IMG/VR virus record: IMGVR_UViG_3300020156_000025 | Coordinates: 25,985 to 89,984 of that record | DNA: 64,000 nucleotides | Reading direction: 5' to 3' (one strand) | Origin: a virus | Translations under genes and position numbers: made by a program | The notes under the pieces: model-generated | What the model was told of the DNA's origin: nothing | Database searches by the model: none | Seen by the model: the letters and a program-made list of their open reading frames with translations, nothing else | Shown here: piece by piece, positions 1 through 64,000 of the stretch | Layout: each line of letters begins with the position of its first letter | Position numbering within the stretch: the first letter of the stretch is position 1

Positions 1-2
1 CC

Positions 3-2471
3 GCGGGTATGAGTGCCAAGGAGTCCACGACCGCCCTTGCCGACGTGGTGGATCTGAGCATTGCAGGGGAAATGGACATGGCGCGGGCGTCCGAGATCGT
101 GGTCGCCTCGCTTACCGCGTTCAAGCTGGAGGCGGAAAGCACGGCACGGGTCACGGACGTGCTCGCGCGAGCCGCCAACGCGTCGCCAGCATCCGTCAAC
201 GATCTCGGGGAGTCGCTGAAATTCGTGGCCCCCATCGCGCAGGCGCTCAAGGCCCCGATCGAAGACATCGGAGCCGCCCTTGCGATCCTCGCCAACAGTG
301 GGATCAAGGGAGGGAACGCGGGCCGCGGTCTGTCTTCCGTGATGGCGAAGCTGGTCGCACCGACCGCGGAGGCTAAGTCGATGCTGGACTCGCTGGGAAT
401 CTCTCTGGAGTCGATCAACCCGTCCATCGTCGGAATGGAGCGGGCGATGGCACAGCTTTCCAAAATGAACCAGCAGACGCTGGTGCGGATGTTCGGGGTA
501 GAAAACCTCGACATTGCCAACGTGCTCGCATCGAACGCGGACCGGATGGGCGAGTTCAGGCAGGCCATGTCGGACAGCACCATCACGGCGAGGGGGATGG
601 CGAAAGCCATGTCGGACACGCTGAAAGGGGACATGCAGGAGGCGAGCAGCGCGATCGAAGCGGTCCGCAAGGCAATCGGGAATCTGTTCAAGGGGGATCT
701 GCGTTCCCGGGTGCAGGGGTTCACGGAGTGGTTGCGGGAAAACCAGCAGGCCATCGTCGGGGTGGCGGACACGATGCGCGACCTTGCCCCTGTCGTGGTC
801 ACGGTGCTGGGGCACTACGTCGCGTTCAAGGGTTTGGCGATGGGGCTGACGCTCGGGAGGCAGGCCGTGGCGTGGGCTCTGGAAACCGCCGCGGTGGTGC
901 GGAACACGGCGTCGATCATGGCGAACGCCAATGCCCGCCGATACATGATGCAGGTCGGAATGTTCAACGCGGGTATTCCGATGGGGGTGGCCACGGCGCT
1001 CACGTCGAACGTGAGTTCGTTGTTCGCCGCCGCGTTCGGGGGAGGAGCCACCATTGCCGCGGTCAAGGCGGGATTGACGTTGGTGGGCAGTTCGGCCATC
1101 GCCGCCATCATCGGGTGGGGGCTGGGGAGTTACATCGAGTCTCAATTCAAGATCGGGGACCGGGTAGCCGCCGCGGTGTTCAAAACCTTCGATTCGCTGA
1201 ATGCCGCCGCGGACGATTCGATCAAGACGGTGCAAGGGATGATCGATGCGGCCAAGACGGAGGAACAGCTCGGTGAGGCCCGGGTGCGCGGGGAAAGGGA
1301 GCTTGCCAAATGGAAGGAGATTTCCAACCGGGCGGAGGACGAGTCGAAGACGCTGGCGGAGACCGTCGTGCAAACTTTGCAAAGACGGATGGAGCTGGCC
1401 GACCGGACGTTTGCGCGCAATCAGGCGAACCTCGCGCAGCAGCGGGAAGGTGCCGCCCTTGCCGAGGAGGAACTCAAGAGCAAGCAGGTCGCGCTCTACC
1501 ACGAGGAGAAGGCGATCGCGTTGCGCAAGTCTCAGCTCGACATGGAGAAGAGCACCCGGAGGAACGCCGTGGGCGTCAACCGGAATCTTCTGGAGCGGTC
1601 CGACGCCGGAACGAAGGAGGCGGCATACGATGCCGAGGAGCGTAGGATCACGTCGCTGGCCAATCACTACCGGACCCGATTCAACGCGGTGGCCGCGGCG
1701 GCGGGAGTGACAGTCATCAACGGGGACCGTGAGATCCGGACCGTGGACGGGGTGATCGCTTACTTCCGTGCCGCGATGCGCGCCGCGGGTGAGACGGGGA
1801 GCGCGGCGGTCCGCGGGGACGCCAGCCTGCATATCCTGACCAGATTCGCGCAGAGTGCGGACGCGATCATCCAAGCCCGGACGAAGCTGAACGAGACCGT
1901 CGCGAAGGACGAGAAGGCGGAGGAGAACGCGCTGCTCAAGAAGCGGGACCTGATGCTGGAGATCCAGATCGCGGAAGCGAAGGCAGCGGGGAACAACACC
2001 GGGGCGGAGAGGCTTGAGAGGGAGCTTCGCGTCTTGCAAGAGAAGCGCCGGATCATGGACGAGTTGAAGGTGTCGGAACGCGAAGCGACCGCCCTTGCGA
2101 CACGGAAGGTGGATGCGGAGATAGCGGCCAACCGACCGCCATCGGAGAGACCGGTGGACGTGGTGGCATCGTCGCTCCAGCAGGTAGGAGGCGGCGGGGG
2201 CTTCTTCATCGCGGGAACACAGAGCATCGGGGAGCGGCAGGTCCGGCTTGCGGAACAAGCCAACGCGCACCTTGCTGGAATCGCGGCCCGGTTGGGGGTG
2301 GGACTCTCTCCGGGAATCCTTCCGGGCGGGCCGCAGGTGACTGGATTGAACGGGCTCGGACGCACGCGGGAAACCGAATTGCTTGGACGGATCGCGGAGT
2401 TGCTGAACAGCATCGACGAACGCGGTAGGCGCAATCCCGGGAGCACGGCGCTCACGGTGGAAACACTCTAA
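3..2471 (+). CDS. Phage tail tape measure protein (5'-truncated by window)
   Basis: TP901-type tape-measure core (DLGESLKFVAPIA...ILANSGIKGGNAGRGL), long Ala-rich helical sequence, frame open to window start. Confidence 0.9.
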   Translation, partial: AGMSAKESTTALADVVDLSIAGEMDMARASEIVVASLTAFKLEAESTARVTDVLARAANASPASVNDLGESLKFVAPIAQALKAPIEDIGAALAILANSGIKGGNAGRGLSSVMAKLVAPTAEAKSMLDSLGISLESINPSIVGMERAMAQLSKMNQQTLVRMFGVENLDIANVLASNADRMGEFRQAMSDSTITARGMAKAMSDTLKGDMQEASSAIEAVRKAIGNLFKGDLRSRVQGFTEWLRENQQAIVGVADTMRDLAPVVVTVLGHYVAFKGLAMGLTLGRQAVAWALETAAVVRNTASIMANANARRYMMQVGMFNAGIPMGVATALTSNVSSLFAAAFGGGATIAAVKAGLTLVGSSAIAAIIGWGLGSYIESQFKIGDRVAAAVFKTFDSLNAAADDSIKTVQGMIDAAKTEEQLGEARVRGERELAKWKEISNRAEDESKTLAETVVQTLQRRMELADRTFARNQANLAQQREGAALAEEELKSKQVALYHEEKAIALRKSQLDMEKSTRRNAVGVNRNLLERSDAGTKEAAYDAEERRITSLANHYRTRFNAVAAAAGVTVINGDREIRTVDGVIAYFRAAMRAAGETGSAAVRGDASLHILTRFAQSADAIIQARTKLNETVAKDEKAEENALLKKRDLMLEIQIAEAKAAGNNTGAERLERELRVLQEKRRIMDELKVSEREATALATRKVDAEIAANRPPSERPVDVVASSLQQVGGGGGFFIAGTQSIGERQVRLAEQANAHLAGIAARLGVGLSPGILPGGPQVTGLNGLGRTRETELLGRIAELLNSIDERGRRNPGSTALTVETL

Positions 2472-2482
2472 CCTAGACACTC

Positions 2483-3250
2483 ATGCCCATAGACTATGAT
2501 ACGACGCTCCCGGGGGTGGTATGGCGGAATGGCCAGAAGCTCGCGACCTTGCTTGAGACCACGGGGGGTGAGGTGGTGTTCGACGACGTTGGGGTCGCTT
2601 CGGGCACGCTGGTCTATCAATGCATGTATGCGAACTCGGTCGCCCTTGTGGCTAGCTTCACCCGGCATCCCAGCTTCGCGTTCCTGAAACGGAAGAATGC
2701 CCGGATCGTGCGCGAGGAGGCCGGGATGGCGAGGGTGACGATCAATTTCGAGGGTATTCCGACGGGGGAAGAAAACGAGAACCGCAAGACCTATACGCTC
2801 CACGGGGGGACGGGAACGGAGCCGATCGAATCGCACACCCAGTTCGGGACTTTTGCAGGGAAGTGGAACGATCCCGCGACGTGGGTAAACGGTGCCCGGT
2901 TCGCCACGCAAGGGGAGGACAGGGGCAAGTTCTTGGGCTTCGTGGCCGCGCAGGGGGACGATGACCCGAATCCGAAAGCGGGGGTGCAGTCCTACTATGC
3001 GCCCACGCTGGTGTATTCGGAGGTGGAGCTGCGGTCCAAGGCGAACTCGTCGAGCATCGCGGTGAACATGAACAACCTAGGCAAGATCGACACGCCCCCC
3101 AATTCCGACGTGCTGCCGCAGGTGTCGTCGGGGAGGGACTGGCTGCTGACGGATTGCACGGTGGAGGAGGTGGGGGACGGGGTTCGGATCACCCGCCGCT
3201 GGAGATTGTCGGGACGGAACGGGTGGGACCCGGACATTTACGGAGATTGA
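2483..3250 (+). CDS. Putative tail/baseplate protein
   Basis: Directly after tape measure; beta-rich composition; no recognised motif. Confidence 0.55.
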   Translation: MPIDYDTTLPGVVWRNGQKLATLLETTGGEVVFDDVGVASGTLVYQCMYANSVALVASFTRHPSFAFLKRKNARIVREEAGMARVTINFEGIPTGEENENRKTYTLHGGTGTEPIESHTQFGTFAGKWNDPATWVNGARFATQGEDRGKFLGFVAAQGDDDPNPKAGVQSYYAPTLVYSEVELRSKANSSSIAVNMNNLGKIDTPPNSDVLPQVSSGRDWLLTDCTVEEVGDGVRITRRWRLSGRNGWDPDIYGD

Positions 3251-3253
3251 CCT

Positions 3254-4921
3254 ATGGCCGCATCTGCAAACGTGACGCTCGGGGGGAGGACCCGGTTGAA
3301 GGGATTCAAGGTGCCGGGACAACCCGCCCTTGAAGCCGCGTTGAACCGCTTGGCTACCGAGATCAATTCGATCCCGGACGTTCAGTTCGAGGGAGGACAG
3401 GGACTGGACGTGACGGAGCACAACGGTAAGATCGTTGTAGCATTGCGCAACGGTGCGCGGGGATGGCGTCCCCGTTACGAGCCGACGTTCGTGGACGGGA
3501 AGCTGCGCATCGGGCTAGGGACGGTGGGGTTGCACGCGGACGGGAACGGGGCGGGCGGGGTGGTCGAGCCGTATTTCCCTAGGTTCGAGGGGAAGGTGCT
3601 GAACCATGCGATCCCGCCCGAGCTGCCGGTGGAGCAGATAGACGACGGGGACAACAAGATCATCCTGCGCTGCTGTCTCTACGATTCTCGGATCGAGGTG
3701 GTGTCCGCGGAGGAGGACATGGACAAGGACGTGGGGGAGTGGATTATCACGCTCGCGACCTTTACCAAGGAGGGTGCGAAGATCTCGGACCTCCGGCACC
3801 TGTTCACTTCGGACGTGCTGATTCTGGACGCGTCGGAGTCGTGCGACATCGAAGGCTCGGACGATCCGGACCCGAGCGACGATTCCGACGGCGACGATAG
3901 CGACGATAGCGACGAGCCGCCGCCGTCCGATTCGGACGAGAGCGATGATTCCGACGATAGCTCGGGGAGCGGGGACGGGTGCTGCCCGGAAATCGCGCTC
4001 GACGCTACGGTGGTGAGTCCGGCGTCGCCGTTCTGTTTCTCCAGCGGGGATTCGCCGTATCCCTACTGGGTGGCGGGGTCGGTGAGTATTTCCAAGGCGT
4101 CCACCTGCGACGGATGCGAGGAAAAGCCCGTGTCGGTGCACGTGCAGGTGGGGGACGCGAGCACCAGTGCCAACCTGTTCCCGGGCGGTCCGCCCTTCAC
4201 GTTCCTGCTTCATCCGTCGTTCGGTTCGCCGTGCGCCACGGTCCCGGTGACGGCCACCATCGCTTCCCTTACCAGTGTGGCGGGGACCTGCCCGTGCTTC
4301 GCCACTAAGTCGGTGGACATCACCCTGCCCGGTCTGGAGCCGGACTGCGAATGCTCGGACGACTCCAGCGGAAGCTCCGACGATAGCGACGGAGGGGAGC
4401 TTCTGATGATGGCCCCGCCCGGGGAGATGATGCTGATGACGGAGGGTAGCGACGACTCCGCGCTCGATGACAAGGAGGCGGTGGTCGAGTCGTCCTTGTT
4501 CCCGACGGGGTATGCGGCGATGCGTTGCGTGGAGTCGCCGGAGACGTGGTTCACCGACACGTTCCGGGTGGAAATCACGGGGCGCGTCACGTTGCACCGG
4601 ATCGATGCAATGTTCGCCGACGTGTGCGATCCCGGGACGATCCGCGTTGTTTCCGCCGTGCCCGACTTGCCGCGACCTGTGGGATGTGTTGCACGCGAAT
4701 TCCCGCCGATGCACTGGAGTGTCTTGCTGAACCGCATGGTGCCGTCCTCGGAGGAGGGGGCGCATGTCGTGGTGCGCTGCGGATGGTTCTTGCGCCCGCG
4801 CAGCGTCATGGTCACGGTGGCCGGAATCCGCAAGGGCCGTTCGGGGCAGCGATTCGTGCCGAGGTCCAAGGAGGAATTCGACCGGAGCCAGGCGTTCTGG
4901 TCACAGCTCAAGGACCGATGA
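3254..4921 (+). CDS. Putative tail/virion protein with Ser/Asp-rich tracts, Cys-rich domain and tail-fibre-like C-terminal domain
   Basis: SDD/SD tracts at ~3850-3975 and ~4355-4390; many Cys; C-terminal CVESPETWFTD...IDAMF resembles domains at the ends of phage fibre proteins. Confidence 0.55.
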   Translation: MAASANVTLGGRTRLKGFKVPGQPALEAALNRLATEINSIPDVQFEGGQGLDVTEHNGKIVVALRNGARGWRPRYEPTFVDGKLRIGLGTVGLHADGNGAGGVVEPYFPRFEGKVLNHAIPPELPVEQIDDGDNKIILRCCLYDSRIEVVSAEEDMDKDVGEWIITLATFTKEGAKISDLRHLFTSDVLILDASESCDIEGSDDPDPSDDSDGDDSDDSDEPPPSDSDESDDSDDSSGSGDGCCPEIALDATVVSPASPFCFSSGDSPYPYWVAGSVSISKASTCDGCEEKPVSVHVQVGDASTSANLFPGGPPFTFLLHPSFGSPCATVPVTATIASLTSVAGTCPCFATKSVDITLPGLEPDCECSDDSSGSSDDSDGGELLMMAPPGEMMLMTEGSDDSALDDKEAVVESSLFPTGYAAMRCVESPETWFTDTFRVEITGRVTLHRIDAMFADVCDPGTIRVVSAVPDLPRPVGCVAREFPPMHWSVLLNRMVPSSEEGAHVVVRCGWFLRPRSVMVTVAGIRKGRSGQRFVPRSKEEFDRSQAFWSQLKDR

Positions 4922-6648
4922 TCTTCGATGAATATTTCGACAAGGTGGTGCTGATCGCGATGGACCCTGCGGGGGAACGCGCGGCAAGGGCCGCGGGGGA
5001 GATGGTGCGGCTGGGTCTGTCGGACAAGACGGAGATCGTGCGCGGGATGCCCGGTAACGAGATGGGCAAGCCGGGATGGTGGCCGAACGGACGGGGTGCG
5101 TGGGGGTGCTACCTGTCGCACTTGGCGCTGCTGATGCGGATGAAGCAAGAGGGCTGGGAGACGTTGCTGCTGCTGGAGGAAGACGTGGTGTTCCAAGAGG
5201 ACACGGCAACGCTGCTGCCCGAGGTGATGGCGTCGCTGCCCTCGGACTGGACGCAGTTGTATCTCGGGGGCCAGCACAGGGTGCCGCCGCACCGGCTGCC
5301 CGGAACGCCCGCCCTTGTGAGGGGGAGTAGCATCCACCGCACTCATGCATACGCGGTGCACCGGAAGGGGTTGAACCATTTGATCGCGCACCTGATGGAA
5401 CTGCCCGCGTTCCAACAGGCGAAGAAAGGCGGGACGAAGCTGCACATAGACCACCATTACGAGATGGCTCACCGGGCCAACCGGTGGAAGGTCTATGCGC
5501 CGTCGTTCTGGCTGGCCGGGCAGGGTGCGGGGTGGTCGGAGATACGGGCCAAGCAAGTGACCGCCGCGTGGTGGCACCGGAAGGAGACGCACCGCGAATA
5601 CCGCGGCTTGCCGGTGCTGCTGGGGGAGGCTGCCGCGGCCAACTACGGGAACGACGAAACGGAGAAGACCTTGCAGGCGATGGCGGAGGAGGACCCGAGG
5701 GAATTCGAGCGCATCCTTGTGGTTCTCGCGCAACAGGCGTTCCTGCATCAAACCTTGCCCGCGATCCGAAAGGTTCGACCGTGGCAACGGGCATGGCTAG
5801 AGGCCAATTGGCCCGCCGGGGTGGCGCAGCCCGATGATTTCGACCGACTGAGGGATTACCCGAGGGCCAAGCTGTTCGAGCATTCTTGGCTGAATCCCGT
5901 GCGCCGGAAAACCAGAATCGCAACCGAGAACGATAACATGACACCTGATATTTCGACAGCCGGAGGGGGCAGCCCGTTGTTCGTGTTCAGCTCGCCGCGC
6001 AGCGGAAGCACGCTGCTGGTATCCATACTGGACGGGCACGGGGACATCACGATGAACGGGGAACGCCGGGATTTCCTGTGGAGTCTCCGCAATCTGTGGG
6101 ACCACCGGGGGGCTTTGCAGAAAAACTCCCCGCGGGCGTTCCTTCCGATCGACGAGCAGGTGCAACAGGGGAACTTCCCTTCGCACGTGAACCATTCGAC
6201 GGAAGAGTCGTGGGCGGAGGGGGTGCGGGCGCTGTTGCGCGGGTGGGTCAATCCGGGGGAAGGGGACCGTTGGTGGGGGATGAAGGACGTGCATGTCGCC
6301 AAGCTAGGGATGGGTATGGGGGTCGAGATGTGGAGCTGGCTCCAGACCGTGATGCCCGATGCCCGGATCGTGTTTCTGACGCGCGACACGGGAGCGGTGG
6401 AGAGGAGCATGGAGCGGACGCTGGCGTGGTGGGTGCCTAGTTACGGGAACTGCATCGGGAACTGTATGCGCAAGGTGAAGGTGCAGCAGAACGCCTTCCG
6501 GGAATATCACGCGCTCAACCCGTCCACCACGGCACTTGTGGATTACGAGGACCTGACGGATTTCGCCCGCTTGCAGGCGAGCCTAGGGACCATCGGGGTC
6601 AAGCTCGATCCGGAGGTGCACGCGGAAAGAATCGCGGTAAGATTGTGA
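4918..6648 (+). CDS. GT25-like glycosyltransferase fused to a C-terminal sulfotransferase domain
   Basis: GT25 motifs FDKVVLI, GAWGCYLSH, LLLEEDV, THAYAV; sulfotransferase 5'-PSB loop FSSPRSGSTLL and IVFLTRD; ATGA overlap with upstream gene. Confidence 0.8.
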   Translation: MIFDEYFDKVVLIAMDPAGERAARAAGEMVRLGLSDKTEIVRGMPGNEMGKPGWWPNGRGAWGCYLSHLALLMRMKQEGWETLLLLEEDVVFQEDTATLLPEVMASLPSDWTQLYLGGQHRVPPHRLPGTPALVRGSSIHRTHAYAVHRKGLNHLIAHLMELPAFQQAKKGGTKLHIDHHYEMAHRANRWKVYAPSFWLAGQGAGWSEIRAKQVTAAWWHRKETHREYRGLPVLLGEAAAANYGNDETEKTLQAMAEEDPREFERILVVLAQQAFLHQTLPAIRKVRPWQRAWLEANWPAGVAQPDDFDRLRDYPRAKLFEHSWLNPVRRKTRIATENDNMTPDISTAGGGSPLFVFSSPRSGSTLLVSILDGHGDITMNGERRDFLWSLRNLWDHRGALQKNSPRAFLPIDEQVQQGNFPSHVNHSTEESWAEGVRALLRGWVNPGEGDRWWGMKDVHVAKLGMGMGVEMWSWLQTVMPDARIVFLTRDTGAVERSMERTLAWWVPSYGNCIGNCMRKVKVQQNAFREYHALNPSTTALVDYEDLTDFARLQASLGTIGVKLDPEVHAERIAVRL

Positions 6649-7208
6649 TGCAGGTGTTCCGGATCAGTGACGCGCCCCGCGAGGGGGAAACCCCGATAAA
6701 ACCCGTGTGGGGGTTGGGGAAGGTGCGGGGGAATTGCTCGGCGCAGGCGTCGGCGATGGCCGCGGTGCTGCGGACGGACGTGTATCCGGCGGTGGTGCTG
6801 GAGCACGACGCGGAGCGTCTGCGGGAGGGGTGGCCGGATTTTGCACAATGTGCAAACGCGGGCATGGACTGGTTGTGGTTGGGGGGTTCAACCATCTGGT
6901 GCGATGAGCGGGGGGAGGAAGTCCGGGACAGGCCGATGCCGTGGATGCCGTCTCCGGTGGCGGGGGTGGCGAAGGTGGACGGGCTCTACACGACGCACGC
7001 GGTGGCGATCCTGACGCCGGACGGGGCGATGCGGGCGCTGTGCGCCGCACTGCAAGGAATCCGCAAGGGGTGGCCGGTGGACGTGGCGATCATCATGGAG
7101 TGCAGGCATATGGGCTGGGAACGCTGGTGCGTGACCGAGCCGTGGTTCTGCCAGCGGGGGGTGAACCGCAGGTGGACGGACAAACCGCTGCCGCCGCCCT
7201 TGCCATGA
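6645..7208 (+). CDS. Divergent GT25-like glycosyltransferase
   Basis: VVLEHDA, WLWLGG, YTTHAVAI, WPVD match GT25 motif order. Confidence 0.55.
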   Translation: MMQVFRISDAPREGETPIKPVWGLGKVRGNCSAQASAMAAVLRTDVYPAVVLEHDAERLREGWPDFAQCANAGMDWLWLGGSTIWCDERGEEVRDRPMPWMPSPVAGVAKVDGLYTTHAVAILTPDGAMRALCAALQGIRKGWPVDVAIIMECRHMGWERWCVTEPWFCQRGVNRRWTDKPLPPPLP

Positions 7209-7945
7209 GGACTCTGGTGCTGTCCTGCGACACGCTGGGAATGGAGGTGATTCCGACCGTGATCCGCTCGGTCGAACGGCACACGGAGGGGGCGCTGCGG
7301 GTGGTGGTGTATTCACGGGGAATGCATGCGGAGGGGTTCAGGAGGGGTAGGCTGGAGGTGGAGTTCCGCAGACCGAGGGAAGAATTCGGGCAAGCCAAGG
7401 GGCGGATCGCCGCGGAAATGTTCGACCGCTTGTGGTGCATTGCGGATTTGCAGGACACGGAACGGGTGATGATTCTGGACTGGGACCAACTGGCGGTCGG
7501 ATGTCTGGAGGAGCTGTGGGACGTGGAGATGACGGGGCAATTCGGGGCGTTCGTGCGCTCGCCCTTCGGCAAGACGTTCAAGTCGTCCCGGTGGATAGGG
7601 GAAGGTTACTGGGCGCAGGACATGCCGGGGGTGGAGCAACCGTTTTTCCGTTTCGGGGGGATGTTGAATCTGGAGGAGTGCCGGAAGGCGGGGATTTTGC
7701 AAACCGTGCAAGGGTTGGCGGGGAATGGATCGACCGAGCAGGCGTTGCTGGCCCACGCAATGGGAGGGAACTACGCGGGGTTGGACCGGAAATGGAACAA
7801 TCTTGTCAAATACGAGGGCTTGGTTCCGGATGCCCGCATCCTGCATTGGCACGGGGGGAAGAAGCCTTGGAGCCACGACGGGCTGGACCATGCGGAGTTG
7901 TGGCACGCGGCCCGGTGCTCGTGGAGGGAAATCCGGTTGACTTGA
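7205..7945 (+). CDS. GT8-like glycosyltransferase
   Basis: RVMILDWDQL (DxD), GMLNL, EQALL, LDRKWN, ILHWHGGKKPW are GT8 signatures; ATGA overlap. Confidence 0.8.
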   Translation: MRTLVLSCDTLGMEVIPTVIRSVERHTEGALRVVVYSRGMHAEGFRRGRLEVEFRRPREEFGQAKGRIAAEMFDRLWCIADLQDTERVMILDWDQLAVGCLEELWDVEMTGQFGAFVRSPFGKTFKSSRWIGEGYWAQDMPGVEQPFFRFGGMLNLEECRKAGILQTVQGLAGNGSTEQALLAHAMGGNYAGLDRKWNNLVKYEGLVPDARILHWHGGKKPWSHDGLDHAELWHAARCSWREIRLT

Positions 7946-7972
7946 AGTGTCGGGGTGGGGCATGGTCCGGGC

Positions 7973-10324
7973 ATGGAGCTGGTCCTCAACCTTAACACCG
8001 TCACCTTCGTTCAAAAGGTCGATGTGAGTCTGGAAGTCACGGGGTTTTCTTGCAAGGTGAGGGATACCTTGCAGCTCGACGTGAAATTCTCGAACGGTCT
8101 GGCGCTGGTCGCCCCGGGGGAGGAAGTATCGCTGGTGTTCGGTATCAAGGAGACGCTGGCCGACACGGAATTCCTGGCCTATATCGCGACGTGGACGGAG
8201 GTGGAGGCCGGACATTACCGGGGTCAGTTGTCGCTCAACACGGCGAATCTGGTGGGGGCCATCGGGAGTGCCGAATCGCTGGCCGCGCTCGGGGAGTTGA
8301 CGTGGAGCACGGACGGAGGGGAGCAATGGCAGTCCAGTCCGACGCTGAACGTGACGATCCGGGGGGACGTGGTGACGGGGCTGGAATCCGCGCCCTTGAA
8401 CATGCCCACGGCGAACGGGGTGCCGTCGCCCATCGACATTTCGGGGGAGCCGTTGAACGAGACGCTGGCAATGGCGTCGATCAACTCCACGCTGGTCGAT
8501 GCGGTGGACGGGGAGACCCTGACTTTGAACGGGGTGGTGTTCACGTTCCGGGATTACCCCGCGAGCGAGCCGCTCGACGTGCTGATCGCCATAGGGGACC
8601 CGGGTGCCACGCGGGCCAACCTTGCCGCGAAGCTGGTCACGTATGAGGCCAACACGCGCGTGATCGCGACGAACGGGTCCGGGATCTCGCTCACGTCCCG
8701 GGACCGCGGGGTGGACGGGAATGCCATGACTCTTTCGACGGACTCCGCGGGGTTTGAGGTCACGCCTTTCGCGGGCGGGGTGGACGGGACGCCGGGAGGA
8801 CGGGGGCAGTTGGCGTATTCGGACAACGGACTGACCTACGAATGCTCGGACGATTTTCCTTACACGTGGGTGGGGCATGCGACCGGGAACTCGTCGCAAG
8901 GGGCGCAGGGGGAGGCCGATGCCGGGAAGCTGGCGGAATTCGCGGCGGACGGGGCACTGGCCGCATCGGAGAAGTTCACGGTCCGGGACAACACGCCGCC
9001 CGCCGGAACGTGGGATGTCCGGTTGCGGTCATCGTCCGGGGTGCAGCGTGTCGAGTTCCAGCAGAACGCTCATGAGCTTCTGGTCGCCGCCCCGACGTTG
9101 ACGGGAGACCTGACGCAGACGCACCAGAACCGGAGTGGAACGATTCCGGCGGCGCGCTCCTACGCGACCGAGGCAGCCGCCCTTGCGGCCAATTCCTCGG
9201 GCAATACCAAATTGCTCAAGAACGGGGAGATCTACGAGGACGTGGCGAGCGGGGTGGTGCGGGCCGTGCCCGGATACCCCACGGTGACGACATCCAGTCC
9301 GGCAAGCGGAGGGTCCGTCACCTTGACCGATCTGGTGGATTCGCTGTATATCGTCAATTCTTCAGGGGTGTTGGCCGCGCTCACGGTGAACTTTCCGGGG
9401 GTGTCGGCGTGCCGGAACGGGCAGACCATCAGCATCCGGTTCGACTGCAACGTGACCGCACTGACGTGGGCGGCGGGATTAGCCACGATCCTTAACGCGC
9501 CGGTGTCGGCGGGGGCGAACCAGACATACACCTTCGTCTGCTACGGTGTGTCGGGACTGGGCAGCCCCGTGTGGCAGTGCGTTTCGCGCACCTTCCCCCA
9601 GTCGGAGGCGATCGAATCCTTGTGGGACATGCACCGCGTGGTGCAGTTGCCGTATTTCACTTCCGTGGTATCGGGGACGGCCTCAAGCTCGGCGGCTTTG
9701 CAGGTCCTCGGAATCGGGGTGCACTGCGGAACGTCGAACGGGAGTTACGCCCGCGGGATCGTGGGTGCATCGACGAATTTCGATCCGCAGACCACGGGAG
9801 GAAACATGCGCGCGGGGCAGCGCATGCGCTTCTGCGCCGTGGGGGAGTTCGTCGCTCTGGCGGTGGCCAACGGCGGGGTGCTCCGCATGCTGGTCGGGGC
9901 CACGGTCGCCGCTCCGCCCCTTGCCGACGCGAACGCGCTTTCCGCCGCGGGCTTCGGGGTCGAGTGGGCCTACGACGGTGCGAACTCCCGCATGCAGGTC
10001 AGGTTGGTGAGCCACAACGGCACGACCTACCAGACTTCCGCGTGGGCTCCGTTCCGTGCGGAACACAACCGCAGATGCGCGATCATTCTGGACCACGTGG
10101 GGGACGGGACGCTGAACCTTTACGCGGCGGAAAACGGACCGACGGACCGCGGGTGTCCGAGGCCCAATCCGGTCGCGGTGGCGACGTTGTTCGGGGTGCC
10201 CACGGGGACACTCGGCGGGGGCTATGTCGCGTTCGACGCCGTATCCGCATCCGCCGCATCCGCACCGTCCTTCGGATCGTCGCTGAGGTTCAAGCTCAGG
10301 GAGGTCAGGCTGGTGCTGGATTGA
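7973..10324 (+). CDS. Tail fibre / receptor-binding protein
   Basis: Large Gly/Thr/Ser/Ala-rich beta-type protein at end of tail module, with an adaptor-like N-terminus. Confidence 0.65.
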   Translation: MELVLNLNTVTFVQKVDVSLEVTGFSCKVRDTLQLDVKFSNGLALVAPGEEVSLVFGIKETLADTEFLAYIATWTEVEAGHYRGQLSLNTANLVGAIGSAESLAALGELTWSTDGGEQWQSSPTLNVTIRGDVVTGLESAPLNMPTANGVPSPIDISGEPLNETLAMASINSTLVDAVDGETLTLNGVVFTFRDYPASEPLDVLIAIGDPGATRANLAAKLVTYEANTRVIATNGSGISLTSRDRGVDGNAMTLSTDSAGFEVTPFAGGVDGTPGGRGQLAYSDNGLTYECSDDFPYTWVGHATGNSSQGAQGEADAGKLAEFAADGALAASEKFTVRDNTPPAGTWDVRLRSSSGVQRVEFQQNAHELLVAAPTLTGDLTQTHQNRSGTIPAARSYATEAAALAANSSGNTKLLKNGEIYEDVASGVVRAVPGYPTVTTSSPASGGSVTLTDLVDSLYIVNSSGVLAALTVNFPGVSACRNGQTISIRFDCNVTALTWAAGLATILNAPVSAGANQTYTFVCYGVSGLGSPVWQCVSRTFPQSEAIESLWDMHRVVQLPYFTSVVSGTASSSAALQVLGIGVHCGTSNGSYARGIVGASTNFDPQTTGGNMRAGQRMRFCAVGEFVALAVANGGVLRMLVGATVAAPPLADANALSAAGFGVEWAYDGANSRMQVRLVSHNGTTYQTSAWAPFRAEHNRRCAIILDHVGDGTLNLYAAENGPTDRGCPRPNPVAVATLFGVPTGTLGGGYVAFDAVSASAASAPSFGSSLRFKLREVRLVLD

Positions 10325-10361
10325 GGATTGACTCGGGCGGGCTGACAGGGGATGAAGGGGC

Positions 10362-10688
10362 ATGCCAAATCCCATTGTCTCCATCAGTCCGGTCGATGAT
10401 GCCAACGCTTGCTTGCTGCCGGTGCAGCCGGGACCGGAGAAGACATGTGCCGTGGCCGTGGCGTGCGAGGACGCATCCGATGCCGCGGTGGTGGATTTCA
10501 CGTGGGAACTCCAGTTCAAGCCCGCCGGGGCCGCGACGTGGCACGGTATCCCGGAGGAGGAGGGGGGCACGGCAACGCGGACGGGTCCGGGGCTGGTGGA
10601 GTTCAGTCCCACGCACCTGTGTGAATATCGGGTGGCGGTGACGGCGCTCGGAACCGGCGGTGCGGCGGTGTTCGTGACCACGAACTAG
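10362..10688 (+). CDS. Hypothetical protein (possible virion-associated)
   Basis: ORF in operon context. Confidence 0.5.
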   Translation: MPNPIVSISPVDDANACLLPVQPGPEKTCAVAVACEDASDAAVVDFTWELQFKPAGAATWHGIPEEEGGTATRTGPGLVEFSPTHLCEYRVAVTALGTGGAAVFVTTN

Positions 10689-10753
10689 AGGGGGGTGGAA
10701 TCGGGGCTTGGCATGATGGTCGGGATAGTCTAGGTATCCTGACCATTCAAGCC

Positions 10754-11425
10754 ATGAGACCTAACCGATGGATCGCGCTGGCCGCGTGCATGCTCGCCCT
10801 TGCGGGATGCGCGGGAACACAGAAGGTAGCCCCGCGGGTAGTGCAGGCCGAGGTGCCCAAGGCACGGGCCGTCGCGCCGGTCGCCGGAAAGGTGCGGGAC
10901 AACGCTCATGCCGTGGAGGTGTCCGCGGCCAAGGTGGAGGTGACGGCGGCGAACGTGTCGCGGGAGGCGAAGGACTTGCGCCGCATCGTGGGCTCGCTGA
11001 CGACGGAAGCGGAACGCCTGCGGAAGGTGGAGGCGATGACGGCGCAGGAGAAGGCCGACCTGTGGGCCAAGCTCACGGAAGTGTCCCGGTCCTCGGCGCT
11101 GCTGGAGTCCTACGTGGAGGAACAGAACAAGGCACTGTCGGTCCATCACGAGCAACGCAGGCAACTGACGGTGGCGATCGCCGAGCTGGAGGGGGCGGTG
11201 CGGGAAAAGGACACGGAGGTGGCGGGTCTGAGGTTGCAGCTCAAGGACGAGGAGGAGAGCGCGAAGACGCAGGCCGAGTTCGCCCGCACGGAATCGCAGC
11301 GGGCCGACCGGGAAGCGGCGAAGGCGGCGACCTCGAAAGGGACCGCGAAAGCCTTGGGCTGGGGGCTGGTAGCGGTGTCGCTGCTGCTGGCAGGGGCATG
11401 CGTGGTGATCTATCTCCGCAGGTAA
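10754..11425 (+). CDS. Candidate unimolecular spanin (lipoprotein, coiled coil, C-terminal TM)
   Basis: Lipobox LALAG-C, long heptad-like helix, C-terminal hydrophobic segment LGWGLVAVSLLLAGACVVIYL-RR; next to holin and endolysin. Confidence 0.65.
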   Translation: MRPNRWIALAACMLALAGCAGTQKVAPRVVQAEVPKARAVAPVAGKVRDNAHAVEVSAAKVEVTAANVSREAKDLRRIVGSLTTEAERLRKVEAMTAQEKADLWAKLTEVSRSSALLESYVEEQNKALSVHHEQRRQLTVAIAELEGAVREKDTEVAGLRLQLKDEEESAKTQAEFARTESQRADREAAKAATSKGTAKALGWGLVAVSLLLAGACVVIYLRR

Positions 11426-11456
11426 ACGGCTGGAGGAAACAAAACGAACCGACATT

Positions 11457-11855
11457 ATGAAATTCGACACGCTGAAATCGAACTGGCGGGAGTTGCTGGG
11501 AATCCTGCTGACGCTAGGGTTGCTGGTCGTGCTCGCCCTTGCGCTGGGATCGAGGGAGGTGGCGGGGGGTGCGCCCCCGGAACCGCTGCCGGAGGGATAC
11601 GGGGAAGGACGGCCTTACTTGGCTCTGATCCTGACGTTCCTCTTGGGGATGGTGGGGAACATGCTCCAGTTCTGCCTGTGCCTCGGGATGGCATGGTTCG
11701 GGTTGCGGGTGACGCTGCCGGAATCGGCCAAGGTGATTTTCTCCCGCACGTTCGACACGTGGTGGAAGGGGGGGACGACGCAGGAGCATATCCGGATCGG
11801 GCTGGTGGCCGCGGCGGTGCTCGCCCTTGTCGCCGGGTTGGTGTCGATCAACTGA
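11457..11855 (+). CDS. Putative holin
   Basis: Small protein with 3-4 hydrophobic segments immediately before endolysin. Confidence 0.6.
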   Translation: MKFDTLKSNWRELLGILLTLGLLVVLALALGSREVAGGAPPEPLPEGYGEGRPYLALILTFLLGMVGNMLQFCLCLGMAWFGLRVTLPESAKVIFSRTFDTWWKGGTTQEHIRIGLVAAAVLALVAGLVSIN

Positions 11856-11862
11856 CAACCTT

Positions 11863-12600
11863 TTGCAAACCGTGCAAAAACGCCTGCGACCGAATGGACT
11901 GGAGTGGTCATTGACGGTGCTCACCGCGTTGGCGTGGGGCACCTTGCTGTTGTTCCTGATGCAGACGTGCAAGGGGGCCACGGGGAACATTGCAGCGGGA
12001 CCGCTGGAAATCTCCCCGCAGGCGCATGCGCTGATCGTCAAGCATGAGACGGGAGGGGAAGCGTATTACCGGCGCTACCTGTCGAAGCCGTCTTGGCCGG
12101 GGGGTCAGAGCGGGGTCACGGTGGGCATCGGCTACGATGTGGGGTATAACACGAAGGCGCAGGTGCTGGCCGATTGGAAGCGGCTGCCGGAGGTGCAGCG
12201 GAACGCGCTCGCCACGGCTGCCGGGGTGAAGGGGGCGCTGGCCAAGCAACGTGCCCGGGGGTTGCGATGGTTCGGGGTGCCGTGGCCGCAGGCCAAGGAG
12301 GTGTTCGAGGCGCGGAGCATGCCCCGGTTCGGGGTGCTCGTGGCCAAGGCGTTCCCGGGAGTGACCACGATGCACCCGCACGTTCAGGGGGTGATGCTGT
12401 CGCTGGGGTTCAACCGGGGGACCGCGATGGCGGGGGCGTCCCGGCTGGAGATGCGGCAGTGCCGGGAGGCAATCCCGGAGAACCCGCGCGCCTTGCCGGG
12501 GTATATCCGCAGGATGAAAAGGCTGTGGGTCGGGAAGGGACTGGACGGATTGTTGCAACGGAGGGAAGAAGAAGCTTGCCTGATCGAGCGGGCCTTGTAG
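11863..12600 (+). CDS. Endolysin, pesticin/T4-lysozyme-like muramidase with N-terminal TM segment (start uncertain)
   Basis: HETGG...PSWPGGQSGVTVGIGYDVG, SLGFNRG, GLLQRREEEA. Confidence 0.8.
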   Translation: MQTVQKRLRPNGLEWSLTVLTALAWGTLLLFLMQTCKGATGNIAAGPLEISPQAHALIVKHETGGEAYYRRYLSKPSWPGGQSGVTVGIGYDVGYNTKAQVLADWKRLPEVQRNALATAAGVKGALAKQRARGLRWFGVPWPQAKEVFEARSMPRFGVLVAKAFPGVTTMHPHVQGVMLSLGFNRGTAMAGASRLEMRQCREAIPENPRALPGYIRRMKRLWVGKGLDGLLQRREEEACLIERAL

Positions 12601-12667
12601 GGTGGGCGTCGGTTTCCCGCGCCGGGGGGTGCACAAGGGGAGCCGTCCATAAGAGACTAAAGTCACA

Positions 12668-12710
12668 CCCCGCGCGCATGATCCAAGGGGAGGCATGCCG
12701 CGGGGTGTTT
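12668..12710 (+). terminator. Possible hairpin ending the late/lysis operon
   Basis: CCCCGCG-CGCATG...CATGC-CGCGGGG inverted repeat followed by TGTTT. Confidence 0.3.
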
Positions 12711-12745
12711 CGTGCCCGCGTGTCACACTCTATAATACGGCGTGC

Positions 12746-12889
12746 CGTGTAACCGCTGCTAACCCCCCGGAACCGAAAATAATCGGATTTCGCCGTCAAG
12801 TAATACTCAATGAGTTACGACGATTTATACCCCTCGTTAATGCAAACTTTGCAAAATCGACTTGCTAAACGAAACCCGGACTGTATCCT
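12746..12889 (+). promoter_or_regulatory. Composite early-promoter module, copy 1
   Basis: CGTGTAAC...TCAATGAGTTAC...TGCAAACTTTGCAAAATCGAC-TTGCTA-N16-TATCCT; same architecture at 36334 and 40838. Confidence 0.7.
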
Positions 12890-12916
12890 GTGGACACATT
12901 CGATCTGCTTCCGCCC

Positions 12917-13252
12917 ATGACTCTCGCCACTAAAATCCGCCGCCGCTTGTCCGCCCTTGAACGGGTGCTGAATCGCCGCAACCCTTACAGCCATCCTAGC
13001 TATGGACGTGCGTATGATACGTCGCTGAAAATTGGAGGAAAATTCGTTTCCCTGACTCGGCTAGGTGTTACCACTGAACTGTTCGAGGTGGGGTTCGATT
13101 ACACGGAACTCTCCGTCTATTCGGTATACGTGAAGCCCTCCGATGAGCCTCTGGCCACCAGCCAATTCATGGTGTTCGGCGCAAACACGCCATCCGAGGT
13201 TCTTTCAATCCTGAACCAATACTGGCCTTCCGCGCTCTGCCGCCCCGCCTGA
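12917..13252 (+). CDS. Hypothetical early protein
   Basis: ORF right after promoter module. Confidence 0.55.
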   Translation: MTLATKIRRRLSALERVLNRRNPYSHPSYGRAYDTSLKIGGKFVSLTRLGVTTELFEVGFDYTELSVYSVYVKPSDEPLATSQFMVFGANTPSEVLSILNQYWPSALCRPA

Positions 13253-13302
13253 TTTTTGCACACTGTTCAAAACCGCCTGAAACCCTCCACCCTCACACGA
13301 CC

Positions 13303-13575
13303 ATGCAAACGATTTCCGGATACTACGAATTGAAAGGTTCCACGTGGAACATCGAGGCCGAGGTGGAGACCTCGGAGGTGGCATGCGGGGTGGAAGCCCG
13401 CCGGGGCCGCGAAGGTGCGGAAACCCGCGACCTGACCCGCACCGCACCGACCGCCCTTGCCGACGTGACCGTCCGCCGCGTGCTGCCCGACGGGCGCACC
13501 GGGGAGATTGTCCGGGGAGAGGAAAAACAGGAACTCGCCGCCGCGCTGCTGGAGCAGCTTGCGGAAATGTGGTGA
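13303..13575 (+). CDS. Hypothetical protein
   Basis: ORF with A/C-rich leader. Confidence 0.55.
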   Translation: MQTISGYYELKGSTWNIEAEVETSEVACGVEARRGREGAETRDLTRTAPTALADVTVRRVLPDGRTGEIVRGEEKQELAAALLEQLAEMW

Positions 13576-13584
13576 CGCAAAATC

Positions 13585-13613
13585 TTGCTAAACGAAACCC
13601 GGTGCCGCATGCT
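13585..13613 (+). promoter_or_regulatory. Sigma70-like phage promoter
   Basis: TTGCTA-AACGAAACCCGGTGCCG(17)-CATGCT. Confidence 0.7.
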
Positions 13614-13657
13614 GCGCACCGTTCGCAAATCGAAACCGACCGACCAAATACCGACCG

Positions 13658-15307
13658 ATGAGTGCAAAGAGTGATTATACCGATACGATGGACGTGCATA
13701 ACCTAGCCGGGGTGGGGGTGTTCCTGACCCGGACAAGGGAACCTAACCGCACGATCGACGCCTTGCGGGAACTGGCGCAGAAGGACGGGCAGCCGTTCGA
13801 GAAGTGGGACCTCGCGATGGGGTGGCAGAAGTGGGTGATGCGCAATAACGTCATCGTGCACGAGAAGGACGGGTTGACGGAGCCGCTGGCCGCGCTCAAG
13901 AGCGTCGGGGGGATGCCGACGGGGACGCCCAAGACCGGGTGGAGCGTGATGGAGTGCATGCACCCGTTCCTAGGGGGGTATTCGGGACCGCCGAATCCGA
14001 CGATGGTGCAGGTGCTTCGGCACTATGCGTTCACTTTCGCGGAAACGGGGCAGCGGCTGGTGATCGTGGCCCCGGAGGGTTTCACGCTGCCGCAGGAACT
14101 CCAGCACGATCTGGTGGTGGTGGATTATGACCTGCCCGACAAGGAGGAGCTTGACGGAATGCTGGACGCCGCCCTTGCGTTCGCGTTCAAGGACCCCCGG
14201 CAGAGGGCGAGCGTGTTCACCGCGGAGCAGCGTGAAACGCTGGTCGGGAACGCGTCGGGAATGACCCGTCTTGAGGCGGAGGGGGCGTTCGCGGAAGCCG
14301 TGGTGCGGAACCGGAAACATTTGTCCGACCCGATCCCGAACCTGCCCTTCGAGCAGATGAACCGGGTGGTGATGAGCGCCAAGACGCAGGTGGTGAAACG
14401 CTCGGAGGTGCTGGAACTGATGCCGGTCGGGAACATGGCCGAGGTGGCGGGACTGGAGAATCTCAAGAGCTGGGTGCGCCGCCGCAAAACCTGCTTCACG
14501 AAGGCGGCGGAGGCCGCGGGGGTTGACCGCCCGAGGGGGTGCGCGCTGATCGGACCGCCGGGAACGGGAAAGAGTCTCTCGGCCAAGGCGATCGCGCACG
14601 AGCTGGGAATCCAGTTGATCCGCTTCGACGTGGGGCGGGTGTTCGGTTCGCTGATCGGGCAATCGGAACAGCGGGTGCGCGCCGCGTTGAAACACTTGGA
14701 GGCGATGGCCCCGTGCGTGGCCTTCATCGACGAGGTGGACAAGGCGGGGTTCGATCCGCGCCAAGGAGGCGGGGATTCGGGGGTGGGGAAAAGGGTGATG
14801 GGGTCGATCCTGACGTTCATGCAGGAGACCACGCAGCCGGTGTTCTGGCTGTTCACCGCGAACCGGGTATCCGGGATGCCGCCGGAGATGCTCCGCAAGG
14901 GGCGTCTGGACGAGGTGTTCGCCGTGATGCCGCCCACGTCGGCGGAACGCATGCAGGTGCTGCGCTTGCACCTTGCCAAGCGGAAACAGGACCCCGACAA
15001 GATCAAAGGACTGGAACGGGTGGTGGCCATCAGCGAAGGCTACGTCCCGGCGGAAATCGAGGCCGCGGTGAAGGAGGCCGTGGTGCGCGTGTTCGCCGAC
15101 GGGATCGAACTGACGGCGGACATCCTGTGCGAGGAATTGCAGAACATGAAACCGATGAAGGATGCCTTCCCGGAGGATTTCGCGGAGATGAACGCGTGGG
15201 CGGAGAACAACGCCCGGCACGCGTCGGAGCCGGAAACGGAACTCGCCGTGGTGATGGTGAACCCGACGCAAGGGGGAGTCCGCCGCCGCAGGGGGGGCAA
15301 CCTGTAG
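13658..15307 (+). CDS. AAA+ ATPase, Ycf46-like
   Basis: Walker A GPPGTGKS, Walker B FIDEVDK, SRH TANR...PPEMLRKGRLDE; degenerate N-terminal AAA domain. Confidence 0.9.
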   Translation: MSAKSDYTDTMDVHNLAGVGVFLTRTREPNRTIDALRELAQKDGQPFEKWDLAMGWQKWVMRNNVIVHEKDGLTEPLAALKSVGGMPTGTPKTGWSVMECMHPFLGGYSGPPNPTMVQVLRHYAFTFAETGQRLVIVAPEGFTLPQELQHDLVVVDYDLPDKEELDGMLDAALAFAFKDPRQRASVFTAEQRETLVGNASGMTRLEAEGAFAEAVVRNRKHLSDPIPNLPFEQMNRVVMSAKTQVVKRSEVLELMPVGNMAEVAGLENLKSWVRRRKTCFTKAAEAAGVDRPRGCALIGPPGTGKSLSAKAIAHELGIQLIRFDVGRVFGSLIGQSEQRVRAALKHLEAMAPCVAFIDEVDKAGFDPRQGGGDSGVGKRVMGSILTFMQETTQPVFWLFTANRVSGMPPEMLRKGRLDEVFAVMPPTSAERMQVLRLHLAKRKQDPDKIKGLERVVAISEGYVPAEIEAAVKEAVVRVFADGIELTADILCEELQNMKPMKDAFPEDFAEMNAWAENNARHASEPETELAVVMVNPTQGGVRRRRGGNL

Positions 15308-15401
15308 GAGGATTTCAACCGGGGGACGCGGGGCGGCGGTTTTCTGTAAGGGAACGTCTTTGCAAACTTTGCAGAATCCGCCCCGTCTCCCCCGTATTTT
15401 A

Positions 15402-15430
15402 TTGCTAAACGAAACCCGATACCCTAACCT
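15402..15430 (+). promoter_or_regulatory. Sigma70-like phage promoter
   Basis: TTGCTA-AACGAAACCCGATACCC(17)-TAACCT, with a TGCA box at 15359. Confidence 0.65.
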
Positions 15431-15482
15431 GTCCTTGTCGCCCGCCAAACCGCGACTTTCCACTCCAAACCGCCAAACCGCC

Positions 15483-16112
15483 ATGCCTGCGATCCAGACC
15501 CTCACGGGGGATGTCAATCTCCGCGCCGCTTCCGCCAAATGCCACGTGTGGCATGCGTCCGCTCCGGGAACCGCCACGTTCGGATTCGCGGAAGCGTTGC
15601 TCTTCGTCAACGCCCGCAACGGGAGGGGGGCGAGCACGCTGTCGATGCCCGATCCGCAGGGTTCGGTGCTTGGATTCTCCCCGGACATCGGGGGGAAGAT
15701 GACCGCCGCCGCGTATGACGTTTGCGAAGGGGAAATCCTGAAACTCATATCATCCGTGCGTTCGGGGCCGATGGCGGTGCACCAGTGCGCGACCATGTTC
15801 CTGCGGGTGCGGGCCAACGCCGCGGTGCAGCGGGTGGACATGCCGCTCTTGAACGATCCGTCGTGCAGGTTTACCGGGGGCTTCATCCAAGGACCTTTCG
15901 ACGTGCTGACGCCCGAGCAGGTGGACGCGCTGGAAGTCAAGGTGCCCGAGGCGTTCCGCCGCCTGATGATGCCGGGGCCGATGACGGAGCGGCTGTTCCG
16001 TGTCACTGTCCTGCAAGAGGCGAAGGCGGAGGTGGTGGCCGTGACCATGCGCGACGGGAAACAGGTGCAGGTGGAGACCGCCGTGCGCCGCCGCAAGCTC
16101 CGTCTCGACTGA
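15483..16112 (+). CDS. Hypothetical protein with C-terminal RRRKLRLD tag
   Basis: ORF between AAA ATPase and DUF1257 gene. Confidence 0.65.
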   Translation: MPAIQTLTGDVNLRAASAKCHVWHASAPGTATFGFAEALLFVNARNGRGASTLSMPDPQGSVLGFSPDIGGKMTAAAYDVCEGEILKLISSVRSGPMAVHQCATMFLRVRANAAVQRVDMPLLNDPSCRFTGGFIQGPFDVLTPEQVDALEVKVPEAFRRLMMPGPMTERLFRVTVLQEAKAEVVAVTMRDGKQVQVETAVRRRKLRLD

Positions 16113-16158
16113 GGACCGATTTTCAACCGTAACCAAACAATAACCAGAGCCGACACTT

Positions 16159-16650
16159 ATGAGCCATACCACATCGATCAAAACCGTGGCGATCAAAAGC
16201 ATCACCGCCGTGCGCGCCGCGGTGGAGGAGCTGAACCGCAAGGGCATCCGCTGCGAATTGCGGGAAAACTCCGTGCCGCGCATGTATTACCCGAACCAGC
16301 TACAGATGCACAAGGGGCGCAAGAACGAGATCGCGGATGCCGTGATCCATCTTCCGGGTTCGCGGTATGACGTGGCGCTGCTCAAGCAGGAGGACGGCAG
16401 CTACGAATGCGTGTTCGACGATTGGCAGAAGGAGGTGGCGAAGGTGCTGGGGCAGCCGTTCAAGGGCACCACGGAGCACTGGAGCGGAAACCGCCCGGAC
16501 ACCGAGCAGACGTTGCATTCGGTGGGGAAATTCTTGCAGGAATACTCGGTGTGCGCCGCGGTGGAAGCGGCGACGATGGCCGGGTATTCGGTGCTCGGGC
16601 ATTCGACCGATGCCAACGGGTGCGTGCAACTGCAAATCTCCGTGGACTGA
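16159..16650 (+). CDS. DUF1257 (Ycf35-like) protein
   Basis: MSHTTSIKT start, YDVALLKQEDGSYECVFDDW, QEYS...GY, ends in beta strand; typical partner of Ycf46 ATPases. Confidence 0.75.
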   Translation: MSHTTSIKTVAIKSITAVRAAVEELNRKGIRCELRENSVPRMYYPNQLQMHKGRKNEIADAVIHLPGSRYDVALLKQEDGSYECVFDDWQKEVAKVLGQPFKGTTEHWSGNRPDTEQTLHSVGKFLQEYSVCAAVEAATMAGYSVLGHSTDANGCVQLQISVD

Positions 16651-16700
16651 AACCCGCCCGCCCTTGACTCCCGCCCTCTCATCTTCCGATCCGAATTCTC

Positions 16701-16898
16701 ATGAAGACCATAACCGTTACCATTGATCAGGTAGGCCGCCCGAAAATCGAAGCAAACGGCTTCGCGGGTTGCGGATGCACGGACGCTACCCGTCCGATTG
16801 AAAACGCATTCTCCACCAATCCCGCCGACAAGGTGGTGGACGTGAAGCCCGAGATGCACCAAGGCGGGGAGATGGAACACCATCTCTACCAGCAGTAA
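16701..16898 (+). CDS. DUF2997 protein
   Basis: ITVTID..G...IEANGFAG.GC.DATRPIE...KPE. Confidence 0.8.
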   Translation: MKTITVTIDQVGRPKIEANGFAGCGCTDATRPIENAFSTNPADKVVDVKPEMHQGGEMEHHLYQQ

Positions 16899-17035
16899 CC
16901 CTTTCTCGCCCGGCCCCCCGGAGACAACACAGTGAACGCGGGGAGGGGTAACACCCTCCAGAACCCCCCGGAATCCCCCTCCCCGCTTCACCCTTCCCTT
17001 TCCCTTTTCCTTTCCACACCAACCGCCAAACCACC

Positions 17036-17407
17036 ATGAACACACAGCTTATCACGATCGCCCCGGACGGATCGATTTCCGGACTCGACTTCAAACGCAA
17101 GGGTCTCGACCTGCGACAATTCGGACACGCCGCGACGCGCCGCATCTCGGAGGTGGAGTGGGATGAGGAGCGCCAGAAATGGCGGGTGGTGTTCCTGATG
17201 GGGGGATGGGCCGGTGACGTGGCCACCGCGGAACATTGCGTGCGGGTGGGGTTGCCGCTGCCGGGGTCCGCAACGCTGGCGGACGGGGCGGTCAAGCCAA
17301 AGAACATGCTCATGTTCACCGATTATGAAGACGCGGTGGCATTTGAAATCACGATTGTGCAGGCCGCGCGCCTGTCCGGGAATGCCGCCCTTGTAGGGAA
17401 CGCCTGA
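17036..17407 (+). CDS. Hypothetical protein associated with the AAA/DUF1257/DUF2997 locus
   Basis: ITIAPDGSI...LDLRQFG..RRISEVEWD...W. Confidence 0.6.
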   Translation: MNTQLITIAPDGSISGLDFKRKGLDLRQFGHAATRRISEVEWDEERQKWRVVFLMGGWAGDVATAEHCVRVGLPLPGSATLADGAVKPKNMLMFTDYEDAVAFEITIVQAARLSGNAALVGNA

Positions 17408-17433
17408 ACTTCACCCTGAACCACATTAATCCG

Positions 17434-17622
17434 ATGAGTCCTGAACGATTTCTTACCTGCCTGAACCTGCTTATCTTCGCCGCTGCGGGGGCTACCTTGG
17501 TCTTTTTTATCCGTGATGCGAACGCGCTCGCGAGGGTGAGTCCGGAAGCGGGAAAAGCCGTGTGGTCCTTGTTCTGGTTCATGATTGCGGTTGCCAATCT
17601 TCCCTCCTACCCGCGCCGATGA
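17434..17622 (+). CDS. Small two-TM membrane protein
   Basis: Two hydrophobic segments. Confidence 0.5.
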   Translation: MSPERFLTCLNLLIFAAAGATLVFFIRDANALARVSPEAGKAVWSLFWFMIAVANLPSYPRR

Positions 17623-17993
17623 AAACGCACCTGATTCATTTCGTTCCGGAAATCGACCTGTCCTTGACCCATGCCGAAATGGCCCTGCTGTGGGCGTCGG
17701 CAAACGTTCATCCCGCCGCAAGGGAACACGCCGGGTTCTTCGGGCACATGCTGATCCGGCAGAAGGACGGGGGTGAGGCGTGCGAGCACCGGCTGACACA
17801 GGCTCAGGTGACGCTGTTGATCGAGGTGCTGGAAGGGCCTAAACTGCATGCCGACGAGGAAACCCTGAATGATCTGCACCGGCTTAAAATCGACCTTTAC
17901 GGGGCGCTGGAGGCGATGGCCGCAATGGAGGGGACGATTCCCGCCGTGGAGGCTGCACCGCCTGCGACCGACTCCTCCACCCGGAAGGGGTAA
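17619..17993 (+). CDS. Hypothetical protein
   Basis: ATGA-coupled ORF. Confidence 0.55.
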   Translation: MKTHLIHFVPEIDLSLTHAEMALLWASANVHPAAREHAGFFGHMLIRQKDGGEACEHRLTQAQVTLLIEVLEGPKLHADEETLNDLHRLKIDLYGALEAMAAMEGTIPAVEAAPPATDSSTRKG

Positions 17994-18055
17994 GAACAAC
18001 CGTTCCGGGAAACATTGCACTGACAACCGACCGAATATCAACCGACCGAACCACC

Positions 18056-18547
18056 ATGAAAATTCAACTCGACTCATCCGCACTCACGACCCTGATGGAG
18101 GCCGCGGGGCCGGAATTCATCGTCGAAATCACGCAGGCCGTGGCCGATAACTTTTCCCGCCGCTACCTGCATTCGCTGGCGTCCGCGCCCGAAATCAAAC
18201 AATCTCTGGAGAGAGCCCGGACGGCGGTGAACGATGCCGTGAGGGAGGAATTCATGAAAATGTTCGGGAGTCTAGACACCCGGACCTACCTCGGGAACGT
18301 GCGGGTGAACCTGCGACCGGAGGTCAAGGAGGCGATCCGGGGACACGCGCTCGAATGCTACCAGACCGACCTGCGCGAGGCGGTGAAGGAGGAGGTGGGG
18401 AGACTTTCCCGGGAAGTGATCGAGGACCGGGTGAACAGGCGGCTGGAGCGGCTGATGGACGAGGAGATCAACGAACGCGCGCAGAAATTGTTCAACGCGA
18501 AGCTCGCGGAATTCCGCCGGGCTGCGGATGCCGCAACCGCGACGTGA
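18056..18547 (+). CDS. Hypothetical helical/coiled-coil protein
   Basis: ORF with A/C-rich leader. Confidence 0.6.
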   Translation: MKIQLDSSALTTLMEAAGPEFIVEITQAVADNFSRRYLHSLASAPEIKQSLERARTAVNDAVREEFMKMFGSLDTRTYLGNVRVNLRPEVKEAIRGHALECYQTDLREAVKEEVGRLSREVIEDRVNRRLERLMDEEINERAQKLFNAKLAEFRRAADAATAT

Positions 18548-18594
18548 GGATTTCCCGCCGGGTGCTTGGCGGTGCCCGGAGGGGGTTGACAGTG

Positions 18595-18636
18595 GAAAGA
18601 CAAAACGCCCGGTTCCCTTTGGCGGGGAACCGGGCG
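18595..18636 (-). terminator. Intrinsic terminator-like hairpin (U-tract on the minus strand)
   Basis: Perfect 12-bp stem CGCCCGGTTCCC/GGGAACCGGGCG (18606-18636), preceded by GAAAGACAAAA. Confidence 0.55.
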
Positions 18637-18809
18637 AATTGCTCTCTGACTAACACGACTCGTGAAGGTTTGCCGGGGCGGCTCGCTGCCTGCGACACCC
18701 CGGGACCTGCAAGCGCGGCCACTCTCGGACGGGAGGGGCGGGGGAGGCAAGGCAAAATTTCCTTGAGTCGTCCGGACGGGAACATACCGTAAGGATTCCT
18801 GAATAACCG

Positions 18810-19265
18810 ATGAGAAAAACCGATTCTCGGGGAAAGCTGCCCTCCCCGGCGCAATTGCGGGCACGCGCGTGGAGAAAGAAGGCGGAGGGGTGGGCGGAGT
18901 GGCTCGATCCGGACGAGCATGCCGTGGCGATGCACGTGCACAATTGCACGGCGGGGATGACGTGCGACGCGTCGGGAATCCTCTGTCCGCACCATTTCAC
19001 GGAGGGGTTGTTTTACCATGACACGCTGATCGTGCATCCGCCGCGGATCGCGGGGTTGTGCTGGGAACGGGTGAGGGGGTTGCTGGAGACGCTGGTGCGG
19101 AGGGGGGCGCTGCACATGGAGGAGGCGGGGGACAGGGACGGGACGCATTTCTGGTTCACGCTGCGATACGGATGGAAGCCGGGGAAACGGGAACAGAAGA
19201 GGATCGCCCTTGCACGTGCGCTGGAGCGCGAAGCTTACGGGGAGAAAGGAGAAGGGGAGCGATGA
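18810..19265 (+). CDS. Hypothetical protein
   Basis: ORF coupled to initiator gene. Confidence 0.5.
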   Translation: MRKTDSRGKLPSPAQLRARAWRKKAEGWAEWLDPDEHAVAMHVHNCTAGMTCDASGILCPHHFTEGLFYHDTLIVHPPRIAGLCWERVRGLLETLVRRGALHMEEAGDRDGTHFWFTLRYGWKPGKREQKRIALARALEREAYGEKGEGER

Positions 19266-20635
19266 TCGCGGAATTCGAGACCAAGGAGGAGGAGCAGGCG
19301 TATTTCGGATCGTTCTACAGATACAAGCTGTGGAGCATGCGGATGATCCGCGACTGGTGGCCGCTGCTGACGAACTCGCAGAGGATCGTGCTGACCTTCG
19401 TGTTCGACCGCACGATCGGGTGGCGGAAGAGATGGGAGCAGGTGACGTTGCACCACCTGACCCACGGGGTGGAGTCGGAGGACGGGAAGGAATGGATCGG
19501 GGGAACGGGGTTGTCGAAACCGACCCTGATCGAGGCGATGCGGGGGTTGCGGGACATGGGGTTGATACTGGACCGGTGGAACCCGCAGAGGCAGCGCAAC
19601 GAAATCTGCATCGAACTGGAATGGAACCTCGTGGAAGGGGAAACGATCGAAACGAGCCGACATATGGGAGGATTACCGGAACCGAAGAGAGGGCACCGCG
19701 GGGGGCGCGGGGCGGGGAATTTTGCAAACCGTGCAAAGCCCGGAAGGGGGGAAGGGGAGGTCCCGGAAGGGGGGGAGGGTGTAAAGAAACCTTACCCTGC
19801 GGGTGTAAAGAAACTTTACCCTAATAATAAGAAAGGGAAAAACCATAGGTTGAATGCTACGCATTCAACGGGTTCCCCGGGGGAAGGGGAGGCTCCGGGG
19901 ACGGAGGGGGAGACCCCTGCCGATGCCGATGCAGCACCCGCTGCCGCCCTTGCCGATGTCGCCGCATCCGCTCTTGCCCGCACGCGGGAACGCCGGGAGG
20001 CGAAAAAGGGGAAGGGAGGAGCCGCGGGGATCGCGGCGGTGTGGGACGACGCGGTGCGTGCCGCCTTGCCCGATGCGCCGCGGGTGGCGGTGACGAAGGC
20101 GGACGTGGCAATCCTCGGGAAATATGCCCGCCGTTTCGCTGCCGCGAATCCCGCGACGCCGTTCGCGGAATACGTGGGGTGGTGCGTAGGGTGGTGGGCG
20201 GTGATCCGCGCGCAGGAGTTCGGGTGGATGCGGGACGGGGGGCCGGAGTTGCCGTCGATCCGCTTTCTCGTGAAGTTCTCGGACCGGTTCGAGCAATGCC
20301 ACGCGCACCGCGCCGCCCTTGAGCAGAGGGCCGCGATGACGGCGAGGGAACTGGAGATCGACCGCAGGGTGCGGAGGGGGCAGACGCGGGACGCCGCGGA
20401 GCTGGAGGTGGACAAGGTGGACGCGCTGCGCCGGGAGCAGCGGAAGTTGGAGGATGCGCGGAGGGCGCTGGCGCAGGAGCGCAGGATGGGGGAGGCGGCG
20501 TCGGCCCGGAGAGCGGAGGCGGAACGGCGGAAGGCGGAACTGCGGGAACGCCGGGAACGCATCGACGTTGCCCGCCGCCGCGCCGCGGAATCGCCCGATC
20601 CGTCCGGGGCCGGGGGCTTCGGAACGTGGGATTAG
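19262..20635 (+). CDS. Replication initiator protein (lambda O-like winged-helix N-terminus)
   Basis: LTNSQRIVLTFVFDRTIGWRK...GTGLSKPTLIEAMRGLRDMGLI; internal iterons; upstream of loader and helicase. Confidence 0.7.
   Translation: MIAEFETKEEEQAYFGSFYRYKLWSMRMIRDWWPLLTNSQRIVLTFVFDRTIGWRKRWEQVTLHHLTHGVESEDGKEWIGGTGLSKPTLIEAMRGLRDMGLILDRWNPQRQRNEICIELEWNLVEGETIETSRHMGGLPEPKRGHRGGRGAGNFANRAKPGRGEGEVPEGGEGVKKPYPAGVKKLYPNNKKGKNHRLNATHSTGSPGEGEAPGTEGETPADADAAPAAALADVAASALARTRERREAKKGKGGAAGIAAVWDDAVRAALPDAPRVAVTKADVAILGKYARRFAAANPATPFAEYVGWCVGWWAVIRAQEFGWMRDGGPELPSIRFLVKFSDRFEQCHAHRAALEQRAAMTARELEIDRRVRRGQTRDAAELEVDKVDALRREQRKLEDARRALAQERRMGEAASARRAEAERRKAELRERRERIDVARRRAAESPDPSGAGGFGTWD
19777..19845 (+). 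repeat. Candidate replication origin: two 22-bp iterons plus an A-rich tract
   Basis: GGGTGTAAAGAAAC(C/T)TTACCCT at 19777 and 19801, then AATAATAAGAAAGGGAAAAA. Confidence 0.6.
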
Positions 20636-20720
20636 ACGGAAACATTGCAAGGCTGCCGGGGTGTGACCATGATTGGCACATGCCCGTTGAACGGAACACC
20701 CGACCGAACCCGACTCACCG

Positions 20721-21377
20721 ATGATCGAACCGACCGAACCGAACGAAACGACGAAGCCATTGGCCGGACCGCGCAACCTGCTGCCGGATTCGGACGTGGA
20801 GAAGATGCTGGAGAACGCGGGAATCCCGCGCCGCTGGAGGGGGAAGGAGTGCACGCTGGCGGGGCTCGGGACGGAGCCCGCGAAACTGCTGCGCCAGTGG
20901 CTGGAGGGAGGGGAGCACCGGGAGGTGACGGGGAGGGTGCTGGACGTGGGGCAGGACTCGCGCGAATCGCTGGACCTGTGCATGCGGCTGGCACGGGGGA
21001 TGGTGCTGACCGGGTGCGGGGTGCGGGTAATGTCCATCGTCGCCTTGCTCGACCTGATACAGGGAGGGGAGGACGAGAGGGGGAGGACGATGGCGGAGCT
21101 GCTGAACGTGTCGTGGTTGATGGTGCTGGGGGTGATCGACGCGTGGTCGCCGGAGAACGCGCCGTTCAAGGGGGAGGACAAGTTGCGGCTGGACTGGTTC
21201 ATGCGCCGCTGGCTGATCGACGGGAGGAACCTGATCTTGCAGGGGGACAGGGCGATGGCGGAGGACCGGTTCTGGTCGCAGGGGCTGCGCTCGCTGGCGA
21301 ACGGGGCGCTGGTGCTGCCGCCCGTCTTTCCCCCTCGGAACGACTCCCGCACCTTTCACGATACCGCACCTAGATGA
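20721..21377 (+). CDS. Degenerate DnaC/IstB-like helicase loader
   Basis: AGIPRRW, position between initiator and DnaB; no intact Walker A. Confidence 0.45.
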   Translation: MIEPTEPNETTKPLAGPRNLLPDSDVEKMLENAGIPRRWRGKECTLAGLGTEPAKLLRQWLEGGEHREVTGRVLDVGQDSRESLDLCMRLARGMVLTGCGVRVMSIVALLDLIQGGEDERGRTMAELLNVSWLMVLGVIDAWSPENAPFKGEDKLRLDWFMRRWLIDGRNLILQGDRAMAEDRFWSQGLRSLANGALVLPPVFPPRNDSRTFHDTAPR

Positions 21378-22657
21378 GCACGCTCGGGAATCAATTCCTG
21401 CGCGCGGTGGTGGATGCGCAGGACACGGCGGCTTTCCGGCGGACGCAACGGCGTCTGTTCGTGGAGGCGGAGGTGCCGGTGTATGACGCGGTGATGGCGC
21501 ACGTGATGGCGCACGGAAGGGTGCCGTCGCTGTCGGCGCTGTCGGTGGCGGGGGTGACGCTGCCGGAGGCGAGGCACGACGAGCCGGTGTCGTGGTTCGC
21601 GGAACGTCTCAGGAACCGGGCGGCGTGGGGGGCGATGAACGAGAGGCACCCGGCGTTCGTGCAGGCGATGCGCGACAAGGACGTGGTGCAGGCGGAGGCC
21701 GTCGCCGCGGAGATGCTGGCGGAGGCGCGCGCGATGCTCGGGGCCGGGGGGTCGTATTCGTCGTTCGCGGCGGAGGCGGAGGCGATCGGGGCGCTCTACC
21801 ATTCGGCCAAGATGCACACGGGGTTGATGGGGGTGACGATGCGCTGGCCGACGCTGAACGCGCTGACCGACGGGGCGCAAGGGGGGGACGTGATCGCGCT
21901 GGTCGGGAGGCCGGGGGAGGGGAAGTCGTGGAACTTGCAGGAACTCGCCCTTGCCGCGCATGAGGACGGGTTGGAGACGGCGGTGGTTTCGATGGAGATG
22001 GGCGTGCGGCAGTTGTGCCGACGCATGATCGCGCGCAAGATCGGGGCGAATCCGCGGGACATCAAACGGGGAACGCTGCCGCACTGGGCGGAGGGGGATT
22101 TGTTCGGGGCCATCGCGGAGTTGACCGATGCCGCCCCGATGCACGTGCTGGCGGGGGACATGCAGAAGGAGGTGGGGGGAATCGAGAGCATGCTGGACGA
22201 CCGCAACGTGTCCGCCCTCTACGTGGACGCGGCTTACCTGCTGTCGCCGTCGGCGAGGATGTCGAACGGGGTGTCGAAGTGGGAGACCATCGGGCAGGTG
22301 ATCAAGGAATTGAAGCAGCTTGCGGTGAGGAGGGACATCCCGGTGTTCATCACGGTGCAGTTCAACCGGAACCAGAAACGCAAGGCGTCCCGGGAAATGG
22401 ACCTCGGGGACATCGCGGGTTCGGACTCGATCCCGCAGGACTGCTCGATAGTGGTGGGTATCAGGCGGGGACCGGCACCGTTCGACGAGGTGATCCGGGA
22501 GCATCACGTGCTCAAGAACCGGGAGGGGGATGCGGGGAAATACAACGTCAATTTCCGCTTCCAGCCGGTGAATTTCGACGAGGTGGAACTGGAGGTGACG
22601 GAGAACGGGAACGCTTCGGCGGGAGCGCCGTCGGCATCGACCGACTGGATGGTGTAG
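21374..22657 (+). CDS. dnaB: Replicative DnaB-like helicase
   Basis: GRPGEGKS, SMEM, LYVDAAYL, VQFNR, SDSIPQD, KNREG. Confidence 0.9.
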   Translation: MSTLGNQFLRAVVDAQDTAAFRRTQRRLFVEAEVPVYDAVMAHVMAHGRVPSLSALSVAGVTLPEARHDEPVSWFAERLRNRAAWGAMNERHPAFVQAMRDKDVVQAEAVAAEMLAEARAMLGAGGSYSSFAAEAEAIGALYHSAKMHTGLMGVTMRWPTLNALTDGAQGGDVIALVGRPGEGKSWNLQELALAAHEDGLETAVVSMEMGVRQLCRRMIARKIGANPRDIKRGTLPHWAEGDLFGAIAELTDAAPMHVLAGDMQKEVGGIESMLDDRNVSALYVDAAYLLSPSARMSNGVSKWETIGQVIKELKQLAVRRDIPVFITVQFNRNQKRKASREMDLGDIAGSDSIPQDCSIVVGIRRGPAPFDEVIREHHVLKNREGDAGKYNVNFRFQPVNFDEVELEVTENGNASAGAPSASTDWMV

Positions 22658-22704
22658 GCAGGAATATGCACACTTTGCAAAAAGGCACGAAACGGAACGA
22701 CACG

Positions 22705-25596
22705 ATGAAAAGAAGAGCAAGCAAGCACATCAATAGCGTGGGTAATCTGGACGATCCGGACGTGGTGTTCGTGTGCGATTCGCCGTGGCAACAGGTGTGG
22801 GACGAAGGGGGGGTGATGACCGGACCGCAAATGGACATCGTGCGGGAGGCGTGCGCGGGGGCCGGGTTGAAGGGGAACCGCTGCGCGTTCATCACCTGTT
22901 CCCCGCCGATTCCGCCGGAGGCGGCGGCGACGGACGCGAGGACGAGGGATTTCCTCGCCTTGCACGCGGAGGAGTTCGCGGAGGAGTTGGGGCGCTTGCT
23001 GCCGACGGCGAAGCTGGTGGTGCCGTTCGGGAAAACCGCGCTGCGGATGGTGGCGGGGAAGTCGGTGGAGATTTCCAAGTGCCGGGGCACCGTGGGGAGG
23101 TTCGCGAACGCGGGGGAGGTGCCGGTGCTGCCGTTGTTCTCGCCCGCGCACGTGTTGCGCAAGCCCGAGGTGAGGGGGGTGTTCGAGTCGGACTTCGGGC
23201 AGATACGGGCGTTGCGGGAATCGGGCTGGGACGGGACGATCTTCGAGCGTTCGATCGCGGGGGCGCACTACGAGTGGGTGACGGACCTGTCGCCCTTGCT
23301 CGCGGAGAGGCCGAAGCGGCTGGCCTTGGACACCGAGACGCTGGGTTACGAGTGGCGGCACGGGAGGCGCATCCTGACGGTGCAATTGACGTGGAAGAAA
23401 GGGCACGCGTGGGTGGTGCCGTTGCAGCGGGGTTACTTCAACAATCCGGAGTTGCGGGGGGAATCGACCCGGCACCTGCCCTTGTTGTCGAAGGTGGACG
23501 TGCGGAGACTGGAAGGGCAGTTGCGGGAGCTGCTGGGGGACCCCCGGACCAAGGTGGTGGGGCACAACCTGAAATACGACCTCCACCACCTGCGCAACCA
23601 CGGGATCGAGGTGGCGAACTGGTATGCGGACACGATGCAGTTGGCGTTCCTCGCGGACGAGAACATGCTGTCGAAGTCGTTGGACGATTGCGCCCGGCGC
23701 TGGGTGCCGGAGCTGGGGGGGTATGCGGACGCGTTCAACACCGATCCGGTGCATCAAGGGAAGAGCAGGATGGATCTGGTGCCGCACGACAAGATGATCC
23801 GTTACGGGGGCGGGGACACGGATGCGTGCTTCCGCCTGTGCGAACGGTTGGTGGAGCTGGGGATGCAGGACGAGCGGCAATGGACCACGTTCCGGCGGGT
23901 TCAGATGCCGGGGTTGAGGACTTTTTTCGAGATGGAACGGAAGGGCATCCGGATCGACCGCGACGCGCTGCGCGAACTCGGGACGGTGCTGGCGAGGCAG
24001 GAGCAGGAGATGTATCAGTCGCTGATGCGGCAGGCCGCGGCCAAGGCTCCCGCCGTGCTGCGCAGGCACGAGGCGGCGGGGTTGTCGTTCACTCGGTCGG
24101 CGTTCACGGCGGACCTGTTGTTCTCGACCGACGGGTTCAAGTTGAAGCCGATCGTGTTCACGGACGGGACCAAGAACCTGCCGGACGAGGAGAAGATACC
24201 GAGCACGAGCACGAAAACGCACCTGCCCTTTTTCGACCATATCCCGTTCGTGGCGGAGTTGATCGAATACCAGCAGGTGCAGAAGATGCGCAGCACCTAC
24301 GTGGGATTGCCGGGAGGGGAGGAATCCGTGCTGCTCAAGCGGACGGCGAAAGGGAAGGTCAACGCGGCGGTGGTGCGGTTGTTCCGGGAGGCGGGAAGGG
24401 AGGATGAACTGCCCCCGGCCAAGACCGTGCCGGTGCGGTCGCGCAACCGGATGATGAAGATAGAGCCGGTGAAGGCGGAGGTGGTGGCCTCGGTGACATC
24501 GCCGAAGGGGGGGTTCCGGATCGACGTGGACACGGCGGGGGATTGCTGGAAGGTCGGGCAACGCGAACCGACCGGGTTCTGGCAGTATCTCGGGGAGGGT
24601 CTGGAGGGGGACATCATCCATCCTTCGTTCCGTCTGGACAATACGGTGACGGGCCGCTCGTCGTCGCAGAATCCGAACGCGCAGAATTTCCCGAAGCGGG
24701 GGAAGCTGGCGAAGGCATACCGGAAAATCTTCAAGCCCCGGCCCGGGTTCGTGTTCATCGAGTGCGACCTTTCGCAGGCTGAACTCCGGATCGCGGCGTG
24801 GATGGCGAACGATCCGGTGATGCTCCGCATTTACCGCGAGGGCGGGGACATCCATACGATGATCGCGGCCCGGTCGATGGGACTCACGGACGGGGCGTTC
24901 GCGGAACTTCCCGCGGAGGAACGCAAGGCGGCGCGGCAGAAGGCGAAGGCGGTGAACTTCGGGTTCCTCTACGGGATGTGGTGGAAGAAATTCAAGAATT
25001 ACGCCAAGACGCAATACGGGGTGTCGCTGACGGACCGGGAGTCGGAGAAGATGCGGGAAATGTTCTTCCGCACGTTCCCGGCGCTGGAGGGGTGGCACAC
25101 GGACATGAAGGCGTTCGTGAACCGGCACGGGTTCGTGCGTTCGTTGCACGGGGCGTTGCGGCGGTTGCCGGACATCAACTCCAACGACAAGGGGGTGCAG
25201 CAGGAGGCGGAGCGGCAGTCGGTGAACTCGCCCGTGCAACGCTTCGCGTCGGACGTGGGGATCATGGCGATGGCCAGGTTCGGGAGGGATTGCCCGTGGG
25301 ACGACATGTTCCCGGTGGCGTTCATCCATGACGCGCTCGTGGTGGAGGCGAGGGAGGAACGCGCGGAGGAGTGCGCGGCGGCAATGAAATATTGCATGGA
25401 GACGGTGCCGTTGGAGGCGTGGTTCGGAATCGTGCCGCCCTTGCCTATCGTGGCGGACGTGAGTATCGGAACCTCGCTGGGGGAGATGGAGGAGAGGCCG
25501 GACATCGTGGCCGCGATGCCCGCGTGGTTCCGTCCGGAACTCGACCTTGCGCCCCCGGCGGGGAGTGTTTTGCAAACCGTGCAAAATCGCGGGTGA
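22705..25596 (+). CDS. polA: Family A DNA polymerase with N-terminal UDG-like domain and 3'-5' exonuclease (SPO1-type architecture)
   Basis: Exo motifs LDTET, GHNLKYD, YGGGD; pol motifs TGRSSSQNPNAQNFP, DLSQAELR, KAVNFGFLYG, IHDAL. Confidence 0.93.
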   Translation: MKRRASKHINSVGNLDDPDVVFVCDSPWQQVWDEGGVMTGPQMDIVREACAGAGLKGNRCAFITCSPPIPPEAAATDARTRDFLALHAEEFAEELGRLLPTAKLVVPFGKTALRMVAGKSVEISKCRGTVGRFANAGEVPVLPLFSPAHVLRKPEVRGVFESDFGQIRALRESGWDGTIFERSIAGAHYEWVTDLSPLLAERPKRLALDTETLGYEWRHGRRILTVQLTWKKGHAWVVPLQRGYFNNPELRGESTRHLPLLSKVDVRRLEGQLRELLGDPRTKVVGHNLKYDLHHLRNHGIEVANWYADTMQLAFLADENMLSKSLDDCARRWVPELGGYADAFNTDPVHQGKSRMDLVPHDKMIRYGGGDTDACFRLCERLVELGMQDERQWTTFRRVQMPGLRTFFEMERKGIRIDRDALRELGTVLARQEQEMYQSLMRQAAAKAPAVLRRHEAAGLSFTRSAFTADLLFSTDGFKLKPIVFTDGTKNLPDEEKIPSTSTKTHLPFFDHIPFVAELIEYQQVQKMRSTYVGLPGGEESVLLKRTAKGKVNAAVVRLFREAGREDELPPAKTVPVRSRNRMMKIEPVKAEVVASVTSPKGGFRIDVDTAGDCWKVGQREPTGFWQYLGEGLEGDIIHPSFRLDNTVTGRSSSQNPNAQNFPKRGKLAKAYRKIFKPRPGFVFIECDLSQAELRIAAWMANDPVMLRIYREGGDIHTMIAARSMGLTDGAFAELPAEERKAARQKAKAVNFGFLYGMWWKKFKNYAKTQYGVSLTDRESEKMREMFFRTFPALEGWHTDMKAFVNRHGFVRSLHGALRRLPDINSNDKGVQQEAERQSVNSPVQRFASDVGIMAMARFGRDCPWDDMFPVAFIHDALVVEAREERAEECAAAMKYCMETVPLEAWFGIVPPLPIVADVSIGTSLGEMEERPDIVAAMPAWFRPELDLAPPAGSVLQTVQNRG

Positions 25597-25605
25597 CGCA
25601 AAATC

Positions 25606-25634
25606 TTGCTAAACGAAATCCGGTATGCTACGCT
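25606..25634 (+). promoter_or_regulatory. Sigma70-like phage promoter
   Basis: TTGCTA-AACGAAATCCGGTATGC(17)-TACGCT, with a TGCA box at 25569. Confidence 0.65.
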
Positions 25635-25669
25635 GCCCTCGTCCTTTGCAGGAAACCAAATAACCGATC

Positions 25670-26095
25670 ATGAGTGCTCAACCTGTCCGCAAACGCCGTG
25701 TCCAAGTCGAAGCTCCCGCCGTGCCGCAGGAAATCCGGGACAAGGCGGTGAAATTCTACACGGAAAACCTCGCCGCGAACGCCGCCCTTGCCTTGGCCGC
25801 GAAGAGTCGCAAGGAGCTGCTGGCCGCGATGAACGCCGCCGGGCTTTCGAGCGCGCAGATCGAGGGACTGGTGAACAACAAGCTCCAGACCCTCGACGTG
25901 ACGGTCGCCCCGTCCGTGCGTCAGGTCGTGTCGGTGCCGGTGCTGTCCAAATTGACCAGCGTGGACGTGCTGGTGGAGGTCTGTTCCGCGTCGCAGGAGT
26001 CGGTCCGGAACGCGCTGGGGGAGGCGGTGTTGCAACAATGCCTCGTCACCGTGGAGGGGGAGGTGAATGTCTCCGTGAAGGTGCCGAAGGCGTGA
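25670..26095 (+). CDS. Hypothetical protein (N-terminal PVRKRR)
   Basis: ORF after promoter. Confidence 0.65.
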   Translation: MSAQPVRKRRVQVEAPAVPQEIRDKAVKFYTENLAANAALALAAKSRKELLAAMNAAGLSSAQIEGLVNNKLQTLDVTVAPSVRQVVSVPVLSKLTSVDVLVEVCSASQESVRNALGEAVLQQCLVTVEGEVNVSVKVPKA

Positions 26096-26149
26096 GCCTT
26101 GCCTGTTCCGACGAAACATTGCACCCCTTCCGTAGCCATCTATCCGCCC

Positions 26150-26842
26150 ATGCCCGTGAAACCATCGACCAAACCCTCCCGTCCCGATCCCGTTGCATCG
26201 TTCGTGTCGGACGTGACCCGTCTGCTGCTGCCGGTGACCCCGGGGGAGGTGAGGGACCCGGCGCGGCTGGTCCGCTTCGTGCAGGACGTGATCGCGGACG
26301 CTCCCCTTGCCGGACATCACGACCACGGAACCGGGCACTGGCACTCGGTGCTGCGGAACGGGTGCAGGCTGTGCCCGGAGACGGGAGAAGGAGAGGGGAT
26401 GGACGGGGACCGTGCCAAAATCCGCGCTACGGTGGGGTTGTTCGCGCTGTTCCATGACTGCCGCCGCACGCACCCTTACGCCGATGTGTCGCACGGGGCC
26501 TTGGCGCAGGGCTACCTGCTGTCTCTCCGCAACGTGCTCCGTTCACTCGGGGTTCCGGACCGGGTGGTGCTCGCCGCGGGGTGGGCGTGCGCGTGGCATA
26601 CCGTGATCGACAAGCCGCGGGAGAGTGTGTTGTTCGGGGCCGTGGACCTGCGCATCGCGGGACGGAAGATGCTGCCGGGTTGGAAGCCGTGGTGGTTCGA
26701 TGCCATCGGAACCTGCCTCGACGCGGACCGGCTGGATTTGCCCCGGGTGGGGATCGCGCCGTCGCCGGAATACCTGTGGACGGACAGGGCGAAAGAAGAG
26801 GCAAGGAACAACACCGCCCTTCGCGGGGCGAAAGCGGAATGA
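26150..26842 (+). CDS. HD-domain phosphohydrolase
   Basis: HG.GHW..V, FALFHDCRR, HG, DADRLDL.RVG. Confidence 0.8.
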   Translation: MPVKPSTKPSRPDPVASFVSDVTRLLLPVTPGEVRDPARLVRFVQDVIADAPLAGHHDHGTGHWHSVLRNGCRLCPETGEGEGMDGDRAKIRATVGLFALFHDCRRTHPYADVSHGALAQGYLLSLRNVLRSLGVPDRVVLAAGWACAWHTVIDKPRESVLFGAVDLRIAGRKMLPGWKPWWFDAIGTCLDADRLDLPRVGIAPSPEYLWTDRAKEEARNNTALRGAKAE

Positions 26843-27177
26843 GCTTGCAGGTCTACATGGTCAGGCCGGTGATGGCGTTCCGCTCGGAATTTCCCGTTGT
26901 CGCGCACGTGCGGAGGTGGGTGGACCCGGGGGCCGCGCTGGCGTTCGAGGCGGAATCCTTGGAGGATGCGGAGCGGATCGCGTGGAACCGGTTGCGGGGA
27001 AAATTCATACCCAAGACCCCGGCGTTGCGGGTAGCGGGGCTGTGCGTGGTCGAAATGGAGGGGGAGGAAGCGGAGATCGCGCGCGCCGCCGTGCGCGGGG
27101 CTGCTCCGGCCCCGCCGGGGCCGGTGGAAGAGGGGAATTCAGGAACGGAGGAAACCGGAACCGGGGACGCGGAATGA
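26839..27177 (+). CDS. Hypothetical protein
   Basis: ATGA-coupled ORF. Confidence 0.55.
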   Translation: MSLQVYMVRPVMAFRSEFPVVAHVRRWVDPGAALAFEAESLEDAERIAWNRLRGKFIPKTPALRVAGLCVVEMEGEEAEIARAAVRGAAPAPPGPVEEGNSGTEETGTGDAE

Positions 27178-28181
27178 ACGAAGGAAAACTGCGCTTCATC
27201 ATGGGGCAGCTCGGGGTCGAGATCTTGCACGTGAACGACAAGGGGTGGATGGTGGCGAGGTGTCCGCTGGCCCCCTATACGCATGACCGTGCGATTGACC
27301 GCACCCCGTCCTTCAATGTCCGCGCGTCGGAAAACAAGCTCTCCGGATTCCATTGTTTCCAGTGCGGTGAGTCGGGCCGGATTTCTAAGCTAATCAACAA
27401 GCTGGGGCATTACCGGGAGGAGGATTATGCGCATTTGGCGTTGTTGGCGGAGATGGCGGAGACGCCGGAACATTTCGGGGAGTTCGAGGAGGACGAGCGG
27501 GTGGTGGAGGAGCCGGAATTGGACAAGCTGGTGTATCTGACCATGTATCCCCTGCCTTATGAGGAGAGGGAGGCGAGGGAGTATCTGGAGCGGCGCGGGA
27601 TCGGGAGAGATACCGCCCGCTTGCTGGAGTTGCGGTATGACCCGGAGAAACGACGCATCCTGTTCCCGGTGTTCGATTGGCAGCACGGATTGAAGGGGTT
27701 TTCGGGGCGGACGATCATCCCGGACGAGCGCAGGCCGAAGCATGTGCCGAAGGTGAAGGACTATGTGGGGATGAAAAAGGAGCGCGTCGTGCTGGGGGAG
27801 CACCTGATCCAGACGGAGCATCCGTTGCTGGTAGTGGAGGGGTTGTTTGCCTATGCGCACGTCGTGGAGGTGGGGGCGAGGGAGTTTTGCAACCCGGTGG
27901 CGACGCTGGGGTCGGCAATGTCTCGGACGCAACGGAATTTGATCGTAGCGTGGGACAGGCCGGTCATCATGTTATACGACGATGACGCGGCGGGGGACAA
28001 GGGGTTGTTCGGGAATCTGGATCGCGCGGCGGGGAAGCATGAGGGGGGAGGAGCGATTGACTTGTTGAAGATGCATGTGCCGGTGGGGGTGGGAATGTTC
28101 CCGAAGCGGACCGGGGACCCGGACGATCTCACGACCGGGGAATTGCGACGCATCGTGACGCGGGGGACCGAATGGAAATAG
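27174..28181 (+). CDS. DNA primase (Zn finger plus Toprim)
   Basis: CPLAPYTH...HCFQC Zn finger; VVEGLFA; YDDDAAG Toprim; DPDD. Confidence 0.85.
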   Translation: MNEGKLRFIMGQLGVEILHVNDKGWMVARCPLAPYTHDRAIDRTPSFNVRASENKLSGFHCFQCGESGRISKLINKLGHYREEDYAHLALLAEMAETPEHFGEFEEDERVVEEPELDKLVYLTMYPLPYEEREAREYLERRGIGRDTARLLELRYDPEKRRILFPVFDWQHGLKGFSGRTIIPDERRPKHVPKVKDYVGMKKERVVLGEHLIQTEHPLLVVEGLFAYAHVVEVGAREFCNPVATLGSAMSRTQRNLIVAWDRPVIMLYDDDAAGDKGLFGNLDRAAGKHEGGGAIDLLKMHVPVGVGMFPKRTGDPDDLTTGELRRIVTRGTEWK

Positions 28182-28200
28182 ACGGGGAAGCAAGGAAAAC

Positions 28201-28229
28201 TTGCGTAACAAAACCCGATCTACTACGTT
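28201..28229 (+). promoter_or_regulatory. Sigma70-like phage promoter
   Basis: TTGCGT-AACAAAACCCGATCTAC(17)-TACGTT. Confidence 0.6.
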
Positions 28230-28237
28230 CGCCCTAC

Positions 28238-28621
28238 ATGTCCGACGAACACCCAACCGAAGCCGTCCGCGCCATGATCCGGGGCGTTTTCGGAAGCTGC
28301 GAAGACTTCGAAGACCGTCCTTGCGCGGTGGCGGTGGTGGAGTTGCCCGGGGGTGCGGTGATGGTGGCGATGGAGGACAACGGGTGCGTGGTGGTGCCCG
28401 ATTTGCGGGAGTTGTCGGTGCTGCGGCTGGTCGCGGCTGGATTCGACTACTTCACCGCGGAGAGACTTTCGGTGTGGCTGGCCGGGACAACTTTGCAAAC
28501 CGTGCAAAGCTCCGGACCGGAGACACCGTTGATGGAAAGCAGCGAGGCTGCATCGAACCGCCCCGGAGGGGCATTGAAAGAAGAAACAAACCAAACGACA
28601 CAGGACAATGGCCAAGAATAA
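28238..28621 (+). CDS. Hypothetical protein
   Basis: ORF after promoter. Confidence 0.5.
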   Translation: MSDEHPTEAVRAMIRGVFGSCEDFEDRPCAVAVVELPGGAVMVAMEDNGCVVVPDLRELSVLRLVAAGFDYFTAERLSVWLAGTTLQTVQSSGPETPLMESSEAASNRPGGALKEETNQTTQDNGQE

Positions 28622-29780
28622 CAGGGACGACGAAGAGTGGGGGCAGACCGGACAAGCCGCCCTTGAACGCATGAACCGTGCCGACGAGGAACATGCCAAG
28701 CGGAAGGCCCGCGGTTTCATGCCGCTGCGCTTCTGGTTGAGCAACACGCCGGAGGCGATCAAGAAGGGGGACAACGAGTGCGAGCTGGTGATCCTCGACG
28801 ATTGCGTGGTCTCGGACAAGCCGGGGAAGGGAGCCATCCTGATCCGGGAGCACAACCTGCAAGGGCCGGACGGGAAGTGGGGGAATCACGAATCGTGCGC
28901 CGCCGATTTCGACGATTGCCCGATTTGCGCCAAGACGGGCAAGGAGGGATATCACATCCTGTTCCTGACCGTGCTGGTGTTGAAGCCGTGGGAATCGAAG
29001 GACAAGAAGAGATCGTCGGAGTATTCCAAGATGCTGCTGCCGATTTTCCTCAGCCAACGGGACACGTTCCTCGACCTCCAGAAACATGCGCTCAAGAGCA
29101 GGGGCACGATGCGGGGCATGAAAATCCGCTTGCGCCGCGGGAAGGACTCCAAGCGGTCGATCGGGGAACCGGTGCTTATGGAGGACGGGAACATGTTCAA
29201 GGTCATGTCGGAGAAGTGGCTGGAGAAATGGTTCGGCCACGAGGCGGTGATTTCCCGCGACGGCAAGACCGTGCTCAAGGAGGCGAACGAGGACATCCAG
29301 CCGTTCGACTACAAGAAATTGTTCCCGAAGCCCGACGTGGAGGAGTTGCGCGAGCGATTCGGGGGCAAGACCCGGGCAGGCTCGAAGCGTGAGTTCGAGG
29401 AGGAGTTCCCGGACCAGCAGACGAACCGCGTGGGTGGTCGCCGCCGTTTCGACGATGACGACGATGACCCGGAGGACGACATTCCGGGGAACGCCGGGGC
29501 TGCGGCCAAGAAGCAGGGCGCGAAGGGGCGCTTTGCGGACGACGAGGACGAGCCCGAGGAAACGCCTGCCGCCGGGAGGGCCGGTAAGGCGGACGCGGAC
29601 GAGGGGGACGATGATCCGCCCGTGCGCTCGCGCCGCCCGTCAACGGCGAGGGAGGAAACCGGGGATGCGCCGGTCCGTTCCCGCCGGACGGGGGGCACAG
29701 CCGCTGCATCCGCTGCGAAAGAACCGATCGGGGACGATGATCCGGACGACCCGGACGCCGACGATGGCTGGAACGACTGA
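28608..29780 (+). CDS. Single-stranded DNA-binding protein (gp32-like, Zn site, acidic tail)
   Basis: RFWL...ILDD...EH...C.....CPIC core; long acidic disordered tail ending DDGWND. Confidence 0.7.
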   Translation: MAKNNRDDEEWGQTGQAALERMNRADEEHAKRKARGFMPLRFWLSNTPEAIKKGDNECELVILDDCVVSDKPGKGAILIREHNLQGPDGKWGNHESCAADFDDCPICAKTGKEGYHILFLTVLVLKPWESKDKKRSSEYSKMLLPIFLSQRDTFLDLQKHALKSRGTMRGMKIRLRRGKDSKRSIGEPVLMEDGNMFKVMSEKWLEKWFGHEAVISRDGKTVLKEANEDIQPFDYKKLFPKPDVEELRERFGGKTRAGSKREFEEEFPDQQTNRVGGRRRFDDDDDDPEDDIPGNAGAAAKKQGAKGRFADDEDEPEETPAAGRAGKADADEGDDDPPVRSRRPSTAREETGDAPVRSRRTGGTAAASAAKEPIGDDDPDDPDADDGWND

Positions 29781-29821
29781 TCCGCCCTTGACCGCTTGAA
29801 CCGACCACGGGGGAACGCACG

Positions 29822-31315
29822 ATGAAACGAGTGAACTGCAAGGCAACGAACGCCACGTCCGGAACCACGCCCGGAACCGCACGGGTGGGGGCGATGGTGG
29901 GGTTGCCGCTGGAATGGTTTTCCCGCGAGGAAGCCATCCGGCTGAGGAAGTCGTTGACGTGCACCCCCGTGGTTTCGTCGGTGGCGCTGTCGTATGGACC
30001 GCCGCCTGAACCGATCGAACAATACCGGGTGGACCGGGATGCCGGGGTGGTTCACGTGCCGCTGTGCACGGGGTTGAGGTGGCTGCGGGAGAACCGGAAG
30101 CCGTGGGTGGACGAGCGGGTAAAGGGGGAGGACCTGACCTATCCGCGCGGACCCCGGGCGAGGGACGAGGGGCAACAGGAATTCTTCAATGCGCTGCTTG
30201 CGGGAATGCTGTTGCAGTGGACGCCGGAGGGGGAGGGAGGGGTGTTCGCGCAGGCTCCGACGGGGAGCGGCAAGACCGTGGCGCTGCTGTGGTGCATTGC
30301 ACGGGTGGGGAAACCCGCGCTGGTAATCGTGCCGTCCGTCGAACTCGCCCTTCAATGGAAGCAGGAGGCGATGGACAAGCTCGGGTTGGAGGACGCGCAG
30401 GTGGGGATCGTGGGAGGTGGGTCGAAGACGGGATGGAAGGGGAAGCATCTCGTGGTGGCGGTGATCAACTCGGCGGTGAAACAGGGGGAGGAGTTTTGCA
30501 AATCGTTCGGGATCGTGGGATGGGACGAGGGGCACAGGGTCCCCGCCAACACGTTCTCGCGCTCCTTGACCATGTTCCCGGCGGCAATCCGGGTGGTGTT
30601 GTCCGCGACGCCGGAGCGCAAGGACGGGATGCACGTGATGATCCATAACGCGGTGGGGGAGGTGTCGGTGGCTTCCAAGGTGAGGGTGATGCCGCTGGTT
30701 TACATGGAGACGAATTACCGGGATACCCGTGCGGTGAAGTGGGGGGATCTCCAACTGTCCCGGATTCTCACGCTGATTTCCAAGGACGAGGTGCGGAACG
30801 GATGGATCGGGAGGAAAGCCGCGGAGCTGGTGCTGCGCGAGGGGCGTTGCGTGCTGGTGCTGTCGGACCGGATCGAACAACTCTACCGGATCGAACAACA
30901 CGCCTTGCGCGCGGGGGTGCCCGCGGAGGCGATCGGGACTTTCGCCGGGCAGCAGGTGACGGGCATTTCCAAGCAACGCGGGCGCAAGGTGGTGGAAGGG
31001 GGGGAGGTATCGCGGGAGGCCCGGAAGAGGATCAAAACCGACGAAGGGGTGCGGTTGATATTGGCGACGTTCGGGAGCATGAAGGAGGGGGTGGATATTC
31101 CGCGCATAGATGCCGGGATCGAGGCGATGCCGAAATCCACCGCGGTGCAGGCTTGCGGACGCGCCCGCCGATACATGGAAGGGAAGAGGACTCCCGTGTG
31201 GTATTCGATTGTGGATACGGGGGTGCCGATGCTAAAAGGATTCGCTTCGGCCCGGAGGAAAGAACTGACCCGGGCGAAGAATGTCACTTTCAAACTCATA
31301 CCGGACATCGAATGA
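29822..31315 (+). CDS. Superfamily 2 DNA helicase
   Basis: APTGSGKT, DEGH, SAT, EGVDIP, QACGRARR. Confidence 0.9.
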   Translation: MKRVNCKATNATSGTTPGTARVGAMVGLPLEWFSREEAIRLRKSLTCTPVVSSVALSYGPPPEPIEQYRVDRDAGVVHVPLCTGLRWLRENRKPWVDERVKGEDLTYPRGPRARDEGQQEFFNALLAGMLLQWTPEGEGGVFAQAPTGSGKTVALLWCIARVGKPALVIVPSVELALQWKQEAMDKLGLEDAQVGIVGGGSKTGWKGKHLVVAVINSAVKQGEEFCKSFGIVGWDEGHRVPANTFSRSLTMFPAAIRVVLSATPERKDGMHVMIHNAVGEVSVASKVRVMPLVYMETNYRDTRAVKWGDLQLSRILTLISKDEVRNGWIGRKAAELVLREGRCVLVLSDRIEQLYRIEQHALRAGVPAEAIGTFAGQQVTGISKQRGRKVVEGGEVSREARKRIKTDEGVRLILATFGSMKEGVDIPRIDAGIEAMPKSTAVQACGRARRYMEGKRTPVWYSIVDTGVPMLKGFASARRKELTRAKNVTFKLIPDIE

Positions 31316-31872
31316 GATCTAAACTGGAGCAAGCCGCGAGTCGGATCAAAACGGAACAAGCCAAGGTGCCGTATCATCTCGGTCCGGCGTATAAGTCGGC
31401 GCGCCGCGCGCGCTATCAGGAGGACGAGGAATATCGCCAGAGGTGCATCGAGACCGCGACGGAACACCGCCGGAAGGTGATGCGGGAGTCGCCGTCGGCG
31501 AGGGAATACCGCGATACCGTGACCGGGAACCTGTCCCGCATGGAAGACTTCGGGACGTGGCACGCGATCCGCGTTCAGGTGGGCCGGAAGCCGTCGCATA
31601 CCAGCGGGGTGACGTTCAGCACGAACCAGATCGCGCGCCTGATCGCAAGACGACCGGAGGCGGTGGCCGGGTGGCAGGACAGGGGGCTGTTCCCCGAGCC
31701 CAGGCACGCCGTGCTGGACGAGAACGGGAAGGAGACCGGGCGACGGGTCTATACCGCGGAGGAGGCAAGGAAACTCGCCCTTGCCGCCAAGAAGTGGTTC
31801 TACGGGAAGAGCACGCACCTTGCGTCGCAGGGGCCGAAGGCGGTGGCGGAATTCCACGCCGCTTGCTGCTGA
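31312..31872 (+). CDS. Putative HTH (MerR/Xis-like) DNA-binding protein
   Basis: FSTNQIARLIARRPEAVAGWQDRGLFPEP...RRVYT. Confidence 0.6.
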   Translation: MRSKLEQAASRIKTEQAKVPYHLGPAYKSARRARYQEDEEYRQRCIETATEHRRKVMRESPSAREYRDTVTGNLSRMEDFGTWHAIRVQVGRKPSHTSGVTFSTNQIARLIARRPEAVAGWQDRGLFPEPRHAVLDENGKETGRRVYTAEEARKLALAAKKWFYGKSTHLASQGPKAVAEFHAACC

Positions 31873-31930
31873 TCCCGACGGGAACCGCTTTGCATGCTTT
31901 GCAAAAATCAACCGACCAAACAGACAACCG

Positions 31931-32302
31931 ATGAACGAGGATGAACCGAACCAAACCCCGGTGCGCTCGCGCCGTGCGCGTGCCGCGGGGGCAGTGAACC
32001 GGCACGAGGGTGCCGCGACCGTGGAGACGGAATTGAAAACCCCGGACGTGGAGCGCCCGTCCAAGACCCGCGCGCTCGCCCTTCCGGTCGAGGGTCTGCC
32101 GCCCGATCCGGCCTACGTGACGATAGGCGCGGGGTTCATGGAGAATCTCGGTAACTATGAATCGCTGCGGATTTATGCCTCCGTGACCTTGCCGTGCGAC
32201 AACACGCGGAGCGCCATCGTGAAGGCGAAGGACCGGGCACTCGCCTTGGTCGAGGAGTTCGTGGAAGACGAACGCCGCGCGATGCTCCAGACGAGGAGTT
32301 GA
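31931..32302 (+). CDS. Hypothetical phage protein (N-terminal PVRSRR)
   Basis: NLGNYESLRI motif seen in phage replication-region proteins. Confidence 0.65.
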   Translation: MNEDEPNQTPVRSRRARAAGAVNRHEGAATVETELKTPDVERPSKTRALALPVEGLPPDPAYVTIGAGFMENLGNYESLRIYASVTLPCDNTRSAIVKAKDRALALVEEFVEDERRAMLQTRS

Positions 32303-32377
32303 TGCTCCCCGTTTCTACCTGCTGCCCCCCGCCCTGCCCTGTAACCCCCCGAACCACCCTATACCAGCCCAACTAAA

Positions 32378-33673
32378 ATGCCTGCGAAGAAAGCCGCCAA
32401 GAAGACCGCGACGAAACAAGCCAAGGGGAACGACGCGCCCGTCCGTTCCCGCACCGGAGGGGGAGGGGAGCTAGCCCGACTGAGGACGGAGATCAATGCC
32501 AAGAAAGGACCGGACACGGTGATGACGGGGAACACCCTGCCGCCCGCGCGACATATCCCGACCGGATCGTTCCTGTTGGACCTTGCCACGATGGGGGGAA
32601 TTCCGGAGCGGCAGGCGACGATGCTTTATGGTTACGAATCGTCGGGGAAGACCGCGGTGCTGATGCGGAACATTGCCGAGTTCCAGCGAAAATATCCGAA
32701 GCAGGTCGCGGTGCTGATCGATGCGGAGCACATGTATGATCCGCTGTGGGCGGCGCAGTTGGGGGTGGACACGTCCCGATTGGAGGTAGCTAGGCCGGAG
32801 ACCGGGGAGGAGGCGGTGGACGTGTTCATCGCCATGATGGAGTGTCTGGAGGTGGGGTATATTGCGCTGGATTCCGTGCCTACGTGCGTGCCGCAGGTGG
32901 TGGTGGAGAGGTCGGCGGAAGACGACACGATGGCTTCCCTTGCCCGGTTGATGGGTAAGTTCTGCTCCAAGGTGTTGACGACGTGGGGTAAGGAGCGCAA
33001 GCGGGGGCACTATGTCACGGTGGCGTATATCAACCAGTTCCGGTCCAAGGTGGGGCTGGTGTTCGGGGACCCGCGAACGCTGCCCGGTGGCAGGCAGATC
33101 AATCACTTGCCGACGACCAAGATCGAACTCAAGGGGGACGAGGTGATGGGGGAGGACTCGGTGGGAAACAACGTCTCGCTCCACAACAAAATGACATTCA
33201 AGGTGACGAAGGCCAAGAACGGCTGTTCGATCCGCTCCGGGGAGGTGATGATGGTCATGTCGCCCGACAACGAGCACGGGATGCCGACGGGGGCTTACGA
33301 CGATTACAAGACCGTGTTGGTGTATGCGCAACGCTTCGGGCTGTTGACGGGGGCGGGGGCGAACTACCGGTTGGACCTGCTGGGATATGCCAAGATGAAG
33401 CTGGGGGACATCGAGCGCGCGCTGCGGCGCGACCAAGGGAAATTCGACCGGCTCAAGGCGTGCATGATCGTCATGCAACGCGTGTCCAAAAACCTGCCGC
33501 CCTTGCCGCCCGACAATTTTCTCGTGGGACCGGGAGTGACGGTGCCTGCCGAATTCATTGCCGTCGTGGTGAGGGACCACGAGCGTAAGAAAAACGCCGA
33601 ATCGCCTCCCGCGCCCGCGGTGGAGGAAGATGACGGCTTCGACGATAGCGACGAAGAGGACGAAGCGGCTTGA
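32378..33673 (+). CDS. recA: RecA/UvsX recombinase
   Basis: IPTGSFLLD, YGYESSGKT, IDAEH, LDSV, INQFR.K.G..FGDP...PGG. Confidence 0.92.
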   Translation: MPAKKAAKKTATKQAKGNDAPVRSRTGGGGELARLRTEINAKKGPDTVMTGNTLPPARHIPTGSFLLDLATMGGIPERQATMLYGYESSGKTAVLMRNIAEFQRKYPKQVAVLIDAEHMYDPLWAAQLGVDTSRLEVARPETGEEAVDVFIAMMECLEVGYIALDSVPTCVPQVVVERSAEDDTMASLARLMGKFCSKVLTTWGKERKRGHYVTVAYINQFRSKVGLVFGDPRTLPGGRQINHLPTTKIELKGDEVMGEDSVGNNVSLHNKMTFKVTKAKNGCSIRSGEVMMVMSPDNEHGMPTGAYDDYKTVLVYAQRFGLLTGAGANYRLDLLGYAKMKLGDIERALRRDQGKFDRLKACMIVMQRVSKNLPPLPPDNFLVGPGVTVPAEFIAVVVRDHERKKNAESPPAPAVEEDDGFDDSDEEDEAA

Positions 33674-33696
33674 ACCCCTGACGGGAGGATACTGCC

Positions 33697-34296
33697 GTGC
33701 CTGAGAGAGACATTCCCTTGTCGCAGCTATTCGAGCTGGTGGAGAAGCCCAAGAAGGGTATTTGCGTGGTCAAATACTGCCGGAAGAAGCGTGCGGTCAC
33801 GAGCACACTGTGCGCGATGCACAAGATGCATGCGTTCCGGATGCGCAACCCGTTGCTGGCGACCTACCTCCGGTTGCGGGACGGGGCCAAGCGCCGGGGG
33901 CTGGAGTTCGGATTGACGCGCGAACAGTTCCGCGAGCTGTGCGAGATCACCGGGTATCTGGAGGGGAAAGGAACGAGCCCGTTGTCCATGACGCTCGACC
34001 GGATCGATGCGCGGAGGGGATATGTGCCGGGAAACTTGCAGGTGATGACGTTGCGGGACAACGTGGCGAAGGGGAACCGGGAGAGGGAAATCACGTTCCG
34101 GGACGGGATACGGATTCCGTGGACGGAGATTTCGGTGCAGGCCGAACTGTTCAATGCCCGGGAAGTCGAACGGAGGAAAAGCTACGTGGTGTATTTCCGG
34201 GGGGAGGAGCGAACCGCCCCGCCCTTGCCTGACATGCAGGGGAGACATTGGCTGGACGATGATGCCGGTGATGATACAGGGAACGAACCGTTTTGA
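33697..34296 (+). CDS. HNH-like endonuclease
   Basis: AKRRGLEFGLT...TLDRIDARRGYVPGNLQ....DN. Confidence 0.7.
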   Translation: MPERDIPLSQLFELVEKPKKGICVVKYCRKKRAVTSTLCAMHKMHAFRMRNPLLATYLRLRDGAKRRGLEFGLTREQFRELCEITGYLEGKGTSPLSMTLDRIDARRGYVPGNLQVMTLRDNVAKGNREREITFRDGIRIPWTEISVQAELFNAREVERRKSYVVYFRGEERTAPPLPDMQGRHWLDDDAGDDTGNEPF

Positions 34297-34300
34297 AGCT

Positions 34301-34693
34301 ATGAACGAGGATTACCGATCGAGACGTGGACTGGCCGTGCCGAAAAGGGAGCGCGGGGTGAAAACGGTGTCGCATGTGCGGGCACCGAAGCAGGAGAGGG
34401 CAATGGCCGAGAGGCTGGGGGGCAGGTGCACGCCCGCCAGCGGATCGCGGGACGTGAAGGGGGACGTGAGGGTGGAGGGGGTGCTGCGTCTGGAATGCAA
34501 GAACACGACCAAGCAATCGTTCTCGGTGACGCGGGAGATGATCGAGAAGATCGAGCAAGCCGCGATCAACGCCGGGGAATTGCCCGCGGTGCAGATAGAC
34601 TTCATCGACGCGCGCGGAAACGTGGAGGCCAGTGTGGCGGTGGTGCCGTGCTGGGTGCTGGACTCGCTGGCACAGGGAAGGGGGGAGGGATGA
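34301..34693 (+). CDS. Hjc-like PD-(D/E)XK Holliday junction resolvase
   Basis: QERAMA..LGG..TPASGS...KGDV....LECKNT. Confidence 0.75.
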   Translation: MNEDYRSRRGLAVPKRERGVKTVSHVRAPKQERAMAERLGGRCTPASGSRDVKGDVRVEGVLRLECKNTTKQSFSVTREMIEKIEQAAINAGELPAVQIDFIDARGNVEASVAVVPCWVLDSLAQGRGEG

Positions 34694-35712
34694 GTCTTGC
34701 CCGCCGCGTGTTGCAGACGATGCGGGAACCCCGGAATCCCGGGCCGCAGAGCGTTCCGGTGCGCTCGCGCCGTCCTGTTTTGCAAACCGTGCAAACCGAG
34801 AGTCCCGCCGCCGGAACGGAAGAGGAGGAGGAGGACGAGCCGTGCGTGACGGCGGGATGGGACGTGGAGCAGGCGTTCGTGACCCGCGCCGCCCTTGTGA
34901 TGGACCGACAGGGGGAGGAGTCCCGGACGGGTAGCGAGCTAATCCACCTGTCTTCCATGCTGGCGAAAGACTGGTGCCCGAGGAGACACGTGTTGGCGGC
35001 GCGACACGGGGAACGCCAACTCAAGAGGGTGATGGCTCAGGACCGGATCGTGTGGGAGATGGGACGGGCGGCGGAAAGGCACCTGCGGAACCAGTTCATC
35101 GCGTCGCACGGGAGGACTCGGGTGGTGGGCAGATGGCAATGTGCGTGCGAGGCGCTCAAGGTGGACGGAAGGGGGCTGTCTGCCGCCGCCTTGCGTTCGG
35201 GCAGGCATCGCTGCGCACGTTGCAACGGGAACCCGATACACTACGGGGAGCTTCCGGTGACGGGGGACAACCTGACGGGTTCCCCGGACTTGCAATTCAT
35301 TGAGGGTGCCTCGGTGGGGCGGCACGTCACCGAGATCAAATCGATCAACAAGCGGGAATACGACCTGCTGACGGGTCCGCTGCCGGTGCACGTGCTCCAG
35401 TTGTCGGGCTATGTGCTGATGCTGCGGGCGGCGGGGGTGGTGGTCGATACAGCCCGGGTGGCGTATGTCTGCAAGGACTACGTGCCGCCGGGAACCAGTC
35501 CCTACAAGGAGTATGTGGTGATGCGACCGGGGCTGGAGTTGCCCGCCGCGCAACGGGCCGGGATCGGGCTGATCCAAGAGCAGGCGTCCGCGCTGGGAGC
35601 CACGCTCAGGAACTCGGGGCCTTTGCCGCCCCGGCTGACCAAGTGCACGGCTCCGACCGCGACGGCGGCGAAGGGGTGCAGCCAGTGCGCGCTGTGCTTT
35701 TCCTTGGACTGA
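34690..35712 (+). CDS. Cas4-like/RecB-family exonuclease
   Basis: WCPRR, GSPDL, EIKS, QLSGY, C-terminal Cys cluster; extra CAC...CARC insert. Confidence 0.75.
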   Translation: MSLARRVLQTMREPRNPGPQSVPVRSRRPVLQTVQTESPAAGTEEEEEDEPCVTAGWDVEQAFVTRAALVMDRQGEESRTGSELIHLSSMLAKDWCPRRHVLAARHGERQLKRVMAQDRIVWEMGRAAERHLRNQFIASHGRTRVVGRWQCACEALKVDGRGLSAAALRSGRHRCARCNGNPIHYGELPVTGDNLTGSPDLQFIEGASVGRHVTEIKSINKREYDLLTGPLPVHVLQLSGYVLMLRAAGVVVDTARVAYVCKDYVPPGTSPYKEYVVMRPGLELPAAQRAGIGLIQEQASALGATLRNSGPLPPRLTKCTAPTATAAKGCSQCALCFSLD

Positions 35713-35746
35713 GGCCGGGGACATGCTAGGGCTACCGGAGCAACCG

Positions 35747-36340
35747 ATGAACAGCCAACCAGTGAGGAGCAGGAGATCGCCGCGGGGGATAAAAACGATG
35801 GGCATAGACCCGTCCTTGAACGGCACCGCGGTGGTGGCGTGGCAGAAGGAGCTTGACCCGGAACTCTACGGACCCGCGGGGGCGGTGCTGGAGATGCATC
35901 TGACTCCCAAGCTCACGGGCATGGAGAGACTGGTGTGGCTGAGGGAGCAAATGCTCGCCATTATCGAGGGGGCGAGACCGGACGTGATCGTGCTTGAGGA
36001 CTATGCGCTGGGGATAAGGGGGAAGGGACTGATCGGGTCGCTGGAGTTCGGCGGGGTGCTCAGGTTGCTGTTGCACGAATGGTCCCGGATGAGGAACGTT
36101 CCGGTGTGGAAGATACCCCCGGCCAACCTTAAACAATTCACGACGGGGAAAGGGAATGCGGATAAGCCGCAGATGGTGATGGCGTGCTATAAGCGATGGA
36201 GCTACGATCCGTTGGGGTCGAGTCACGATTTGGCCGACGCCTATGCGCTGGCGCGGGTGGGACACGCGCTGGTCGATCCCTCCGTGAAAACAACACAGGT
36301 GGAACGCTCCGCGCTGTCAAAGGCGGTGCGTCTCGTGTAA
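35747..36340 (+). CDS. ruvC: RuvC-like Holliday junction resolvase
   Basis: GIDPSLNGTA, VLEDY, LKQFTTGKGNADK, DLADAYALA. Confidence 0.88.
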   Translation: MNSQPVRSRRSPRGIKTMGIDPSLNGTAVVAWQKELDPELYGPAGAVLEMHLTPKLTGMERLVWLREQMLAIIEGARPDVIVLEDYALGIRGKGLIGSLEFGGVLRLLLHEWSRMRNVPVWKIPPANLKQFTTGKGNADKPQMVMACYKRWSYDPLGSSHDLADAYALARVGHALVDPSVKTTQVERSALSKAVRLV

Positions 36341-36493
36341 CTGCCCGTATCCCTGAAATTAGGCGATAGGGGGGAATTTTCCTCGGTTAAGAATCAACGA
36401 GTTATACCGGTTTCTGCAAAGATTTGCTGCAAACTTTGCAAAATCGACTTGCTAAACGATACCCGGTGCCGCATGCTGTCCCCCGTCAACCGA
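36334..36493 (+). promoter_or_regulatory. Composite early-promoter module, copy 2
   Basis: CGTGTAAC...TCAACGAGTTA...TGCAAACTTTGCAAAATCGAC-TTGCTA-N17-CATGCT; 36428-36493 matches 40930-40995 except for one base. Confidence 0.75.
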
Positions 36494-36501
36494 AACCGCC
36501 A

Positions 36502-36798
36502 ATGAAAACCGATCCTGATACTTCCACGTTGTCTATCGCTGCCGACAAGTTCCGTTTGTTCGATTTCACCGATCCGGACAACAAAACCCTCCGCACCTAC
36601 GCAACCCGCGAGCGACTGAATACCGCAATCGATCGTCTTGCGTCCGGTTTGTTGCAATCCTTTCGCTCCAGCGTGACGCTGGTGCCGCTGTGCACGCCTG
36701 CCGGTCGCCATACCGCGCTGTTTATCCTTCGTTCTGACACCGCCCACTTGACTACGTTTTTCGTGAATCGCGGATTCGCGGTCTATGTGGGAGGCTGA
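36502..36798 (+). CDS. Hypothetical early protein
   Basis: ORF after promoter module. Confidence 0.55.
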   Translation: MKTDPDTSTLSIAADKFRLFDFTDPDNKTLRTYATRERLNTAIDRLASGLLQSFRSSVTLVPLCTPAGRHTALFILRSDTAHLTTFFVNRGFAVYVGG

Positions 36799-36909
36799 TC
36801 CTTGTCCCCCGTCCGCCCCGGAACTTTTTGCAAACTGTGCATTGCGTTCCGGGGCGGGAGGGAGCCAAGCTCCGCTCCGCAACAAAAACAACCGACCAAA
36901 AACAGAGAA

Positions 36910-38007
36910 ATGAAAGCAACTGCCAAGCCTAGCCAACAGATCGAAAATGGCACCGAGGTGGAATTCAAGGGGTATTCGGAACCGGTGGACAAGCCGGTGC
37001 TGACCGCCGGAGAACGCGTGTTCATCGTGGGCTTCAACGAGGACGAGGCCACCTATAACGTCGCCAAGACCGCCCGCGGGGCGGGGGTGGAATCCCTGCT
37101 CCCGAGCGAATTCGTGGTGATGGGGGCCAAACCCTCCGTGGTGGCCAAGAAAGCCGCGAAGAAAGCGGCGAAGAAAGCCGCCAAGGTCGCGACCCCGGAA
37201 ACCGAGACGGAGGAGACCGAGGAACATGAACCGCCCGTGGTCGTGGACGGAACCAAGGAATCCGCCGCCCCTTCCGCGAAGCCCGCGGCCAAGAAAGTCG
37301 CTGCCAAGAAGGCGGCGAAGAAAGCCGCGAAAAAGGCGGAAACGGTCCCGGTCGTGTTCCAGCCCGTGAAACTGTCCGCCGCCATGAAGGCGGAGGTGGA
37401 AGCGGCCAAGGGGAATCTGGTTCAGGCGGCGAAACGCTGCTGCGCCAAGAGCGATGTCATGGACTTCACCCTAGGGGGTTTGCTTGCCAAGATCTATGAT
37501 GACAAGCTCCACGAGGAGGTGAAGGATGAGGCAGGGAACCAGATGTATGAGGGTTCCAGCGGCTTCGGGGCGTTCTGCGAGGTGTTCATCGGGTGCGGGG
37601 GCCGCAAGGCGTTCTACCTGATCGATACGTTCCGCACCTGCCAGCGCCTGAAGATCACGGAGAAAATGGTGGAGGGAATCGGCTGGTCGAAGCTGAAAGA
37701 GGCCCTCCGCGCCTTGACCGAGGAAAACGTCAACGAAATCCTGACGCTCGCCCGGTCCACCCCGTATGACCAGTTCCGCACGGCCATGCGCCAGCGGATC
37801 GTGGACGCGGGGGACAATGCACACGGGAACCGCAATACCGTGGTGCTCACGTCGATGCGCTTCGCCTTCCACGCCGACAAGGCCGAGGTCGTGAAGGCCG
37901 CACTTGACAAGGCCAAGGCGTCGCTCGGCCTCAAGGGGGACGACGTGAAGACGAACTCCGATGCATTCGCGCACATTGTCAGCGAATGGTATCAGATCGC
38001 AGAGTAA
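36910..38007 (+). CDS. Protein with histone H1-like AKKAAKK repeats (putative DNA-binding)
   Basis: Two blocks of (AKKA)n between an N-terminal beta domain and a C-terminal helical domain. Confidence 0.7.
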   Translation: MKATAKPSQQIENGTEVEFKGYSEPVDKPVLTAGERVFIVGFNEDEATYNVAKTARGAGVESLLPSEFVVMGAKPSVVAKKAAKKAAKKAAKVATPETETEETEEHEPPVVVDGTKESAAPSAKPAAKKVAAKKAAKKAAKKAETVPVVFQPVKLSAAMKAEVEAAKGNLVQAAKRCCAKSDVMDFTLGGLLAKIYDDKLHEEVKDEAGNQMYEGSSGFGAFCEVFIGCGGRKAFYLIDTFRTCQRLKITEKMVEGIGWSKLKEALRALTEENVNEILTLARSTPYDQFRTAMRQRIVDAGDNAHGNRNTVVLTSMRFAFHADKAEVVKAALDKAKASLGLKGDDVKTNSDAFAHIVSEWYQIAE

Positions 38008-38091
38008 ACCTCGACTCGGGGCGGAGCAGCCGCCATCCTTTAACCGGGATGTCGGCCTCCGCCCGCCCTTTCTTTCCAACCGCTGCCAACC

Positions 38092-38532
38092 ATGCCTGCC
38101 AAACGCATCGCCAAGAAAACCGCCGCACGGGAGGTCCAGCCCGATGCACCGACGGACGCTCCTTTGCAGGAGCGCAAGCTGGGGGACACCTACCGTCACG
38201 CGGGGTATACCTACCACAAGATGGACCGGGAGGGGGACGTTGCAATGTATGCCGCTGTCCGCCCCGGGGAATCCGCCCCGTTCGCATATGAGGTGTTCAT
38301 CGTCCAGCACAACCCCGGGGGCTCTATTGCACGGAAAAACCCCAAGCCCGACGAGTCTCCGTATTCCGTGATCGCTCCCGGGGAGAATCCACCCGCCGGG
38401 TCGAAATGGGGAATCCTAGGGTGGACGTTCATGGCGTGCGAACTCGATCGTGCCCGGGCACGCTATCAGGCCCTGCTGATCGAAAAGGGCGTGCGCAAAT
38501 CGGTCCCCGTGCGCTCGCGCCGTCCGGCGTGA
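38092..38532 (+). CDS. Hypothetical protein (C-terminal PVRSRR)
   Basis: YEVF...P..SKWG..GWT phage-type motif. Confidence 0.65.
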   Translation: MPAKRIAKKTAAREVQPDAPTDAPLQERKLGDTYRHAGYTYHKMDREGDVAMYAAVRPGESAPFAYEVFIVQHNPGGSIARKNPKPDESPYSVIAPGENPPAGSKWGILGWTFMACELDRARARYQALLIEKGVRKSVPVRSRRPA

Positions 38533-38567
38533 ACGGGAGGGAATAAAACCGCACGCCCTCCCTTGCT

Positions 38568-39062
38568 ATGGACAGGATCGTGGTGCATACCGACGGCGCA
38601 TGCTGGCCGAACAACGGGAGAGGAACGGGAGGCTGGGCCTTCGTGGCGGAGTGGGGTGTCCGCCGGGTGACGCGGCACGGGTTTGAACGTCCCTCGACTA
38701 ACAACCGCATGGAGCTGATGGCGGTGGTGCGCGCGCTCCAATACGTCAGGCTCACGGCGCACCCGCTGGTGGTCCGCACGGACAGCATGTATGTGTTCAA
38801 CGCGTTGACGGCATGGGGTGCCCGCTGGAGACGTTTCGGCTGGAGAACCTCCGCCGGGGAGCCTGTCAAGAATCGTGAATTGATTGAACCCGCCCTTGCG
38901 CTGATCGAACGCCACCGCACTGTCCGACAAATCGATTTGGAGTGGGTCAAGGGGCATGCGGGGGACAAGGGAAACGAACATGCCGACCGTCTTTCGGTGA
39001 TTGCCCGGCAGCAGTGCACCACCACGTGGACGGAGAATTGCGCGAGGGTGGACGTGGGCTGA
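38568..39062 (+). CDS. rnhA: Ribonuclease HI
   Basis: TDGAC, STNNRMELMA, TDSMY, VKNREL, WVKGHAG..GNEHAD. Confidence 0.95.
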   Translation: MDRIVVHTDGACWPNNGRGTGGWAFVAEWGVRRVTRHGFERPSTNNRMELMAVVRALQYVRLTAHPLVVRTDSMYVFNALTAWGARWRRFGWRTSAGEPVKNRELIEPALALIERHRTVRQIDLEWVKGHAGDKGNEHADRLSVIARQQCTTTWTENCARVDVG

Positions 39063-39066
39063 TTTC

Positions 39067-39095
39067 TTGCATAACGAAACCCGATGCTCTAACCT
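39067..39095 (+). promoter_or_regulatory. Sigma70-like phage promoter
   Basis: TTGCAT-AACGAAACCCGATGCTC(17)-TAACCT. Confidence 0.6.
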
Positions 39096-39119
39096 GTCAC
39101 GCACATCACCTGAACCGAT

Positions 39120-39323
39120 ATGAAGCGAACCGAATACAAGGCATTGGTCGAACGCATGATGAGGGAGAACCCCCGGATCACGTTGGACGAGGCGGAACAC
39201 TTGGCCCGCACGCCGTTCCAGCGCGTGGTGACGGGGGTGTTTGAATACCTGCTCATGATCGTCGTATTTGCGGCGCTGGCGTGGGGGTATGCGCTCTTGT
39301 TCATTGCAACCTCCGCGCCTTGA
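39120..39323 (+). CDS. Small membrane protein
   Basis: C-terminal hydrophobic segment. Confidence 0.5.
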   Translation: MKRTEYKALVERMMRENPRITLDEAEHLARTPFQRVVTGVFEYLLMIVVFAALAWGYALLFIATSAP

Positions 39324-39330
39324 CACTCCG

Positions 39331-40128
39331 ATGCTATTGGAAAAGGGAAAGACGGAACTTGCTTCCGACGGATCGCTGATCGCGAGTGAGGAGGACCGGG
39401 ACGAATTGATGAGGCTGGCCGACAGGCTGAAACAGATGCTGGATACCTCGAACAGCACGCCCCTTGCCGCGGAACTGGCCTCGACGTTGACACAGGGGCC
39501 GGTGGGAACGTGGGTCCGGCATCCGCTGTGCGTGACGCTCTACATTCCCGGGATGGAACCGATGCTGAACGCCCGGCTTGAGAACGTGCGGGAACTGGTG
39601 GACGGTTATTGGGCGAAGGGCAGATGGTCCAATTACGTGTATGCCCATGAACGTCCGTTCCGATTGACCGCCCTGTTGCGGGTGATCCATGACGGATCGC
39701 CGAAGGACAGGGAATTGTGGGAGCTGCTGTCGTGGACGTGGAGGGATTCGGAGCATCCGTGGGTCAACCGCCGGATGTGGGAAACGCTTTGGACGATGGA
39801 TCGTCCGGGAATCCAGTTCGCGACCGCTTACCGTGACCGCAAGGAACTGGCCCGTTTGCACGCTTTGCAAAAGGTGACGGTTTACCGGGGAACCCCGGGG
39901 TCGAAGGGCCGGAAGGGGATTTCATGGACGCTGGACAAGGAGCGCGCGAGGTGGTTTTCCCTGCGCTTCGCCACGGCCAAGGAACGTCCGAGGGTGTGGA
40001 CTCTGGAGGTGCCCGGGGAGATGATCCTTGCCTATCTGACCGACCGGAACGAGGACGAGGTGGTGATCGATCCCCGGTATCTGAACGGGATTCATTCCCG
40101 GAAATTCAAGGAGGCGGGAGATGAATAG
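39331..40128 (+). CDS. Putative ADP-ribosyltransferase-fold protein (R-S-E type)
   Basis: VTVYRG, GISWTLD...ARWF, NEDEVVI. Confidence 0.55.
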   Translation: MLLEKGKTELASDGSLIASEEDRDELMRLADRLKQMLDTSNSTPLAAELASTLTQGPVGTWVRHPLCVTLYIPGMEPMLNARLENVRELVDGYWAKGRWSNYVYAHERPFRLTALLRVIHDGSPKDRELWELLSWTWRDSEHPWVNRRMWETLWTMDRPGIQFATAYRDRKELARLHALQKVTVYRGTPGSKGRKGISWTLDKERARWFSLRFATAKERPRVWTLEVPGEMILAYLTDRNEDEVVIDPRYLNGIHSRKFKEAGDE

Positions 40129-40834
40129 CAACGTGTATATCGATACCCGCTATGCGGTCCGCAGGGGGGCATGGTGGATGCTGGTAAGGGTGCGCGGAAC
40201 CTGCGTGCTTCGCGCGATACACCGCACGGAGGCCGACGCATGGGAGGTGTGGGACTTGGAGATTCCGCTGAATGATAGAGACCGGGAATATTCGAGCGCA
40301 CGCCTGTCCGTGCTGGACGACGTGCATGCGGGGGATGTCACGGTGGCATTCGAGGCAACCCTTTCGTGCCGGTTTGAAATCATAACGGGGGTCAACTTGC
40401 GGATGCGCCTGACCCCCCGTGAAACGATACGGGTGCACGTGCTTATGCCTGTGATCGAGACTGTCCGGCAGGAGGGTAGGAGAAAGGAATTTGCTAAGGC
40501 AATGCTCTCGCCCCGGGAATCTCCGCGCGCGCTCGTGGAGGAGCATTGGACGGTCAAGCTGAACTTTCTGGCGTCTTACCCCCACGAACGCAGGCTTTCG
40601 ACTCATGACAGCGGGGTTGCGAGGGAGACACTCGGAGAGCTGACGGAAGCCGATGCCCGGTTGAGCTGGGTGTGCCATGCGCTGCCCAGCATTGATCCGG
40701 ACAAGCTGCTCGTGGATCTGGACGGGAGCGCGGAGAGGGAACGACTCAGGGTTCAGGCCGAACATGATCGTCAGGTCGAGGAGGCGTTCCGGGCCTCCCT
40801 GTCCGAATCCCGCCGGAGGGAAATCCGTCTCTGA
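40121..40834 (+). CDS. Hypothetical protein with C-terminal RRREIRL tag
   Basis: Coupled ORF. Confidence 0.6.
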   Translation: MNSNVYIDTRYAVRRGAWWMLVRVRGTCVLRAIHRTEADAWEVWDLEIPLNDRDREYSSARLSVLDDVHAGDVTVAFEATLSCRFEIITGVNLRMRLTPRETIRVHVLMPVIETVRQEGRRKEFAKAMLSPRESPRALVEEHWTVKLNFLASYPHERRLSTHDSGVARETLGELTEADARLSWVCHALPSIDPDKLLVDLDGSAERERLRVQAEHDRQVEEAFRASLSESRRREIRL

Positions 40835-40837
40835 CTC

Positions 40838-40995
40838 GTGTAACCGCCGCTAGGGGAGAATTCTGGGTAATCCCCGGAATTTTTTGTTTTTGCGTATCAA
40901 CGAGTTACGACGGAAATCCGGTAAATTCGTGCAAACTTTGCAAAATCGACTTGCTAAACAATACCCGGTGCCGCATGCTGTCCCCCGTCAACCGA
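40838..40995 (+). promoter_or_regulatory. Composite early-promoter module, copy 3
   Basis: Same CGTGTAAC / TCAACGAGTTAC / TGCA box / TTGCTA-N17-CATGCT arrangement. Confidence 0.75.
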
Positions 40996-41005
40996 CAACG
41001 CCACA

Positions 41006-41437
41006 ATGACCGTCGCCCTTTCCACTGCCGATATGATCGACGCGCTGATTGCCGCCGCCCGTGATCGCGTCGCCGCCGCCCCGGAACACTTCACTGCTCA
41101 CTACGTGGAGAATTACACCGCCGTGCTCCGCCAGAGGACGGAGCGGGAGGTGCAGGGCGAATACGCATGGGTGTTTTGCGCCAGCTACGATGCCCCGGCT
41201 AGAATCCGTTTCGCGGTGTCGGGGGAGCACACGTTCGGTTACGTGCTTCCGCACCAGCCCGATACGCTGCATATTCTCGCATCCAAGCCGCAGAAGGGTG
41301 CGACGTTCGGACCGTTTGACGGGAGCTGTCCGCTAGGGGACTCCCGCCATGCCACGCTCGCCGACTTCGAGGACTATCGCGTGGTGTCCACCGGTTACGC
41401 GGCTGATTCTGCCCGCTACGAGTTTCCGACCGCCTGA
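41006..41437 (+). CDS. Hypothetical early protein
   Basis: ORF after promoter module. Confidence 0.6.
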   Translation: MTVALSTADMIDALIAAARDRVAAAPEHFTAHYVENYTAVLRQRTEREVQGEYAWVFCASYDAPARIRFAVSGEHTFGYVLPHQPDTLHILASKPQKGATFGPFDGSCPLGDSRHATLADFEDYRVVSTGYAADSARYEFPTA

Positions 41438-41470
41438 TTTTTGCACACTGTTCAAAACCGCCAAACCGCC

Positions 41471-42163
41471 ATGACCGCCAACGTCGAAACCTACACTATC
41501 CGCAACCCGAAAAACGGGGAATCCATCGAGTCCGCGTTCCAGACCGATCCGCAGGCCGCTCGTGCGCTGATCGCCCGTCTCGACCGTCTGAATCCCCGCA
41601 ACCGCGCTTTCGCGGAGGACCTGATCCGTGCGGAGGAACGCTCCACGGGATCGCGCCCGCTGTCCCCGTCGCAATCGTTCTGGTTGCACAAGCTCGCGAT
41701 GCCGGAGGCTGCCCGCCCCGCGCCGGAGCCTGCGGCGATCATCCCGCTCGCCCCGCTGAACGCGCTGTTTTCCCGCGTGGGGCAGAAGCTCAAGCGTCCC
41801 GCCGTCGTGCTCGCCCTTCCATCCGGGGGAGAGATGAAGGTGTCGCTCGCGGGCAGCAGCTCCCGCTACCCGGGCCAGCTCATGGTGGCATCGCCCGAAT
41901 TCGGGGGTGCCTACTACGGCAGGGTGGACGGGGAAGGCAGATTCTTCCCGGGGCGCTCCGCCGATGCGGAATCGCTCGGGCTGTTGGAACGCTTCGCTGC
42001 TGATCCGCTCAAGGTGGCCGCGGAGCACGGGCACCTGACGGGCCGCTGCTGTTTTTGCAACCGTGCCTTGTCCGATGACAAATCGACCGCCCTTGGCTAC
42101 GGGCCGGTGTGCGCGAAAAAATGGAACCTCGAACACTCCGCCGCTGCCGCTCGCCGCGCCTGA
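41471..42163 (+). CDS. DUF6011-like Zn-finger protein
   Basis: GRCCFCNRALSD..S...GYGPVCAKKW. Confidence 0.7.
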   Translation: MTANVETYTIRNPKNGESIESAFQTDPQAARALIARLDRLNPRNRAFAEDLIRAEERSTGSRPLSPSQSFWLHKLAMPEAARPAPEPAAIIPLAPLNALFSRVGQKLKRPAVVLALPSGGEMKVSLAGSSSRYPGQLMVASPEFGGAYYGRVDGEGRFFPGRSADAESLGLLERFAADPLKVAAEHGHLTGRCCFCNRALSDDKSTALGYGPVCAKKWNLEHSAAAARRA

Positions 42164-42184
42164 TCTTCCAGCCCCTCTGAAACC

Positions 42185-42601
42185 ATGAGCTATCTGCAAA
42201 CCATTCTGGACCTGATCCGTTCGGGTGCCGTTGACGAATTTCTGGACCTGATCGGAAGGGACGTGCTGGACCGGAAGAAATACACCGCGCGCCAACGCAC
42301 CTTGCCTCAGACGCTGGAGGAATTCCCTGTGGGGTGCACCGTCCGGTTCAAGCCCTCGGTCCGTCCGCGCTACCTTGCCGGGCATACGGCTACGGTGACG
42401 GGTCACGATGGTGCCCGCAAGGTCCGCCTTGCCCCGATCGCAATGGGTCGGTTCGAGGGAAGGGGGGAGGTGCGTTGTCCGGTGAACCTGATCGAACGGC
42501 TGACACCGCTTGAGCCCGCGCCGCAACCGCAGGCGCAGAACGCCCCGGTCCGCTCGCGCAAACCCGCCCCGGGCGCACGGAGGAAAATCCGTCTCGACTG
42601 A
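42185..42601 (+). CDS. Hypothetical SH3-like protein carrying both PVRSRK and C-terminal RRKIRLD
   Basis: FPVGCTVRF...ATVTG..KVRL beta-barrel pattern. Confidence 0.65.
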   Translation: MSYLQTILDLIRSGAVDEFLDLIGRDVLDRKKYTARQRTLPQTLEEFPVGCTVRFKPSVRPRYLAGHTATVTGHDGARKVRLAPIAMGRFEGRGEVRCPVNLIERLTPLEPAPQPQAQNAPVRSRKPAPGARRKIRLD

Positions 42602-42685
42602 TTCCCGCCATGCCCGCCCTTCTAGCCACCGCCGTGTCGTGCGGTTACACCCTGACGTTGATCGCCCTTTTCTGGAACTGACGCC

Positions 42686-42883
42686 ATGCATTACCGCCCC
42701 ACTCAACTAGACCTTGCGGAATCCGGACGACGCCGCGCCGCGCGTGCTGCACATGCGCTCGCGTTCATGATCGATTCACCGCAACGTCCGACACGTGCCG
42801 AACTCGCCCGCCTGCGGGAGAAACGCCCCGCCGTGTGGAATCGCTTCCCTGAATCCCGCTGCATTGACGCGGAAGGAGACTAA
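42686..42883 (+). CDS. Hypothetical protein
   Basis: Short ORF in gene run. Confidence 0.4.
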   Translation: MHYRPTQLDLAESGRRRAARAAHALAFMIDSPQRPTRAELARLREKRPAVWNRFPESRCIDAEGD

Positions 42884-42890
42884 ACCAATC

Positions 42891-43121
42891 ATGAATATCG
42901 AGATCATAGACCATGCCAGCCTCGCCATCATTGCCACGGTAACAGGATACGACCGTCCGTGTGCGGGGGAGCGAATCATCCTGCACCGTGACGCGCCGCA
43001 AGAGGGGCAGCTAACCTGCGAACAGTTTCGCGTGGTCGAGGTGCGACACCGCTACCGGGACCTGTCTTTGAGCAACTTCCCGGTGGAGGTGGTGGTGGAA
43101 CCCATCCAACCCGAACAGTAA
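42891..43121 (+). CDS. Hypothetical protein
   Basis: Short ORF with A/C-rich leader. Confidence 0.5.
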   Translation: MNIEIIDHASLAIIATVTGYDRPCAGERIILHRDAPQEGQLTCEQFRVVEVRHRYRDLSLSNFPVEVVVEPIQPEQ

Positions 43122-43228
43122 CCTTTACCCCCGGACAACAGGGTCCCCGCCTGCCGCGCCATCCCCCCGGAGCGCGATGCCGGGCGGGGACTTGCATTTT
43201 TCAGGCCCTGCTCCAATTTCATACCGCT

Positions 43229-43717
43229 ATGAACAATCAGCCAGTTAGAAGCCGCCGCCGTCCCGCGGAACACCCTCCGGAAACGCACCAGACCGGGCCT
43301 GTGCGCTCGCGTCGCGCGACTGCCGTTGCCACATCCCCGCCGATTCCCGATCCGCCGGAGCGGCTCGTGGAGGCTCCCGTGCGCTCCCGCCGATCGCCCT
43401 TGCCCGACGATGATCGTTGTTTGGGCACGGGGAGACATTCCTACGCCGCCGAGAATATGGAAACGGGGGTGATGGTCATGTCCTATGTCGATTCCACCCG
43501 CGCGGATTACACGCTGGGGGATTTGCGGCGCGAGCGTTCGGCGAGGGGTTGCAGGATCAGGACGGTCGCCACCTATTCGTTTGCCGGGGACGGGAAGCGG
43601 ACGCTGTGGCACGACATCAAACCGGAGGATTCGGTCAAATGGCAGGAGCACCTGACTTGGTGCCTGAGCCGTTTTCCGTCGCCGCCGCAGACTTCGGAAC
43701 GCTCAAAACTTGCGTAA
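43229..43717 (+). CDS. Hypothetical protein with three PVRSRR repeats
   Basis: Pro-rich disordered N-terminus with 3 motif copies. Confidence 0.65.
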   Translation: MNNQPVRSRRRPAEHPPETHQTGPVRSRRATAVATSPPIPDPPERLVEAPVRSRRSPLPDDDRCLGTGRHSYAAENMETGVMVMSYVDSTRADYTLGDLRRERSARGCRIRTVATYSFAGDGKRTLWHDIKPEDSVKWQEHLTWCLSRFPSPPQTSERSKLA

Positions 43718-43738
43718 CAAAACCCGGCATGACATGCT
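43710..43738 (+). promoter_or_regulatory. Sigma70-like phage promoter
   Basis: TTGCGT-AACAAAACCCGGCATGA(17)-CATGCT. Confidence 0.6.
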
Positions 43739-43768
43739 TCCATCCTAGCGACAAACCACCGCGACAAG

Positions 43769-45070
43769 ATGGAAGCACTCGATTTGGCACAATGCAATGC
43801 ACGATACGGAGCCCCCGCCGGAATGGAGGACAGGGTCAGGACCCTGCCGCTTTACCGTTCCGACGTGGGGACCACTTCTTTTTTCCAGCCGACGCCGGAG
43901 GAACTGGAGAGGTTGAACGCGGGGGGTATCATCTCGCTGACGCAGATGAGCACGGTGGTGTTCCCGTTCCACCTGTCGGTGGCGGGGATGTGCTCCGCGG
44001 AGGAGGCCCGTGCCCATTATGACGTGCCGGGAGGGCCGGAGTGGCCGTTCGGTGACGACGGGCGACCGGTGGCGGTGAACGCGGGAATCAATGCATCGAA
44101 CCGGGATCAGGTGTTCGTGGACCCGGCATCGATCGCGCAACGGCTGCCGAGGACGACGCACCCGGATAGCGACGGATTCTGGTGGGTGCGGGAGCACGGG
44201 GGTAGCTGGAGCCTCGCGCGCCTAGGCCAATCGGAAGGGGTGGTCGGGGTGGACCTTTACGTCCCGGTCATCGCCCGGGAACTGGATGACGTGACGGGGG
44301 AGGGGTGGGAGTGGATGCCCGCACTCATGCCTAGTCCCGGAGAGGCCACAGATAAACGAATCTGCCCTTGCCCGCGGTGTGTTAGTAAGAGGGATGCGAA
44401 CACTCCCGGGGAAATGCAGGTGGAGCAGTTCGATCCGGCTCCGGTGCAACCGCCGGAAGAATCACCGGCCATCCCCCTGCAACTGTCTTCGATTGTGCCG
44501 CTGGGGCTGTTCGAGGACCTGCTGAACACGGGGAATATTTCCCGGTGGCACCGGTTCGGTTCCCTGTTGCGCCATGCGCCGTTCAGGACAGCGGGTGCGC
44601 TGGACGACGACGTGTCGGACGTGTTGGCCAGTTCGACCTTGGCTCGGTCGATTGCATTCCGGCTGGAGAATGTCAATGATCCCCGGACCAAGGAGCTGAT
44701 GGAGATCCCGCACGGGGAACTTATCCGCGACCTGATGCTGGCGTTCATCCGGGACGTGAACGCCGCCCGCGATCCCGGGCATCCGGAGAGAGCACCACGT
44801 AGCCAGCGTCACGCGACGTGGAACGACTACGTGAGTGTGACGCTCGTGGTCTGCGGATTGCTTCTGGTGGGTATTTCGTTTTTTGCCGATTCCCCGGTGG
44901 GTGCCGTGCTGCGCGTGACGTGTGGATTGGCGGCAATGGCCCTCGGGGTGATGCAGATCCGCGATAGCGCGATGCGCGGCTTGGCCGGTGACGTGAACCG
45001 GATGCTGAACCGGATGGAAGAGAGCAACAAACTAAACGCCCGCAGCGGCCCGGAGCAGGACCCGGACTGA
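43769..45070 (+). CDS. Mosaic hypothetical protein with C-terminal TM hairpin
   Basis: Long ORF; two hydrophobic helices near C-terminus. Confidence 0.6.
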   Translation: MEALDLAQCNARYGAPAGMEDRVRTLPLYRSDVGTTSFFQPTPEELERLNAGGIISLTQMSTVVFPFHLSVAGMCSAEEARAHYDVPGGPEWPFGDDGRPVAVNAGINASNRDQVFVDPASIAQRLPRTTHPDSDGFWWVREHGGSWSLARLGQSEGVVGVDLYVPVIARELDDVTGEGWEWMPALMPSPGEATDKRICPCPRCVSKRDANTPGEMQVEQFDPAPVQPPEESPAIPLQLSSIVPLGLFEDLLNTGNISRWHRFGSLLRHAPFRTAGALDDDVSDVLASSTLARSIAFRLENVNDPRTKELMEIPHGELIRDLMLAFIRDVNAARDPGHPERAPRSQRHATWNDYVSVTLVVCGLLLVGISFFADSPVGAVLRVTCGLAAMALGVMQIRDSAMRGLAGDVNRMLNRMEESNKLNARSGPEQDPD

Positions 45071-45123
45071 CTGCGTGCACCCTCCCGCAACCGATCCACC
45101 TTTTGCACACTTTGCATAATCCT

Positions 45124-45426
45124 ATGGTTGACGAACCGTATAAAATCATGTTCAAGCGGATGCCCGAACAAGCGCACGGGAAGACGTGGCTGGTGCAATA
45201 TGGGGAGGCCGGGAAGGGGCAGGCCATTGTTGCGTTCCAAGGCCCTAGGGCCACGTGCGCCGAGGCGCTACTCATTGCCGCGTTGCTCATGCATGACACG
45301 CTGCCGGAACCGGGAATCGACCTGCATTTCTACGGGGAGCCCCCGGAGATTCTCCATCATCCCAAGGCGAAGAAGATCTTCGCCCGAATGGAGAAGGAAT
45401 GGAAGGAAACGCAAAAAGACCGATGA
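45124..45426 (+). CDS. Hypothetical protein
   Basis: ORF in gene run. Confidence 0.5.
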   Translation: MVDEPYKIMFKRMPEQAHGKTWLVQYGEAGKGQAIVAFQGPRATCAEALLIAALLMHDTLPEPGIDLHFYGEPPEILHHPKAKKIFARMEKEWKETQKDR

Positions 45427-46097
45427 ACGGGGAGCAATGGCTGTTCGAGGTGCACCAGGACCTGCCCTTGACTGGGACTGGTAGGGTCCGGGCCTACACG
45501 GGGAACGTGATCGAGGAGGTCGCGTGCGCGTGCCTGCGCTGGGAACGGCAGCGGATCGACGGGAACCGCAAGGTGTGCGTGGACGCCGTGGACCGTGACA
45601 AGCAACCGGTGGAGATCAAAGCGGTGTCCATGTCGAAAGGTGTCCCGGCTTCGGTGATCTACGATTTCCGCATCCGCAAGGAGCTGGAGGCATATCCGGA
45701 CATGGACTATGCGTTCGTGCTGCACCGGGCGAAGCAGGCCGGGTCGTTGCGCAAGCTGCGGGAAATGATCGCGTCGCAACCGCTGGAGGTGATCCGGGTG
45801 AGGGCGTGGATCGTGTGGCAGATGCTGGAACACCTGCCCTTGCGGAAAATAGTCCGGGAAGCCCCGGTAAAGGGGGAGAGAACCGGATACAAGAGGACGG
45901 GTTACCGGGAGGGATACCGGTGTCTGGACGTGCGCGAATTTCTCAAGAACCTGTCACCGTGGGAATATACCGGAGGGGTGACGCTACAGGGATTGGAATA
46001 TACGGCCAGAATCGCCCGGCACGGGACAGCCTTGTCGGAACCGCTCCGCAGCCGTGTCCGCCGGGAGGCACAAAACATTGCACGAATTACACGCTAA
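45423..46097 (+). CDS. Putative PD-(D/E)XK nuclease-fold protein
   Basis: GNVIEE...VDA......VEIKA. Confidence 0.45.
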   Translation: MNGEQWLFEVHQDLPLTGTGRVRAYTGNVIEEVACACLRWERQRIDGNRKVCVDAVDRDKQPVEIKAVSMSKGVPASVIYDFRIRKELEAYPDMDYAFVLHRAKQAGSLRKLREMIASQPLEVIRVRAWIVWQMLEHLPLRKIVREAPVKGERTGYKRTGYREGYRCLDVREFLKNLSPWEYTGGVTLQGLEYTARIARHGTALSEPLRSRVRREAQNIARITR

Positions 46098-46098
46098 C

Positions 46099-46671
46099 AT
46101 GAATCCGGTAATACCTTCGTTCAACCTTGCGCCCGGTGCCCGGATGATGATTAACGGCCAGATGTGCGTGTTACAGGAATACACGATCCAGAGGGACGGG
46201 GGGAGGGCCAGTGACTTTGACACGCTGGAGCTTAGATTCGTGATGCTGAGTGAGCCTGTCGCCGCGCCGTCCCGTGTGACCGAGACCGGTAGGATAAGTG
46301 TCGAATGTGACCTTTCTGCTTGGGAACAGGCAATGGCCGAGAGGCTGGCCGGAGCATCAAGGGTCCCGTCCGCCGCTGAACCCGCAAGATACGTGCCGGG
46401 GTTCCGTTATTTCCGGGACGAGATCGACGGGGAAGAATTCAAGATGCCTCCGGACGGCGGCTTGGGGTATCGGAGCGAGCCGGGCGGGTGGTGGATTGCT
46501 TCTGCCGTGATGCGTATAGACAATTTCAGGGACGGAAAAAGATACTGGAGCAATGGAGGGATGCAGCAGGTGACGAGCTGCCCTGAATTTTTTCCCTTGG
46601 AATCGCCCGGACCGGACAAGCCCAAAGACCCGTTGCCCGTGTCGCCGAAGAGGGTCATCCGCTTGGATTGA
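46099..46671 (+). CDS. Hypothetical protein with C-terminal KRVIRLD tag
   Basis: ORF in gene run. Confidence 0.6.
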   Translation: MNPVIPSFNLAPGARMMINGQMCVLQEYTIQRDGGRASDFDTLELRFVMLSEPVAAPSRVTETGRISVECDLSAWEQAMAERLAGASRVPSAAEPARYVPGFRYFRDEIDGEEFKMPPDGGLGYRSEPGGWWIASAVMRIDNFRDGKRYWSNGGMQQVTSCPEFFPLESPGPDKPKDPLPVSPKRVIRLD

Positions 46672-46759
46672 CACCGGAAGGATTTTGCAAACCTTGCAAA
46701 ACCGGTTTTTGTTTTGCTCAAAACTTGAGCATGCCCTGCGGGTATGCCATGCTGACGAC

Positions 46760-47404
46760 ATGCCGCCGCTGCCATCCCCCGCCGAATTCCCCTATCTGTG
46801 CTCCGATTTGGTCGCATGGGAGAAGCTCGGTTCCAGCTATGAAGTAATCCGCGTCTTCGCGGTTGTTACGAGGCTGTGCAGGGATATGACGGATGACATG
46901 CAAACACCGGCGGGATGGACCGGTTGGCACCAAATGGTCACGGCCCTATGGACAGGAGGACGAACACCCTTGTTGTCCAAGTTGGCCGATATAGGCCGAG
47001 CATCCGGTCCGTGGGAGATGAACGTCAGGCTGCTACGCGAATTGGGGACTCCTCGAATGGTGGCAGTAGCCGGGTCTTCCCCCGAGATGGGTCTAGGGCG
47101 GGCGTATTCGCGTCGAATCGATCTTGAAAGCGGCTGGCGCAGACTCGGATATTCTCCGGTTGATGAGGTCACGGGGCCGGTGATGGAAGTGATCCGGGAG
47201 TTGCAGGAGTTGGAATGGGATCTGATCAAAGACTCGACCTATACCGCGCTGCACGACATGTCGTGGAATGCCATCGATACTCTCTGGCATCGGTATTCGG
47301 ACCAATACGCCGGAGCGTGGATTCAGGTATCCCGGACGACGAAGCGCCAGCCCGTGCCCGCCGTCGATCCGTTGCAGCGCCGCCGCATCATCCGTCTCGA
47401 CTGA
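46760..47404 (+). CDS. Hypothetical protein with C-terminal RRRIIRLD tag
   Basis: ORF after TTGAGC-N17-CATGCT promoter-like site. Confidence 0.6.
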   Translation: MPPLPSPAEFPYLCSDLVAWEKLGSSYEVIRVFAVVTRLCRDMTDDMQTPAGWTGWHQMVTALWTGGRTPLLSKLADIGRASGPWEMNVRLLRELGTPRMVAVAGSSPEMGLGRAYSRRIDLESGWRRLGYSPVDEVTGPVMEVIRELQELEWDLIKDSTYTALHDMSWNAIDTLWHRYSDQYAGAWIQVSRTTKRQPVPAVDPLQRRRIIRLD

Positions 47405-47412
47405 CCCGACCC

Positions 47413-48132
47413 ATGAACTACTCCGTTGCACCTACCCCCGGAATGGAACGCTTGCGCGAATTCATCTTTCGCGCGTTGACGCTGATGCACGCCGCCGCCC
47501 TTGAGCATCCGGAGATGGCACCGGAAGACATGGACGACCTGCTGGTAGGTCGCCTGATCGTGCGCGAATGCGGGGAATGTGTCGCGTGCTGCGTCTATCC
47601 GTCGATTTCCGGGGAATCGGTCGATGCCACCCCGGAGGTCCCGGCGAAGGCCGCGGGGGTGAAGTGCGTGCATTGCACGAACACGGGGTGCGGGATATAC
47701 GCCCGCCGCCCGAAGGTGTGCAAGGGGTATGCCTGCCTTTACTCGATGGGGGTGGTGGACGAGCGACCCGACAAGGCACTGGTGGCATGGACCTTGCAAC
47801 CGGACATGAACCGCCCGATCGATGCCGACGGGGTGCCGCAAATGCTCCTTGTGGGACATTGCGATGACATCGACGAGGTGCTGGACGATGCGCGCAACCG
47901 GCAGGTGGTGCGGGACGCGCTGGTGCAGCCTTCCGTCGCTGCGGTGACGCTCAGGAGTGCACGCGTGGCCGTGGCGTTCATGCCCGACGGGAAGGTGATG
48001 CAGGTGGAGGTAAACCAAGCGGACGCGCTGAAATCCGCCCTCGTGCTCGAAACGGCCAAGGAAAGCAAGGACTGGCGGCATCCGTTCGATTGCCCCGCTT
48101 TTTTGAACACTTTGCAAAAACATACCGACTGA
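47413..48132 (+). CDS. YkgJ-like Cys-cluster (CxxCxxCC) protein
   Basis: CGECVACC...CVHC...GCGIYARRPKVCKGYAC. Confidence 0.7.
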   Translation: MNYSVAPTPGMERLREFIFRALTLMHAAALEHPEMAPEDMDDLLVGRLIVRECGECVACCVYPSISGESVDATPEVPAKAAGVKCVHCTNTGCGIYARRPKVCKGYACLYSMGVVDERPDKALVAWTLQPDMNRPIDADGVPQMLLVGHCDDIDEVLDDARNRQVVRDALVQPSVAAVTLRSARVAVAFMPDGKVMQVEVNQADALKSALVLETAKESKDWRHPFDCPAFLNTLQKHTD

Positions 48133-48668
48133 TGAATCCCCTGACTTACGAAATGCTGCGACGATTGGTGCCGACACACTTCGCGGCCAAGGTGTTTTTC
48201 GAGACCGGAACCTACCGGGGCCAAACGATCCGCAACCTAGGGGCGGTGTTCAGCCGGTTCTATTCGGTGGACTTGGACACGTCCCTGCGGAGGGGACACT
48301 TCCCGGGAAACGTGACGTTTTTCGAGGGGGATTCGGTGGAGGTCTTGCGCGCGCAATTGCCCGTGCTCGCCCGGTCATACAAGAACATAGTGTTCTATCT
48401 GGACGCGCACTGGTCCTGCGGAGACACGGCGAAGGGCGAGGTGGAGGTGCCGTTGCTGGGGGAACTTGCCGCGATCCGGGACACTTGGCCGTGGCATGCC
48501 GCGATCGTCGTGGACGACCTGCGCTTGTTCGGGAAGGGGCCGCATGACAAGAGCGAACGGGTGGATTGGTCGCAAATCTCGCTGGCCGCGGTGACGGGAC
48601 TGATGGAACCCCGATTGCGCTCCTTGCACGTGCACCGGGAGGATGACAAGGTGGTGGTCTCGATCTGA
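48132..48668 (+). CDS. Class I SAM-dependent methyltransferase-like protein
   Basis: FFETGTYRG, SVDLD, GDS, FYLDAH, IVVDD. Confidence 0.65.
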   Translation: MNPLTYEMLRRLVPTHFAAKVFFETGTYRGQTIRNLGAVFSRFYSVDLDTSLRRGHFPGNVTFFEGDSVEVLRAQLPVLARSYKNIVFYLDAHWSCGDTAKGEVEVPLLGELAAIRDTWPWHAAIVVDDLRLFGKGPHDKSERVDWSQISLAAVTGLMEPRLRSLHVHREDDKVVVSI

Positions 48669-48674
48669 ACGGTC

Positions 48675-49010
48675 ATGGGATACATACCTCCAGCACCGCC
48701 CCTGCGGGTCCGTCTCTGGTCGGAAGACTACGGCGAGGGTATTTGCGGCTGGTGCCGCGATCTGGACTTCATGGTCCTGATTGAACCCGACTGCGCGGTG
48801 TGCCTGAAATGCTACTGCAAGGCGGTGCATATGCCGCGGAGGAGGAAGCGGGGCTGGTGGCGGAAGCCGAGGCTGGAGGACATCGTGAATGAATACGTGG
48901 AACTTTGCGAATTCGCGCTGCGCTATGATCCGCTGGAGGCGATGGTTCGGATCAATCACCCTCCCGATGACGAATTGCGCATACCGCAACCCATGCCGGG
49001 AACCCGTTGA
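48675..49010 (+). CDS. Hypothetical Cys-rich protein
   Basis: CGWC...CAVCLKC. Confidence 0.45.
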   Translation: MGYIPPAPPLRVRLWSEDYGEGICGWCRDLDFMVLIEPDCAVCLKCYCKAVHMPRRRKRGWWRKPRLEDIVNEYVELCEFALRYDPLEAMVRINHPPDDELRIPQPMPGTR

Positions 49011-49027
49011 AACAAGAAACTCACGCC

Positions 49028-49546
49028 ATGAACGAAAACAACACACCGCCCTTGCAGGGCGTAGGTATCATCCTGATGGACATGGGGAGGACGGGCTTGT
49101 GGCTATCGCTGCGCCGCAACCGTGCCAAGGAATGGTTCGGGTATCTCCAGACACCGGGCGGACGGGTAGAGCCCGGGGAGAGCCATTGGGAAGCCGCTTA
49201 TCGCGAGCTGAAGGAGGAAACGGGCTTGGTCGTGCGGGAAGCCCGCGCCATCACCGGGTGCGTGGAATGGGTCCAGCCTAGGAGCCGGGAACACTATCGG
49301 TCCACGCACTACGTGGGGTTCACCGCACGTGTGCCTAACCGGGAAGACGCGGGGCATGGTCCGTGGCGTTTTCAGCCGTTCTCGACCGTATGGGAAATGG
49401 ACTATCCGTTGCTTCCGGCCATCGAGCACGCGCTGCACCGGTATGCGCGGGGTCACGACGCACCGCGAACGCTCGCACCCTGCCCTTGGGCCGCACCTTG
49501 GTGGGAGGACAACGCGCTCTTGACGCCGGAACAAACCGCACTGTGA
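49028..49546 (+). CDS. NUDIX hydrolase
   Basis: GGRVEPGESHWEAAYRELKEETGL Nudix box. Confidence 0.9.
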   Translation: MNENNTPPLQGVGIILMDMGRTGLWLSLRRNRAKEWFGYLQTPGGRVEPGESHWEAAYRELKEETGLVVREARAITGCVEWVQPRSREHYRSTHYVGFTARVPNREDAGHGPWRFQPFSTVWEMDYPLLPAIEHALHRYARGHDAPRTLAPCPWAAPWWEDNALLTPEQTAL

Positions 49547-49553
49547 ACCGACG

Positions 49554-50702
49554 ATGACAAGACCGAAATTGGCACTGCGGGTGGGTGCGACATATGAGTG
49601 CCGCGACGGCGGGACCGCCCGGGTGATATGCGTGGACATGGCGGGTGCCTCTCCGCGATACTGCATCGCGTTGAAGGCGGTCCGCGACAAGAACGGGGAC
49701 GTGACGGAGCATGTGTTTCACTATGCGCCCGATGGCACTACCGGGGATATCGAACAGGCGCGCGATCTGATCCGGGAGATAGAGCCGGTATCGCCGTTCC
49801 CGGGATCGAACCGGAGGGTGCGGCTGGGATTGGACGAAGGGCTCATGCAACCGCCCCCGCAGGAAGGTAGCAGGGAGGCGATGGTGGTGCATTTCCGCGG
49901 GCTCGGGTGGCAGGAAATCCGCTTGCCTTCCGAAAGGGTCGTGTGGGTGAGCACGGAGGAGCAGGTTTTCACGGAATCCAAAATGTGGGAGGTTTACCGG
50001 GAATTTCTGGCTCGGCAGAGACCGGAGCCGCAGGTCCGGGACAAGACACCCCCGGCTCATCGGGTGGAAAGGTTCAGTGCGGCGCAGACACTTCCGACGG
50101 ACTGGACAATGGTTTTAATTGATATGCATTTGGGCAGGCGTATCCGTGTCATTAACCGTTCTCGTAATGGGTGGGGCACCGTATGGGTGTTTGATGCGAT
50201 GATTTCGCGCCCGGACGGGGACTGGGACCATCATCTGATCGAGGAAAGGAGCAGCGAAGAGGCAATGGCGTTCGCCCGGGCGCTGATTAAAACCCAGGTG
50301 CTTAAGGAATTGATAGGGGTGGCGGACGCTTTGGACGCGGAGGCAGAGCCGGATTCCGTCGCTTTGCCGCAGGCGACGACAACGTTGGGACGGAACGAGG
50401 CGCTCCCCTTTAACGGAGTGTCGGTTCACGGGCAAACTTACCGGGGCATTCGCTTCGTGGTGTCCCTGCGTGATTCGGTGAGTTGCCCAGCCGGAGGACA
50501 TGATGTGCTTATCCGCCGCCGGGAGGCGGATGATTGGCATTATTACGCTTTGGAGTATGCGTCCCGACATTACGCGATCGGTCAGGCTCTGCGGATAATC
50601 CGGGAATCGCCGCTGTGGCGCTTCGAGTGTGACGTGGAATGGCCGACCGGGGAGGACTATGGTGATGGGGACGGGGATGATGACGGCTACAATCCTTTTT
50701 GA
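49554..50702 (+). CDS. Mosaic hypothetical protein
   Basis: N-terminal YECRDG..ARVICVD phage domain; acidic C-terminus ending NPF. Confidence 0.6.
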   Translation: MTRPKLALRVGATYECRDGGTARVICVDMAGASPRYCIALKAVRDKNGDVTEHVFHYAPDGTTGDIEQARDLIREIEPVSPFPGSNRRVRLGLDEGLMQPPPQEGSREAMVVHFRGLGWQEIRLPSERVVWVSTEEQVFTESKMWEVYREFLARQRPEPQVRDKTPPAHRVERFSAAQTLPTDWTMVLIDMHLGRRIRVINRSRNGWGTVWVFDAMISRPDGDWDHHLIEERSSEEAMAFARALIKTQVLKELIGVADALDAEAEPDSVALPQATTTLGRNEALPFNGVSVHGQTYRGIRFVVSLRDSVSCPAGGHDVLIRRREADDWHYYALEYASRHYAIGQALRIIRESPLWRFECDVEWPTGEDYGDGDGDDDGYNPF

Positions 50703-50757
50703 TCCGGCGACAGTGCTTGCGTGCGCCGCAATGCCCGGGTAGAAGCAGCGGAGACTC

Positions 50758-51606
50758 ATGCCACGCGTCCGAAATACCCCGCCTGCCGCTGATCCCGCGG
50801 TGCAGAACATTGCCGCGATCCGCCTTGAGCGGAAGGCACTGGAGGACCTGATCCCGCATCCACGCAACCCGCGGGTGCACCCGGAACCGGGAACGCCGCA
50901 ATGGAATGCGTTGCAGGCGTCGCTGGCGCACGATTATTTCGACCCGATGGTATGGAACGAGCGGAACGGGAAACTGGTCTCGGGACATTTCCGCAAGAAG
51001 GTGATGCGGCACAACGGGGTGACGCACGCGGACGTGGTAGTGGTGAGCTATGACGAACCGACACACCTTGCCCGGATGATCGCGGCGAACAAGGCGGCGG
51101 GGGAGGATGACGAGGACGCGCTGCGGGTGCTGTTCTCGGAACTGCGCGAGGAGGACGGGGGAATGCTCGCCCTTACCGCGTATGACGAGACCGAGCTGGC
51201 CAACCTGTTCCCCGATCTGGAGGACGAGCAGGACGAGGAGGACACGGGGGATTCGCAGGAAGCACAGATTTCGCCCGTGGGGACGAACGAGTTCAGGCAG
51301 AATATCGAGGCGATCCATGCGCCCGCGATTCCGGTGGCGAGGGGGGAGTTGTGGCAGTGCGGGGAGCACCTGATCGCGTGCATCGACCCGGTGCGGGAGG
51401 GCTACCGCATCGCGCCCTTGCTCGATGAAACGCGCTGGCTGTTCATTGCGCCCGACCCGTTCTGTCTGGTGGGATGGGTATACGAGGACTCGTATGCGCT
51501 GATTCTCCAGCCGAACGCGGTGGTGGCGTCTTACACGGTGAGTGCGTGGGCCTCGGCCCATCCCGATCAACCGCCCGTGCCGGTGGAGTGGCCGGAGACC
51601 GAATGA
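50758..51606 (+). CDS. ParB/sulfiredoxin N-terminal domain protein
   Basis: LIPHPRNPRVH...PMVWNER.G.LVSGHFR; GELWQCGEH resembles the linker of ParB-methylase fusions. Confidence 0.75.
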   Translation: MPRVRNTPPAADPAVQNIAAIRLERKALEDLIPHPRNPRVHPEPGTPQWNALQASLAHDYFDPMVWNERNGKLVSGHFRKKVMRHNGVTHADVVVVSYDEPTHLARMIAANKAAGEDDEDALRVLFSELREEDGGMLALTAYDETELANLFPDLEDEQDEEDTGDSQEAQISPVGTNEFRQNIEAIHAPAIPVARGELWQCGEHLIACIDPVREGYRIAPLLDETRWLFIAPDPFCLVGWVYEDSYALILQPNAVVASYTVSAWASAHPDQPPVPVEWPETE

Positions 51607-51830
51607 AGACCACGCCTGCCGATTTCGACAAGGAACCGTCCCGGCAAAGGTTCGGGAAGGTGCCCCGGTTCACGTATTCCGTGAGGTGGGGGAACTGGTG
51701 GTTGCAGCCCGGGGGTTTGTTCCGGTGGACGCGATATGATTTCGTGGCAGGGGGTAAGCCCACGGTCAGGTATGACTGGCGGCGAATCCGGGGACCCGTG
51801 GACTTTTTGCAAACCGTGCAAAACCGATGA
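51603..51830 (+). CDS. Hypothetical protein
   Basis: ATGA-coupled short ORF. Confidence 0.45.
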   Translation: MKTTPADFDKEPSRQRFGKVPRFTYSVRWGNWWLQPGGLFRWTRYDFVAGGKPTVRYDWRRIRGPVDFLQTVQNR

Positions 51831-52507
51831 CGACGGAGGAGCAATTGAAGGAGGCGCTGGAGGAGAACCGCAGGCTCAAGGAGGGGCTGCTGCGGAACCG
51901 CAACCATGACGAGCGGCTGTCGGCGTTCATGGCAAAATACCGCGCCTACCGGCAGGCGCTTGCCTCGGTGGGCGGGCCGCTGGACGAGGACGTGCTGCGC
52001 GCCGCGGTCATGGAGCTGTGCTTGCCCTACGAGCTGGAGCTGGAGACCTTGACCGCACGCTTGAACCGCTGGAGGGAGGCGATGCGGGAGGTCAACGTGG
52101 ACGCATACCGGGAACGGAAATCCGTCTTGGACGGGGAATACAGGGAACTTCCGATGCCGCTTGAGCAACGATCGCGCTACCGGGGGATCATGCCTAGGTT
52201 GCGGGGGGTGGCGAGGCAGCTCGGGTATGCGCTGGCGGTGCACGGATCGGAGTCCCGGGATTTCGACATCGTGGCCGCTCCTTGGACCGCGGAAGCGGTG
52301 ACGCCGGAGGAACTGGCGGAGGGGTTGCGGAAGGCTATCGGGCCACGGGCCACGTTCCTTGCGGACGCGCAGGGGGTCGCGTGGGCGGACAAGCCGCACG
52401 GGAGACGCGCGGTGCTGATCATGCTGGATCATCTGGATTTTGTGCACGGGATACTGGACCTGTCGGTGATGCCCTGCTTGACTGTGGCCCATGAGGACGC
52501 TGGCTGA
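51827..52507 (+). CDS. Coiled coil plus minimal nucleotidyltransferase-like domain
   Basis: GYALAVHGSESRDFDIVA (GS...DxD). Confidence 0.55.
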   Translation: MTTEEQLKEALEENRRLKEGLLRNRNHDERLSAFMAKYRAYRQALASVGGPLDEDVLRAAVMELCLPYELELETLTARLNRWREAMREVNVDAYRERKSVLDGEYRELPMPLEQRSRYRGIMPRLRGVARQLGYALAVHGSESRDFDIVAAPWTAEAVTPEELAEGLRKAIGPRATFLADAQGVAWADKPHGRRAVLIMLDHLDFVHGILDLSVMPCLTVAHEDAG

Positions 52508-53441
52508 AAATCCGCCCGAGGGGGTGAAGGTGACGGGGGGCGGGATGAGCGATCGTTTGCTCGGACGGTGGTTCTGCGTATCGTCGCTGGAACCCGCGAT
52601 TTACACCGCGATCGATGCGGGGGTGGTGGACTCGGTGCTGGTGTCGCTGTCCTACTGCAAGGCCCGGATGAAGGACGGGGTGCTGGGGAACACGCAGAAG
52701 TTCGACGATTTTCTGGCCCTTTGCGAGGACCGCGGGGTGAAGGTGTTCATGGACTGCGGGGCGTTCACGATGTGCATGGCGCTGGCGAAGGAGCACAACC
52801 TGCCCTTGTCAACGGTGTTCGCGTGGGAGGAGGACCAGTTCGGGGACCATCTCACCCGGTTGATGGAATTCTACATGGCCGCAATGTCGCGGTGGGAGGA
52901 CCAGTTGTGGGGCTACGTGGAGGTGGACGTGGGGCCGTGGGAACAGCGCGTCGCGCGCCGTTTGTGGATGGAGGCGCAGGGGATCGCGCCGATTCCGGTA
53001 TTCCGCGCCGCTACCGATCCGTGGGTGAGTCTGGACGTGCTGGGGCAACAATACGACCGCATCTGCATGGGGGGAGGGGTGAAGGCCCGGCCCGCGGTGC
53101 GGACGATGCTGTTCCACGAGCTGTCGCTGCGCTTGAGGCAATACCCGTGGCTATACGTGCACGCGCTGGGGATGACGTGGACGGGGAGCCTCACGTCGTT
53201 TCCCATCGGTTCGTGCGACTCGACTACGTGGTTGAATATCGCGAAATTCGGGAATGAGAAGACCGTGAGTCTGGCGGGATATACCTCGACCCGGACCAAC
53301 CGGGACGCGATGGAAGAACCGATGACCGGGGAATTCCGGAACGTGCTGCGCGTCGCCGGAATGGCGCAATATGGGCTGACCTCCCGGGTGCGGAGGGAAC
53401 AGAACGAATCGACGCGCTCCGCCCTTGCCGGGGAGGGGTGA
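52491..53441 (+). CDS. TGT-fold (DpdA-like) guanine transglycosylase
   Basis: VFMDCGAFT, EVD, IPVF, ICMGG, VHALG, SCDSTTW. Confidence 0.7.
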   Translation: MRTLAENPPEGVKVTGGGMSDRLLGRWFCVSSLEPAIYTAIDAGVVDSVLVSLSYCKARMKDGVLGNTQKFDDFLALCEDRGVKVFMDCGAFTMCMALAKEHNLPLSTVFAWEEDQFGDHLTRLMEFYMAAMSRWEDQLWGYVEVDVGPWEQRVARRLWMEAQGIAPIPVFRAATDPWVSLDVLGQQYDRICMGGGVKARPAVRTMLFHELSLRLRQYPWLYVHALGMTWTGSLTSFPIGSCDSTTWLNIAKFGNEKTVSLAGYTSTRTNRDAMEEPMTGEFRNVLRVAGMAQYGLTSRVRREQNESTRSALAGEG

Positions 53442-53504
53442 ATTTGCACACTGTGCAAAACAGAAACCGGAAGACAAAACTTCCGTCCGCGGGGGAGCTG
53501 TGCC

Positions 53505-53876
53505 ATGATGCTCCCCGCAATGAACATGCTTGGTTGGTTAGAACAGAGGAACTTTGTTAAGTCTGCTCATCCCGTGGCCGAATTCGAGGGACAGACCGAA
53601 GACCTGTGCACGCTCTTGGAGATGGTGGCAGAGGATCGGGGCTGGGGGTGTTTTTCCAACGGCGGCGAGGTGATGGACGACGTGGAGAATGCGGTGGTTC
53701 CGGAGGAAGACGGTATCCGCTTCGTTTACGTGCTGTCTGCCGATTACGACTTGAGGAAGAGTCTTGCGCTGACGGTGACGGGGCACGTGTCACAGACTTC
53801 CGAAGGACATCCGGACATGTTCGTGGTATCCGACGTGCAAAAGACCAAGCTGCCGTCCTATTACAGCGAAGCGTGA
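53505..53876 (+). CDS. Hypothetical protein
   Basis: ORF after TGCA box. Confidence 0.5.
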   Translation: MMLPAMNMLGWLEQRNFVKSAHPVAEFEGQTEDLCTLLEMVAEDRGWGCFSNGGEVMDDVENAVVPEEDGIRFVYVLSADYDLRKSLALTVTGHVSQTSEGHPDMFVVSDVQKTKLPSYYSEA

Positions 53877-53906
53877 TAATCAGGAACCTGAACCGACACC
53901 TAATCC

Positions 53907-54749
53907 ATGAGCTGGAGAATCTACAATGCATGGCGTGTGAAGGCCGAGGTGCTGCCTGCCTTCGTTGCTGCCGCCCGGGAGCACGCACTTGCCGCCGCGG
54001 TGAAACGGGTGTGCGAGATGGTGGAGCCCGTGACGGACGAGACGCTCCGGGAAATCTATGATTCGGGGGGCTTTGCCGCGGAAAAAAACCCTCAACCGTT
54101 CGAGGAGTTCGTGAAGGAGCGACGCGGTCCGATGGTGTTCCGGACCGGAATGAAGAGAGCGTTCCTTGCCAGCCACACGGAGCTTCGGGACTGGGACTGT
54201 GTGGACGCGTCGCTCAATATCTGGTTCGACCCGGAGGACCCCAAACGTTTCTACGTGATGCCTTACGGCGATGCGCCGCGCTGGGCGGACTGGATGCCTT
54301 ACGGGCTATCGGCTAGCGTGAAGGAATTCGGGTGGTGGAACGGCAGCGACCGACCGGACTCGATCACCGCAAGGGAATGGAGTCGCCGGGAGAAGGTGTG
54401 GCGTCGATTGGTCACGGACCACGACCGTTACCGCATGTCGCATGTGCTGATCGAATTGAAGGGGCCTATGTCGCCGGGGGCCTATGAGATCGAGAAGGCG
54501 ATCTTGGGCGAACGGAAGGGTGAGCACATGCCGTGGTATCTCGGGGCCAAGATCGATGCCGAGCGACAACTGCGTAAGACGGAGGACGCGAGGCGGATGG
54601 AACGGACCCGCAACGGAACCCATCCCGCGGGACTGCTGTGCGAGGACCTGAAACCGCTCCTTGACGCGGTGAAGGACGACGCGATGTATCGAACCGTCTA
54701 TGAGGGGCTTGCCGCTAAATACCCGAGAGCTGAAATTTTTTCACGTTGA
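53907..54749 (+). CDS. Hypothetical protein
   Basis: MSWRIYN...WNGSDRPD.IT.REW.RRE..W phage-type motif. Confidence 0.65.
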   Translation: MSWRIYNAWRVKAEVLPAFVAAAREHALAAAVKRVCEMVEPVTDETLREIYDSGGFAAEKNPQPFEEFVKERRGPMVFRTGMKRAFLASHTELRDWDCVDASLNIWFDPEDPKRFYVMPYGDAPRWADWMPYGLSASVKEFGWWNGSDRPDSITAREWSRREKVWRRLVTDHDRYRMSHVLIELKGPMSPGAYEIEKAILGERKGEHMPWYLGAKIDAERQLRKTEDARRMERTRNGTHPAGLLCEDLKPLLDAVKDDAMYRTVYEGLAAKYPRAEIFSR

Positions 54750-54949
54750 TGCCTGCGCTCAAAAACGCCGACGCGGAGGAGATTGCCGCACGCTGTGCCT
54801 GTGTTTTGCCCAGCCGGGATAGGGCTTCCGTAATTCTGAGCGAGTGGATGCAGGGTAAGGCGCTCAAGCAATGGGAGGTGGCGGTCATAATTAGCCGTGC
54901 GTGGGAAATCCACGAAGTTGAAGCAACCGCAAGGAGGGCCGAACAGTGA
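54746..54949 (+). CDS. Hypothetical protein
   Basis: Coupled short ORF. Confidence 0.4.
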   Translation: MMPALKNADAEEIAARCACVLPSRDRASVILSEWMQGKALKQWEVAVIISRAWEIHEVEATARRAEQ

Positions 54950-55173
54950 TCTTCTGGTGGCAGACCCTGTCGTTCGTGCTCGTGGTGCTGATCGTGTGCA
55001 AGGAGTGGCACTTCAACCGTTATGCCCGGGTATGTCAGGTGCTGCCGTCCATCACGTTCGCCGTGCGCCGTTACCGCGGGGAACCGGAACGGGAATGCGT
55101 CACGATCATATTCGGGTGGCTGTGGTGGTATGCGGAGACATGGATGTGGGACATCAAACGAATAAACCGATGA
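54946..55173 (+). CDS. Small membrane protein
   Basis: Hydrophobic N-terminus; GTGA overlap. Confidence 0.45.
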   Translation: MIFWWQTLSFVLVVLIVCKEWHFNRYARVCQVLPSITFAVRRYRGEPERECVTIIFGWLWWYAETWMWDIKRINR

Positions 55174-55625
55174 AACAATGGACCCGTCCTTGCAACGAGT
55201 GCCCGTTCTCCCGGAAATGTCCGCCGGGAGAATTGGGAGGGGGAGATCCCATGACCTACCTCGGGCAGGCGGCATTGCCGTTTTTCCTGCCCTGCCATTG
55301 CTCGCCCGGCTACCGGGGGAACGCTACCACCCCGATCGATGCGGACGTGATGGACTGTGCGGGAGCCGCAATCTTCCGCGCGAACATCGGGGTGTATGGC
55401 TGGAGCCCGTTCGCGCCTAGCTGGTCGCCGCACCTGCTGCGCTTGCCCGCGCAATCCGACCTGACCGTGTTCGCGACCGCCGCGGAATTCTACGCCTACC
55501 ACGTGCAATGCACGCCGGAGGAGGCCAAGGAACGCACGACCATGCGGAGAGTCGGGGAGGCTGCCGCGCGCGAACTGCGCCTTGCCATTGAACTCAACCG
55601 AATGACCCTGACACCGAAGCCATGA
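55170..55625 (+). CDS. Cys/His-rich hypothetical protein
   Basis: PCNECPF...CH...CAG. Confidence 0.6.
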   Translation: MKQWTRPCNECPFSRKCPPGELGGGDPMTYLGQAALPFFLPCHCSPGYRGNATTPIDADVMDCAGAAIFRANIGVYGWSPFAPSWSPHLLRLPAQSDLTVFATAAEFYAYHVQCTPEEAKERTTMRRVGEAAARELRLAIELNRMTLTPKP

Positions 55626-55801
55626 CGGACCGTCAACAACGCATCATATCCATATGGTTCGAGCATGAGGATGCCGAGCCGGACATTTCCACCGAACGGC
55701 TTTTCGCGATGACGCTAGATAGCGTGCGCGTCGAGTTCGCGGATGAAAGCATCGACGAAGACGACATAAGCGAGGCGCTCCAACAAGTGGACGGCAAATG
55801 A
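55622..55801 (+). CDS. Small acidic protein (59 aa, below ORF-track cutoff)
   Basis: MTDRQQRIISIWFEHEDAEPDISTERLFAMTLDSVRVEFADESIDEDDISEALQQVDGK; ATGA overlap. Confidence 0.55.
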   Translation: MTDRQQRIISIWFEHEDAEPDISTERLFAMTLDSVRVEFADESIDEDDISEALQQVDGK

Positions 55802-55831
55802 AGGACACTCCGAATACCTGATACCGAGATC

Positions 55832-56647
55832 ATGACGATGACCAATACCTACCCCCGCGTGCTGGAGTGGCTGGAGCAGACCTACGCCCAACGCTCGGAT
55901 GAGCGGCAGAAATCGATGGGCCTCGCCTACATGGAGGCGGAGACGCATGATCTTGCCCGGGAAATATCCCGCCTGCTACTGCGTGAGACCATCGTGCCGG
56001 GGGTGTGGCATTGCCGCACCTGCGGACTCGTGCAATACCGGAGCGTGCTGAATCCCGAGACCGGGGCTTGCGGGGCGAACCGGGAAACATTGCAGGAGCC
56101 GTGCCCGAACGACGGGGATGTCATGTTCCCGATGACGTGGAGGGAGGAACTGGAACGCACGGAACGACTGCTGACGCGCGTGATGCCCGTCCTTCCCGTG
56201 CTGCGCGCTGCTAGGGACTATCTGGAGAACGTGACGCATCACGAATTCAAGACCCGGCACGGATTTGAATGGGGAGAGGTGCTGCCGAGAATTAACCGGG
56301 TCTTGCAGGGAGTCGAGTCCCCGGCGGAACACCCCATCGACCGTGCCATCCGGCACGAGGGGGCGGAAGAGTGGCGACCCGAACCCGGCCTTGCCCGGGT
56401 GGTCTGTGCCGCGATGCGTTTCCGGGAAACGGGGAGGATCATTTGCGGGGCGCGGCACTGGGACCCGATCATGCGCCAGCAGAAGCGGGAGGACGAGCCG
56501 TGGGATGGATGGGAGGACGGATTCATCGACCAATTCAACCAGTTCCTGACCCGTGCGGAGGCGTGGGACATTGCCGTCAGGCAGGGGCAGATCCACCGCA
56601 AGCTCGATACCCCGGAGGGAACCCTCTATAGCGAGCACCTTTACTGA
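55832..56647 (+). CDS. Mosaic hypothetical protein
   Basis: CRTC...CPND Zn ribbon; C-terminal VCAA...GARH...GFIDQ...LYSE phage domain. Confidence 0.65.
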   Translation: MTMTNTYPRVLEWLEQTYAQRSDERQKSMGLAYMEAETHDLAREISRLLLRETIVPGVWHCRTCGLVQYRSVLNPETGACGANRETLQEPCPNDGDVMFPMTWREELERTERLLTRVMPVLPVLRAARDYLENVTHHEFKTRHGFEWGEVLPRINRVLQGVESPAEHPIDRAIRHEGAEEWRPEPGLARVVCAAMRFRETGRIICGARHWDPIMRQQKREDEPWDGWEDGFIDQFNQFLTRAEAWDIAVRQGQIHRKLDTPEGTLYSEHLY

Positions 56648-56654
56648 GCACCCC

Positions 56655-57176
56655 ATGAAAGCAAGAGACATGCTATTGACCGATCTGGACGGGATTTTCA
56701 CGGCGAACGTGATGAACCCCGCTCCGGGGGAGGAGTTCGAGCGATGGGTCCGCAGGACCCGGGTTGCACGCTCCGCGATGGTCCCGCTTTACTTGCCGAG
56801 GGTCAAACCGCGACCGCCCGCACGGGCACCGGGGTGGGGGATCGTGTCGGGACGGGTGAAAGAGGACGAGGCGTTGACGCTCCGCTGGATCAAAACGAGA
56901 TTCTGGCACAACCCGCCGTGTGTCGTTCATGCGGCGCGGGAGGCACACTTGCATTCGTCCCCGCAATACAAGGTGGGCCGGTTGGTGTTTCATGCCCATG
57001 ATCCGGAAACGGAACGGGTCACCTACGTGGAATCGTCGCCGCGGGAGGCGAAGGAAATCCGCGCCCTGTTGAAGCGATGCAAGGAGCCGGAAGCGGCCAA
57101 GCTCTCGGTGGTGACATTCCGGGAGGCTCTGGAGAGCGGACTGTGGTGGAAATACTTCACGTTTACCGAAGAATGA
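56655..57176 (+). CDS. Hypothetical protein
   Basis: ORF in gene run. Confidence 0.5.
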   Translation: MKARDMLLTDLDGIFTANVMNPAPGEEFERWVRRTRVARSAMVPLYLPRVKPRPPARAPGWGIVSGRVKEDEALTLRWIKTRFWHNPPCVVHAAREAHLHSSPQYKVGRLVFHAHDPETERVTYVESSPREAKEIRALLKRCKEPEAAKLSVVTFREALESGLWWKYFTFTEE

Positions 57177-57367
57177 GTGAACACGCCAGATGGGTCCATT
57201 TGCTGAGCGCGGGGGAGTGGCTGGGGAAGCCTTTGCTTGCGGAATGGTTGGAAACGAAACACCCTGCCGTCCGCCCTTCCCTGCGCGCCATCGTGGAAGC
57301 CGCGTGGAGGAACGGTGCCCGCCGGAAACCCCGCTGATTTTGCAAACTGTTCAAAACCGATACCGAT

Positions 57368-57694
57368 ATGAGAGTTACCGAGGATGAACTTGCTGCCATA
57401 CTGCGTGCCCATGCATCGCAGGAAAATGCCGACGGGGAACCGTTCGACACCATGATGGCGCTGGCCGACGTGCTGACGGGAAAGAGGGAAGAACTGCCGC
57501 CGCGGGGGGTGTTCGATTTTACCCGCCTGTCGCCCATGCTGCGCTTGCGCCTGTGCGACCTGCTGACCCGGGAACAGAACGAGATCGGGCGGAACCTGCT
57601 GGACTATCCGGAAACCGATACCAAGCGGGAAATGCAGGGATGGCTAGATGCCGCGACCGAGCTGCGCCGGGCGCTGGACTTGAAACCGGATTGA
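57368..57694 (+). CDS. Hypothetical protein
   Basis: ORF after TGCA box. Confidence 0.55.
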   Translation: MRVTEDELAAILRAHASQENADGEPFDTMMALADVLTGKREELPPRGVFDFTRLSPMLRLRLCDLLTREQNEIGRNLLDYPETDTKREMQGWLDAATELRRALDLKPD

Positions 57695-57695
57695 C

Positions 57696-57977
57696 ATGAC
57701 CCCGACGCTGCGAGCTTACGCGCTGGAACGCTACCCGGGGGAGCTGCACCCGGACGCACTGAGCGCCGAGATCGTGCTCTACTTGAAAGGGCAAGGGGAG
57801 GAAGCGCTGAACACCGCCCTTGCCGCCACGAATGATTGCACGGAGCTGAACCCGGAGGACCCCCGCCCTTGCGGGAAATGCAACGGGTGTATCTCGCGTT
57901 GGAACGCGCTGTTGACCGTTGCGGAGGTGGAGGAATTCCCGGAACATTGGTATCGAATTGCACCCCCTTGGAGATGA
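57696..57977 (+). CDS. Hypothetical Cys-containing protein
   Basis: PCGKCNGC. Confidence 0.5.
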   Translation: MTPTLRAYALERYPGELHPDALSAEIVLYLKGQGEEALNTALAATNDCTELNPEDPRPCGKCNGCISRWNALLTVAEVEEFPEHWYRIAPPWR

Positions 57978-58333
57978 ACGAAGGAGACACCTTGATCGTG
58001 AGCCGGAACTCGCCGCATTATGCCGAGGTCCGAAGTGCGGCGCTTGTCGCGTTGAACGAAAACGAAGACCGCGAGGATAGGAAAAGGGCGGTCCGGGCTT
58101 TGATGGACCGCTATCCTGAAATTTTCGTCCGGCAGGACGACCTGATGGCCATGATAGACACCGAGCATCCGGAGGGGCTTTCGATCCTGCTCGAAAGTAA
58201 GGAGGGGAGGGAACGGAGAGAGAAACAGGAGCGGGACGCGCAGGTCTACAAGACCATGTTTTTCGAGCCTCCGCCGGTTGCCCCGGGCACCCGCAAAATC
58301 CGCTTGGATCGGACGCCGGACAAAACTTGCTAA
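57974..58333 (+). CDS. Hypothetical protein with near-terminal RKIRLD
   Basis: ATGA-coupled ORF. Confidence 0.55.
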   Translation: MNEGDTLIVSRNSPHYAEVRSAALVALNENEDREDRKRAVRALMDRYPEIFVRQDDLMAMIDTEHPEGLSILLESKEGRERREKQERDAQVYKTMFFEPPPVAPGTRKIRLDRTPDKTC

Positions 58334-58363
58334 ACGATACCCGATGTGCGAACATGCGTTCCG

Positions 58364-59098
58364 ATGATCGCAACCGATGAACTCAAAAAGGTAGGCTTCA
58401 AGGAACGCGCGGGGAGTCTTTATCTCGGCTATTGGCCGTGGATGTGGTGCAATGATGAGCAGACGTTCCCTCACGTGACGCGGAGGCACATGATCCACCG
58501 CGAGTGCGAGATGCTGGAGTGGCTGACGAAGCGGACCGCGAGGCACGAATACTTCATGAGCCTGACGCCCCGGACTTACTCCTACGGGAACCGCGGAACC
58601 GGGGATGAAACCTACGCGTCGAAACCGTTCGAGCCGTGGACGCTGACCCTCATGGGGAAGTTGAACGATTTGCTGGGGACCCGGTTCAACGTCTGTTTCC
58701 TGAACAAATACGACGACGAGCACCAGCACCTCGGGTGGCATGCGGACGACTTTCCGGGAATGATCTCGGAGGAGCCCATCGCTGTCGTGTCGTTCGGGGC
58801 GGAGCGGGAGATTTGGGTAAAACTCCAGAAAGAACCCTGCGATGCATGTGCCGGAACCGGATGCACTTTTCGGGAGGGAAGTTCGCCGGAAGACAAGATC
58901 GACTGCCCGCAATGCAAGGGCACCGGAAGCTGTCCCTCGAAAGGCATCGTGCCGCCTGAGCAACGCATCCTGCTGGAACAGGGTTCGGTGTTCCTGATGC
59001 CGCCCGGCTATCAGGACACGCATTTCCACCGCATCCCGAAACACTCCCGCCCTTGTGGTCCCCGGATCAGCCTCACGTTCCGATCTTTCGCCGATTAA
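58364..59098 (+). CDS. alkB: AlkB-family 2OG-Fe(II) dioxygenase with inserted CxxCxGxG Zn finger
   Basis: FNVCFLNKY, GWHADD, SFGAER, HRIPK, RISLTFR. Confidence 0.88.
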   Translation: MIATDELKKVGFKERAGSLYLGYWPWMWCNDEQTFPHVTRRHMIHRECEMLEWLTKRTARHEYFMSLTPRTYSYGNRGTGDETYASKPFEPWTLTLMGKLNDLLGTRFNVCFLNKYDDEHQHLGWHADDFPGMISEEPIAVVSFGAEREIWVKLQKEPCDACAGTGCTFREGSSPEDKIDCPQCKGTGSCPSKGIVPPEQRILLEQGSVFLMPPGYQDTHFHRIPKHSRPCGPRISLTFRSFAD

Positions 59099-59145
59099 CC
59101 ATTGACCGAAGCCCCGAATAAACGACCTCGCACAGGCACCCGTCC

Positions 59146-59355
59146 ATGAACAGACAAAGGAGGTGGCAGCACCGCATGACCGGAGAAAACCGATGCAACC
59201 AATGCGGACAACCGAAACCGGGGAGGGAAGGATTGAAACGCTGCCGCCCTTGCCAAGAGAAGGCCACCGAACGCTCCAGAAACGACTATCGCAAAAAACA
59301 TGGAATACCGCTCGATAGCCCCTTGTTCCACTCCTTGACCAGAAAACGCAAATAA
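59146..59355 (+). CDS. Small basic Zn-finger protein
   Basis: CNQC...CRPC. Confidence 0.5.
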   Translation: MNRQRRWQHRMTGENRCNQCGQPKPGREGLKRCRPCQEKATERSRNDYRKKHGIPLDSPLFHSLTRKRK

Positions 59356-59405
59356 ACCTGCCAAGCTCGAACATTGCACCGATCCACCCCACGCCTGACA
59401 CTCCG

Positions 59406-59717
59406 ATGAACGCCGATTTTGAACAATCCCCCGATGAGGTAACTTCGCCGCCCGTGATCCGCTTTTCCATCCCGGAGAATTGGACCAAGGAGGAGCACTT
59501 GAAGCATCCGCTCGTGCAGCGATACCGGGAGCAGGTGATCGACGTGGTGAATGATCCGGACCTCGTGGACGGGGAAGACGTGACCGCTGAGGAGCTTCTG
59601 TATGAGCAGGACTTCTATTCGATCGCGGTAGGCTTCGCGCTGGCCTACGGACTGAACGCTGGCCAAGCGATGGCATTTGCCACGTTCACCCGTTACAATC
59701 TCCCCGACGGGGTATGA
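59406..59717 (+). CDS. Hypothetical protein
   Basis: ORF in gene run. Confidence 0.5.
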   Translation: MNADFEQSPDEVTSPPVIRFSIPENWTKEEHLKHPLVQRYREQVIDVVNDPDLVDGEDVTAEELLYEQDFYSIAVGFALAYGLNAGQAMAFATFTRYNLPDGV

Positions 59718-59941
59718 AAATGCAAACCGTGCAAAACCGGGGAGACTCCGATGACGAGGTGGACGTGGAACGCGTGCATGAAACCGCGGGAGCGTATGCG
59801 CTGCGGCGCTGGGGGACAGAGGAGAAACCGGAGTGGTTCCCCCGCTCGCAGGTGCACTTCGCGTCTTACAATCTCAAAACCCGCCGGGGGAAGGCCGTGA
59901 TCCCGGGGTGGCTGCTCAAGGACCGTGGCTGGAACACCTGA
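59714..59941 (+). CDS. Hypothetical protein
   Basis: ET..AY...EWFPRSQV...IPGWL phage small-domain motif. Confidence 0.55.
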   Translation: MKMQTVQNRGDSDDEVDVERVHETAGAYALRRWGTEEKPEWFPRSQVHFASYNLKTRRGKAVIPGWLLKDRGWNT

Positions 59942-59954
59942 CCTTCTCACGAAC

Positions 59955-60416
59955 ATGAAACCGAAAATCACCAAGCAGCATCGCTCCAATATCGCCACGC
60001 TCGCCAAGGGCCTGATGACCCGCAGACTCAAGACGGGGTTCAGGATGTATCGCTTCTCGACGCATGCTAACCCCTCGCTGGTGAAGAACCGGTGCGGCAC
60101 TACCTGTTGCGCTGCGGGACACGGGCCTATACTCGTGACGCCAGCGGAAAGCTGGGAGAGCTGGCACAACTATACCGCCCGGGTCTTCGGGATGTATGCC
60201 GGGGACGACACGGGCCGGTTCGGCTGGCTATTCGGAAATAGGTGGCCCGCGGATAAGAAGCAATTCGCCGCCCGTGCCTACCATTACCTCAAGACCGGGC
60301 GCTTCCCGATAAACCACGCCTTCAAGCTCGTCCTGCCGGTCCCGGACCCGTCCGAGTTCGACCGCTGGATCATTCCCGCTGCGGAAAAAACCTCGCCTTG
60401 CTCCGGTAAGGCATGA
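59955..60416 (+). CDS. Hypothetical protein
   Basis: CGTTCCAAGHGP...WLFG..W motif. Confidence 0.6.
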   Translation: MKPKITKQHRSNIATLAKGLMTRRLKTGFRMYRFSTHANPSLVKNRCGTTCCAAGHGPILVTPAESWESWHNYTARVFGMYAGDDTGRFGWLFGNRWPADKKQFAARAYHYLKTGRFPINHAFKLVLPVPDPSEFDRWIIPAAEKTSPCSGKA

Positions 60417-60610
60417 CTGATTGGCCAATGCAGAGGCTTGCTGTATCCCCGTCCCGGCGGGGTCTGCACACCGGGAAACTCTCCAACCAACGACAGGGCG
60501 GCGCACGAGAAGTGCTAGGCCAGCGGTGCCGAATGAGCGGGGACGCATCTGGTATAGCTCCGCTCAACAAGCCGGTGAAAATCCGGCCCCTGTCTCCAAC
60601 TACTGCCACG

Positions 60611-60898
60611 ATGACACCTGAGCGCGCCAAAGATCTATTACCGTGCATTATCGCCCATTCCGAGCGGAAGACGATTCAGTCCCGGCGCGGGCCGGAAGAC
60701 CCTTGGCGAGACAACCCTGATCCCACGTTTTACGGCCCCGATGAATACCGCATCAAGCCCGGGCCGCGCGAGGTGTGGATGAACCTTTATCCGGGTGGAC
60801 CCGCGAGGATTTACTACGCCTCCCGAGAGGAGGCCGACAAGGCAGCCGAAAACGACCGCATCCACTGCGCCCGGATCGAGTTGCCGCCGCAGGAATGA
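60611..60898 (+). CDS. Hypothetical protein
   Basis: YRIKP.PREVW phage motif. Confidence 0.55.
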   Translation: MTPERAKDLLPCIIAHSERKTIQSRRGPEDPWRDNPDPTFYGPDEYRIKPGPREVWMNLYPGGPARIYYASREEADKAAENDRIHCARIELPPQE

Positions 60899-60938
60899 AC
60901 ACCTCGCGATCCATCGAACAATTACAATCGACACCGAA

Positions 60939-63371
60939 ATGAACCGACCGAACGAACAGACCGAGCCCTCCGCCGCCCTGAAACCCGACGATGCCGGTAG
61001 CGTGCCGCGGGTGATGACCGATGCACGGACGATGGAGGCATTGCCGGAACCCTACCACAGCCGGGCCAAGACGAGGCTCAGGGAGTATCTTGTGGCGAAA
61101 TACAATCTCGGGGAGGGAGAACCCGTGACCGCGGAAGCGGTGAATTCCCTCGTGTCCGGGGGGCTCTATTACGCGTTCGTATGGGACGAGACGCCGGAAG
61201 GACTGAATTTCTGGCGTCAGGTGGATGACGCGCTCCACAAGGGGAAGGGAACGCCGCTGCCGCCCTTCCCGTCATCGGAAGGAACATCGCGGGTGATGAG
61301 GGTGGAGCAATCGACAGGCATCGCGCAGGCGCTGCCGGAGCAATACAGGGAGCGGGTCGAACTCCGGGTGCGGGAATACGTCCGCACGCTGCACACGGAT
61401 ACGGAAAAGATCGAGGCCGAAGTCCGCGAAAGGTTGAATTCGTCGTTATGGCAGGCGTTTCCGTGGGGCAGCACACCTGAAGGGTTTCGATTCTGGCGGA
61501 AGGTGGATGCTGCCGTGAAACTCAGAGCCGGGGCGGAGCTGCCGCCCCTGCCTCCGTTGATGATCCATGCGAGGAACCAAGCCGGGGAGGTGGTAGCCAC
61601 GGCAGTGTATGACGACCCGGTGCGGAAGGACGAACCCGAACCCCCGCCCTTCGCGGTGGGGGACTTGGTGACGTTCCGGCTCAAGACCCGTGCGGGAACG
61701 GCCCGGGTAACCGCGGTGGATGGTAACGGGGTGACGCTGGACAGGATGCTCGGGGGGTGGAACCGATGGGAGACCCACCTGCTGCGCAAGGCCGGGGAGG
61801 CGGAGAGTCCGGAGAAAAAACAGGAAGCGGCATTGAAGGACAAGATCACCGCCGAGGTGCGGGGAGCGTTGAAAGAGGACAGGAAAACGATCGGGCCGTC
61901 CTTGGGGCAGGAGAAGGTGAAGCTACCGAGACTCAACAAAGGGGATCTGGTGATGGTGGAACGGTTCACTCCCGAATCCGGGGAGGGGATTCCGTTCATC
62001 ATGGAGATGGAGAAGATGGTGGGGCAGATCGAGACCGTTACCGCGGTGTATGCCAACGGGGCCTGCCGGGTCAATAATTGCATATGGCCGCGGAGGGCGT
62101 TGAAGAAGGTGATCGCGGAGGTCATACCGAACGAAGAACCGCGGGGGGAGGAGAAAGAAACTCCGTCCTTGGAGGAGAAGTTACAATGGTCGGTCAACAC
62201 CATACCCGCACCGCGCGCACGTCTGAAGACCGTAGGGAAGAAAGAAGAAAAAGCCCAGCCGTGGGGAATCGTGAAGAGATACCGTGCGGGAGACAAGACG
62301 GTGAGGATTGCCACCCGGAACGGACAACTGGACTACCCGCTGGATGGAATCGAGCTGCACCCGGAGGATGACAGGGAGGCCACCGAAAGGATCAGGGCAC
62401 GTAAGCAGAGGGGGCAGGAGATCGAGGAGAAACGGAAAGAAAAGGAACCGGTCTTGCAAACTTTGCAAAAAGAGGAGCCGCCTCATGACCCCTCCGCCAA
62501 GGACAAGCCCCGGCTGGTGATCCTGTATTCGGGGGGCTTCGACTCGCTGGCCATGCTGAGAGTAGCGAAGGGCAAGCAGGAGGAGCACGGAACGTGGTCG
62601 GAGATCGTGTGCCTGACGGTGGGAATGGAGCACGGGTATGCCGCCGCCGAGTCCGCCGCGATCCGACGGCAACACGCCGCGGGGGAGTTCAAGGGGGTGA
62701 GGCATGTGAACCTCGGGCTGCCCTTGCACGTGTTGCACGGGAAGGAACTGCCGCAGGGAGGACAGGGGAGCCAGATCATCCCGATGCGCAACCTGATGCT
62801 CGCTTCCGTCGCGTCGATGCTCGGAGGGGAAATCTGGTTGGGGGCGTTGAAGGGGGAACAGCTCGGGAAGGAGAGGGACAAGTCGGAGGAGTTCCGCCGC
62901 AGGTTGAACCACGTGCTGGGATACACGGGGGAGGGAATCGGGCACAAGGCGGAGCTGATGTTCCCGTTCCAGAACTACACCAAGACGATGCTGATGGAGC
63001 GGGTGGTGACCCGGCTAGGGTGCGGGGCGCTCGCGGACATGCTGGAACGCACATCGTCGTGCTACCTGCCGGACGAGGAGGGGATGGCGTGCGGAACCTG
63101 CCTCGCTTGCGTGAAGCGGACGATGGCCGTGGTGGGGGCGACGGGATTCTCGGTCCCGAACCTGTCTTGGCAGGCCGTAAGGACGACGATGCACGCCCCT
63201 TATGCGCAGGAGCTGCGGAAGGCGATCGGACTCGCGACCGGGGACAACTACGACAAGGAGCGGTTCACGGAGGACCGCGTGCTGGAGTTCCGCAGGGTGG
63301 AGGCCCTGATCGTGGCGGCGGGTATCTGGAACGCCGTGCAGGGAATGCCCCGTAGCAAAGACAATCCGTGA
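60939..63371 (+). CDS. queC: Multidomain protein with C-terminal QueC (7-cyano-7-deazaguanine synthase) domain
   Basis: From ~62514: ILYSGGFDS, IPMRNLML, TSSCY....CGTCLACVKR Zn site; N-terminal ~520 aa with two F.W..TPEG..FW repeats. Confidence 0.8.
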   Translation: MNRPNEQTEPSAALKPDDAGSVPRVMTDARTMEALPEPYHSRAKTRLREYLVAKYNLGEGEPVTAEAVNSLVSGGLYYAFVWDETPEGLNFWRQVDDALHKGKGTPLPPFPSSEGTSRVMRVEQSTGIAQALPEQYRERVELRVREYVRTLHTDTEKIEAEVRERLNSSLWQAFPWGSTPEGFRFWRKVDAAVKLRAGAELPPLPPLMIHARNQAGEVVATAVYDDPVRKDEPEPPPFAVGDLVTFRLKTRAGTARVTAVDGNGVTLDRMLGGWNRWETHLLRKAGEAESPEKKQEAALKDKITAEVRGALKEDRKTIGPSLGQEKVKLPRLNKGDLVMVERFTPESGEGIPFIMEMEKMVGQIETVTAVYANGACRVNNCIWPRRALKKVIAEVIPNEEPRGEEKETPSLEEKLQWSVNTIPAPRARLKTVGKKEEKAQPWGIVKRYRAGDKTVRIATRNGQLDYPLDGIELHPEDDREATERIRARKQRGQEIEEKRKEKEPVLQTLQKEEPPHDPSAKDKPRLVILYSGGFDSLAMLRVAKGKQEEHGTWSEIVCLTVGMEHGYAAAESAAIRRQHAAGEFKGVRHVNLGLPLHVLHGKELPQGGQGSQIIPMRNLMLASVASMLGGEIWLGALKGEQLGKERDKSEEFRRRLNHVLGYTGEGIGHKAELMFPFQNYTKTMLMERVVTRLGCGALADMLERTSSCYLPDEEGMACGTCLACVKRTMAVVGATGFSVPNLSWQAVRTTMHAPYAQELRKAIGLATGDNYDKERFTEDRVLEFRRVEALIVAAGIWNAVQGMPRSKDNP

Positions 63372-63405
63372 CCTGTCCTTGCCCATGTGCCATACTGCCG
63401 GGAAC

Positions 63406-63711
63406 ATGACCGATAGATCCGGGCTGACGCTGGACAAGCTGCGGAAGGCCCGGGCGCTCCTTGAACGATCACATGCACCAAGCACCTATACCATGAGTGG
63501 AAACGGTAAATTCGAGGACCTGCCGCGCGAGCAACAGGAGTTGCTCAAGAAGGCCATGCGCGACATCGACGAACGGAAGAGAACCGTGGAGGCGTTCATG
63601 GCCGCTCAGGCGCTGGCGGAACTCCGGGGACCTGCGGGGGACGTGCCGCGGAAAAACAACCGCCCTTCTACCAAGGGGGCGTTCGGGAAGGGCAAGAGAC
63701 CACGCCGATGA
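63406..63711 (+). CDS. Hypothetical protein
   Basis: ORF after queC fusion. Confidence 0.5.
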   Translation: MTDRSGLTLDKLRKARALLERSHAPSTYTMSGNGKFEDLPREQQELLKKAMRDIDERKRTVEAFMAAQALAELRGPAGDVPRKNNRPSTKGAFGKGKRPRR

Positions 63712-64000
63712 GCACTGAATATCACGATCCTACCCCCTCCGCCCTGCGCGTGTTCCTCGCCGAGAGCATGGGGTGGCGCTTCTCGCCGCCTTGCGCGACA
63801 TCGGACAAACTCACTTCGACCCATTGCTGGGTTCATCCCGGCTACGAACGGTGGCAGACCGAGGAGCTTCCCGCCCTGACCCTCGACTGGCTGCACGAGT
63901 GCATCCGGGAGCTGCTGACCGATGATGTGCAGTGGTGCGCTTTCGATTATGAGCTGGATCGACTCACGCACCCTTGGATCGCCAAGACATACGGGGAGAA
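63708..64000 (+). CDS. Hypothetical protein (3'-truncated by window)
   Basis: ATGA overlap; frame open to window end (MSTEYHDPTPSALRVFLAESMGW...). Confidence 0.55.
   Translation, partial: MSTEYHDPTPSALRVFLAESMGWRFSPPCATSDKLTSTHCWVHPGYERWQTEELPALTLDWLHECIRELLTDDVQWCAFDYELDRLTHPWIAKTYGE

What the first reader, a model, noticed from the sequence alone, without database searches (positions are those of the whole stretch)
16085..58333. Second shared tag: C-terminal basic-(I/L)RL(D)-stop on six unrelated early proteins
Seen: RRRKLRLD* (16112), RRREIRL* (40834), RRKIRLD* (42601), KRVIRLD* (46671), RRRIIRLD* (47404) and RKIRLD plus 7 aa (58333). The proteins are otherwise non-homologous and codons vary (CTC CGT CTC GAC; ATC CGC TTG GAT). 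The first tagged gene lies inside the AAA+/DUF1257/DUF2997 block, and the ATPase itself ends in VRRRRGGNL. The 42185 protein carries both this tag and PVRSRK. Established: AAA+ machines often recognise C-terminal tags (ssrA/ClpX). Inference: a substrate or docking tag for the phage Ycf46-like ATPase system, or a degron/beta-addition motif for a host partner.
Basis: partly seen in the sequence, partly recalled or inferred. Interest (0 to 1): 0.82.

Follow-up and report, generated by a model that had tools for sequence, protein, structure and literature searches.

The report
Shared docking tail of phage AAA+ module
Several unrelated proteins of this uncultured phage end in the same short arginine-rich peptide, which is the signature tail of the protein encoded next to a Cdc48-like ATPase, so it is most likely an address that brings them all to one still unidentified docking site.

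Summary
Six + strand ORFs end in basic-(I/L)RL(D), five at the stop and one 7 residues before it.

It is a protein-level motif. It is the hallmark tail of the uncharacterised ~210-aa family encoded between the AAA+ ATPase and DUF1257. Of 147 full-length representatives, 138 have at least 3 K/R in the last 12 residues and 80 fit [KR]2+-Phi-x-Phi with at most 2 trailing residues. The ATPase family has a looser version (31 of 37 distinct tails).

In 21 other phages with this module, ATPase and neighbour removed, 48 of 2368 predicted proteins carry the motif against 12.75 expected. In 5 control phages without the module it is 1 of 390. Tails resemble their own genome's neighbour-protein tail more than those of other genomes (permutation p=0.0004).

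Best reading: a co-evolving docking or recognition tail for the Cdc48/VAT-like module. The receptor is unknown and binding is untested.

Caveats: "early" is untested. In this phage the codons are unusually uniform (CGT CTC), unlike in relatives.

Earlier AI notes of this scan describe the same kind of tail on other DNA. My seven literature searches found nothing on it.

The parts
13658..15307 (+). Cdc48/VAT-like single-ring AAA+ ATPase (549 aa) with a ~250-aa acidic N-terminal region. It ends VRRRRGGNL*.
   Evidence: PF00004 at 1.6e-28. Best PDB matches are VCP-like ATPase, Cdc48 and p97. phrog_8638 at 8.7e-140. Tail read. Homologues' tails.
15483..16112 (+). g046, 209 aa, a member of an uncharacterised family always found just after the ATPase. 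Its tail RRRKLRLD* lies at 16086-16112.
   Evidence: Synteny. The family has 329 representatives at E<=1e-3. Tails. No Pfam, PDB or NCBIfam hit.
16159..16650 (+). DUF1257-like protein (163 aa), a constant module member.
   Evidence: PF06868 at 21.8 bits against a cut-off of 22.2. Orthologues in relatives are annotated DUF1257. Synteny.
16701..16898 (+). DUF2997 protein (65 aa), acidic, a constant module member.
   Evidence: PF11211 at 27.7 bits against a cut-off of 24.1. Net charge.
17036..17407 (+). g049 (123 aa), a fifth conserved module gene of unknown function.
   Evidence: Orthologues in HJ05, RHph_I4 and JP1. Same position in 12 of 13 modules.
40121..40834 (+). Orphan, 237 aa. Tag RRREIRL* at 40811-40834.
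   Evidence: no homologue in 22 other phage genomes.
42185..42601 (+). Orphan, 138 aa. Pro-rich linker with PVRSRK, then tag RRKIRLD* at 42578-42601.
46054..46671 (+). Orphan, start uncertain (46054, 46078 or 46393). Tag KRVIRLD* at 46648-46671.
   Evidence: The GC3 frame plot supports this frame from about 46035. Also.
46685..47404 (+). Orphan, start uncertain (46685 or 47180). Tag RRRIIRLD* at 47378-47404.
   Evidence: The tail DNA is 25/28 identical to that of g046.
57836..58333 (+). Orphan, start uncertain (57836, 57869 or 57974). Tag RKIRLD at 58292-58309, followed by 7 residues. Its codons are those of the 46671 tag, with CGG where that one has TGA.
7100..7945 (+). GT8 glycosyltransferase ending REIRLT*. 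A weak variant with one basic residue before the core. It may not belong to the set.
7973..10324 (+). 783-aa protein ending KLREVRLVLD*. A weak variant.
35798..36340 (+). RuvC-like resolvase ending KAVRLV*. A weak variant that also uses CGT CTC.

Best explanation
The tag is a short linear peptide motif acting at the protein level. It has two to four Arg/Lys, then hydrophobic-x-hydrophobic, at or within a few residues of the C-terminus, usually after a linker somewhat rich in disorder-promoting residues.

It is the family signature of the protein encoded between the Cdc48/VAT-like AAA+ ATPase and DUF1257. A looser form ends the ATPase itself.

I infer that it is an address. By electrostatics plus beta-strand addition it docks its bearer onto one receptor site that co-evolves in each phage. 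Because the ATPase and its neighbour both carry it, the receptor is most likely either a third constant member of the module (DUF2997, DUF1257 or g049) or the acidic N-terminal ring of the ATPase acting in trans.

The five phage-specific orphan proteins that carry the same address would then be recruited to this machine as clients to be unfolded or remodelled, or as adaptors.

Shown: the motif, its family-wide conservation, its enrichment, and its within-genome co-variation.
Inferred: docking, the receptor, and what happens to the bearer.
For: 1. Family conservation. The profile search finds 329 representatives. Of 147 full-length ones, 138 have at least 3 K/R in the last 12 residues and 80 fit motif M. 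The commonest tail is RRRRALDL*.
2. Strict synteny ATPase -> this protein -> DUF1257 -> DUF2997 in 12 of 13 modules by my own gene calls, and in most of 28 further viral loci.
3. ATPase tails are of the same type and match their neighbour locally. Examples are RRRRIGQ/RPRRVIGS, PRRRRLDT/RRRRSLDI and RPRRRRMEQ/KRRRAFEL. 31 of 37 distinct ATPase tails have [KR]2+ x0-2 Phi in the last 16 residues.
4. Enrichment with a motif fixed beforehand. In 13 new genomes, 35 of 1389 proteins match against 7.58 expected, p=3.8e-13. In all 21 test genomes with ATPase and neighbour removed, 48 of 2368 match against 12.75 expected, p=3.6e-14, with 16 of 21 genomes positive. In controls without the module, 1 of 390 matches against 1.92 expected. 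Fisher p=0.0049.
5. Co-variation. Non-module tails match their own genome's neighbour-protein tail at 1.84 of 5 positions against 1.25 under permutation, p=0.0004 with this phage excluded. G008 has six proteins ending xLE[LFI], G007 has five ending [IL][DE]M, and G014 has INLED twice.
6. In relatives the same peptide is written with different codons and all three stop codons.
7. The ATPase is of the substrate-threading Cdc48/VAT/p97 type.
8. Precedent: mycobacterial Mpa (an AAA+) and the non-ATPase PafE/Bpa share a C-terminal QYL motif that docks into one pocket of the 20S ring (PMC5515868, passages read).
Against:
- A search for charge-compensating columns in the ATPase, DUF1257, DUF2997 and g049 gave four leads with 11 modules. 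None remained at p<0.01 with 17 modules, so no receptor is indicated.
- Module presence and phylogeny are confounded, because all positive genomes are relatives.
- Five of the 21 test genomes have no non-module tagged protein (G009, G010 and G011 show no match at all). SM1 and Corndog, which carry the ATPase, show no enrichment (3 against 1.14 expected).
- Only 80 of 147 family members fit the strict motif.
- In this phage the tag DNA is more uniform than protein selection requires.
- The motif was defined post hoc on this phage and widened once (middle residue D/E/N/Q/S/T added after seeing G001-G004) before being frozen for the last 13 genomes.
- Gene calls come from my own simple caller.
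Confidence: 0.6

Rival explanations
1. Host-directed degron or docking peptide. The basic-hydrophobic tail would be read by a conserved host machine, for example ClpX, either as a C motif-2-like degron or like the SspB C-terminal XB peptide that binds the ClpX N-domain. The phage would use it to time the destruction of its own proteins or to compete with host substrates.
For: ClpX C motif-2 is given as R/H-x-K/R-K-Phi, modelled on the C-terminus of phage Mu transposase. The last 10 residues of SspB bind the ClpX N-domain (PMC3983244, passages read). g046 holds RRRKL, which fits that pattern. The motif occurs in phages of different hosts (Aeromonas, Rhizobium, Agrobacterium), as a conserved host target would allow.
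Against: Only 1 of the 6 tags fits R/H-x-K/R-K-Phi, and there it is not the extreme C-terminus. Each phage has its own concerted dialect (IRLD, V[KR]L, LEL, I[DE]M, INLED), which one conserved host site does not predict. The commonest family tail has an acidic middle residue (53 of 80), unlike C motif-2. The motif was not found above expectation in 5 control phages without the module.
Confidence: 0.13
2. Generic nucleic-acid-binding or condensate-forming Arg-rich tails. The tails would simply tether many phage proteins to DNA or RNA (or to acidic tails of other phage proteins) near the replication module, with no specific receptor.
For: The module sits at the head of the replication genes. A second Arg-rich peptide (PVRSR) is reported on replication proteins of this genome (first-reader notes; PVRSRK seen). 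SM1-type relatives end replication proteins in plain R-rich tails. The phage also has several strongly acidic tails.
Against: The hydrophobic-x-hydrophobic core and its position at the extreme C-terminus are conserved (62 of 80 strict matches have no trailing residue). They co-vary within genomes, which non-specific charge binding does not need. The bearers in this phage are orphans, not known DNA enzymes.
Confidence: 0.12
3. A DNA- or RNA-level element at gene ends (for example a regulatory site, a translation-termination context or a recombination cassette) that only incidentally codes for IRLD.
For: In this phage, four tags plus the RuvC-like tail use the rare pair CGT CTC (7 of 177 RL pairs in the proteome; Fisher p=3.7e-6). 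The tail DNA is 25/28, 15/15 and 17/18 identical between gene pairs. All five terminal tags stop with TGA.
Against: Two of six tags use different codons for the same peptide. The 15-mer occurs only in frame at the three gene ends and never on the other strand in the 89,984-base genome. Flanks downstream are unrelated. In relatives the same peptides use free codons and TGA, TAA and TAG. The family tail is conserved across 147 proteins that are at most 50% identical to one another. The codon uniformity is better read as recent copying of a tail cassette between genes, on top of protein-level function.
Confidence: 0.05

Closest known systems
Shared C-terminal docking tails of proteasome activators (QYL of mycobacterial Mpa and PafE/Bpa; HbYX of PAN/Rpt is recalled, not checked here)
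   Same: An AAA+ unfoldase and a non-ATPase partner end in the same short C-terminal motif, which docks them onto one receptor (PMC5515868, passages read). Here the ATPase, its neighbour and further proteins share a tail.
   Different: The motif is Arg-rich plus Phi-x-Phi, with no Tyr. No proteasome-like ring or peptidase turned up among the roughly 35 window proteins I put through the family scans (no dedicated search was made). The receptor is unknown. The tail is also borne by many fast-evolving orphans and varies as a per-phage dialect.
ClpX recognition signals: C motif-2 (MuA-like, R/H-x-K/R-K-Phi) and the SspB XB peptide
   Same: Short basic-hydrophobic C-terminal peptides, some on phage proteins, read by an AAA+ unfoldase or its N-domain (PMC3983244, passages read).
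   Different: 1 of 6 tags fits the consensus. The family's commonest tail has an acidic middle residue. The ATPase here is phage-encoded and Cdc48/VAT-like, not ClpX. No peptidase partner is known.
Ycf46 (AAA) / Ycf35 (DUF1257) / DUF2997 gene set of cyanobacteria and plastids
   Same: The same three families stand in one block.
   Different: Here the set is on a phage at the head of its replication genes, with two extra conserved genes (g046, g049). Nothing on a shared tail appeared in the listings of my searches. I opened none of those papers.
p97/Cdc48 cofactor-binding short motifs
   Same: A Cdc48-type ATPase gathers many unrelated cofactors through short linear motifs. The sequence relation of the ATPase is shown. 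The motif concept is recalled and appears only in titles and abstracts listed.
   Different: Those motifs bind the p97 N-domain or its C-terminal tail, and none resembles RRRxPhixPhi. Here the ATPase carries the motif itself.

Membership tests
Ycf46-type AAA+ / DUF1257 / DUF2997 module | Classic-clade AAA domain (PF00004) ATPase | tested here: met
   PF00004 at 100.2 bits against a cut-off of 21.2. Cdc48/VAT/p97 are the best solved relatives.
Ycf46-type AAA+ / DUF1257 / DUF2997 module | DUF1257 (PF06868) protein adjacent | tested here: inconclusive
   21.8 bits, just under the 22.2 cut-off. The orthologue in RHph_I4 is annotated DUF1257 and is 44% identical.
Ycf46-type AAA+ / DUF1257 / DUF2997 module | DUF2997 (PF11211) protein adjacent | tested here: met
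   27.7 bits against a cut-off of 24.1.
g046 family (unnamed; the protein between the ATPase and DUF1257) | About 210 aa, sited directly after the ATPase, with a basic C-terminal tail ending Phi-x-Phi | tested here: met
ClpX C motif-2 degron | R/H-x-K/R-K-Phi at the C-terminus (PMC3983244) | tested here: not met
   Only RRRKL of g046 fits, and three residues follow it. The other five tags do not fit.
ClpX C motif-2 degron | ClpX-dependent degradation | not testable with these tools
   Needs a stability assay in a clpX mutant.
Proteasome-activator docking tails (QYL / HbYX) | The same C-terminal motif on the ATPase and on non-ATPase partners | tested here: met
   ATPase and neighbour tails are of one type and locally matched.
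Proteasome-activator docking tails (QYL / HbYX) | Penultimate Tyr in the motif | tested here: not met
   No Tyr in any of the six tags. The middle residue is D/E/K/R/S/T/N/Q in all 80 strict family tails, by the motif's definition.
Proteasome-activator docking tails (QYL / HbYX) | A ring-shaped peptidase receptor with docking pockets | not tested
   No systematic search for a peptidase in the phage or its unknown host was made.
ssrA-type C-terminal degron | Non-polar C-terminus of the LAA type | tested here: not met
   Tags end RL or RLD.

The most novel reading that the evidence does not exclude
A tag-and-machine system. A phage-encoded Cdc48-like unfoldase module (ATPase, g046, DUF1257, DUF2997, g049) uses a co-evolving C-terminal address, RRR-x-Phi-x-Phi, with a private dialect in each phage. 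It gathers phage-specific orphan proteins as clients or adaptors. New proteins join by acquiring a ~15-28-nt tail cassette, as the near-identical tail DNA in this phage suggests.
Probability: 0.4. Interest if true: 0.82.

Novelty: new variant of a known kind. Interest (0 to 1): 0.72.

Why it matters
The Ycf46/DUF1257/DUF2997 gene set is widespread, and none of my searches turned up a described mechanism for it. A shared, co-evolving terminal peptide gives a concrete handle on it.

It predicts which proteins work with the machine in each genome, here five orphans with no other clue to function. It also gives a simple experiment: tail-GFP pull-downs and tail swaps between dialects, in cultured relatives such as Rhizobium phages RHph_I4 and L338C or Aeromonas phage HJ05.

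If the tail is a recruitment signal for a phage unfoldase, it would be a virus-encoded analogue of the degron and adaptor logic of cellular AAA+ machines. It would also offer orthogonal tag-receptor pairs for use as tools.

Tried and rejected
1. Exact 15-nt tag DNA in IMG/VR gave 25 contigs with one match each. In none is it the end of a protein with the basic cluster in a related phage. Judged chance level and not pursued.

2. Single-protein locus search with the ATPase in viral contigs found nothing. The word-index protein search for g046 found only itself and one relative. The full profile search was needed.

3. g046 function: no Pfam hit for any of 54 members, no PDB sequence relative, no NCBIfam hit. 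The ESM Atlas gave only low-score, unnamed look-alikes and a poor model with pLDDT 0.28.

4. Receptor hunt by charge-swap columns: four leads with 11 modules, none at p<0.01 with 17 modules. Rejected as evidence. Net charges (ATPase N-region mean -9.8, DUF2997 mean -4.1, g046 mean +8.6) are only suggestive.

5. Pro-rich linker idea: proline alone is not enriched before tags (0.080 against 0.054, p=0.18). P/G/S/T/A/Q together is modestly enriched (0.44 against 0.37, p=0.003).

6. Orthologue test: only g046 among the tagged proteins has orthologues in six named relatives. By my count from the output, 39 of 54 non-module tagged proteins in 23 genomes have no homologue (E<=1e-5) in the other genomes. 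One small family is tagged in both genomes where it occurs (G003 and G008). Conservation of tags on orthologues could therefore hardly be tested.

7. Literature. None of these searches found the tail or a phage role of the module:
- DUF1257+DUF2997: 3 papers
- DUF1257+phage: 1 paper
- Ycf46+bacteriophage: 4 papers
- Ycf46+Ycf35: 17 plastid-genome papers
- vB_RleS_L338C: 3 papers
- phage-encoded/AAA+/unfoldase/C-terminal tail: 134 papers holding at least 3 of the 4 terms, 15 listed
- SspB/ClpX/XB peptide: 4 papers
For all but PMC3983244 and PMC5515868 I saw search listings only. Supplements were closed and not consulted.

8. No expression data were sought, so "early" stays untested.

Full report
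**What the window is.** The window is bases 25985-89984 of an 89,984-base IMG/VR phage record rated complete. It has about 63% G+C, and nearly all genes are on the + strand: 112 of 114 by my own codon-usage caller. The order of genes is:
- virion and glycosylation genes;
- a block of AAA+ ATPase, an unknown protein, DUF1257, DUF2997 and a small conserved gene (13658-17407);
- DnaB, PolA, primase, helicase, a RecA-like recombinase and a RuvC-like resolvase;
- about 25 kb of mostly orphan genes.

The nearest named phages by PolA and the ATPase are Aeromonas HJ05, Rhizobium L338C, P11VFA and RHph_I4, Agrobacterium JP1, the Rhodobacter RcTiptonus group and the Pseudomonas SM1 group, at 36-46% protein identity.

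**Observation.** All six quoted C-termini are there. A six-frame scan for [ILV]RL(D)-stop returns the five terminal tags, AVRL* at 6648 and one 26-aa minus-strand ORF. The sixth tag (58292-58309) is followed by seven residues. Its codons ATC CGC TTG GAT are those of the 46671 tag, with CGG where that one has TGA. I read this as a stop-loss extension, which is inference.

The six proteins have no Pfam or PHROG match and no similarity to each other outside the tag. Weaker variants end two glycosyltransferase-type proteins, a 783-aa protein and the RuvC-like protein.

- Four tags read (A/C)TC CGT CTC and two read ATC CGC TTG GAT.
- CGT is 9% of Arg codons and CTC is 17% of Leu codons.
- CGT CTC codes 7 of 177 Arg-Leu pairs, and 5 of those 7 are in tag-type tails (Fisher p=3.7e-6).
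- Tail DNA is 25/28, 15/15 and 17/18 identical between gene pairs, and nothing else is similar.

Against a nucleotide-level element:
- The 15-mer occurs three times in the genome, always in frame at a gene end and never on the other strand.
- Downstream flanks are unrelated.
- Two tags spell the same peptide differently.
- In relatives the equivalent peptides use free codons and all three stop codons.

I conclude that the function is at the protein level. The uniform DNA in this phage most simply reflects recent copying of a short tail cassette between genes. This remains unexplained and is entered in the notebook.

**The key result.** The first tagged gene (15483-16112, here g046) has homologues in the same position, directly after the ATPase, in every relative examined. 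They end the same way: RRAVKL* (Rhizobium), RNRKLKL* (HJ05), RRGRKITI* (RcTiptonus) and RKRRLRLS* (JP1).

A profile search of 1.84 billion representatives finds 329 family members at E<=1e-3. Of the 147 listed members of full length:
- 138 have at least 3 K/R in the last 12 residues.
- 80 fit the fixed motif M. M is Phi1 [ILVM], x [KRTDEQSN], Phi2 [ILVMF], with at least 2 K/R in the four residues before Phi1 and at most 2 residues after Phi2.
- 62 of those 80 have no trailing residue.
- The middle residue is D/E in 53 and K/R in 15. The commonest tail is RRRRALDL*.

The family has no Pfam, NCBIfam or PDB relative.

**The ATPase carries it too.** Homologues found through the ATPase's N-terminal region end in forms such as RPRRRSIKGLGN*, NRPRRRKIM*, TRRRRIGL* and RPVRRRRLN*. 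31 of 37 distinct tails have [KR]2+ x0-2 Phi within the last 16 residues, though only 6 fit strict M within 8 residues of the end.

In 28 viral loci the ATPase tail and the neighbour's tail are often of one local type: RRRRIGQ/RPRRVIGS, PRRRRLDT/RRRRSLDI, RPRRRRMEQ/KRRRAFEL and GGRKVELN/RKGRSIEM. The ATPase itself is of the Cdc48/VAT/p97 kind.

**Other proteins in other phages.** I first saw the same thing in RHph_I4. There, six proteins end [KR]..V[KR][LI]* against 0.64 expected. JP1 and HJ05 show looser forms.

After seeing G001-G004 I widened the middle residue once and then froze motif M. The counts are as follows.

| Set | Proteins with M | Expected | p |
|---|---|---|---|
| This phage | 5 of 115 | 0.66 | 5.9e-4 |
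| Eight relatives (includes their g046 homologues and one ATPase) | 28 of 1019 | 5.65 | 1.6e-11 |
| SM1 and Corndog (ATPase present, neighbour atypical or absent) | 3 of 234 | 1.14 | 0.11 |
| Five phages without the module (lambda, 16-3, D3112, phiKMV, vB_VcaS_HC) | 1 of 390 | 1.92 | 0.85 |
| Thirteen further IMG/VR genomes, fetched after the motif was frozen | 35 of 1389 | 7.58 | 3.8e-13 |
| All 21 test genomes, ATPase and g046 proteins removed | 48 of 2368 | 12.75 | 3.6e-14 |

In the last set, 16 of 21 genomes have at least one tagged protein and 12 have at least two. Against the controls, Fisher p=0.0049.

Three of the 13 new genomes (G009, G010, G011) show no match at all. Five of the 21 test genomes have no non-module tagged protein.

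**Dialects.** Within a genome the tails agree.
- G008 has six proteins ending RR-x-L-E-[LFI].
- G007 has five ending [IL]-[DE]-M(x).
- G014 has two ending INLED*.
- G019 has two ending IDL(x).
- This phage has IRL(D).

Non-module tails match their own genome's g046 tail at 1.84 of 5 positions, against 1.25 when g046 tails are permuted among genomes. The p-value is 0.0004 for 43 tails with this phage excluded. With it included, 0 of 5000 permutations reach the observed value.

Most bearers are fast-evolving orphans. By my count, 39 of 54 non-module tagged proteins have no homologue in the other 22 genomes. One small family is tagged in both genomes that have it.

**Mechanism.** Shown: a conserved, C-terminal, co-varying peptide shared by the ATPase, its neighbour and a changing set of other proteins.

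Inferred: it is a docking address for one receptor that co-evolves in each phage. Since the ATPase bears the tail itself, the receptor is either a third constant module member or the ATPase N-region in trans.

The ATPase N-terminal 250 residues and DUF2997 are net acidic (means -9.8 and -4.1 over 19 modules), while g046 is basic (+8.6). That is compatible with this reading but weak.

My attempt to find charge-compensating columns failed once more modules were added.

**Compared with what is known.** The closest working analogy is the shared C-terminal docking motif of proteasome activators. Mpa (an AAA+) and the non-ATPase PafE/Bpa both end in QYL and dock into the same pocket (PMC5515868, passages read). 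The present motif has no Tyr, and no peptidase ring is known here, so it is not a member of that class.

ClpX C motif-2 (R/H-x-K/R-K-Phi, modelled on phage Mu transposase) and the SspB XB peptide (PMC3983244, passages read) are also basic-hydrophobic C-terminal signals. Only one of the six tags fits that consensus. The per-phage dialects and the acidic middle residue of most family tails also argue against a single conserved host reader.

**Novelty and standing.** My seven literature searches found no description of this tail or of a phage role for the module. I saw listings only, apart from the two papers named above.

Earlier AI notes of this scan report shared terminal peptides around Ycf46-type AAA+/DUF1257/DUF2997 modules in other genomes: 60 notes hold all the search words, in at least 48 genomes. 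The eight I saw reach the same reading, with the receptor likewise unidentified. So the scan has found this kind of thing before on other DNA.

What this report adds:
- the g046 family as a constant bearer in this phage lineage;
- a frozen-motif enrichment test in 21 genomes, with controls that lack the module;
- a permutation test of co-variation;
- the odd codon uniformity in this phage.

**Limits.**
- Gene calls are from my own simple caller. C-termini depend only on which ORFs it picks.
- The motif was shaped on early data before being frozen.
- The test genomes are related to each other, and some may be close to one another (G009 and G011 have near-identical tails).
- The control set is only five phages.
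- Nothing here shows binding, unfolding or timing of expression.

Noticed in passing
window 16701-16898, and DUF2997 orthologues in L029-L137 loci: DUF2997 proteins of 19 modules end in an acidic, Gln-rich tail. Most have a terminal Trp (..QSW*..LTW*..QGW*). This is a second conserved tail type inside the same module.
   Followed up: partly
protein P0155 (ATPase homologue); window 42185-42601: One ATPase homologue ends RPVRRRRLN*, which joins a PVRxRR motif to the basic-Phi tail. The 42185 protein has PVRSRK 8 residues before its tag. The PVRSR tag of the sister finding and this tag may be two parts of one ancestral tail.
   Followed up: no
window 33697-34296, 49632-50702, 28608-29780, 32378-33673: Several proteins end in strongly acidic tails..DDTGNEPF*..DDDGYNPF*..DADDGWND*..DSDEEDEAA*. 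From recall, the first two resemble SSB-type acidic tips. They could be counterparts of the basic tails.
   Followed up: no
window ~40850-40890 and ~46690-46710: A G+C-rich hairpin followed by a T-run lies just after the 40834 stop. A TTTGCAAACCTTGCAAAA box lies just after the 46671 stop. Agrobacterium phage JP1 has TCTTGCAAACGTTTGCAAAA right after the stop of its g046 homologue.
   Followed up: no
window 16098-16109, 40823-40831, 42587-42598, 47390-47401, 36326-36334: The rare codon pair CGT CTC for Arg-Leu is concentrated in tag-type tails: 5 of its 7 uses in the proteome. Relatives do not show this.
   Followed up: partly
Pseudomonas phage SM1 (L043-L047): SM1 orthologues of PolA, the helicase and an SSB-like protein end in plain Arg-rich tails (..SRIRRSR*..SPRLRRR*..EALRRR*) without the Phi-x-Phi core.
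   Followed up: no
window 60939-63371: An 810-aa protein has a QueC (queuosine biosynthesis) domain at residues 526-731.
   Followed up: no
window 4918-7945: GT25/sulfotransferase fusion and GT8 genes among the virion genes end in weak tag variants (AVRL*, REIRLT*).
   Followed up: partly

Follow-up and report, generated by a model that had tools for sequence, protein, structure and literature searches.

An arginine-rich peptide shared by DNA-handling proteins of a soil phage and its relatives: a possible docking tag for a gp32-like single-stranded-DNA-binding protein

Introduction

Bacteriophage T4 offers the closest described parallel to the peptide considered here. Its LAST motif (KRKST), at the N-terminus of gp32, a single-stranded-DNA-binding protein (SSB), is reported to bind the core of the adjacent gp32 near residues 228-253, and this contact with the neighbour to make gp32 binding cooperative (PMC12893549). 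The phage peptide P-V-R-S-R-R is likewise a short, basic, Ser/Thr-containing peptide on a flexible end of an SSB of predicted gp32 fold, and in several relatives it too lies at the SSB N-terminus; unlike LAST, it is Arg-based and proline-framed, it lies in the C-terminal tail of the SSB of the phage under study, it is also present on about ten other proteins, and its binding is here only proposed.

Replication hubs provide a second group of docking peptides, the acidic tip at the C-terminus of bacterial SSB and the motifs by which partners of beta-clamp, PCNA and T4 gp45 bind their clamp. Like these, the phage tag is a single short peptide found at the flexible ends of many DNA enzymes that are not related to each other, kept while its flanks drift and movable between N- and C-terminus; unlike them it is basic, not acidic or hydrophobic, and its sequence is unrelated. 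No clamp gene was recognised among the proteins scanned. The adenovirus pVIc "molecular sled" is also a short basic peptide, comparable as a putative tether of cargo to DNA, whereas the phage tag is proline-framed with conserved Val and Ser, and DNA binding by it is only putative. Arg-rich VBM and VIM peptides are read by p97, and basic C-terminal tags by ClpX. The tag resembles the VBM and VIM described for p97/Cdc48 cofactors (PMC5389986) in being an Arg-rich linear motif on unrelated proteins of a phage that encodes an ATPase of the same family, and differs in having no helical EhRRRRLxhh pattern. It also fits the R-motif definition (RXnR, n of 2 or less) given for peptides read by nucleophosmin, and shares their disordered setting; it is far more uniform (P-V-R-S-R) than the nucleolar R-motifs described there, and mostly monovalent on its bearers (PMC4786410).

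A full-text literature search found no description of PVRSRR, in agreement with the first-pass annotation, which did not know the motif as described; a second, on Arg-rich short linear recruitment motifs in bacteriophages, returned nothing relevant as judged by title and start of abstract.

Results

The tag is carried by an uncultured soil phage with a genome of 89,984 bp (~90 kb) and 63% GC (IMG/VR record IMGVR_UViG_3300020156_000025), in whose proteome arginine makes up 8-9% of residues. The window is the 64,000-nucleotide stretch at positions 25,985 to 89,984 of this record; coordinates are window positions on the plus strand unless given as genome positions. A six-frame scan of the window found PVRSR at 12 plus-strand sites and PVRKR at 25682, in all 13 sites in 10 open reading frames, each at the coordinate listed in the first-pass annotation. 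Scanning the whole genome added a fourteenth tag, in a small-terminase-like protein encoded upstream of the window (PVRSRR, residue 47; gene at genome 6960-7640). Eleven otherwise unrelated proteins, mostly enzymes of DNA copying, recombination or packaging, have a six-residue Arg peptide in common, on a flexible end. Thirteen of the 14 tags share all five residues P-V-R-S-R, Val and Ser included, and ten read R-S-R-R. Other frames hold PVRSR only twice in the whole genome, both times on the minus strand; 14 of 16 six-frame occurrences are in the coding frame.

The first of these genes in the window encodes DNA polymerase A (22741-25596, start approximate), with a 3'-5' exonuclease (Pfam DNA_pol_A, PF00476, 7.3e-61; DNA_pol_A_exo1, 1e-12) and a weak N-terminal UDG-like part (4.9e-4, below cut-off). 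Its tag, PVRSRN (24430-24447), lies in a loop between the conserved MRSTYVG and PTGFWQY, within an insertion of ~100 amino acids that is absent from Aeromonas phage HJ05. The small protein encoded after PolA (25670-26095) has PVRKRR at residues 5-10 (25682-25699), ahead of the part matched by Atlas structures, which starts at residue 13 or later; similarly, in the small protein encoded before RecA (31931-32302), PVRSRR stands near the N-terminus (31958-31975) and Atlas matches start at residue 23-25. The RecA-like recombinase (32378-33673) bears PVRSRT (32438-32455) in its N-terminal tail, upstream of the conserved core (Pfam PF00154, 7.7e-42, residues 38-293), and ends in an acidic tail; the terminase-like protein has an acidic start. 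In the Cas4-like (PD-(D/E)XK) exonuclease (about 34687-35712), PVRSRR (34756-34773) occupies an N-terminal extension preceding the part that matches phrog_2506 (1.1e-24, residues 74-339; phrog_1706, 3e-6). RuvC (35747-36340; phrog_159, 5.7e-32, Pfam RuvC match below cut-off) has PVRSRR (35759-35776) at residues 5-10 if translation starts at the ATG at 35747, which is preceded 6 nt upstream by GGAG; the public gene call (P0001) starts at Met18, leaving the tag out.

Further downstream, a 146-residue protein (38092-38532) for which neither Pfam nor PHROG gave a family match has PVRSRR two residues before its C-terminus (38506-38523); its N-terminus, like that of RecA, is a Lys-rich MPAK[KR]xAKKTA stretch. 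PVRSRK (42545-42562) lies in the C-terminal tail of a 138-residue protein (42185-42601) and is followed by a C-terminal RRKIRLD, and three copies of PVRSRR (43241, 43298 and 43376; together 43241-43393) fall in the first 55 residues of a 162-residue protein (43229-43717). A looser form, VRRRR (15278-15292), is found in the C-terminal tail of a tandem-AAA ATPase (13658-15307). The gene labels given from the letters alone mostly hold, RecA and PolA by Pfam, RuvC and the Cas4-like protein by PHROG, and SSB by its gp32-like fold. That all copies lie in disordered termini or loops is borne out for SSB, RecA, PolA and the 25670 and 31931 proteins; for the others it is judged from position and sequence only. 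The original description, a short linear motif in flexible regions of proteins otherwise unrelated, is upheld. Of the tagged proteins with an assigned function, most handle DNA (Pfam, PHROG).

The excess of the peptide is large. PVRSR occurs 13 times in 10 of the 101 called proteins (26,162 aa), against 0.038 predicted by composition and, in 300 within-protein shuffles, a mean of 0.023 and a maximum of 1; none of the shuffles had any 5-mer in more than 5 copies. This comparison with shuffled proteomes was the one that the first-pass annotation had proposed. The broader cluster [PTV]RxR[RK] is concentrated in the non-structural arm, with 18 in 13 proteins against 3.4 ± 1.7 in shuffles, the remaining 39 proteins having 1 against 1.4.

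Codon usage gives a mixed picture. Two tags are written with AGG, AGA and AGC codons (RuvC, CCA GTG AGG AGC AGG AGA; the first of the 43229 gene, CCA GTT AGA AGC CGC CGC) and the sequences flanking the tags are unrelated, which upholds the view that the conserved unit is the peptide and not a DNA repeat. The further claim that the codons differ strongly is true of these two; five of the 13 PVRSR tags, on the other hand, share the exact 12-mer GTGCGCTCGCGC, where codon usage in 14 confident genes predicts 0.30 (Poisson P about 2e-5). The 12-mer has no copy on the minus strand, and CGC supplies 21 of the 27 codons for the first two arginines, against 26% in the same 14 genes. This excess of identical codons suggests that the uniformity of the tag within the genome arose partly by copying at the DNA level, and to that extent weakens the argument from uniformity to a stereospecific reader.

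Across relatives of 41-63% GC, which include IMG/VR relatives and the cultured phages HJ05 (Aeromonas) and SM1 (Pseudomonas), orthologues have an Arg-rich tag at the same place while the flanks have diverged, the outcome that the first-pass annotation had put forward as a test of its motif. This holds for the insertion loop of PolA, the N-terminal tail of RecA, and the tails of both the gp32-like SSB and the two small proteins. In PolA the tag is at the same column in 5 of 6 aligned relatives, HJ05 being without the loop. Orthologues of the small protein after PolA begin with an Arg tag in HJ05, SM1, L002, L004 and L007, and those of the small protein before RecA in HJ05, SM1, L003, L004 and L006/L007. 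The RecA N-terminal tails of 25 homologues give the consensus PxRxR; of 79 RecA homologues, 33 carry an Arg cluster here and 39 in one tail or the other. The form of the tag varies: the Ser position is held by R, K, T, Q or P (PVRRR, PARKR, PTRTR, VRQRR), and in one complete relative (G003, 77.5 kb) 6 proteins carry RTRR, that phage's own version. No tag enrichment is seen in Stenotrophomonas phage DLP_5 or in Mycobacterium phage Dylan, and both are also without an Arg-tagged SSB tail.

The SSB (28608-29780) comprises a folded core, about residues 38-265, and a tail (residues 270-390; pLDDT 40-50, hence predicted to be disordered) with PVRSRR at residues 338 (29619-29636) and 355 (29670-29687). 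In its predicted structure the core has the fold of T4 gp32, with VIA-align Z scores of 8.6 (RB69 gp32, 2a1k), 8.2 (T4 gp32, 1gpc) and 7.9 (8gme) against 5.1 for the next-best fold; the likeness is structural only, at 14% identity for Z 8.6. Foldseek alone gave E = 0.012, Pfam gave no match to the SSB, and no gp32 match came from a profile search against PDB sequences. Four residues, H82, C97, C104 and C107, make up a His-Cys3 site that is unchanged across 22 sequences. At least one Arg cluster is present in the C-terminal tail of 21 of the 22 family members and acidic tracts in 18; the tail of the phage under study alternates six acidic tracts with three Arg clusters, whereas both HJ05 tails are net basic, Pro/Ala/Arg-rich and without acidic blocks.

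Discussion

The excess of the tag, its identity at the peptide level, its conservation at orthologous places and its mostly DNA-handling bearers lead us to read it, tentatively and with rather less than even confidence, as a lineage-wide docking label for a common partner, the likeliest being the gp32-like SSB; both the binding and the identity of the partner are what we infer. The SSB is favoured because of its gp32 fold and the N-terminal tag of relatives' SSBs, placed as LAST is in T4, and the coincident lack of tag enrichment and of an Arg-tagged SSB tail in DLP_5 and Dylan also counts for it. Against it count the C-terminal position of the tag here, the purely structural similarity to gp32, the restriction of tail Arg clusters to about half of the RecA homologues, and the presence among the bearers of the small terminase subunit and the AAA ATPase, neither of which is an obvious client of SSB. 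Co-occurrence cannot single out SSB as the reader, since the genes for SSB, RecA, PolA and the AAA ATPase are found together.

The main rival, which we consider unlikely, is that the proline-framed Arg cluster needs no protein reader and itself binds DNA, by backbone or minor groove, raising the local concentration of enzymes in the manner of pVIc or of histone SPKK-type units. That tagged proteins of known function all act on DNA suits it, as do the net basic HJ05 SSB tails, the Lys-rich starts of RecA and the 38092 protein and the loose variation of the tag between relatives; and, given the evidence for DNA-level copying, uniformity can be explained without a specific reader. Generic DNA binding does not, however, require the Val and Ser that 13 of 14 tags keep within five identical residues, a three-Arg peptide alone is a weak DNA binder, and DLP_5, a related phage with the same enzymes, manages without the tag.

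Electrostatic partitioning, in which tags would bind to acidic tracts in the SSB, RecA and terminase tails, as nucleolar R-motifs do to those of nucleophosmin, and so form a membrane-less replication factory, we regard as improbable. The tag's fit to the R-motif definition, the acidic tail of RecA and acidic start of the terminase-like protein and the SSB tail with its acidic tracts and basic motifs of its own, a combination that resembles nucleophosmin as reported (PMC4786410), all speak for it, and phase separation has been reported for E. coli SSB (10.1101/797431). The HJ05 SSB, unlike nucleophosmin, is tagged without acidic tracts, so that the pairing of tag and tract is not general; binding driven by charge would not keep Pro, Val and Ser; and most bearers have a single tag, whereas nucleophosmin phase separation is reported to have needed multivalent motifs (PMC4786410).

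Slightly more doubtful still is that the tag serves as adaptor or degron signal for the tandem-AAA ATPase, which would remodel or remove tagged proteins as a Cdc48-like machine. The ATPase matches the D1-D2 tandem of p97, Cdc48, Drg1 and NVL over ~540 columns (Foldseek E 4e-20, TM 0.6), its gene was found in all 5 of the relatives searched, as well as in HJ05 and SM1, and p97 cofactors are described as using Arg-rich linear motifs (PMC5389986). Its model, however, opens directly with the first AAA domain and is without the Cdc48-type N domain, the part that reads VBM and VIM. The ATPase, moreover, looks like a client because it carries a C-terminal tag itself, in a tail with pLDDT below 50: among 120 full-length homologues, 62 show an Arg cluster within the last 32 residues, and one ends EDEPVRSRRRLG. 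Dylan, too, encodes the ATPase (27% identity) and has no tag enrichment.

We give less credence again to the tag as a target that is modified or cut (ADP-ribosylation or phosphorylation of Arg, phosphorylation of Ser, a dibasic protease site) or that a conserved host protein reads. The tags are exposed, and the ten that read R-S-R-R fit the pattern R-x-[KR]-R. Replacement of the Ser in relatives, however, disfavours Ser phosphorylation, which the first-pass annotation had offered, as a conserved function; there is no obvious reason why RecA, RuvC and SSB should lose their tails; and a host reader kept across relatives of 41-63% GC would not explain tag forms specific to each phage. Nothing points to Arg modification or proteolysis: Pfam recognised no kinase, ADP-ribosyltransferase or protease family among 50 window proteins, many of which matched no family at all. 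That the tag has no function, as a by-product of GC-rich, Arg-rich composition or a DNA repeat read in one frame, is scarcely credible, the shared 12-mer notwithstanding, given at most one copy in shuffles, copies in one frame with unrelated flanks and two entirely different codings, and Arg tags at the same places in relatives with 41-58% GC.

On the docking reading, P-V-R-S-R-R would be the local form of an Arg-rich short linear motif, roughly [P/T/V]-x-R-x-R-R, that acts as a peptide and not as a DNA repeat, and that a whole lineage of tailed phages of roughly 70-110 kb may place on the flexible tails and loops of the proteins that handle its DNA. It would most likely dock these proteins onto one common partner, by analogy with LAST the phage's own gp32-like SSB, so that its bearers would use the same peptide to settle on SSB-coated single-stranded DNA; polymerase, recombinase, nucleases, terminase and small accessory proteins would thereby be gathered where phage DNA is processed.

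A short arginine-rich peptide recurs in one coding frame

The six-residue peptide PVRSRR and its near forms (PVRSRN, PVRSRT, PVRSRK, PVRKRR), hereafter the tag, occur on 11 unrelated proteins of this phage, and the recurrence is real, far above chance and conserved. All 13 sites that the first-pass annotation had reported in the window lie where it had placed them, and a further one was found upstream of the window in a terminase-like protein; the coding frames of the whole genome thus hold 13 copies of PVRSR and one of PVRKR. Composition predicts 0.038 copies of PVRSR in the 26,162 residues called, against the 13 observed. In 300 shuffles PVRSR never reached more than one copy per run, and other 5-mers never more than five. 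The remaining five frames of the whole genome contain PVRSR twice.

A DNA repeat that happens to be read as peptide would also yield many copies. These copies lie in one frame and on one strand only, all 14 sites have unrelated flanking DNA, and the codons vary; selection therefore acts on the peptide, which the first-pass annotation had named as the conserved unit. Its accompanying statement, that the codons differ strongly, is correct for the tag of RuvC (CCA GTG AGG AGC AGG AGA) and for the first tag of the protein encoded at 43229 (CCA GTT AGA AGC CGC CGC); across the tags, however, codon choice is non-random. The codon usage of 14 confident genes predicts 0.30 occurrences of the exact sequence GTGCGCTCGCGC among the 13 PVRSR tags, five of which have it (P ~2e-5), and CGC fills 21 of the 27 first-two-Arg positions of the tags, against 26% in those 14 genes. 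One possible source of the shared codons is short-patch copying between sites which, if it took place, would account for part of the uniformity of the tag inside this genome.

The tagged proteins and the genome that encodes them

The window is the final 64 kb of one contig of 89,984 bp (62.9% GC), the first 10 bases of which are the same as its last 10. Just one DNA run was found to contain the stretch in full, a soil metagenome that is probably its source. Nearly all genes are on the + strand. A small-terminase-like protein (phrog_4044) is encoded upstream of the window, and a tandem-AAA ATPase, recognized from a structure model and Foldseek alignment, at 13658-15307; family searches identified a family-A DNA polymerase (PolA, 22741..25596, +), a RecA-like recombinase (32378-33673), RuvC (35747-36340), an RNase H, a superfamily-2 helicase and, by a weak match, a primase, and a PHROG match identified a Cas4-like PD-(D/E)XK exonuclease. 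On this gene content the genome is that of a tailed phage. Its closest cultured relatives, judged by RecA, the ATPase and the protein that binds single-stranded DNA (SSB), are Aeromonas phage HJ05, Rhizobium phages RHph_I4 and L338C, Rhodobacter phage RcTiptonus and the Pseudomonas SM1/PaMx31 group. Searching IMG/VR with the single RecA protein returned no relative; an alignment query was needed.

Two soil RNA-Seq libraries from other studies contain short contigs with matches of at least 99% inside 33152-36290 (10 and 5 of 30 bins), matches which cannot establish transcription, starts or strand.

The terminase-like protein has its tag after an acidic N-tail, and PolA has one inside an insertion of ~100 residues between two conserved blocks. 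The 141-aa protein encoded after PolA is tagged at residue 5, and the 123-aa protein encoded before RecA is tagged too; the atlas structure matches of both these small conserved proteins begin downstream of the tag. The SSB (28608..29780, +) is tagged twice, at residues 338 and 355 of its 390. The RecA tag, at residue 21, lies ahead of the Pfam-matched core, which starts at residue 38, and that of the Cas4-like exonuclease ahead of the PHROG-matched part, from residue 74. Two unknown proteins are tagged near their C-termini, and the 43229 protein carries three copies within its first 55 residues. Nine of the 11 tagged proteins have a single tag, and six of the 14 tags are internal or C-terminal.

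In RuvC the tag is at residue 5 of a long form starting at 35747. The public gene call (P0001, 180 aa) puts the start at Met18, so that the 17 tagged N-terminal residues fall outside it (window 35747-35800). We take the longer form as real because GGAG stands 6 nt upstream of the ATG at 35747 and a chance in-frame PVRSRR immediately ahead of a gene start would be very improbable. A search for RuvC homologues, the window's own product excluded, gave 10 matches at no more than 41% identity; the N-terminal extension is present in none of the seven sequences inspected, and these are therefore uninformative about the RuvC tag.

RecA (32378) and the 146-aa protein encoded at 38092 both begin MPAK[KR]xAKKTA, a Lys-rich lead-in that precedes the Arg tag; many RecA homologues also start with MPAKK.

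Related phages keep the tag in forms of their own

The first-pass annotation had named absence from orthologues as a ground for refutation. The motif withstands this: Arg tags stand at matching places in related phages, with flanks that have drifted. RecA homologues from metagenomic phage contigs (45-57% identity) have diverged N-tails that nevertheless hold PVRKR, PVRRR, PARRR, PARKR or PTRKR, and the N-tail consensus of 25 sequences is PxRxR; one homologue (P0027) carries PVRRRR at the C-terminus in place of the N-tail tag. Among 79 RecA homologues with a readable N-tail, an Arg cluster is found in the N-tail of 33, in the last 22 residues of seven and in either tail of 39, leaving about half with none in either. 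The PolA insertion, absent from HJ05, has an Arg tag at the same column in five of six aligned relatives. At least one Arg cluster is present in the C-tail of 21 of 22 members of the SSB family, several of which begin with an Arg tag; in 18 of the 22 the C-terminal tip is acidic and contains an aromatic residue. The small proteins after PolA and before RecA have Arg-tag starts in HJ05, SM1 and the IMG/VR relatives L002-L007, and a complete relative of 77.5 kb (G003) has RTRR in six proteins, including the tails of the ATPase and the SSB and the loop of PolA.

Arg clusters exceed shuffled expectation in HJ05 (21 vs 9.9 +/- 3.0) and SM1 (28 vs 17.3 +/- 3.7). Genes were called here as the longest ORF with a GC3 filter, and several N-termini, such as those of PolA, the Cas4-like protein and the ORF at 31781, come out too long, a source of noise in the shuffle counts. 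The same shuffle test gave no excess in Stenotrophomonas phage DLP_5 (2 vs 2.3) or Mycobacterium phage Dylan (11 vs 10.1). Taken with the forms found in relatives, this makes the tag a trait of part of the lineage, with its own form in each phage.

Five annotated proteins of DLP_5 (12064, 15404, 16949, 19747 and 20118) begin with MGV (MGVK, MGVS, MGVF), probably because their starts are mis-set and ribosome-binding sequence is read as coding.

The gp32-like SSB is the favoured candidate for reader of the tag

A Pfam search with the SSB found nothing. An AlphaFold2 model built on a 22-sequence alignment has a core, residues 41-250, at pLDDT 83-96, and a tail, residues 270-390, at 40-50. VIA-align matched the model to RB69 and T4 gp32 with Z scores of 8.6, 8.2, 7.9 and 7.4 over ~175 residues (rmsd 4.5-4.6 for the first three), the next fold scoring 5.1. 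One His and three Cys are invariant in the family, as expected of the gp32 zinc site. A further conserved segment, EDIxPFDYxKLFPxPD, stands close to where the core ends; it is our guess for a surface that the tag may dock on. Foldseek against the PDB gave no match at E <=0.001, gp32 ranking top at E = 0.012, and querying PDB sequences with a profile made from the SSB alignment produced a chance match only; the link to gp32 therefore stands on the VIA-align Z scores and the zinc ligands.

The N-terminal KRKST of T4 gp32 is described as docking, on ssDNA, onto the neighbouring gp32's core in the region of residues 228-253, in an interaction that is essential for cooperativity and not merely electrostatic (PMC12893549). 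By analogy this offers the closest experimentally grounded precedent, a short basic peptide at the end of an SSB docking onto an SSB core, and it is because of this precedent that we favour the SSB as a putative reader, that is, as the common partner that would bind the tag. The T4 gp32 LAST motif and the tag are both carried by an SSB of gp32 fold, here a predicted one. In composition LAST is (Lys/Arg)3(Ser/Thr)2; V-R-S-R-R has three basic residues and one Ser, and the form in G003 is R-T-R-R. They differ in position: LAST occupies N-terminal residues 3-7, whereas the tags of this SSB are at residues 338 and 355 of 390, although in HJ05, in the relatives L003, L004 and L006/L007 and in the homologues P0123 and P0124 the SSB tag is N-terminal, as LAST is. 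For the SSB as for every other candidate, assignment of a reader to the tag is something that we infer.

Other candidate readers and known motifs

Pairing of the tag with acidic tracts, in the manner of nucleophosmin, was also considered. The R-motif is defined as RXnR, with n of 2 or less (PMC4786410). R-S-R-R has this form and, like the R-motif, occurs in a disordered region, the SSB tail having pLDDT <50. The nucleophosmin motif is multivalent and pairs with acidic tracts of an oligomeric hub; here acidic tracts occur in the tails of 18 of 22 SSB family members, and nine of 11 tagged proteins have one tag each. The SSB tail of HJ05 has no acidic tracts, and for this reason the pairing model lost weight.

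Acidic C-terminal tips are also seen on an endonuclease VII/HNH-like protein (33697-34296, ending DDTGNEPF; phrog_3322, 1.5e-18) and on the product of 49554-50702 (ending DDDGYNPF). These endings resemble the C-terminal tip of bacterial SSB, and the two proteins may mimic SSB tails and so engage SSB-binding proteins.

The ATPase might read the tag as p97 reads arginine-rich peptides. Its model (pLDDT 92.9) has two AAA-type domains, with an alpha/beta AAA-like domain from residue 1, and is aligned by Foldseek with the D1-D2 parts of p97, Cdc48, Drg1 and NVL. In p97 it is the N domain that is described as reading Arg-rich VBM/VIM peptides (PMC5389986); the phage model lacks a Cdc48-type N domain, and the analogy lost weight accordingly. 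The VBM/VIM consensus, EhRRRRLxhh or Rx2h3AAx2Rh, fits none of the 14 tags. Among 120 full-length homologues of the ATPase, 62 have an Arg cluster in their own C-tail. Dylan encodes the ATPase, but its other proteins are untagged. All five relatives searched carry the gene, so that co-occurrence speaks neither for nor against a role as reader. We rate the ATPase as more probably a client, that is, a carrier of the tag, than its reader.

The ATPase gene is two genes upstream of 16159-16650, which has a weak match to DUF1257 (2.3e-4, below the cut-off), and HJ05 has these genes in the same order. The DUF1257 papers found had nothing on phage modules in their titles and abstract openings.

Tat signal peptides have an N-terminal RR motif and then a hydrophobic stretch, and such a stretch follows none of the 14 tags, the six internal or C-terminal ones included; the AT-hook core is R-G-R-P, and no tag has Gly between its arginines; a dibasic-protease site was set aside on sequence grounds.

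Further sequence features

The peptide LQTVQ, present in six ORFs, was rejected as a second tag: it arises where the DNA box TTTTGCAAACCGTGCAAAA is translated, in ORFs called too long and at the C-terminus of PolA. This sequence is the consensus of TGCA-N5-TGCA boxes, of which the + strand has 34 genome-wide (in the window at 1366, 6839, 11861, 25568, 34778, 51805 and 59718, for example). Many stand directly before gene starts, and the box looks like a phage promoter or operator.

A second common C-terminal ending, [RK]-x-[IVL]-R-L-(D)-stop, is found at 6941-7945, 15360-16112, 35747-36340, 40121-40834, 42185-42601 and 46054-46671, with the codons ATC CGT CTC common to three copies. ATPase homologues elsewhere end in SLDG, and that of Dylan in KVRVLDL; in relatives, hydrophobic-hydrophobic-[DE]-[FL] comes after the tag of the PolA loop. 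The Arg tag and the [RK]-x-[IVL]-R-L-(D) ending may each be one half of a single bipartite signal.

The product of 60795-63371, 858 aa long, contains a QueC-like domain (PF06508, 4.4e-13), and that of 58346-59098 is a 2OG-Fe(II) oxygenase (PF13532, 3.3e-15); these domain matches hint at 7-deazaguanine-type DNA modification or base repair.

Significance

In cells and T4-like phages replisomes are assembled through shared docking peptides, the SSB tip and clamp-binding motifs among them, and of the kinds already known the tag is most like these: a docking peptide common to the flexible ends of several replisome proteins. We found no description in the literature of PVRSRR or of a comparable arginine-rich phage tag; new, to our knowledge, are the peptide itself, its spread across nearly all of the DNA toolkit and the separate forms that it takes in each phage. 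A far-reaching interpretation, which we hold to be improbable, is a private address-label system: an Arg tag tuned to each phage would be read by the gp32-like SSB, possibly with the ATPase, with [RK]-x-[IVL]-R-L-D as its second half, and would serve a self-organising, membrane-less DNA factory. Such a factory, if it exists, would concentrate the enzymes of replication, recombination and packaging and keep out those of the host and of co-infecting phages.

The tag, a basic peptide unlike the SSB tip and the clamp-binding motifs, is found on almost all of the DNA-handling toolkit of a widespread, little-studied group of phages, from soil and water and from Pseudomonas, Aeromonas, Rhizobium and Rhodobacter. 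SM1 and HJ05 are in culture and carry their own versions of the tag, which makes the question testable at the bench. Finding the reader would explain how replication, recombination and packaging are organised in space in the phages of this group, would give a role to several conserved tagged proteins of no known function, and would provide a small portable tag for steering cargo to phage DNA factories.
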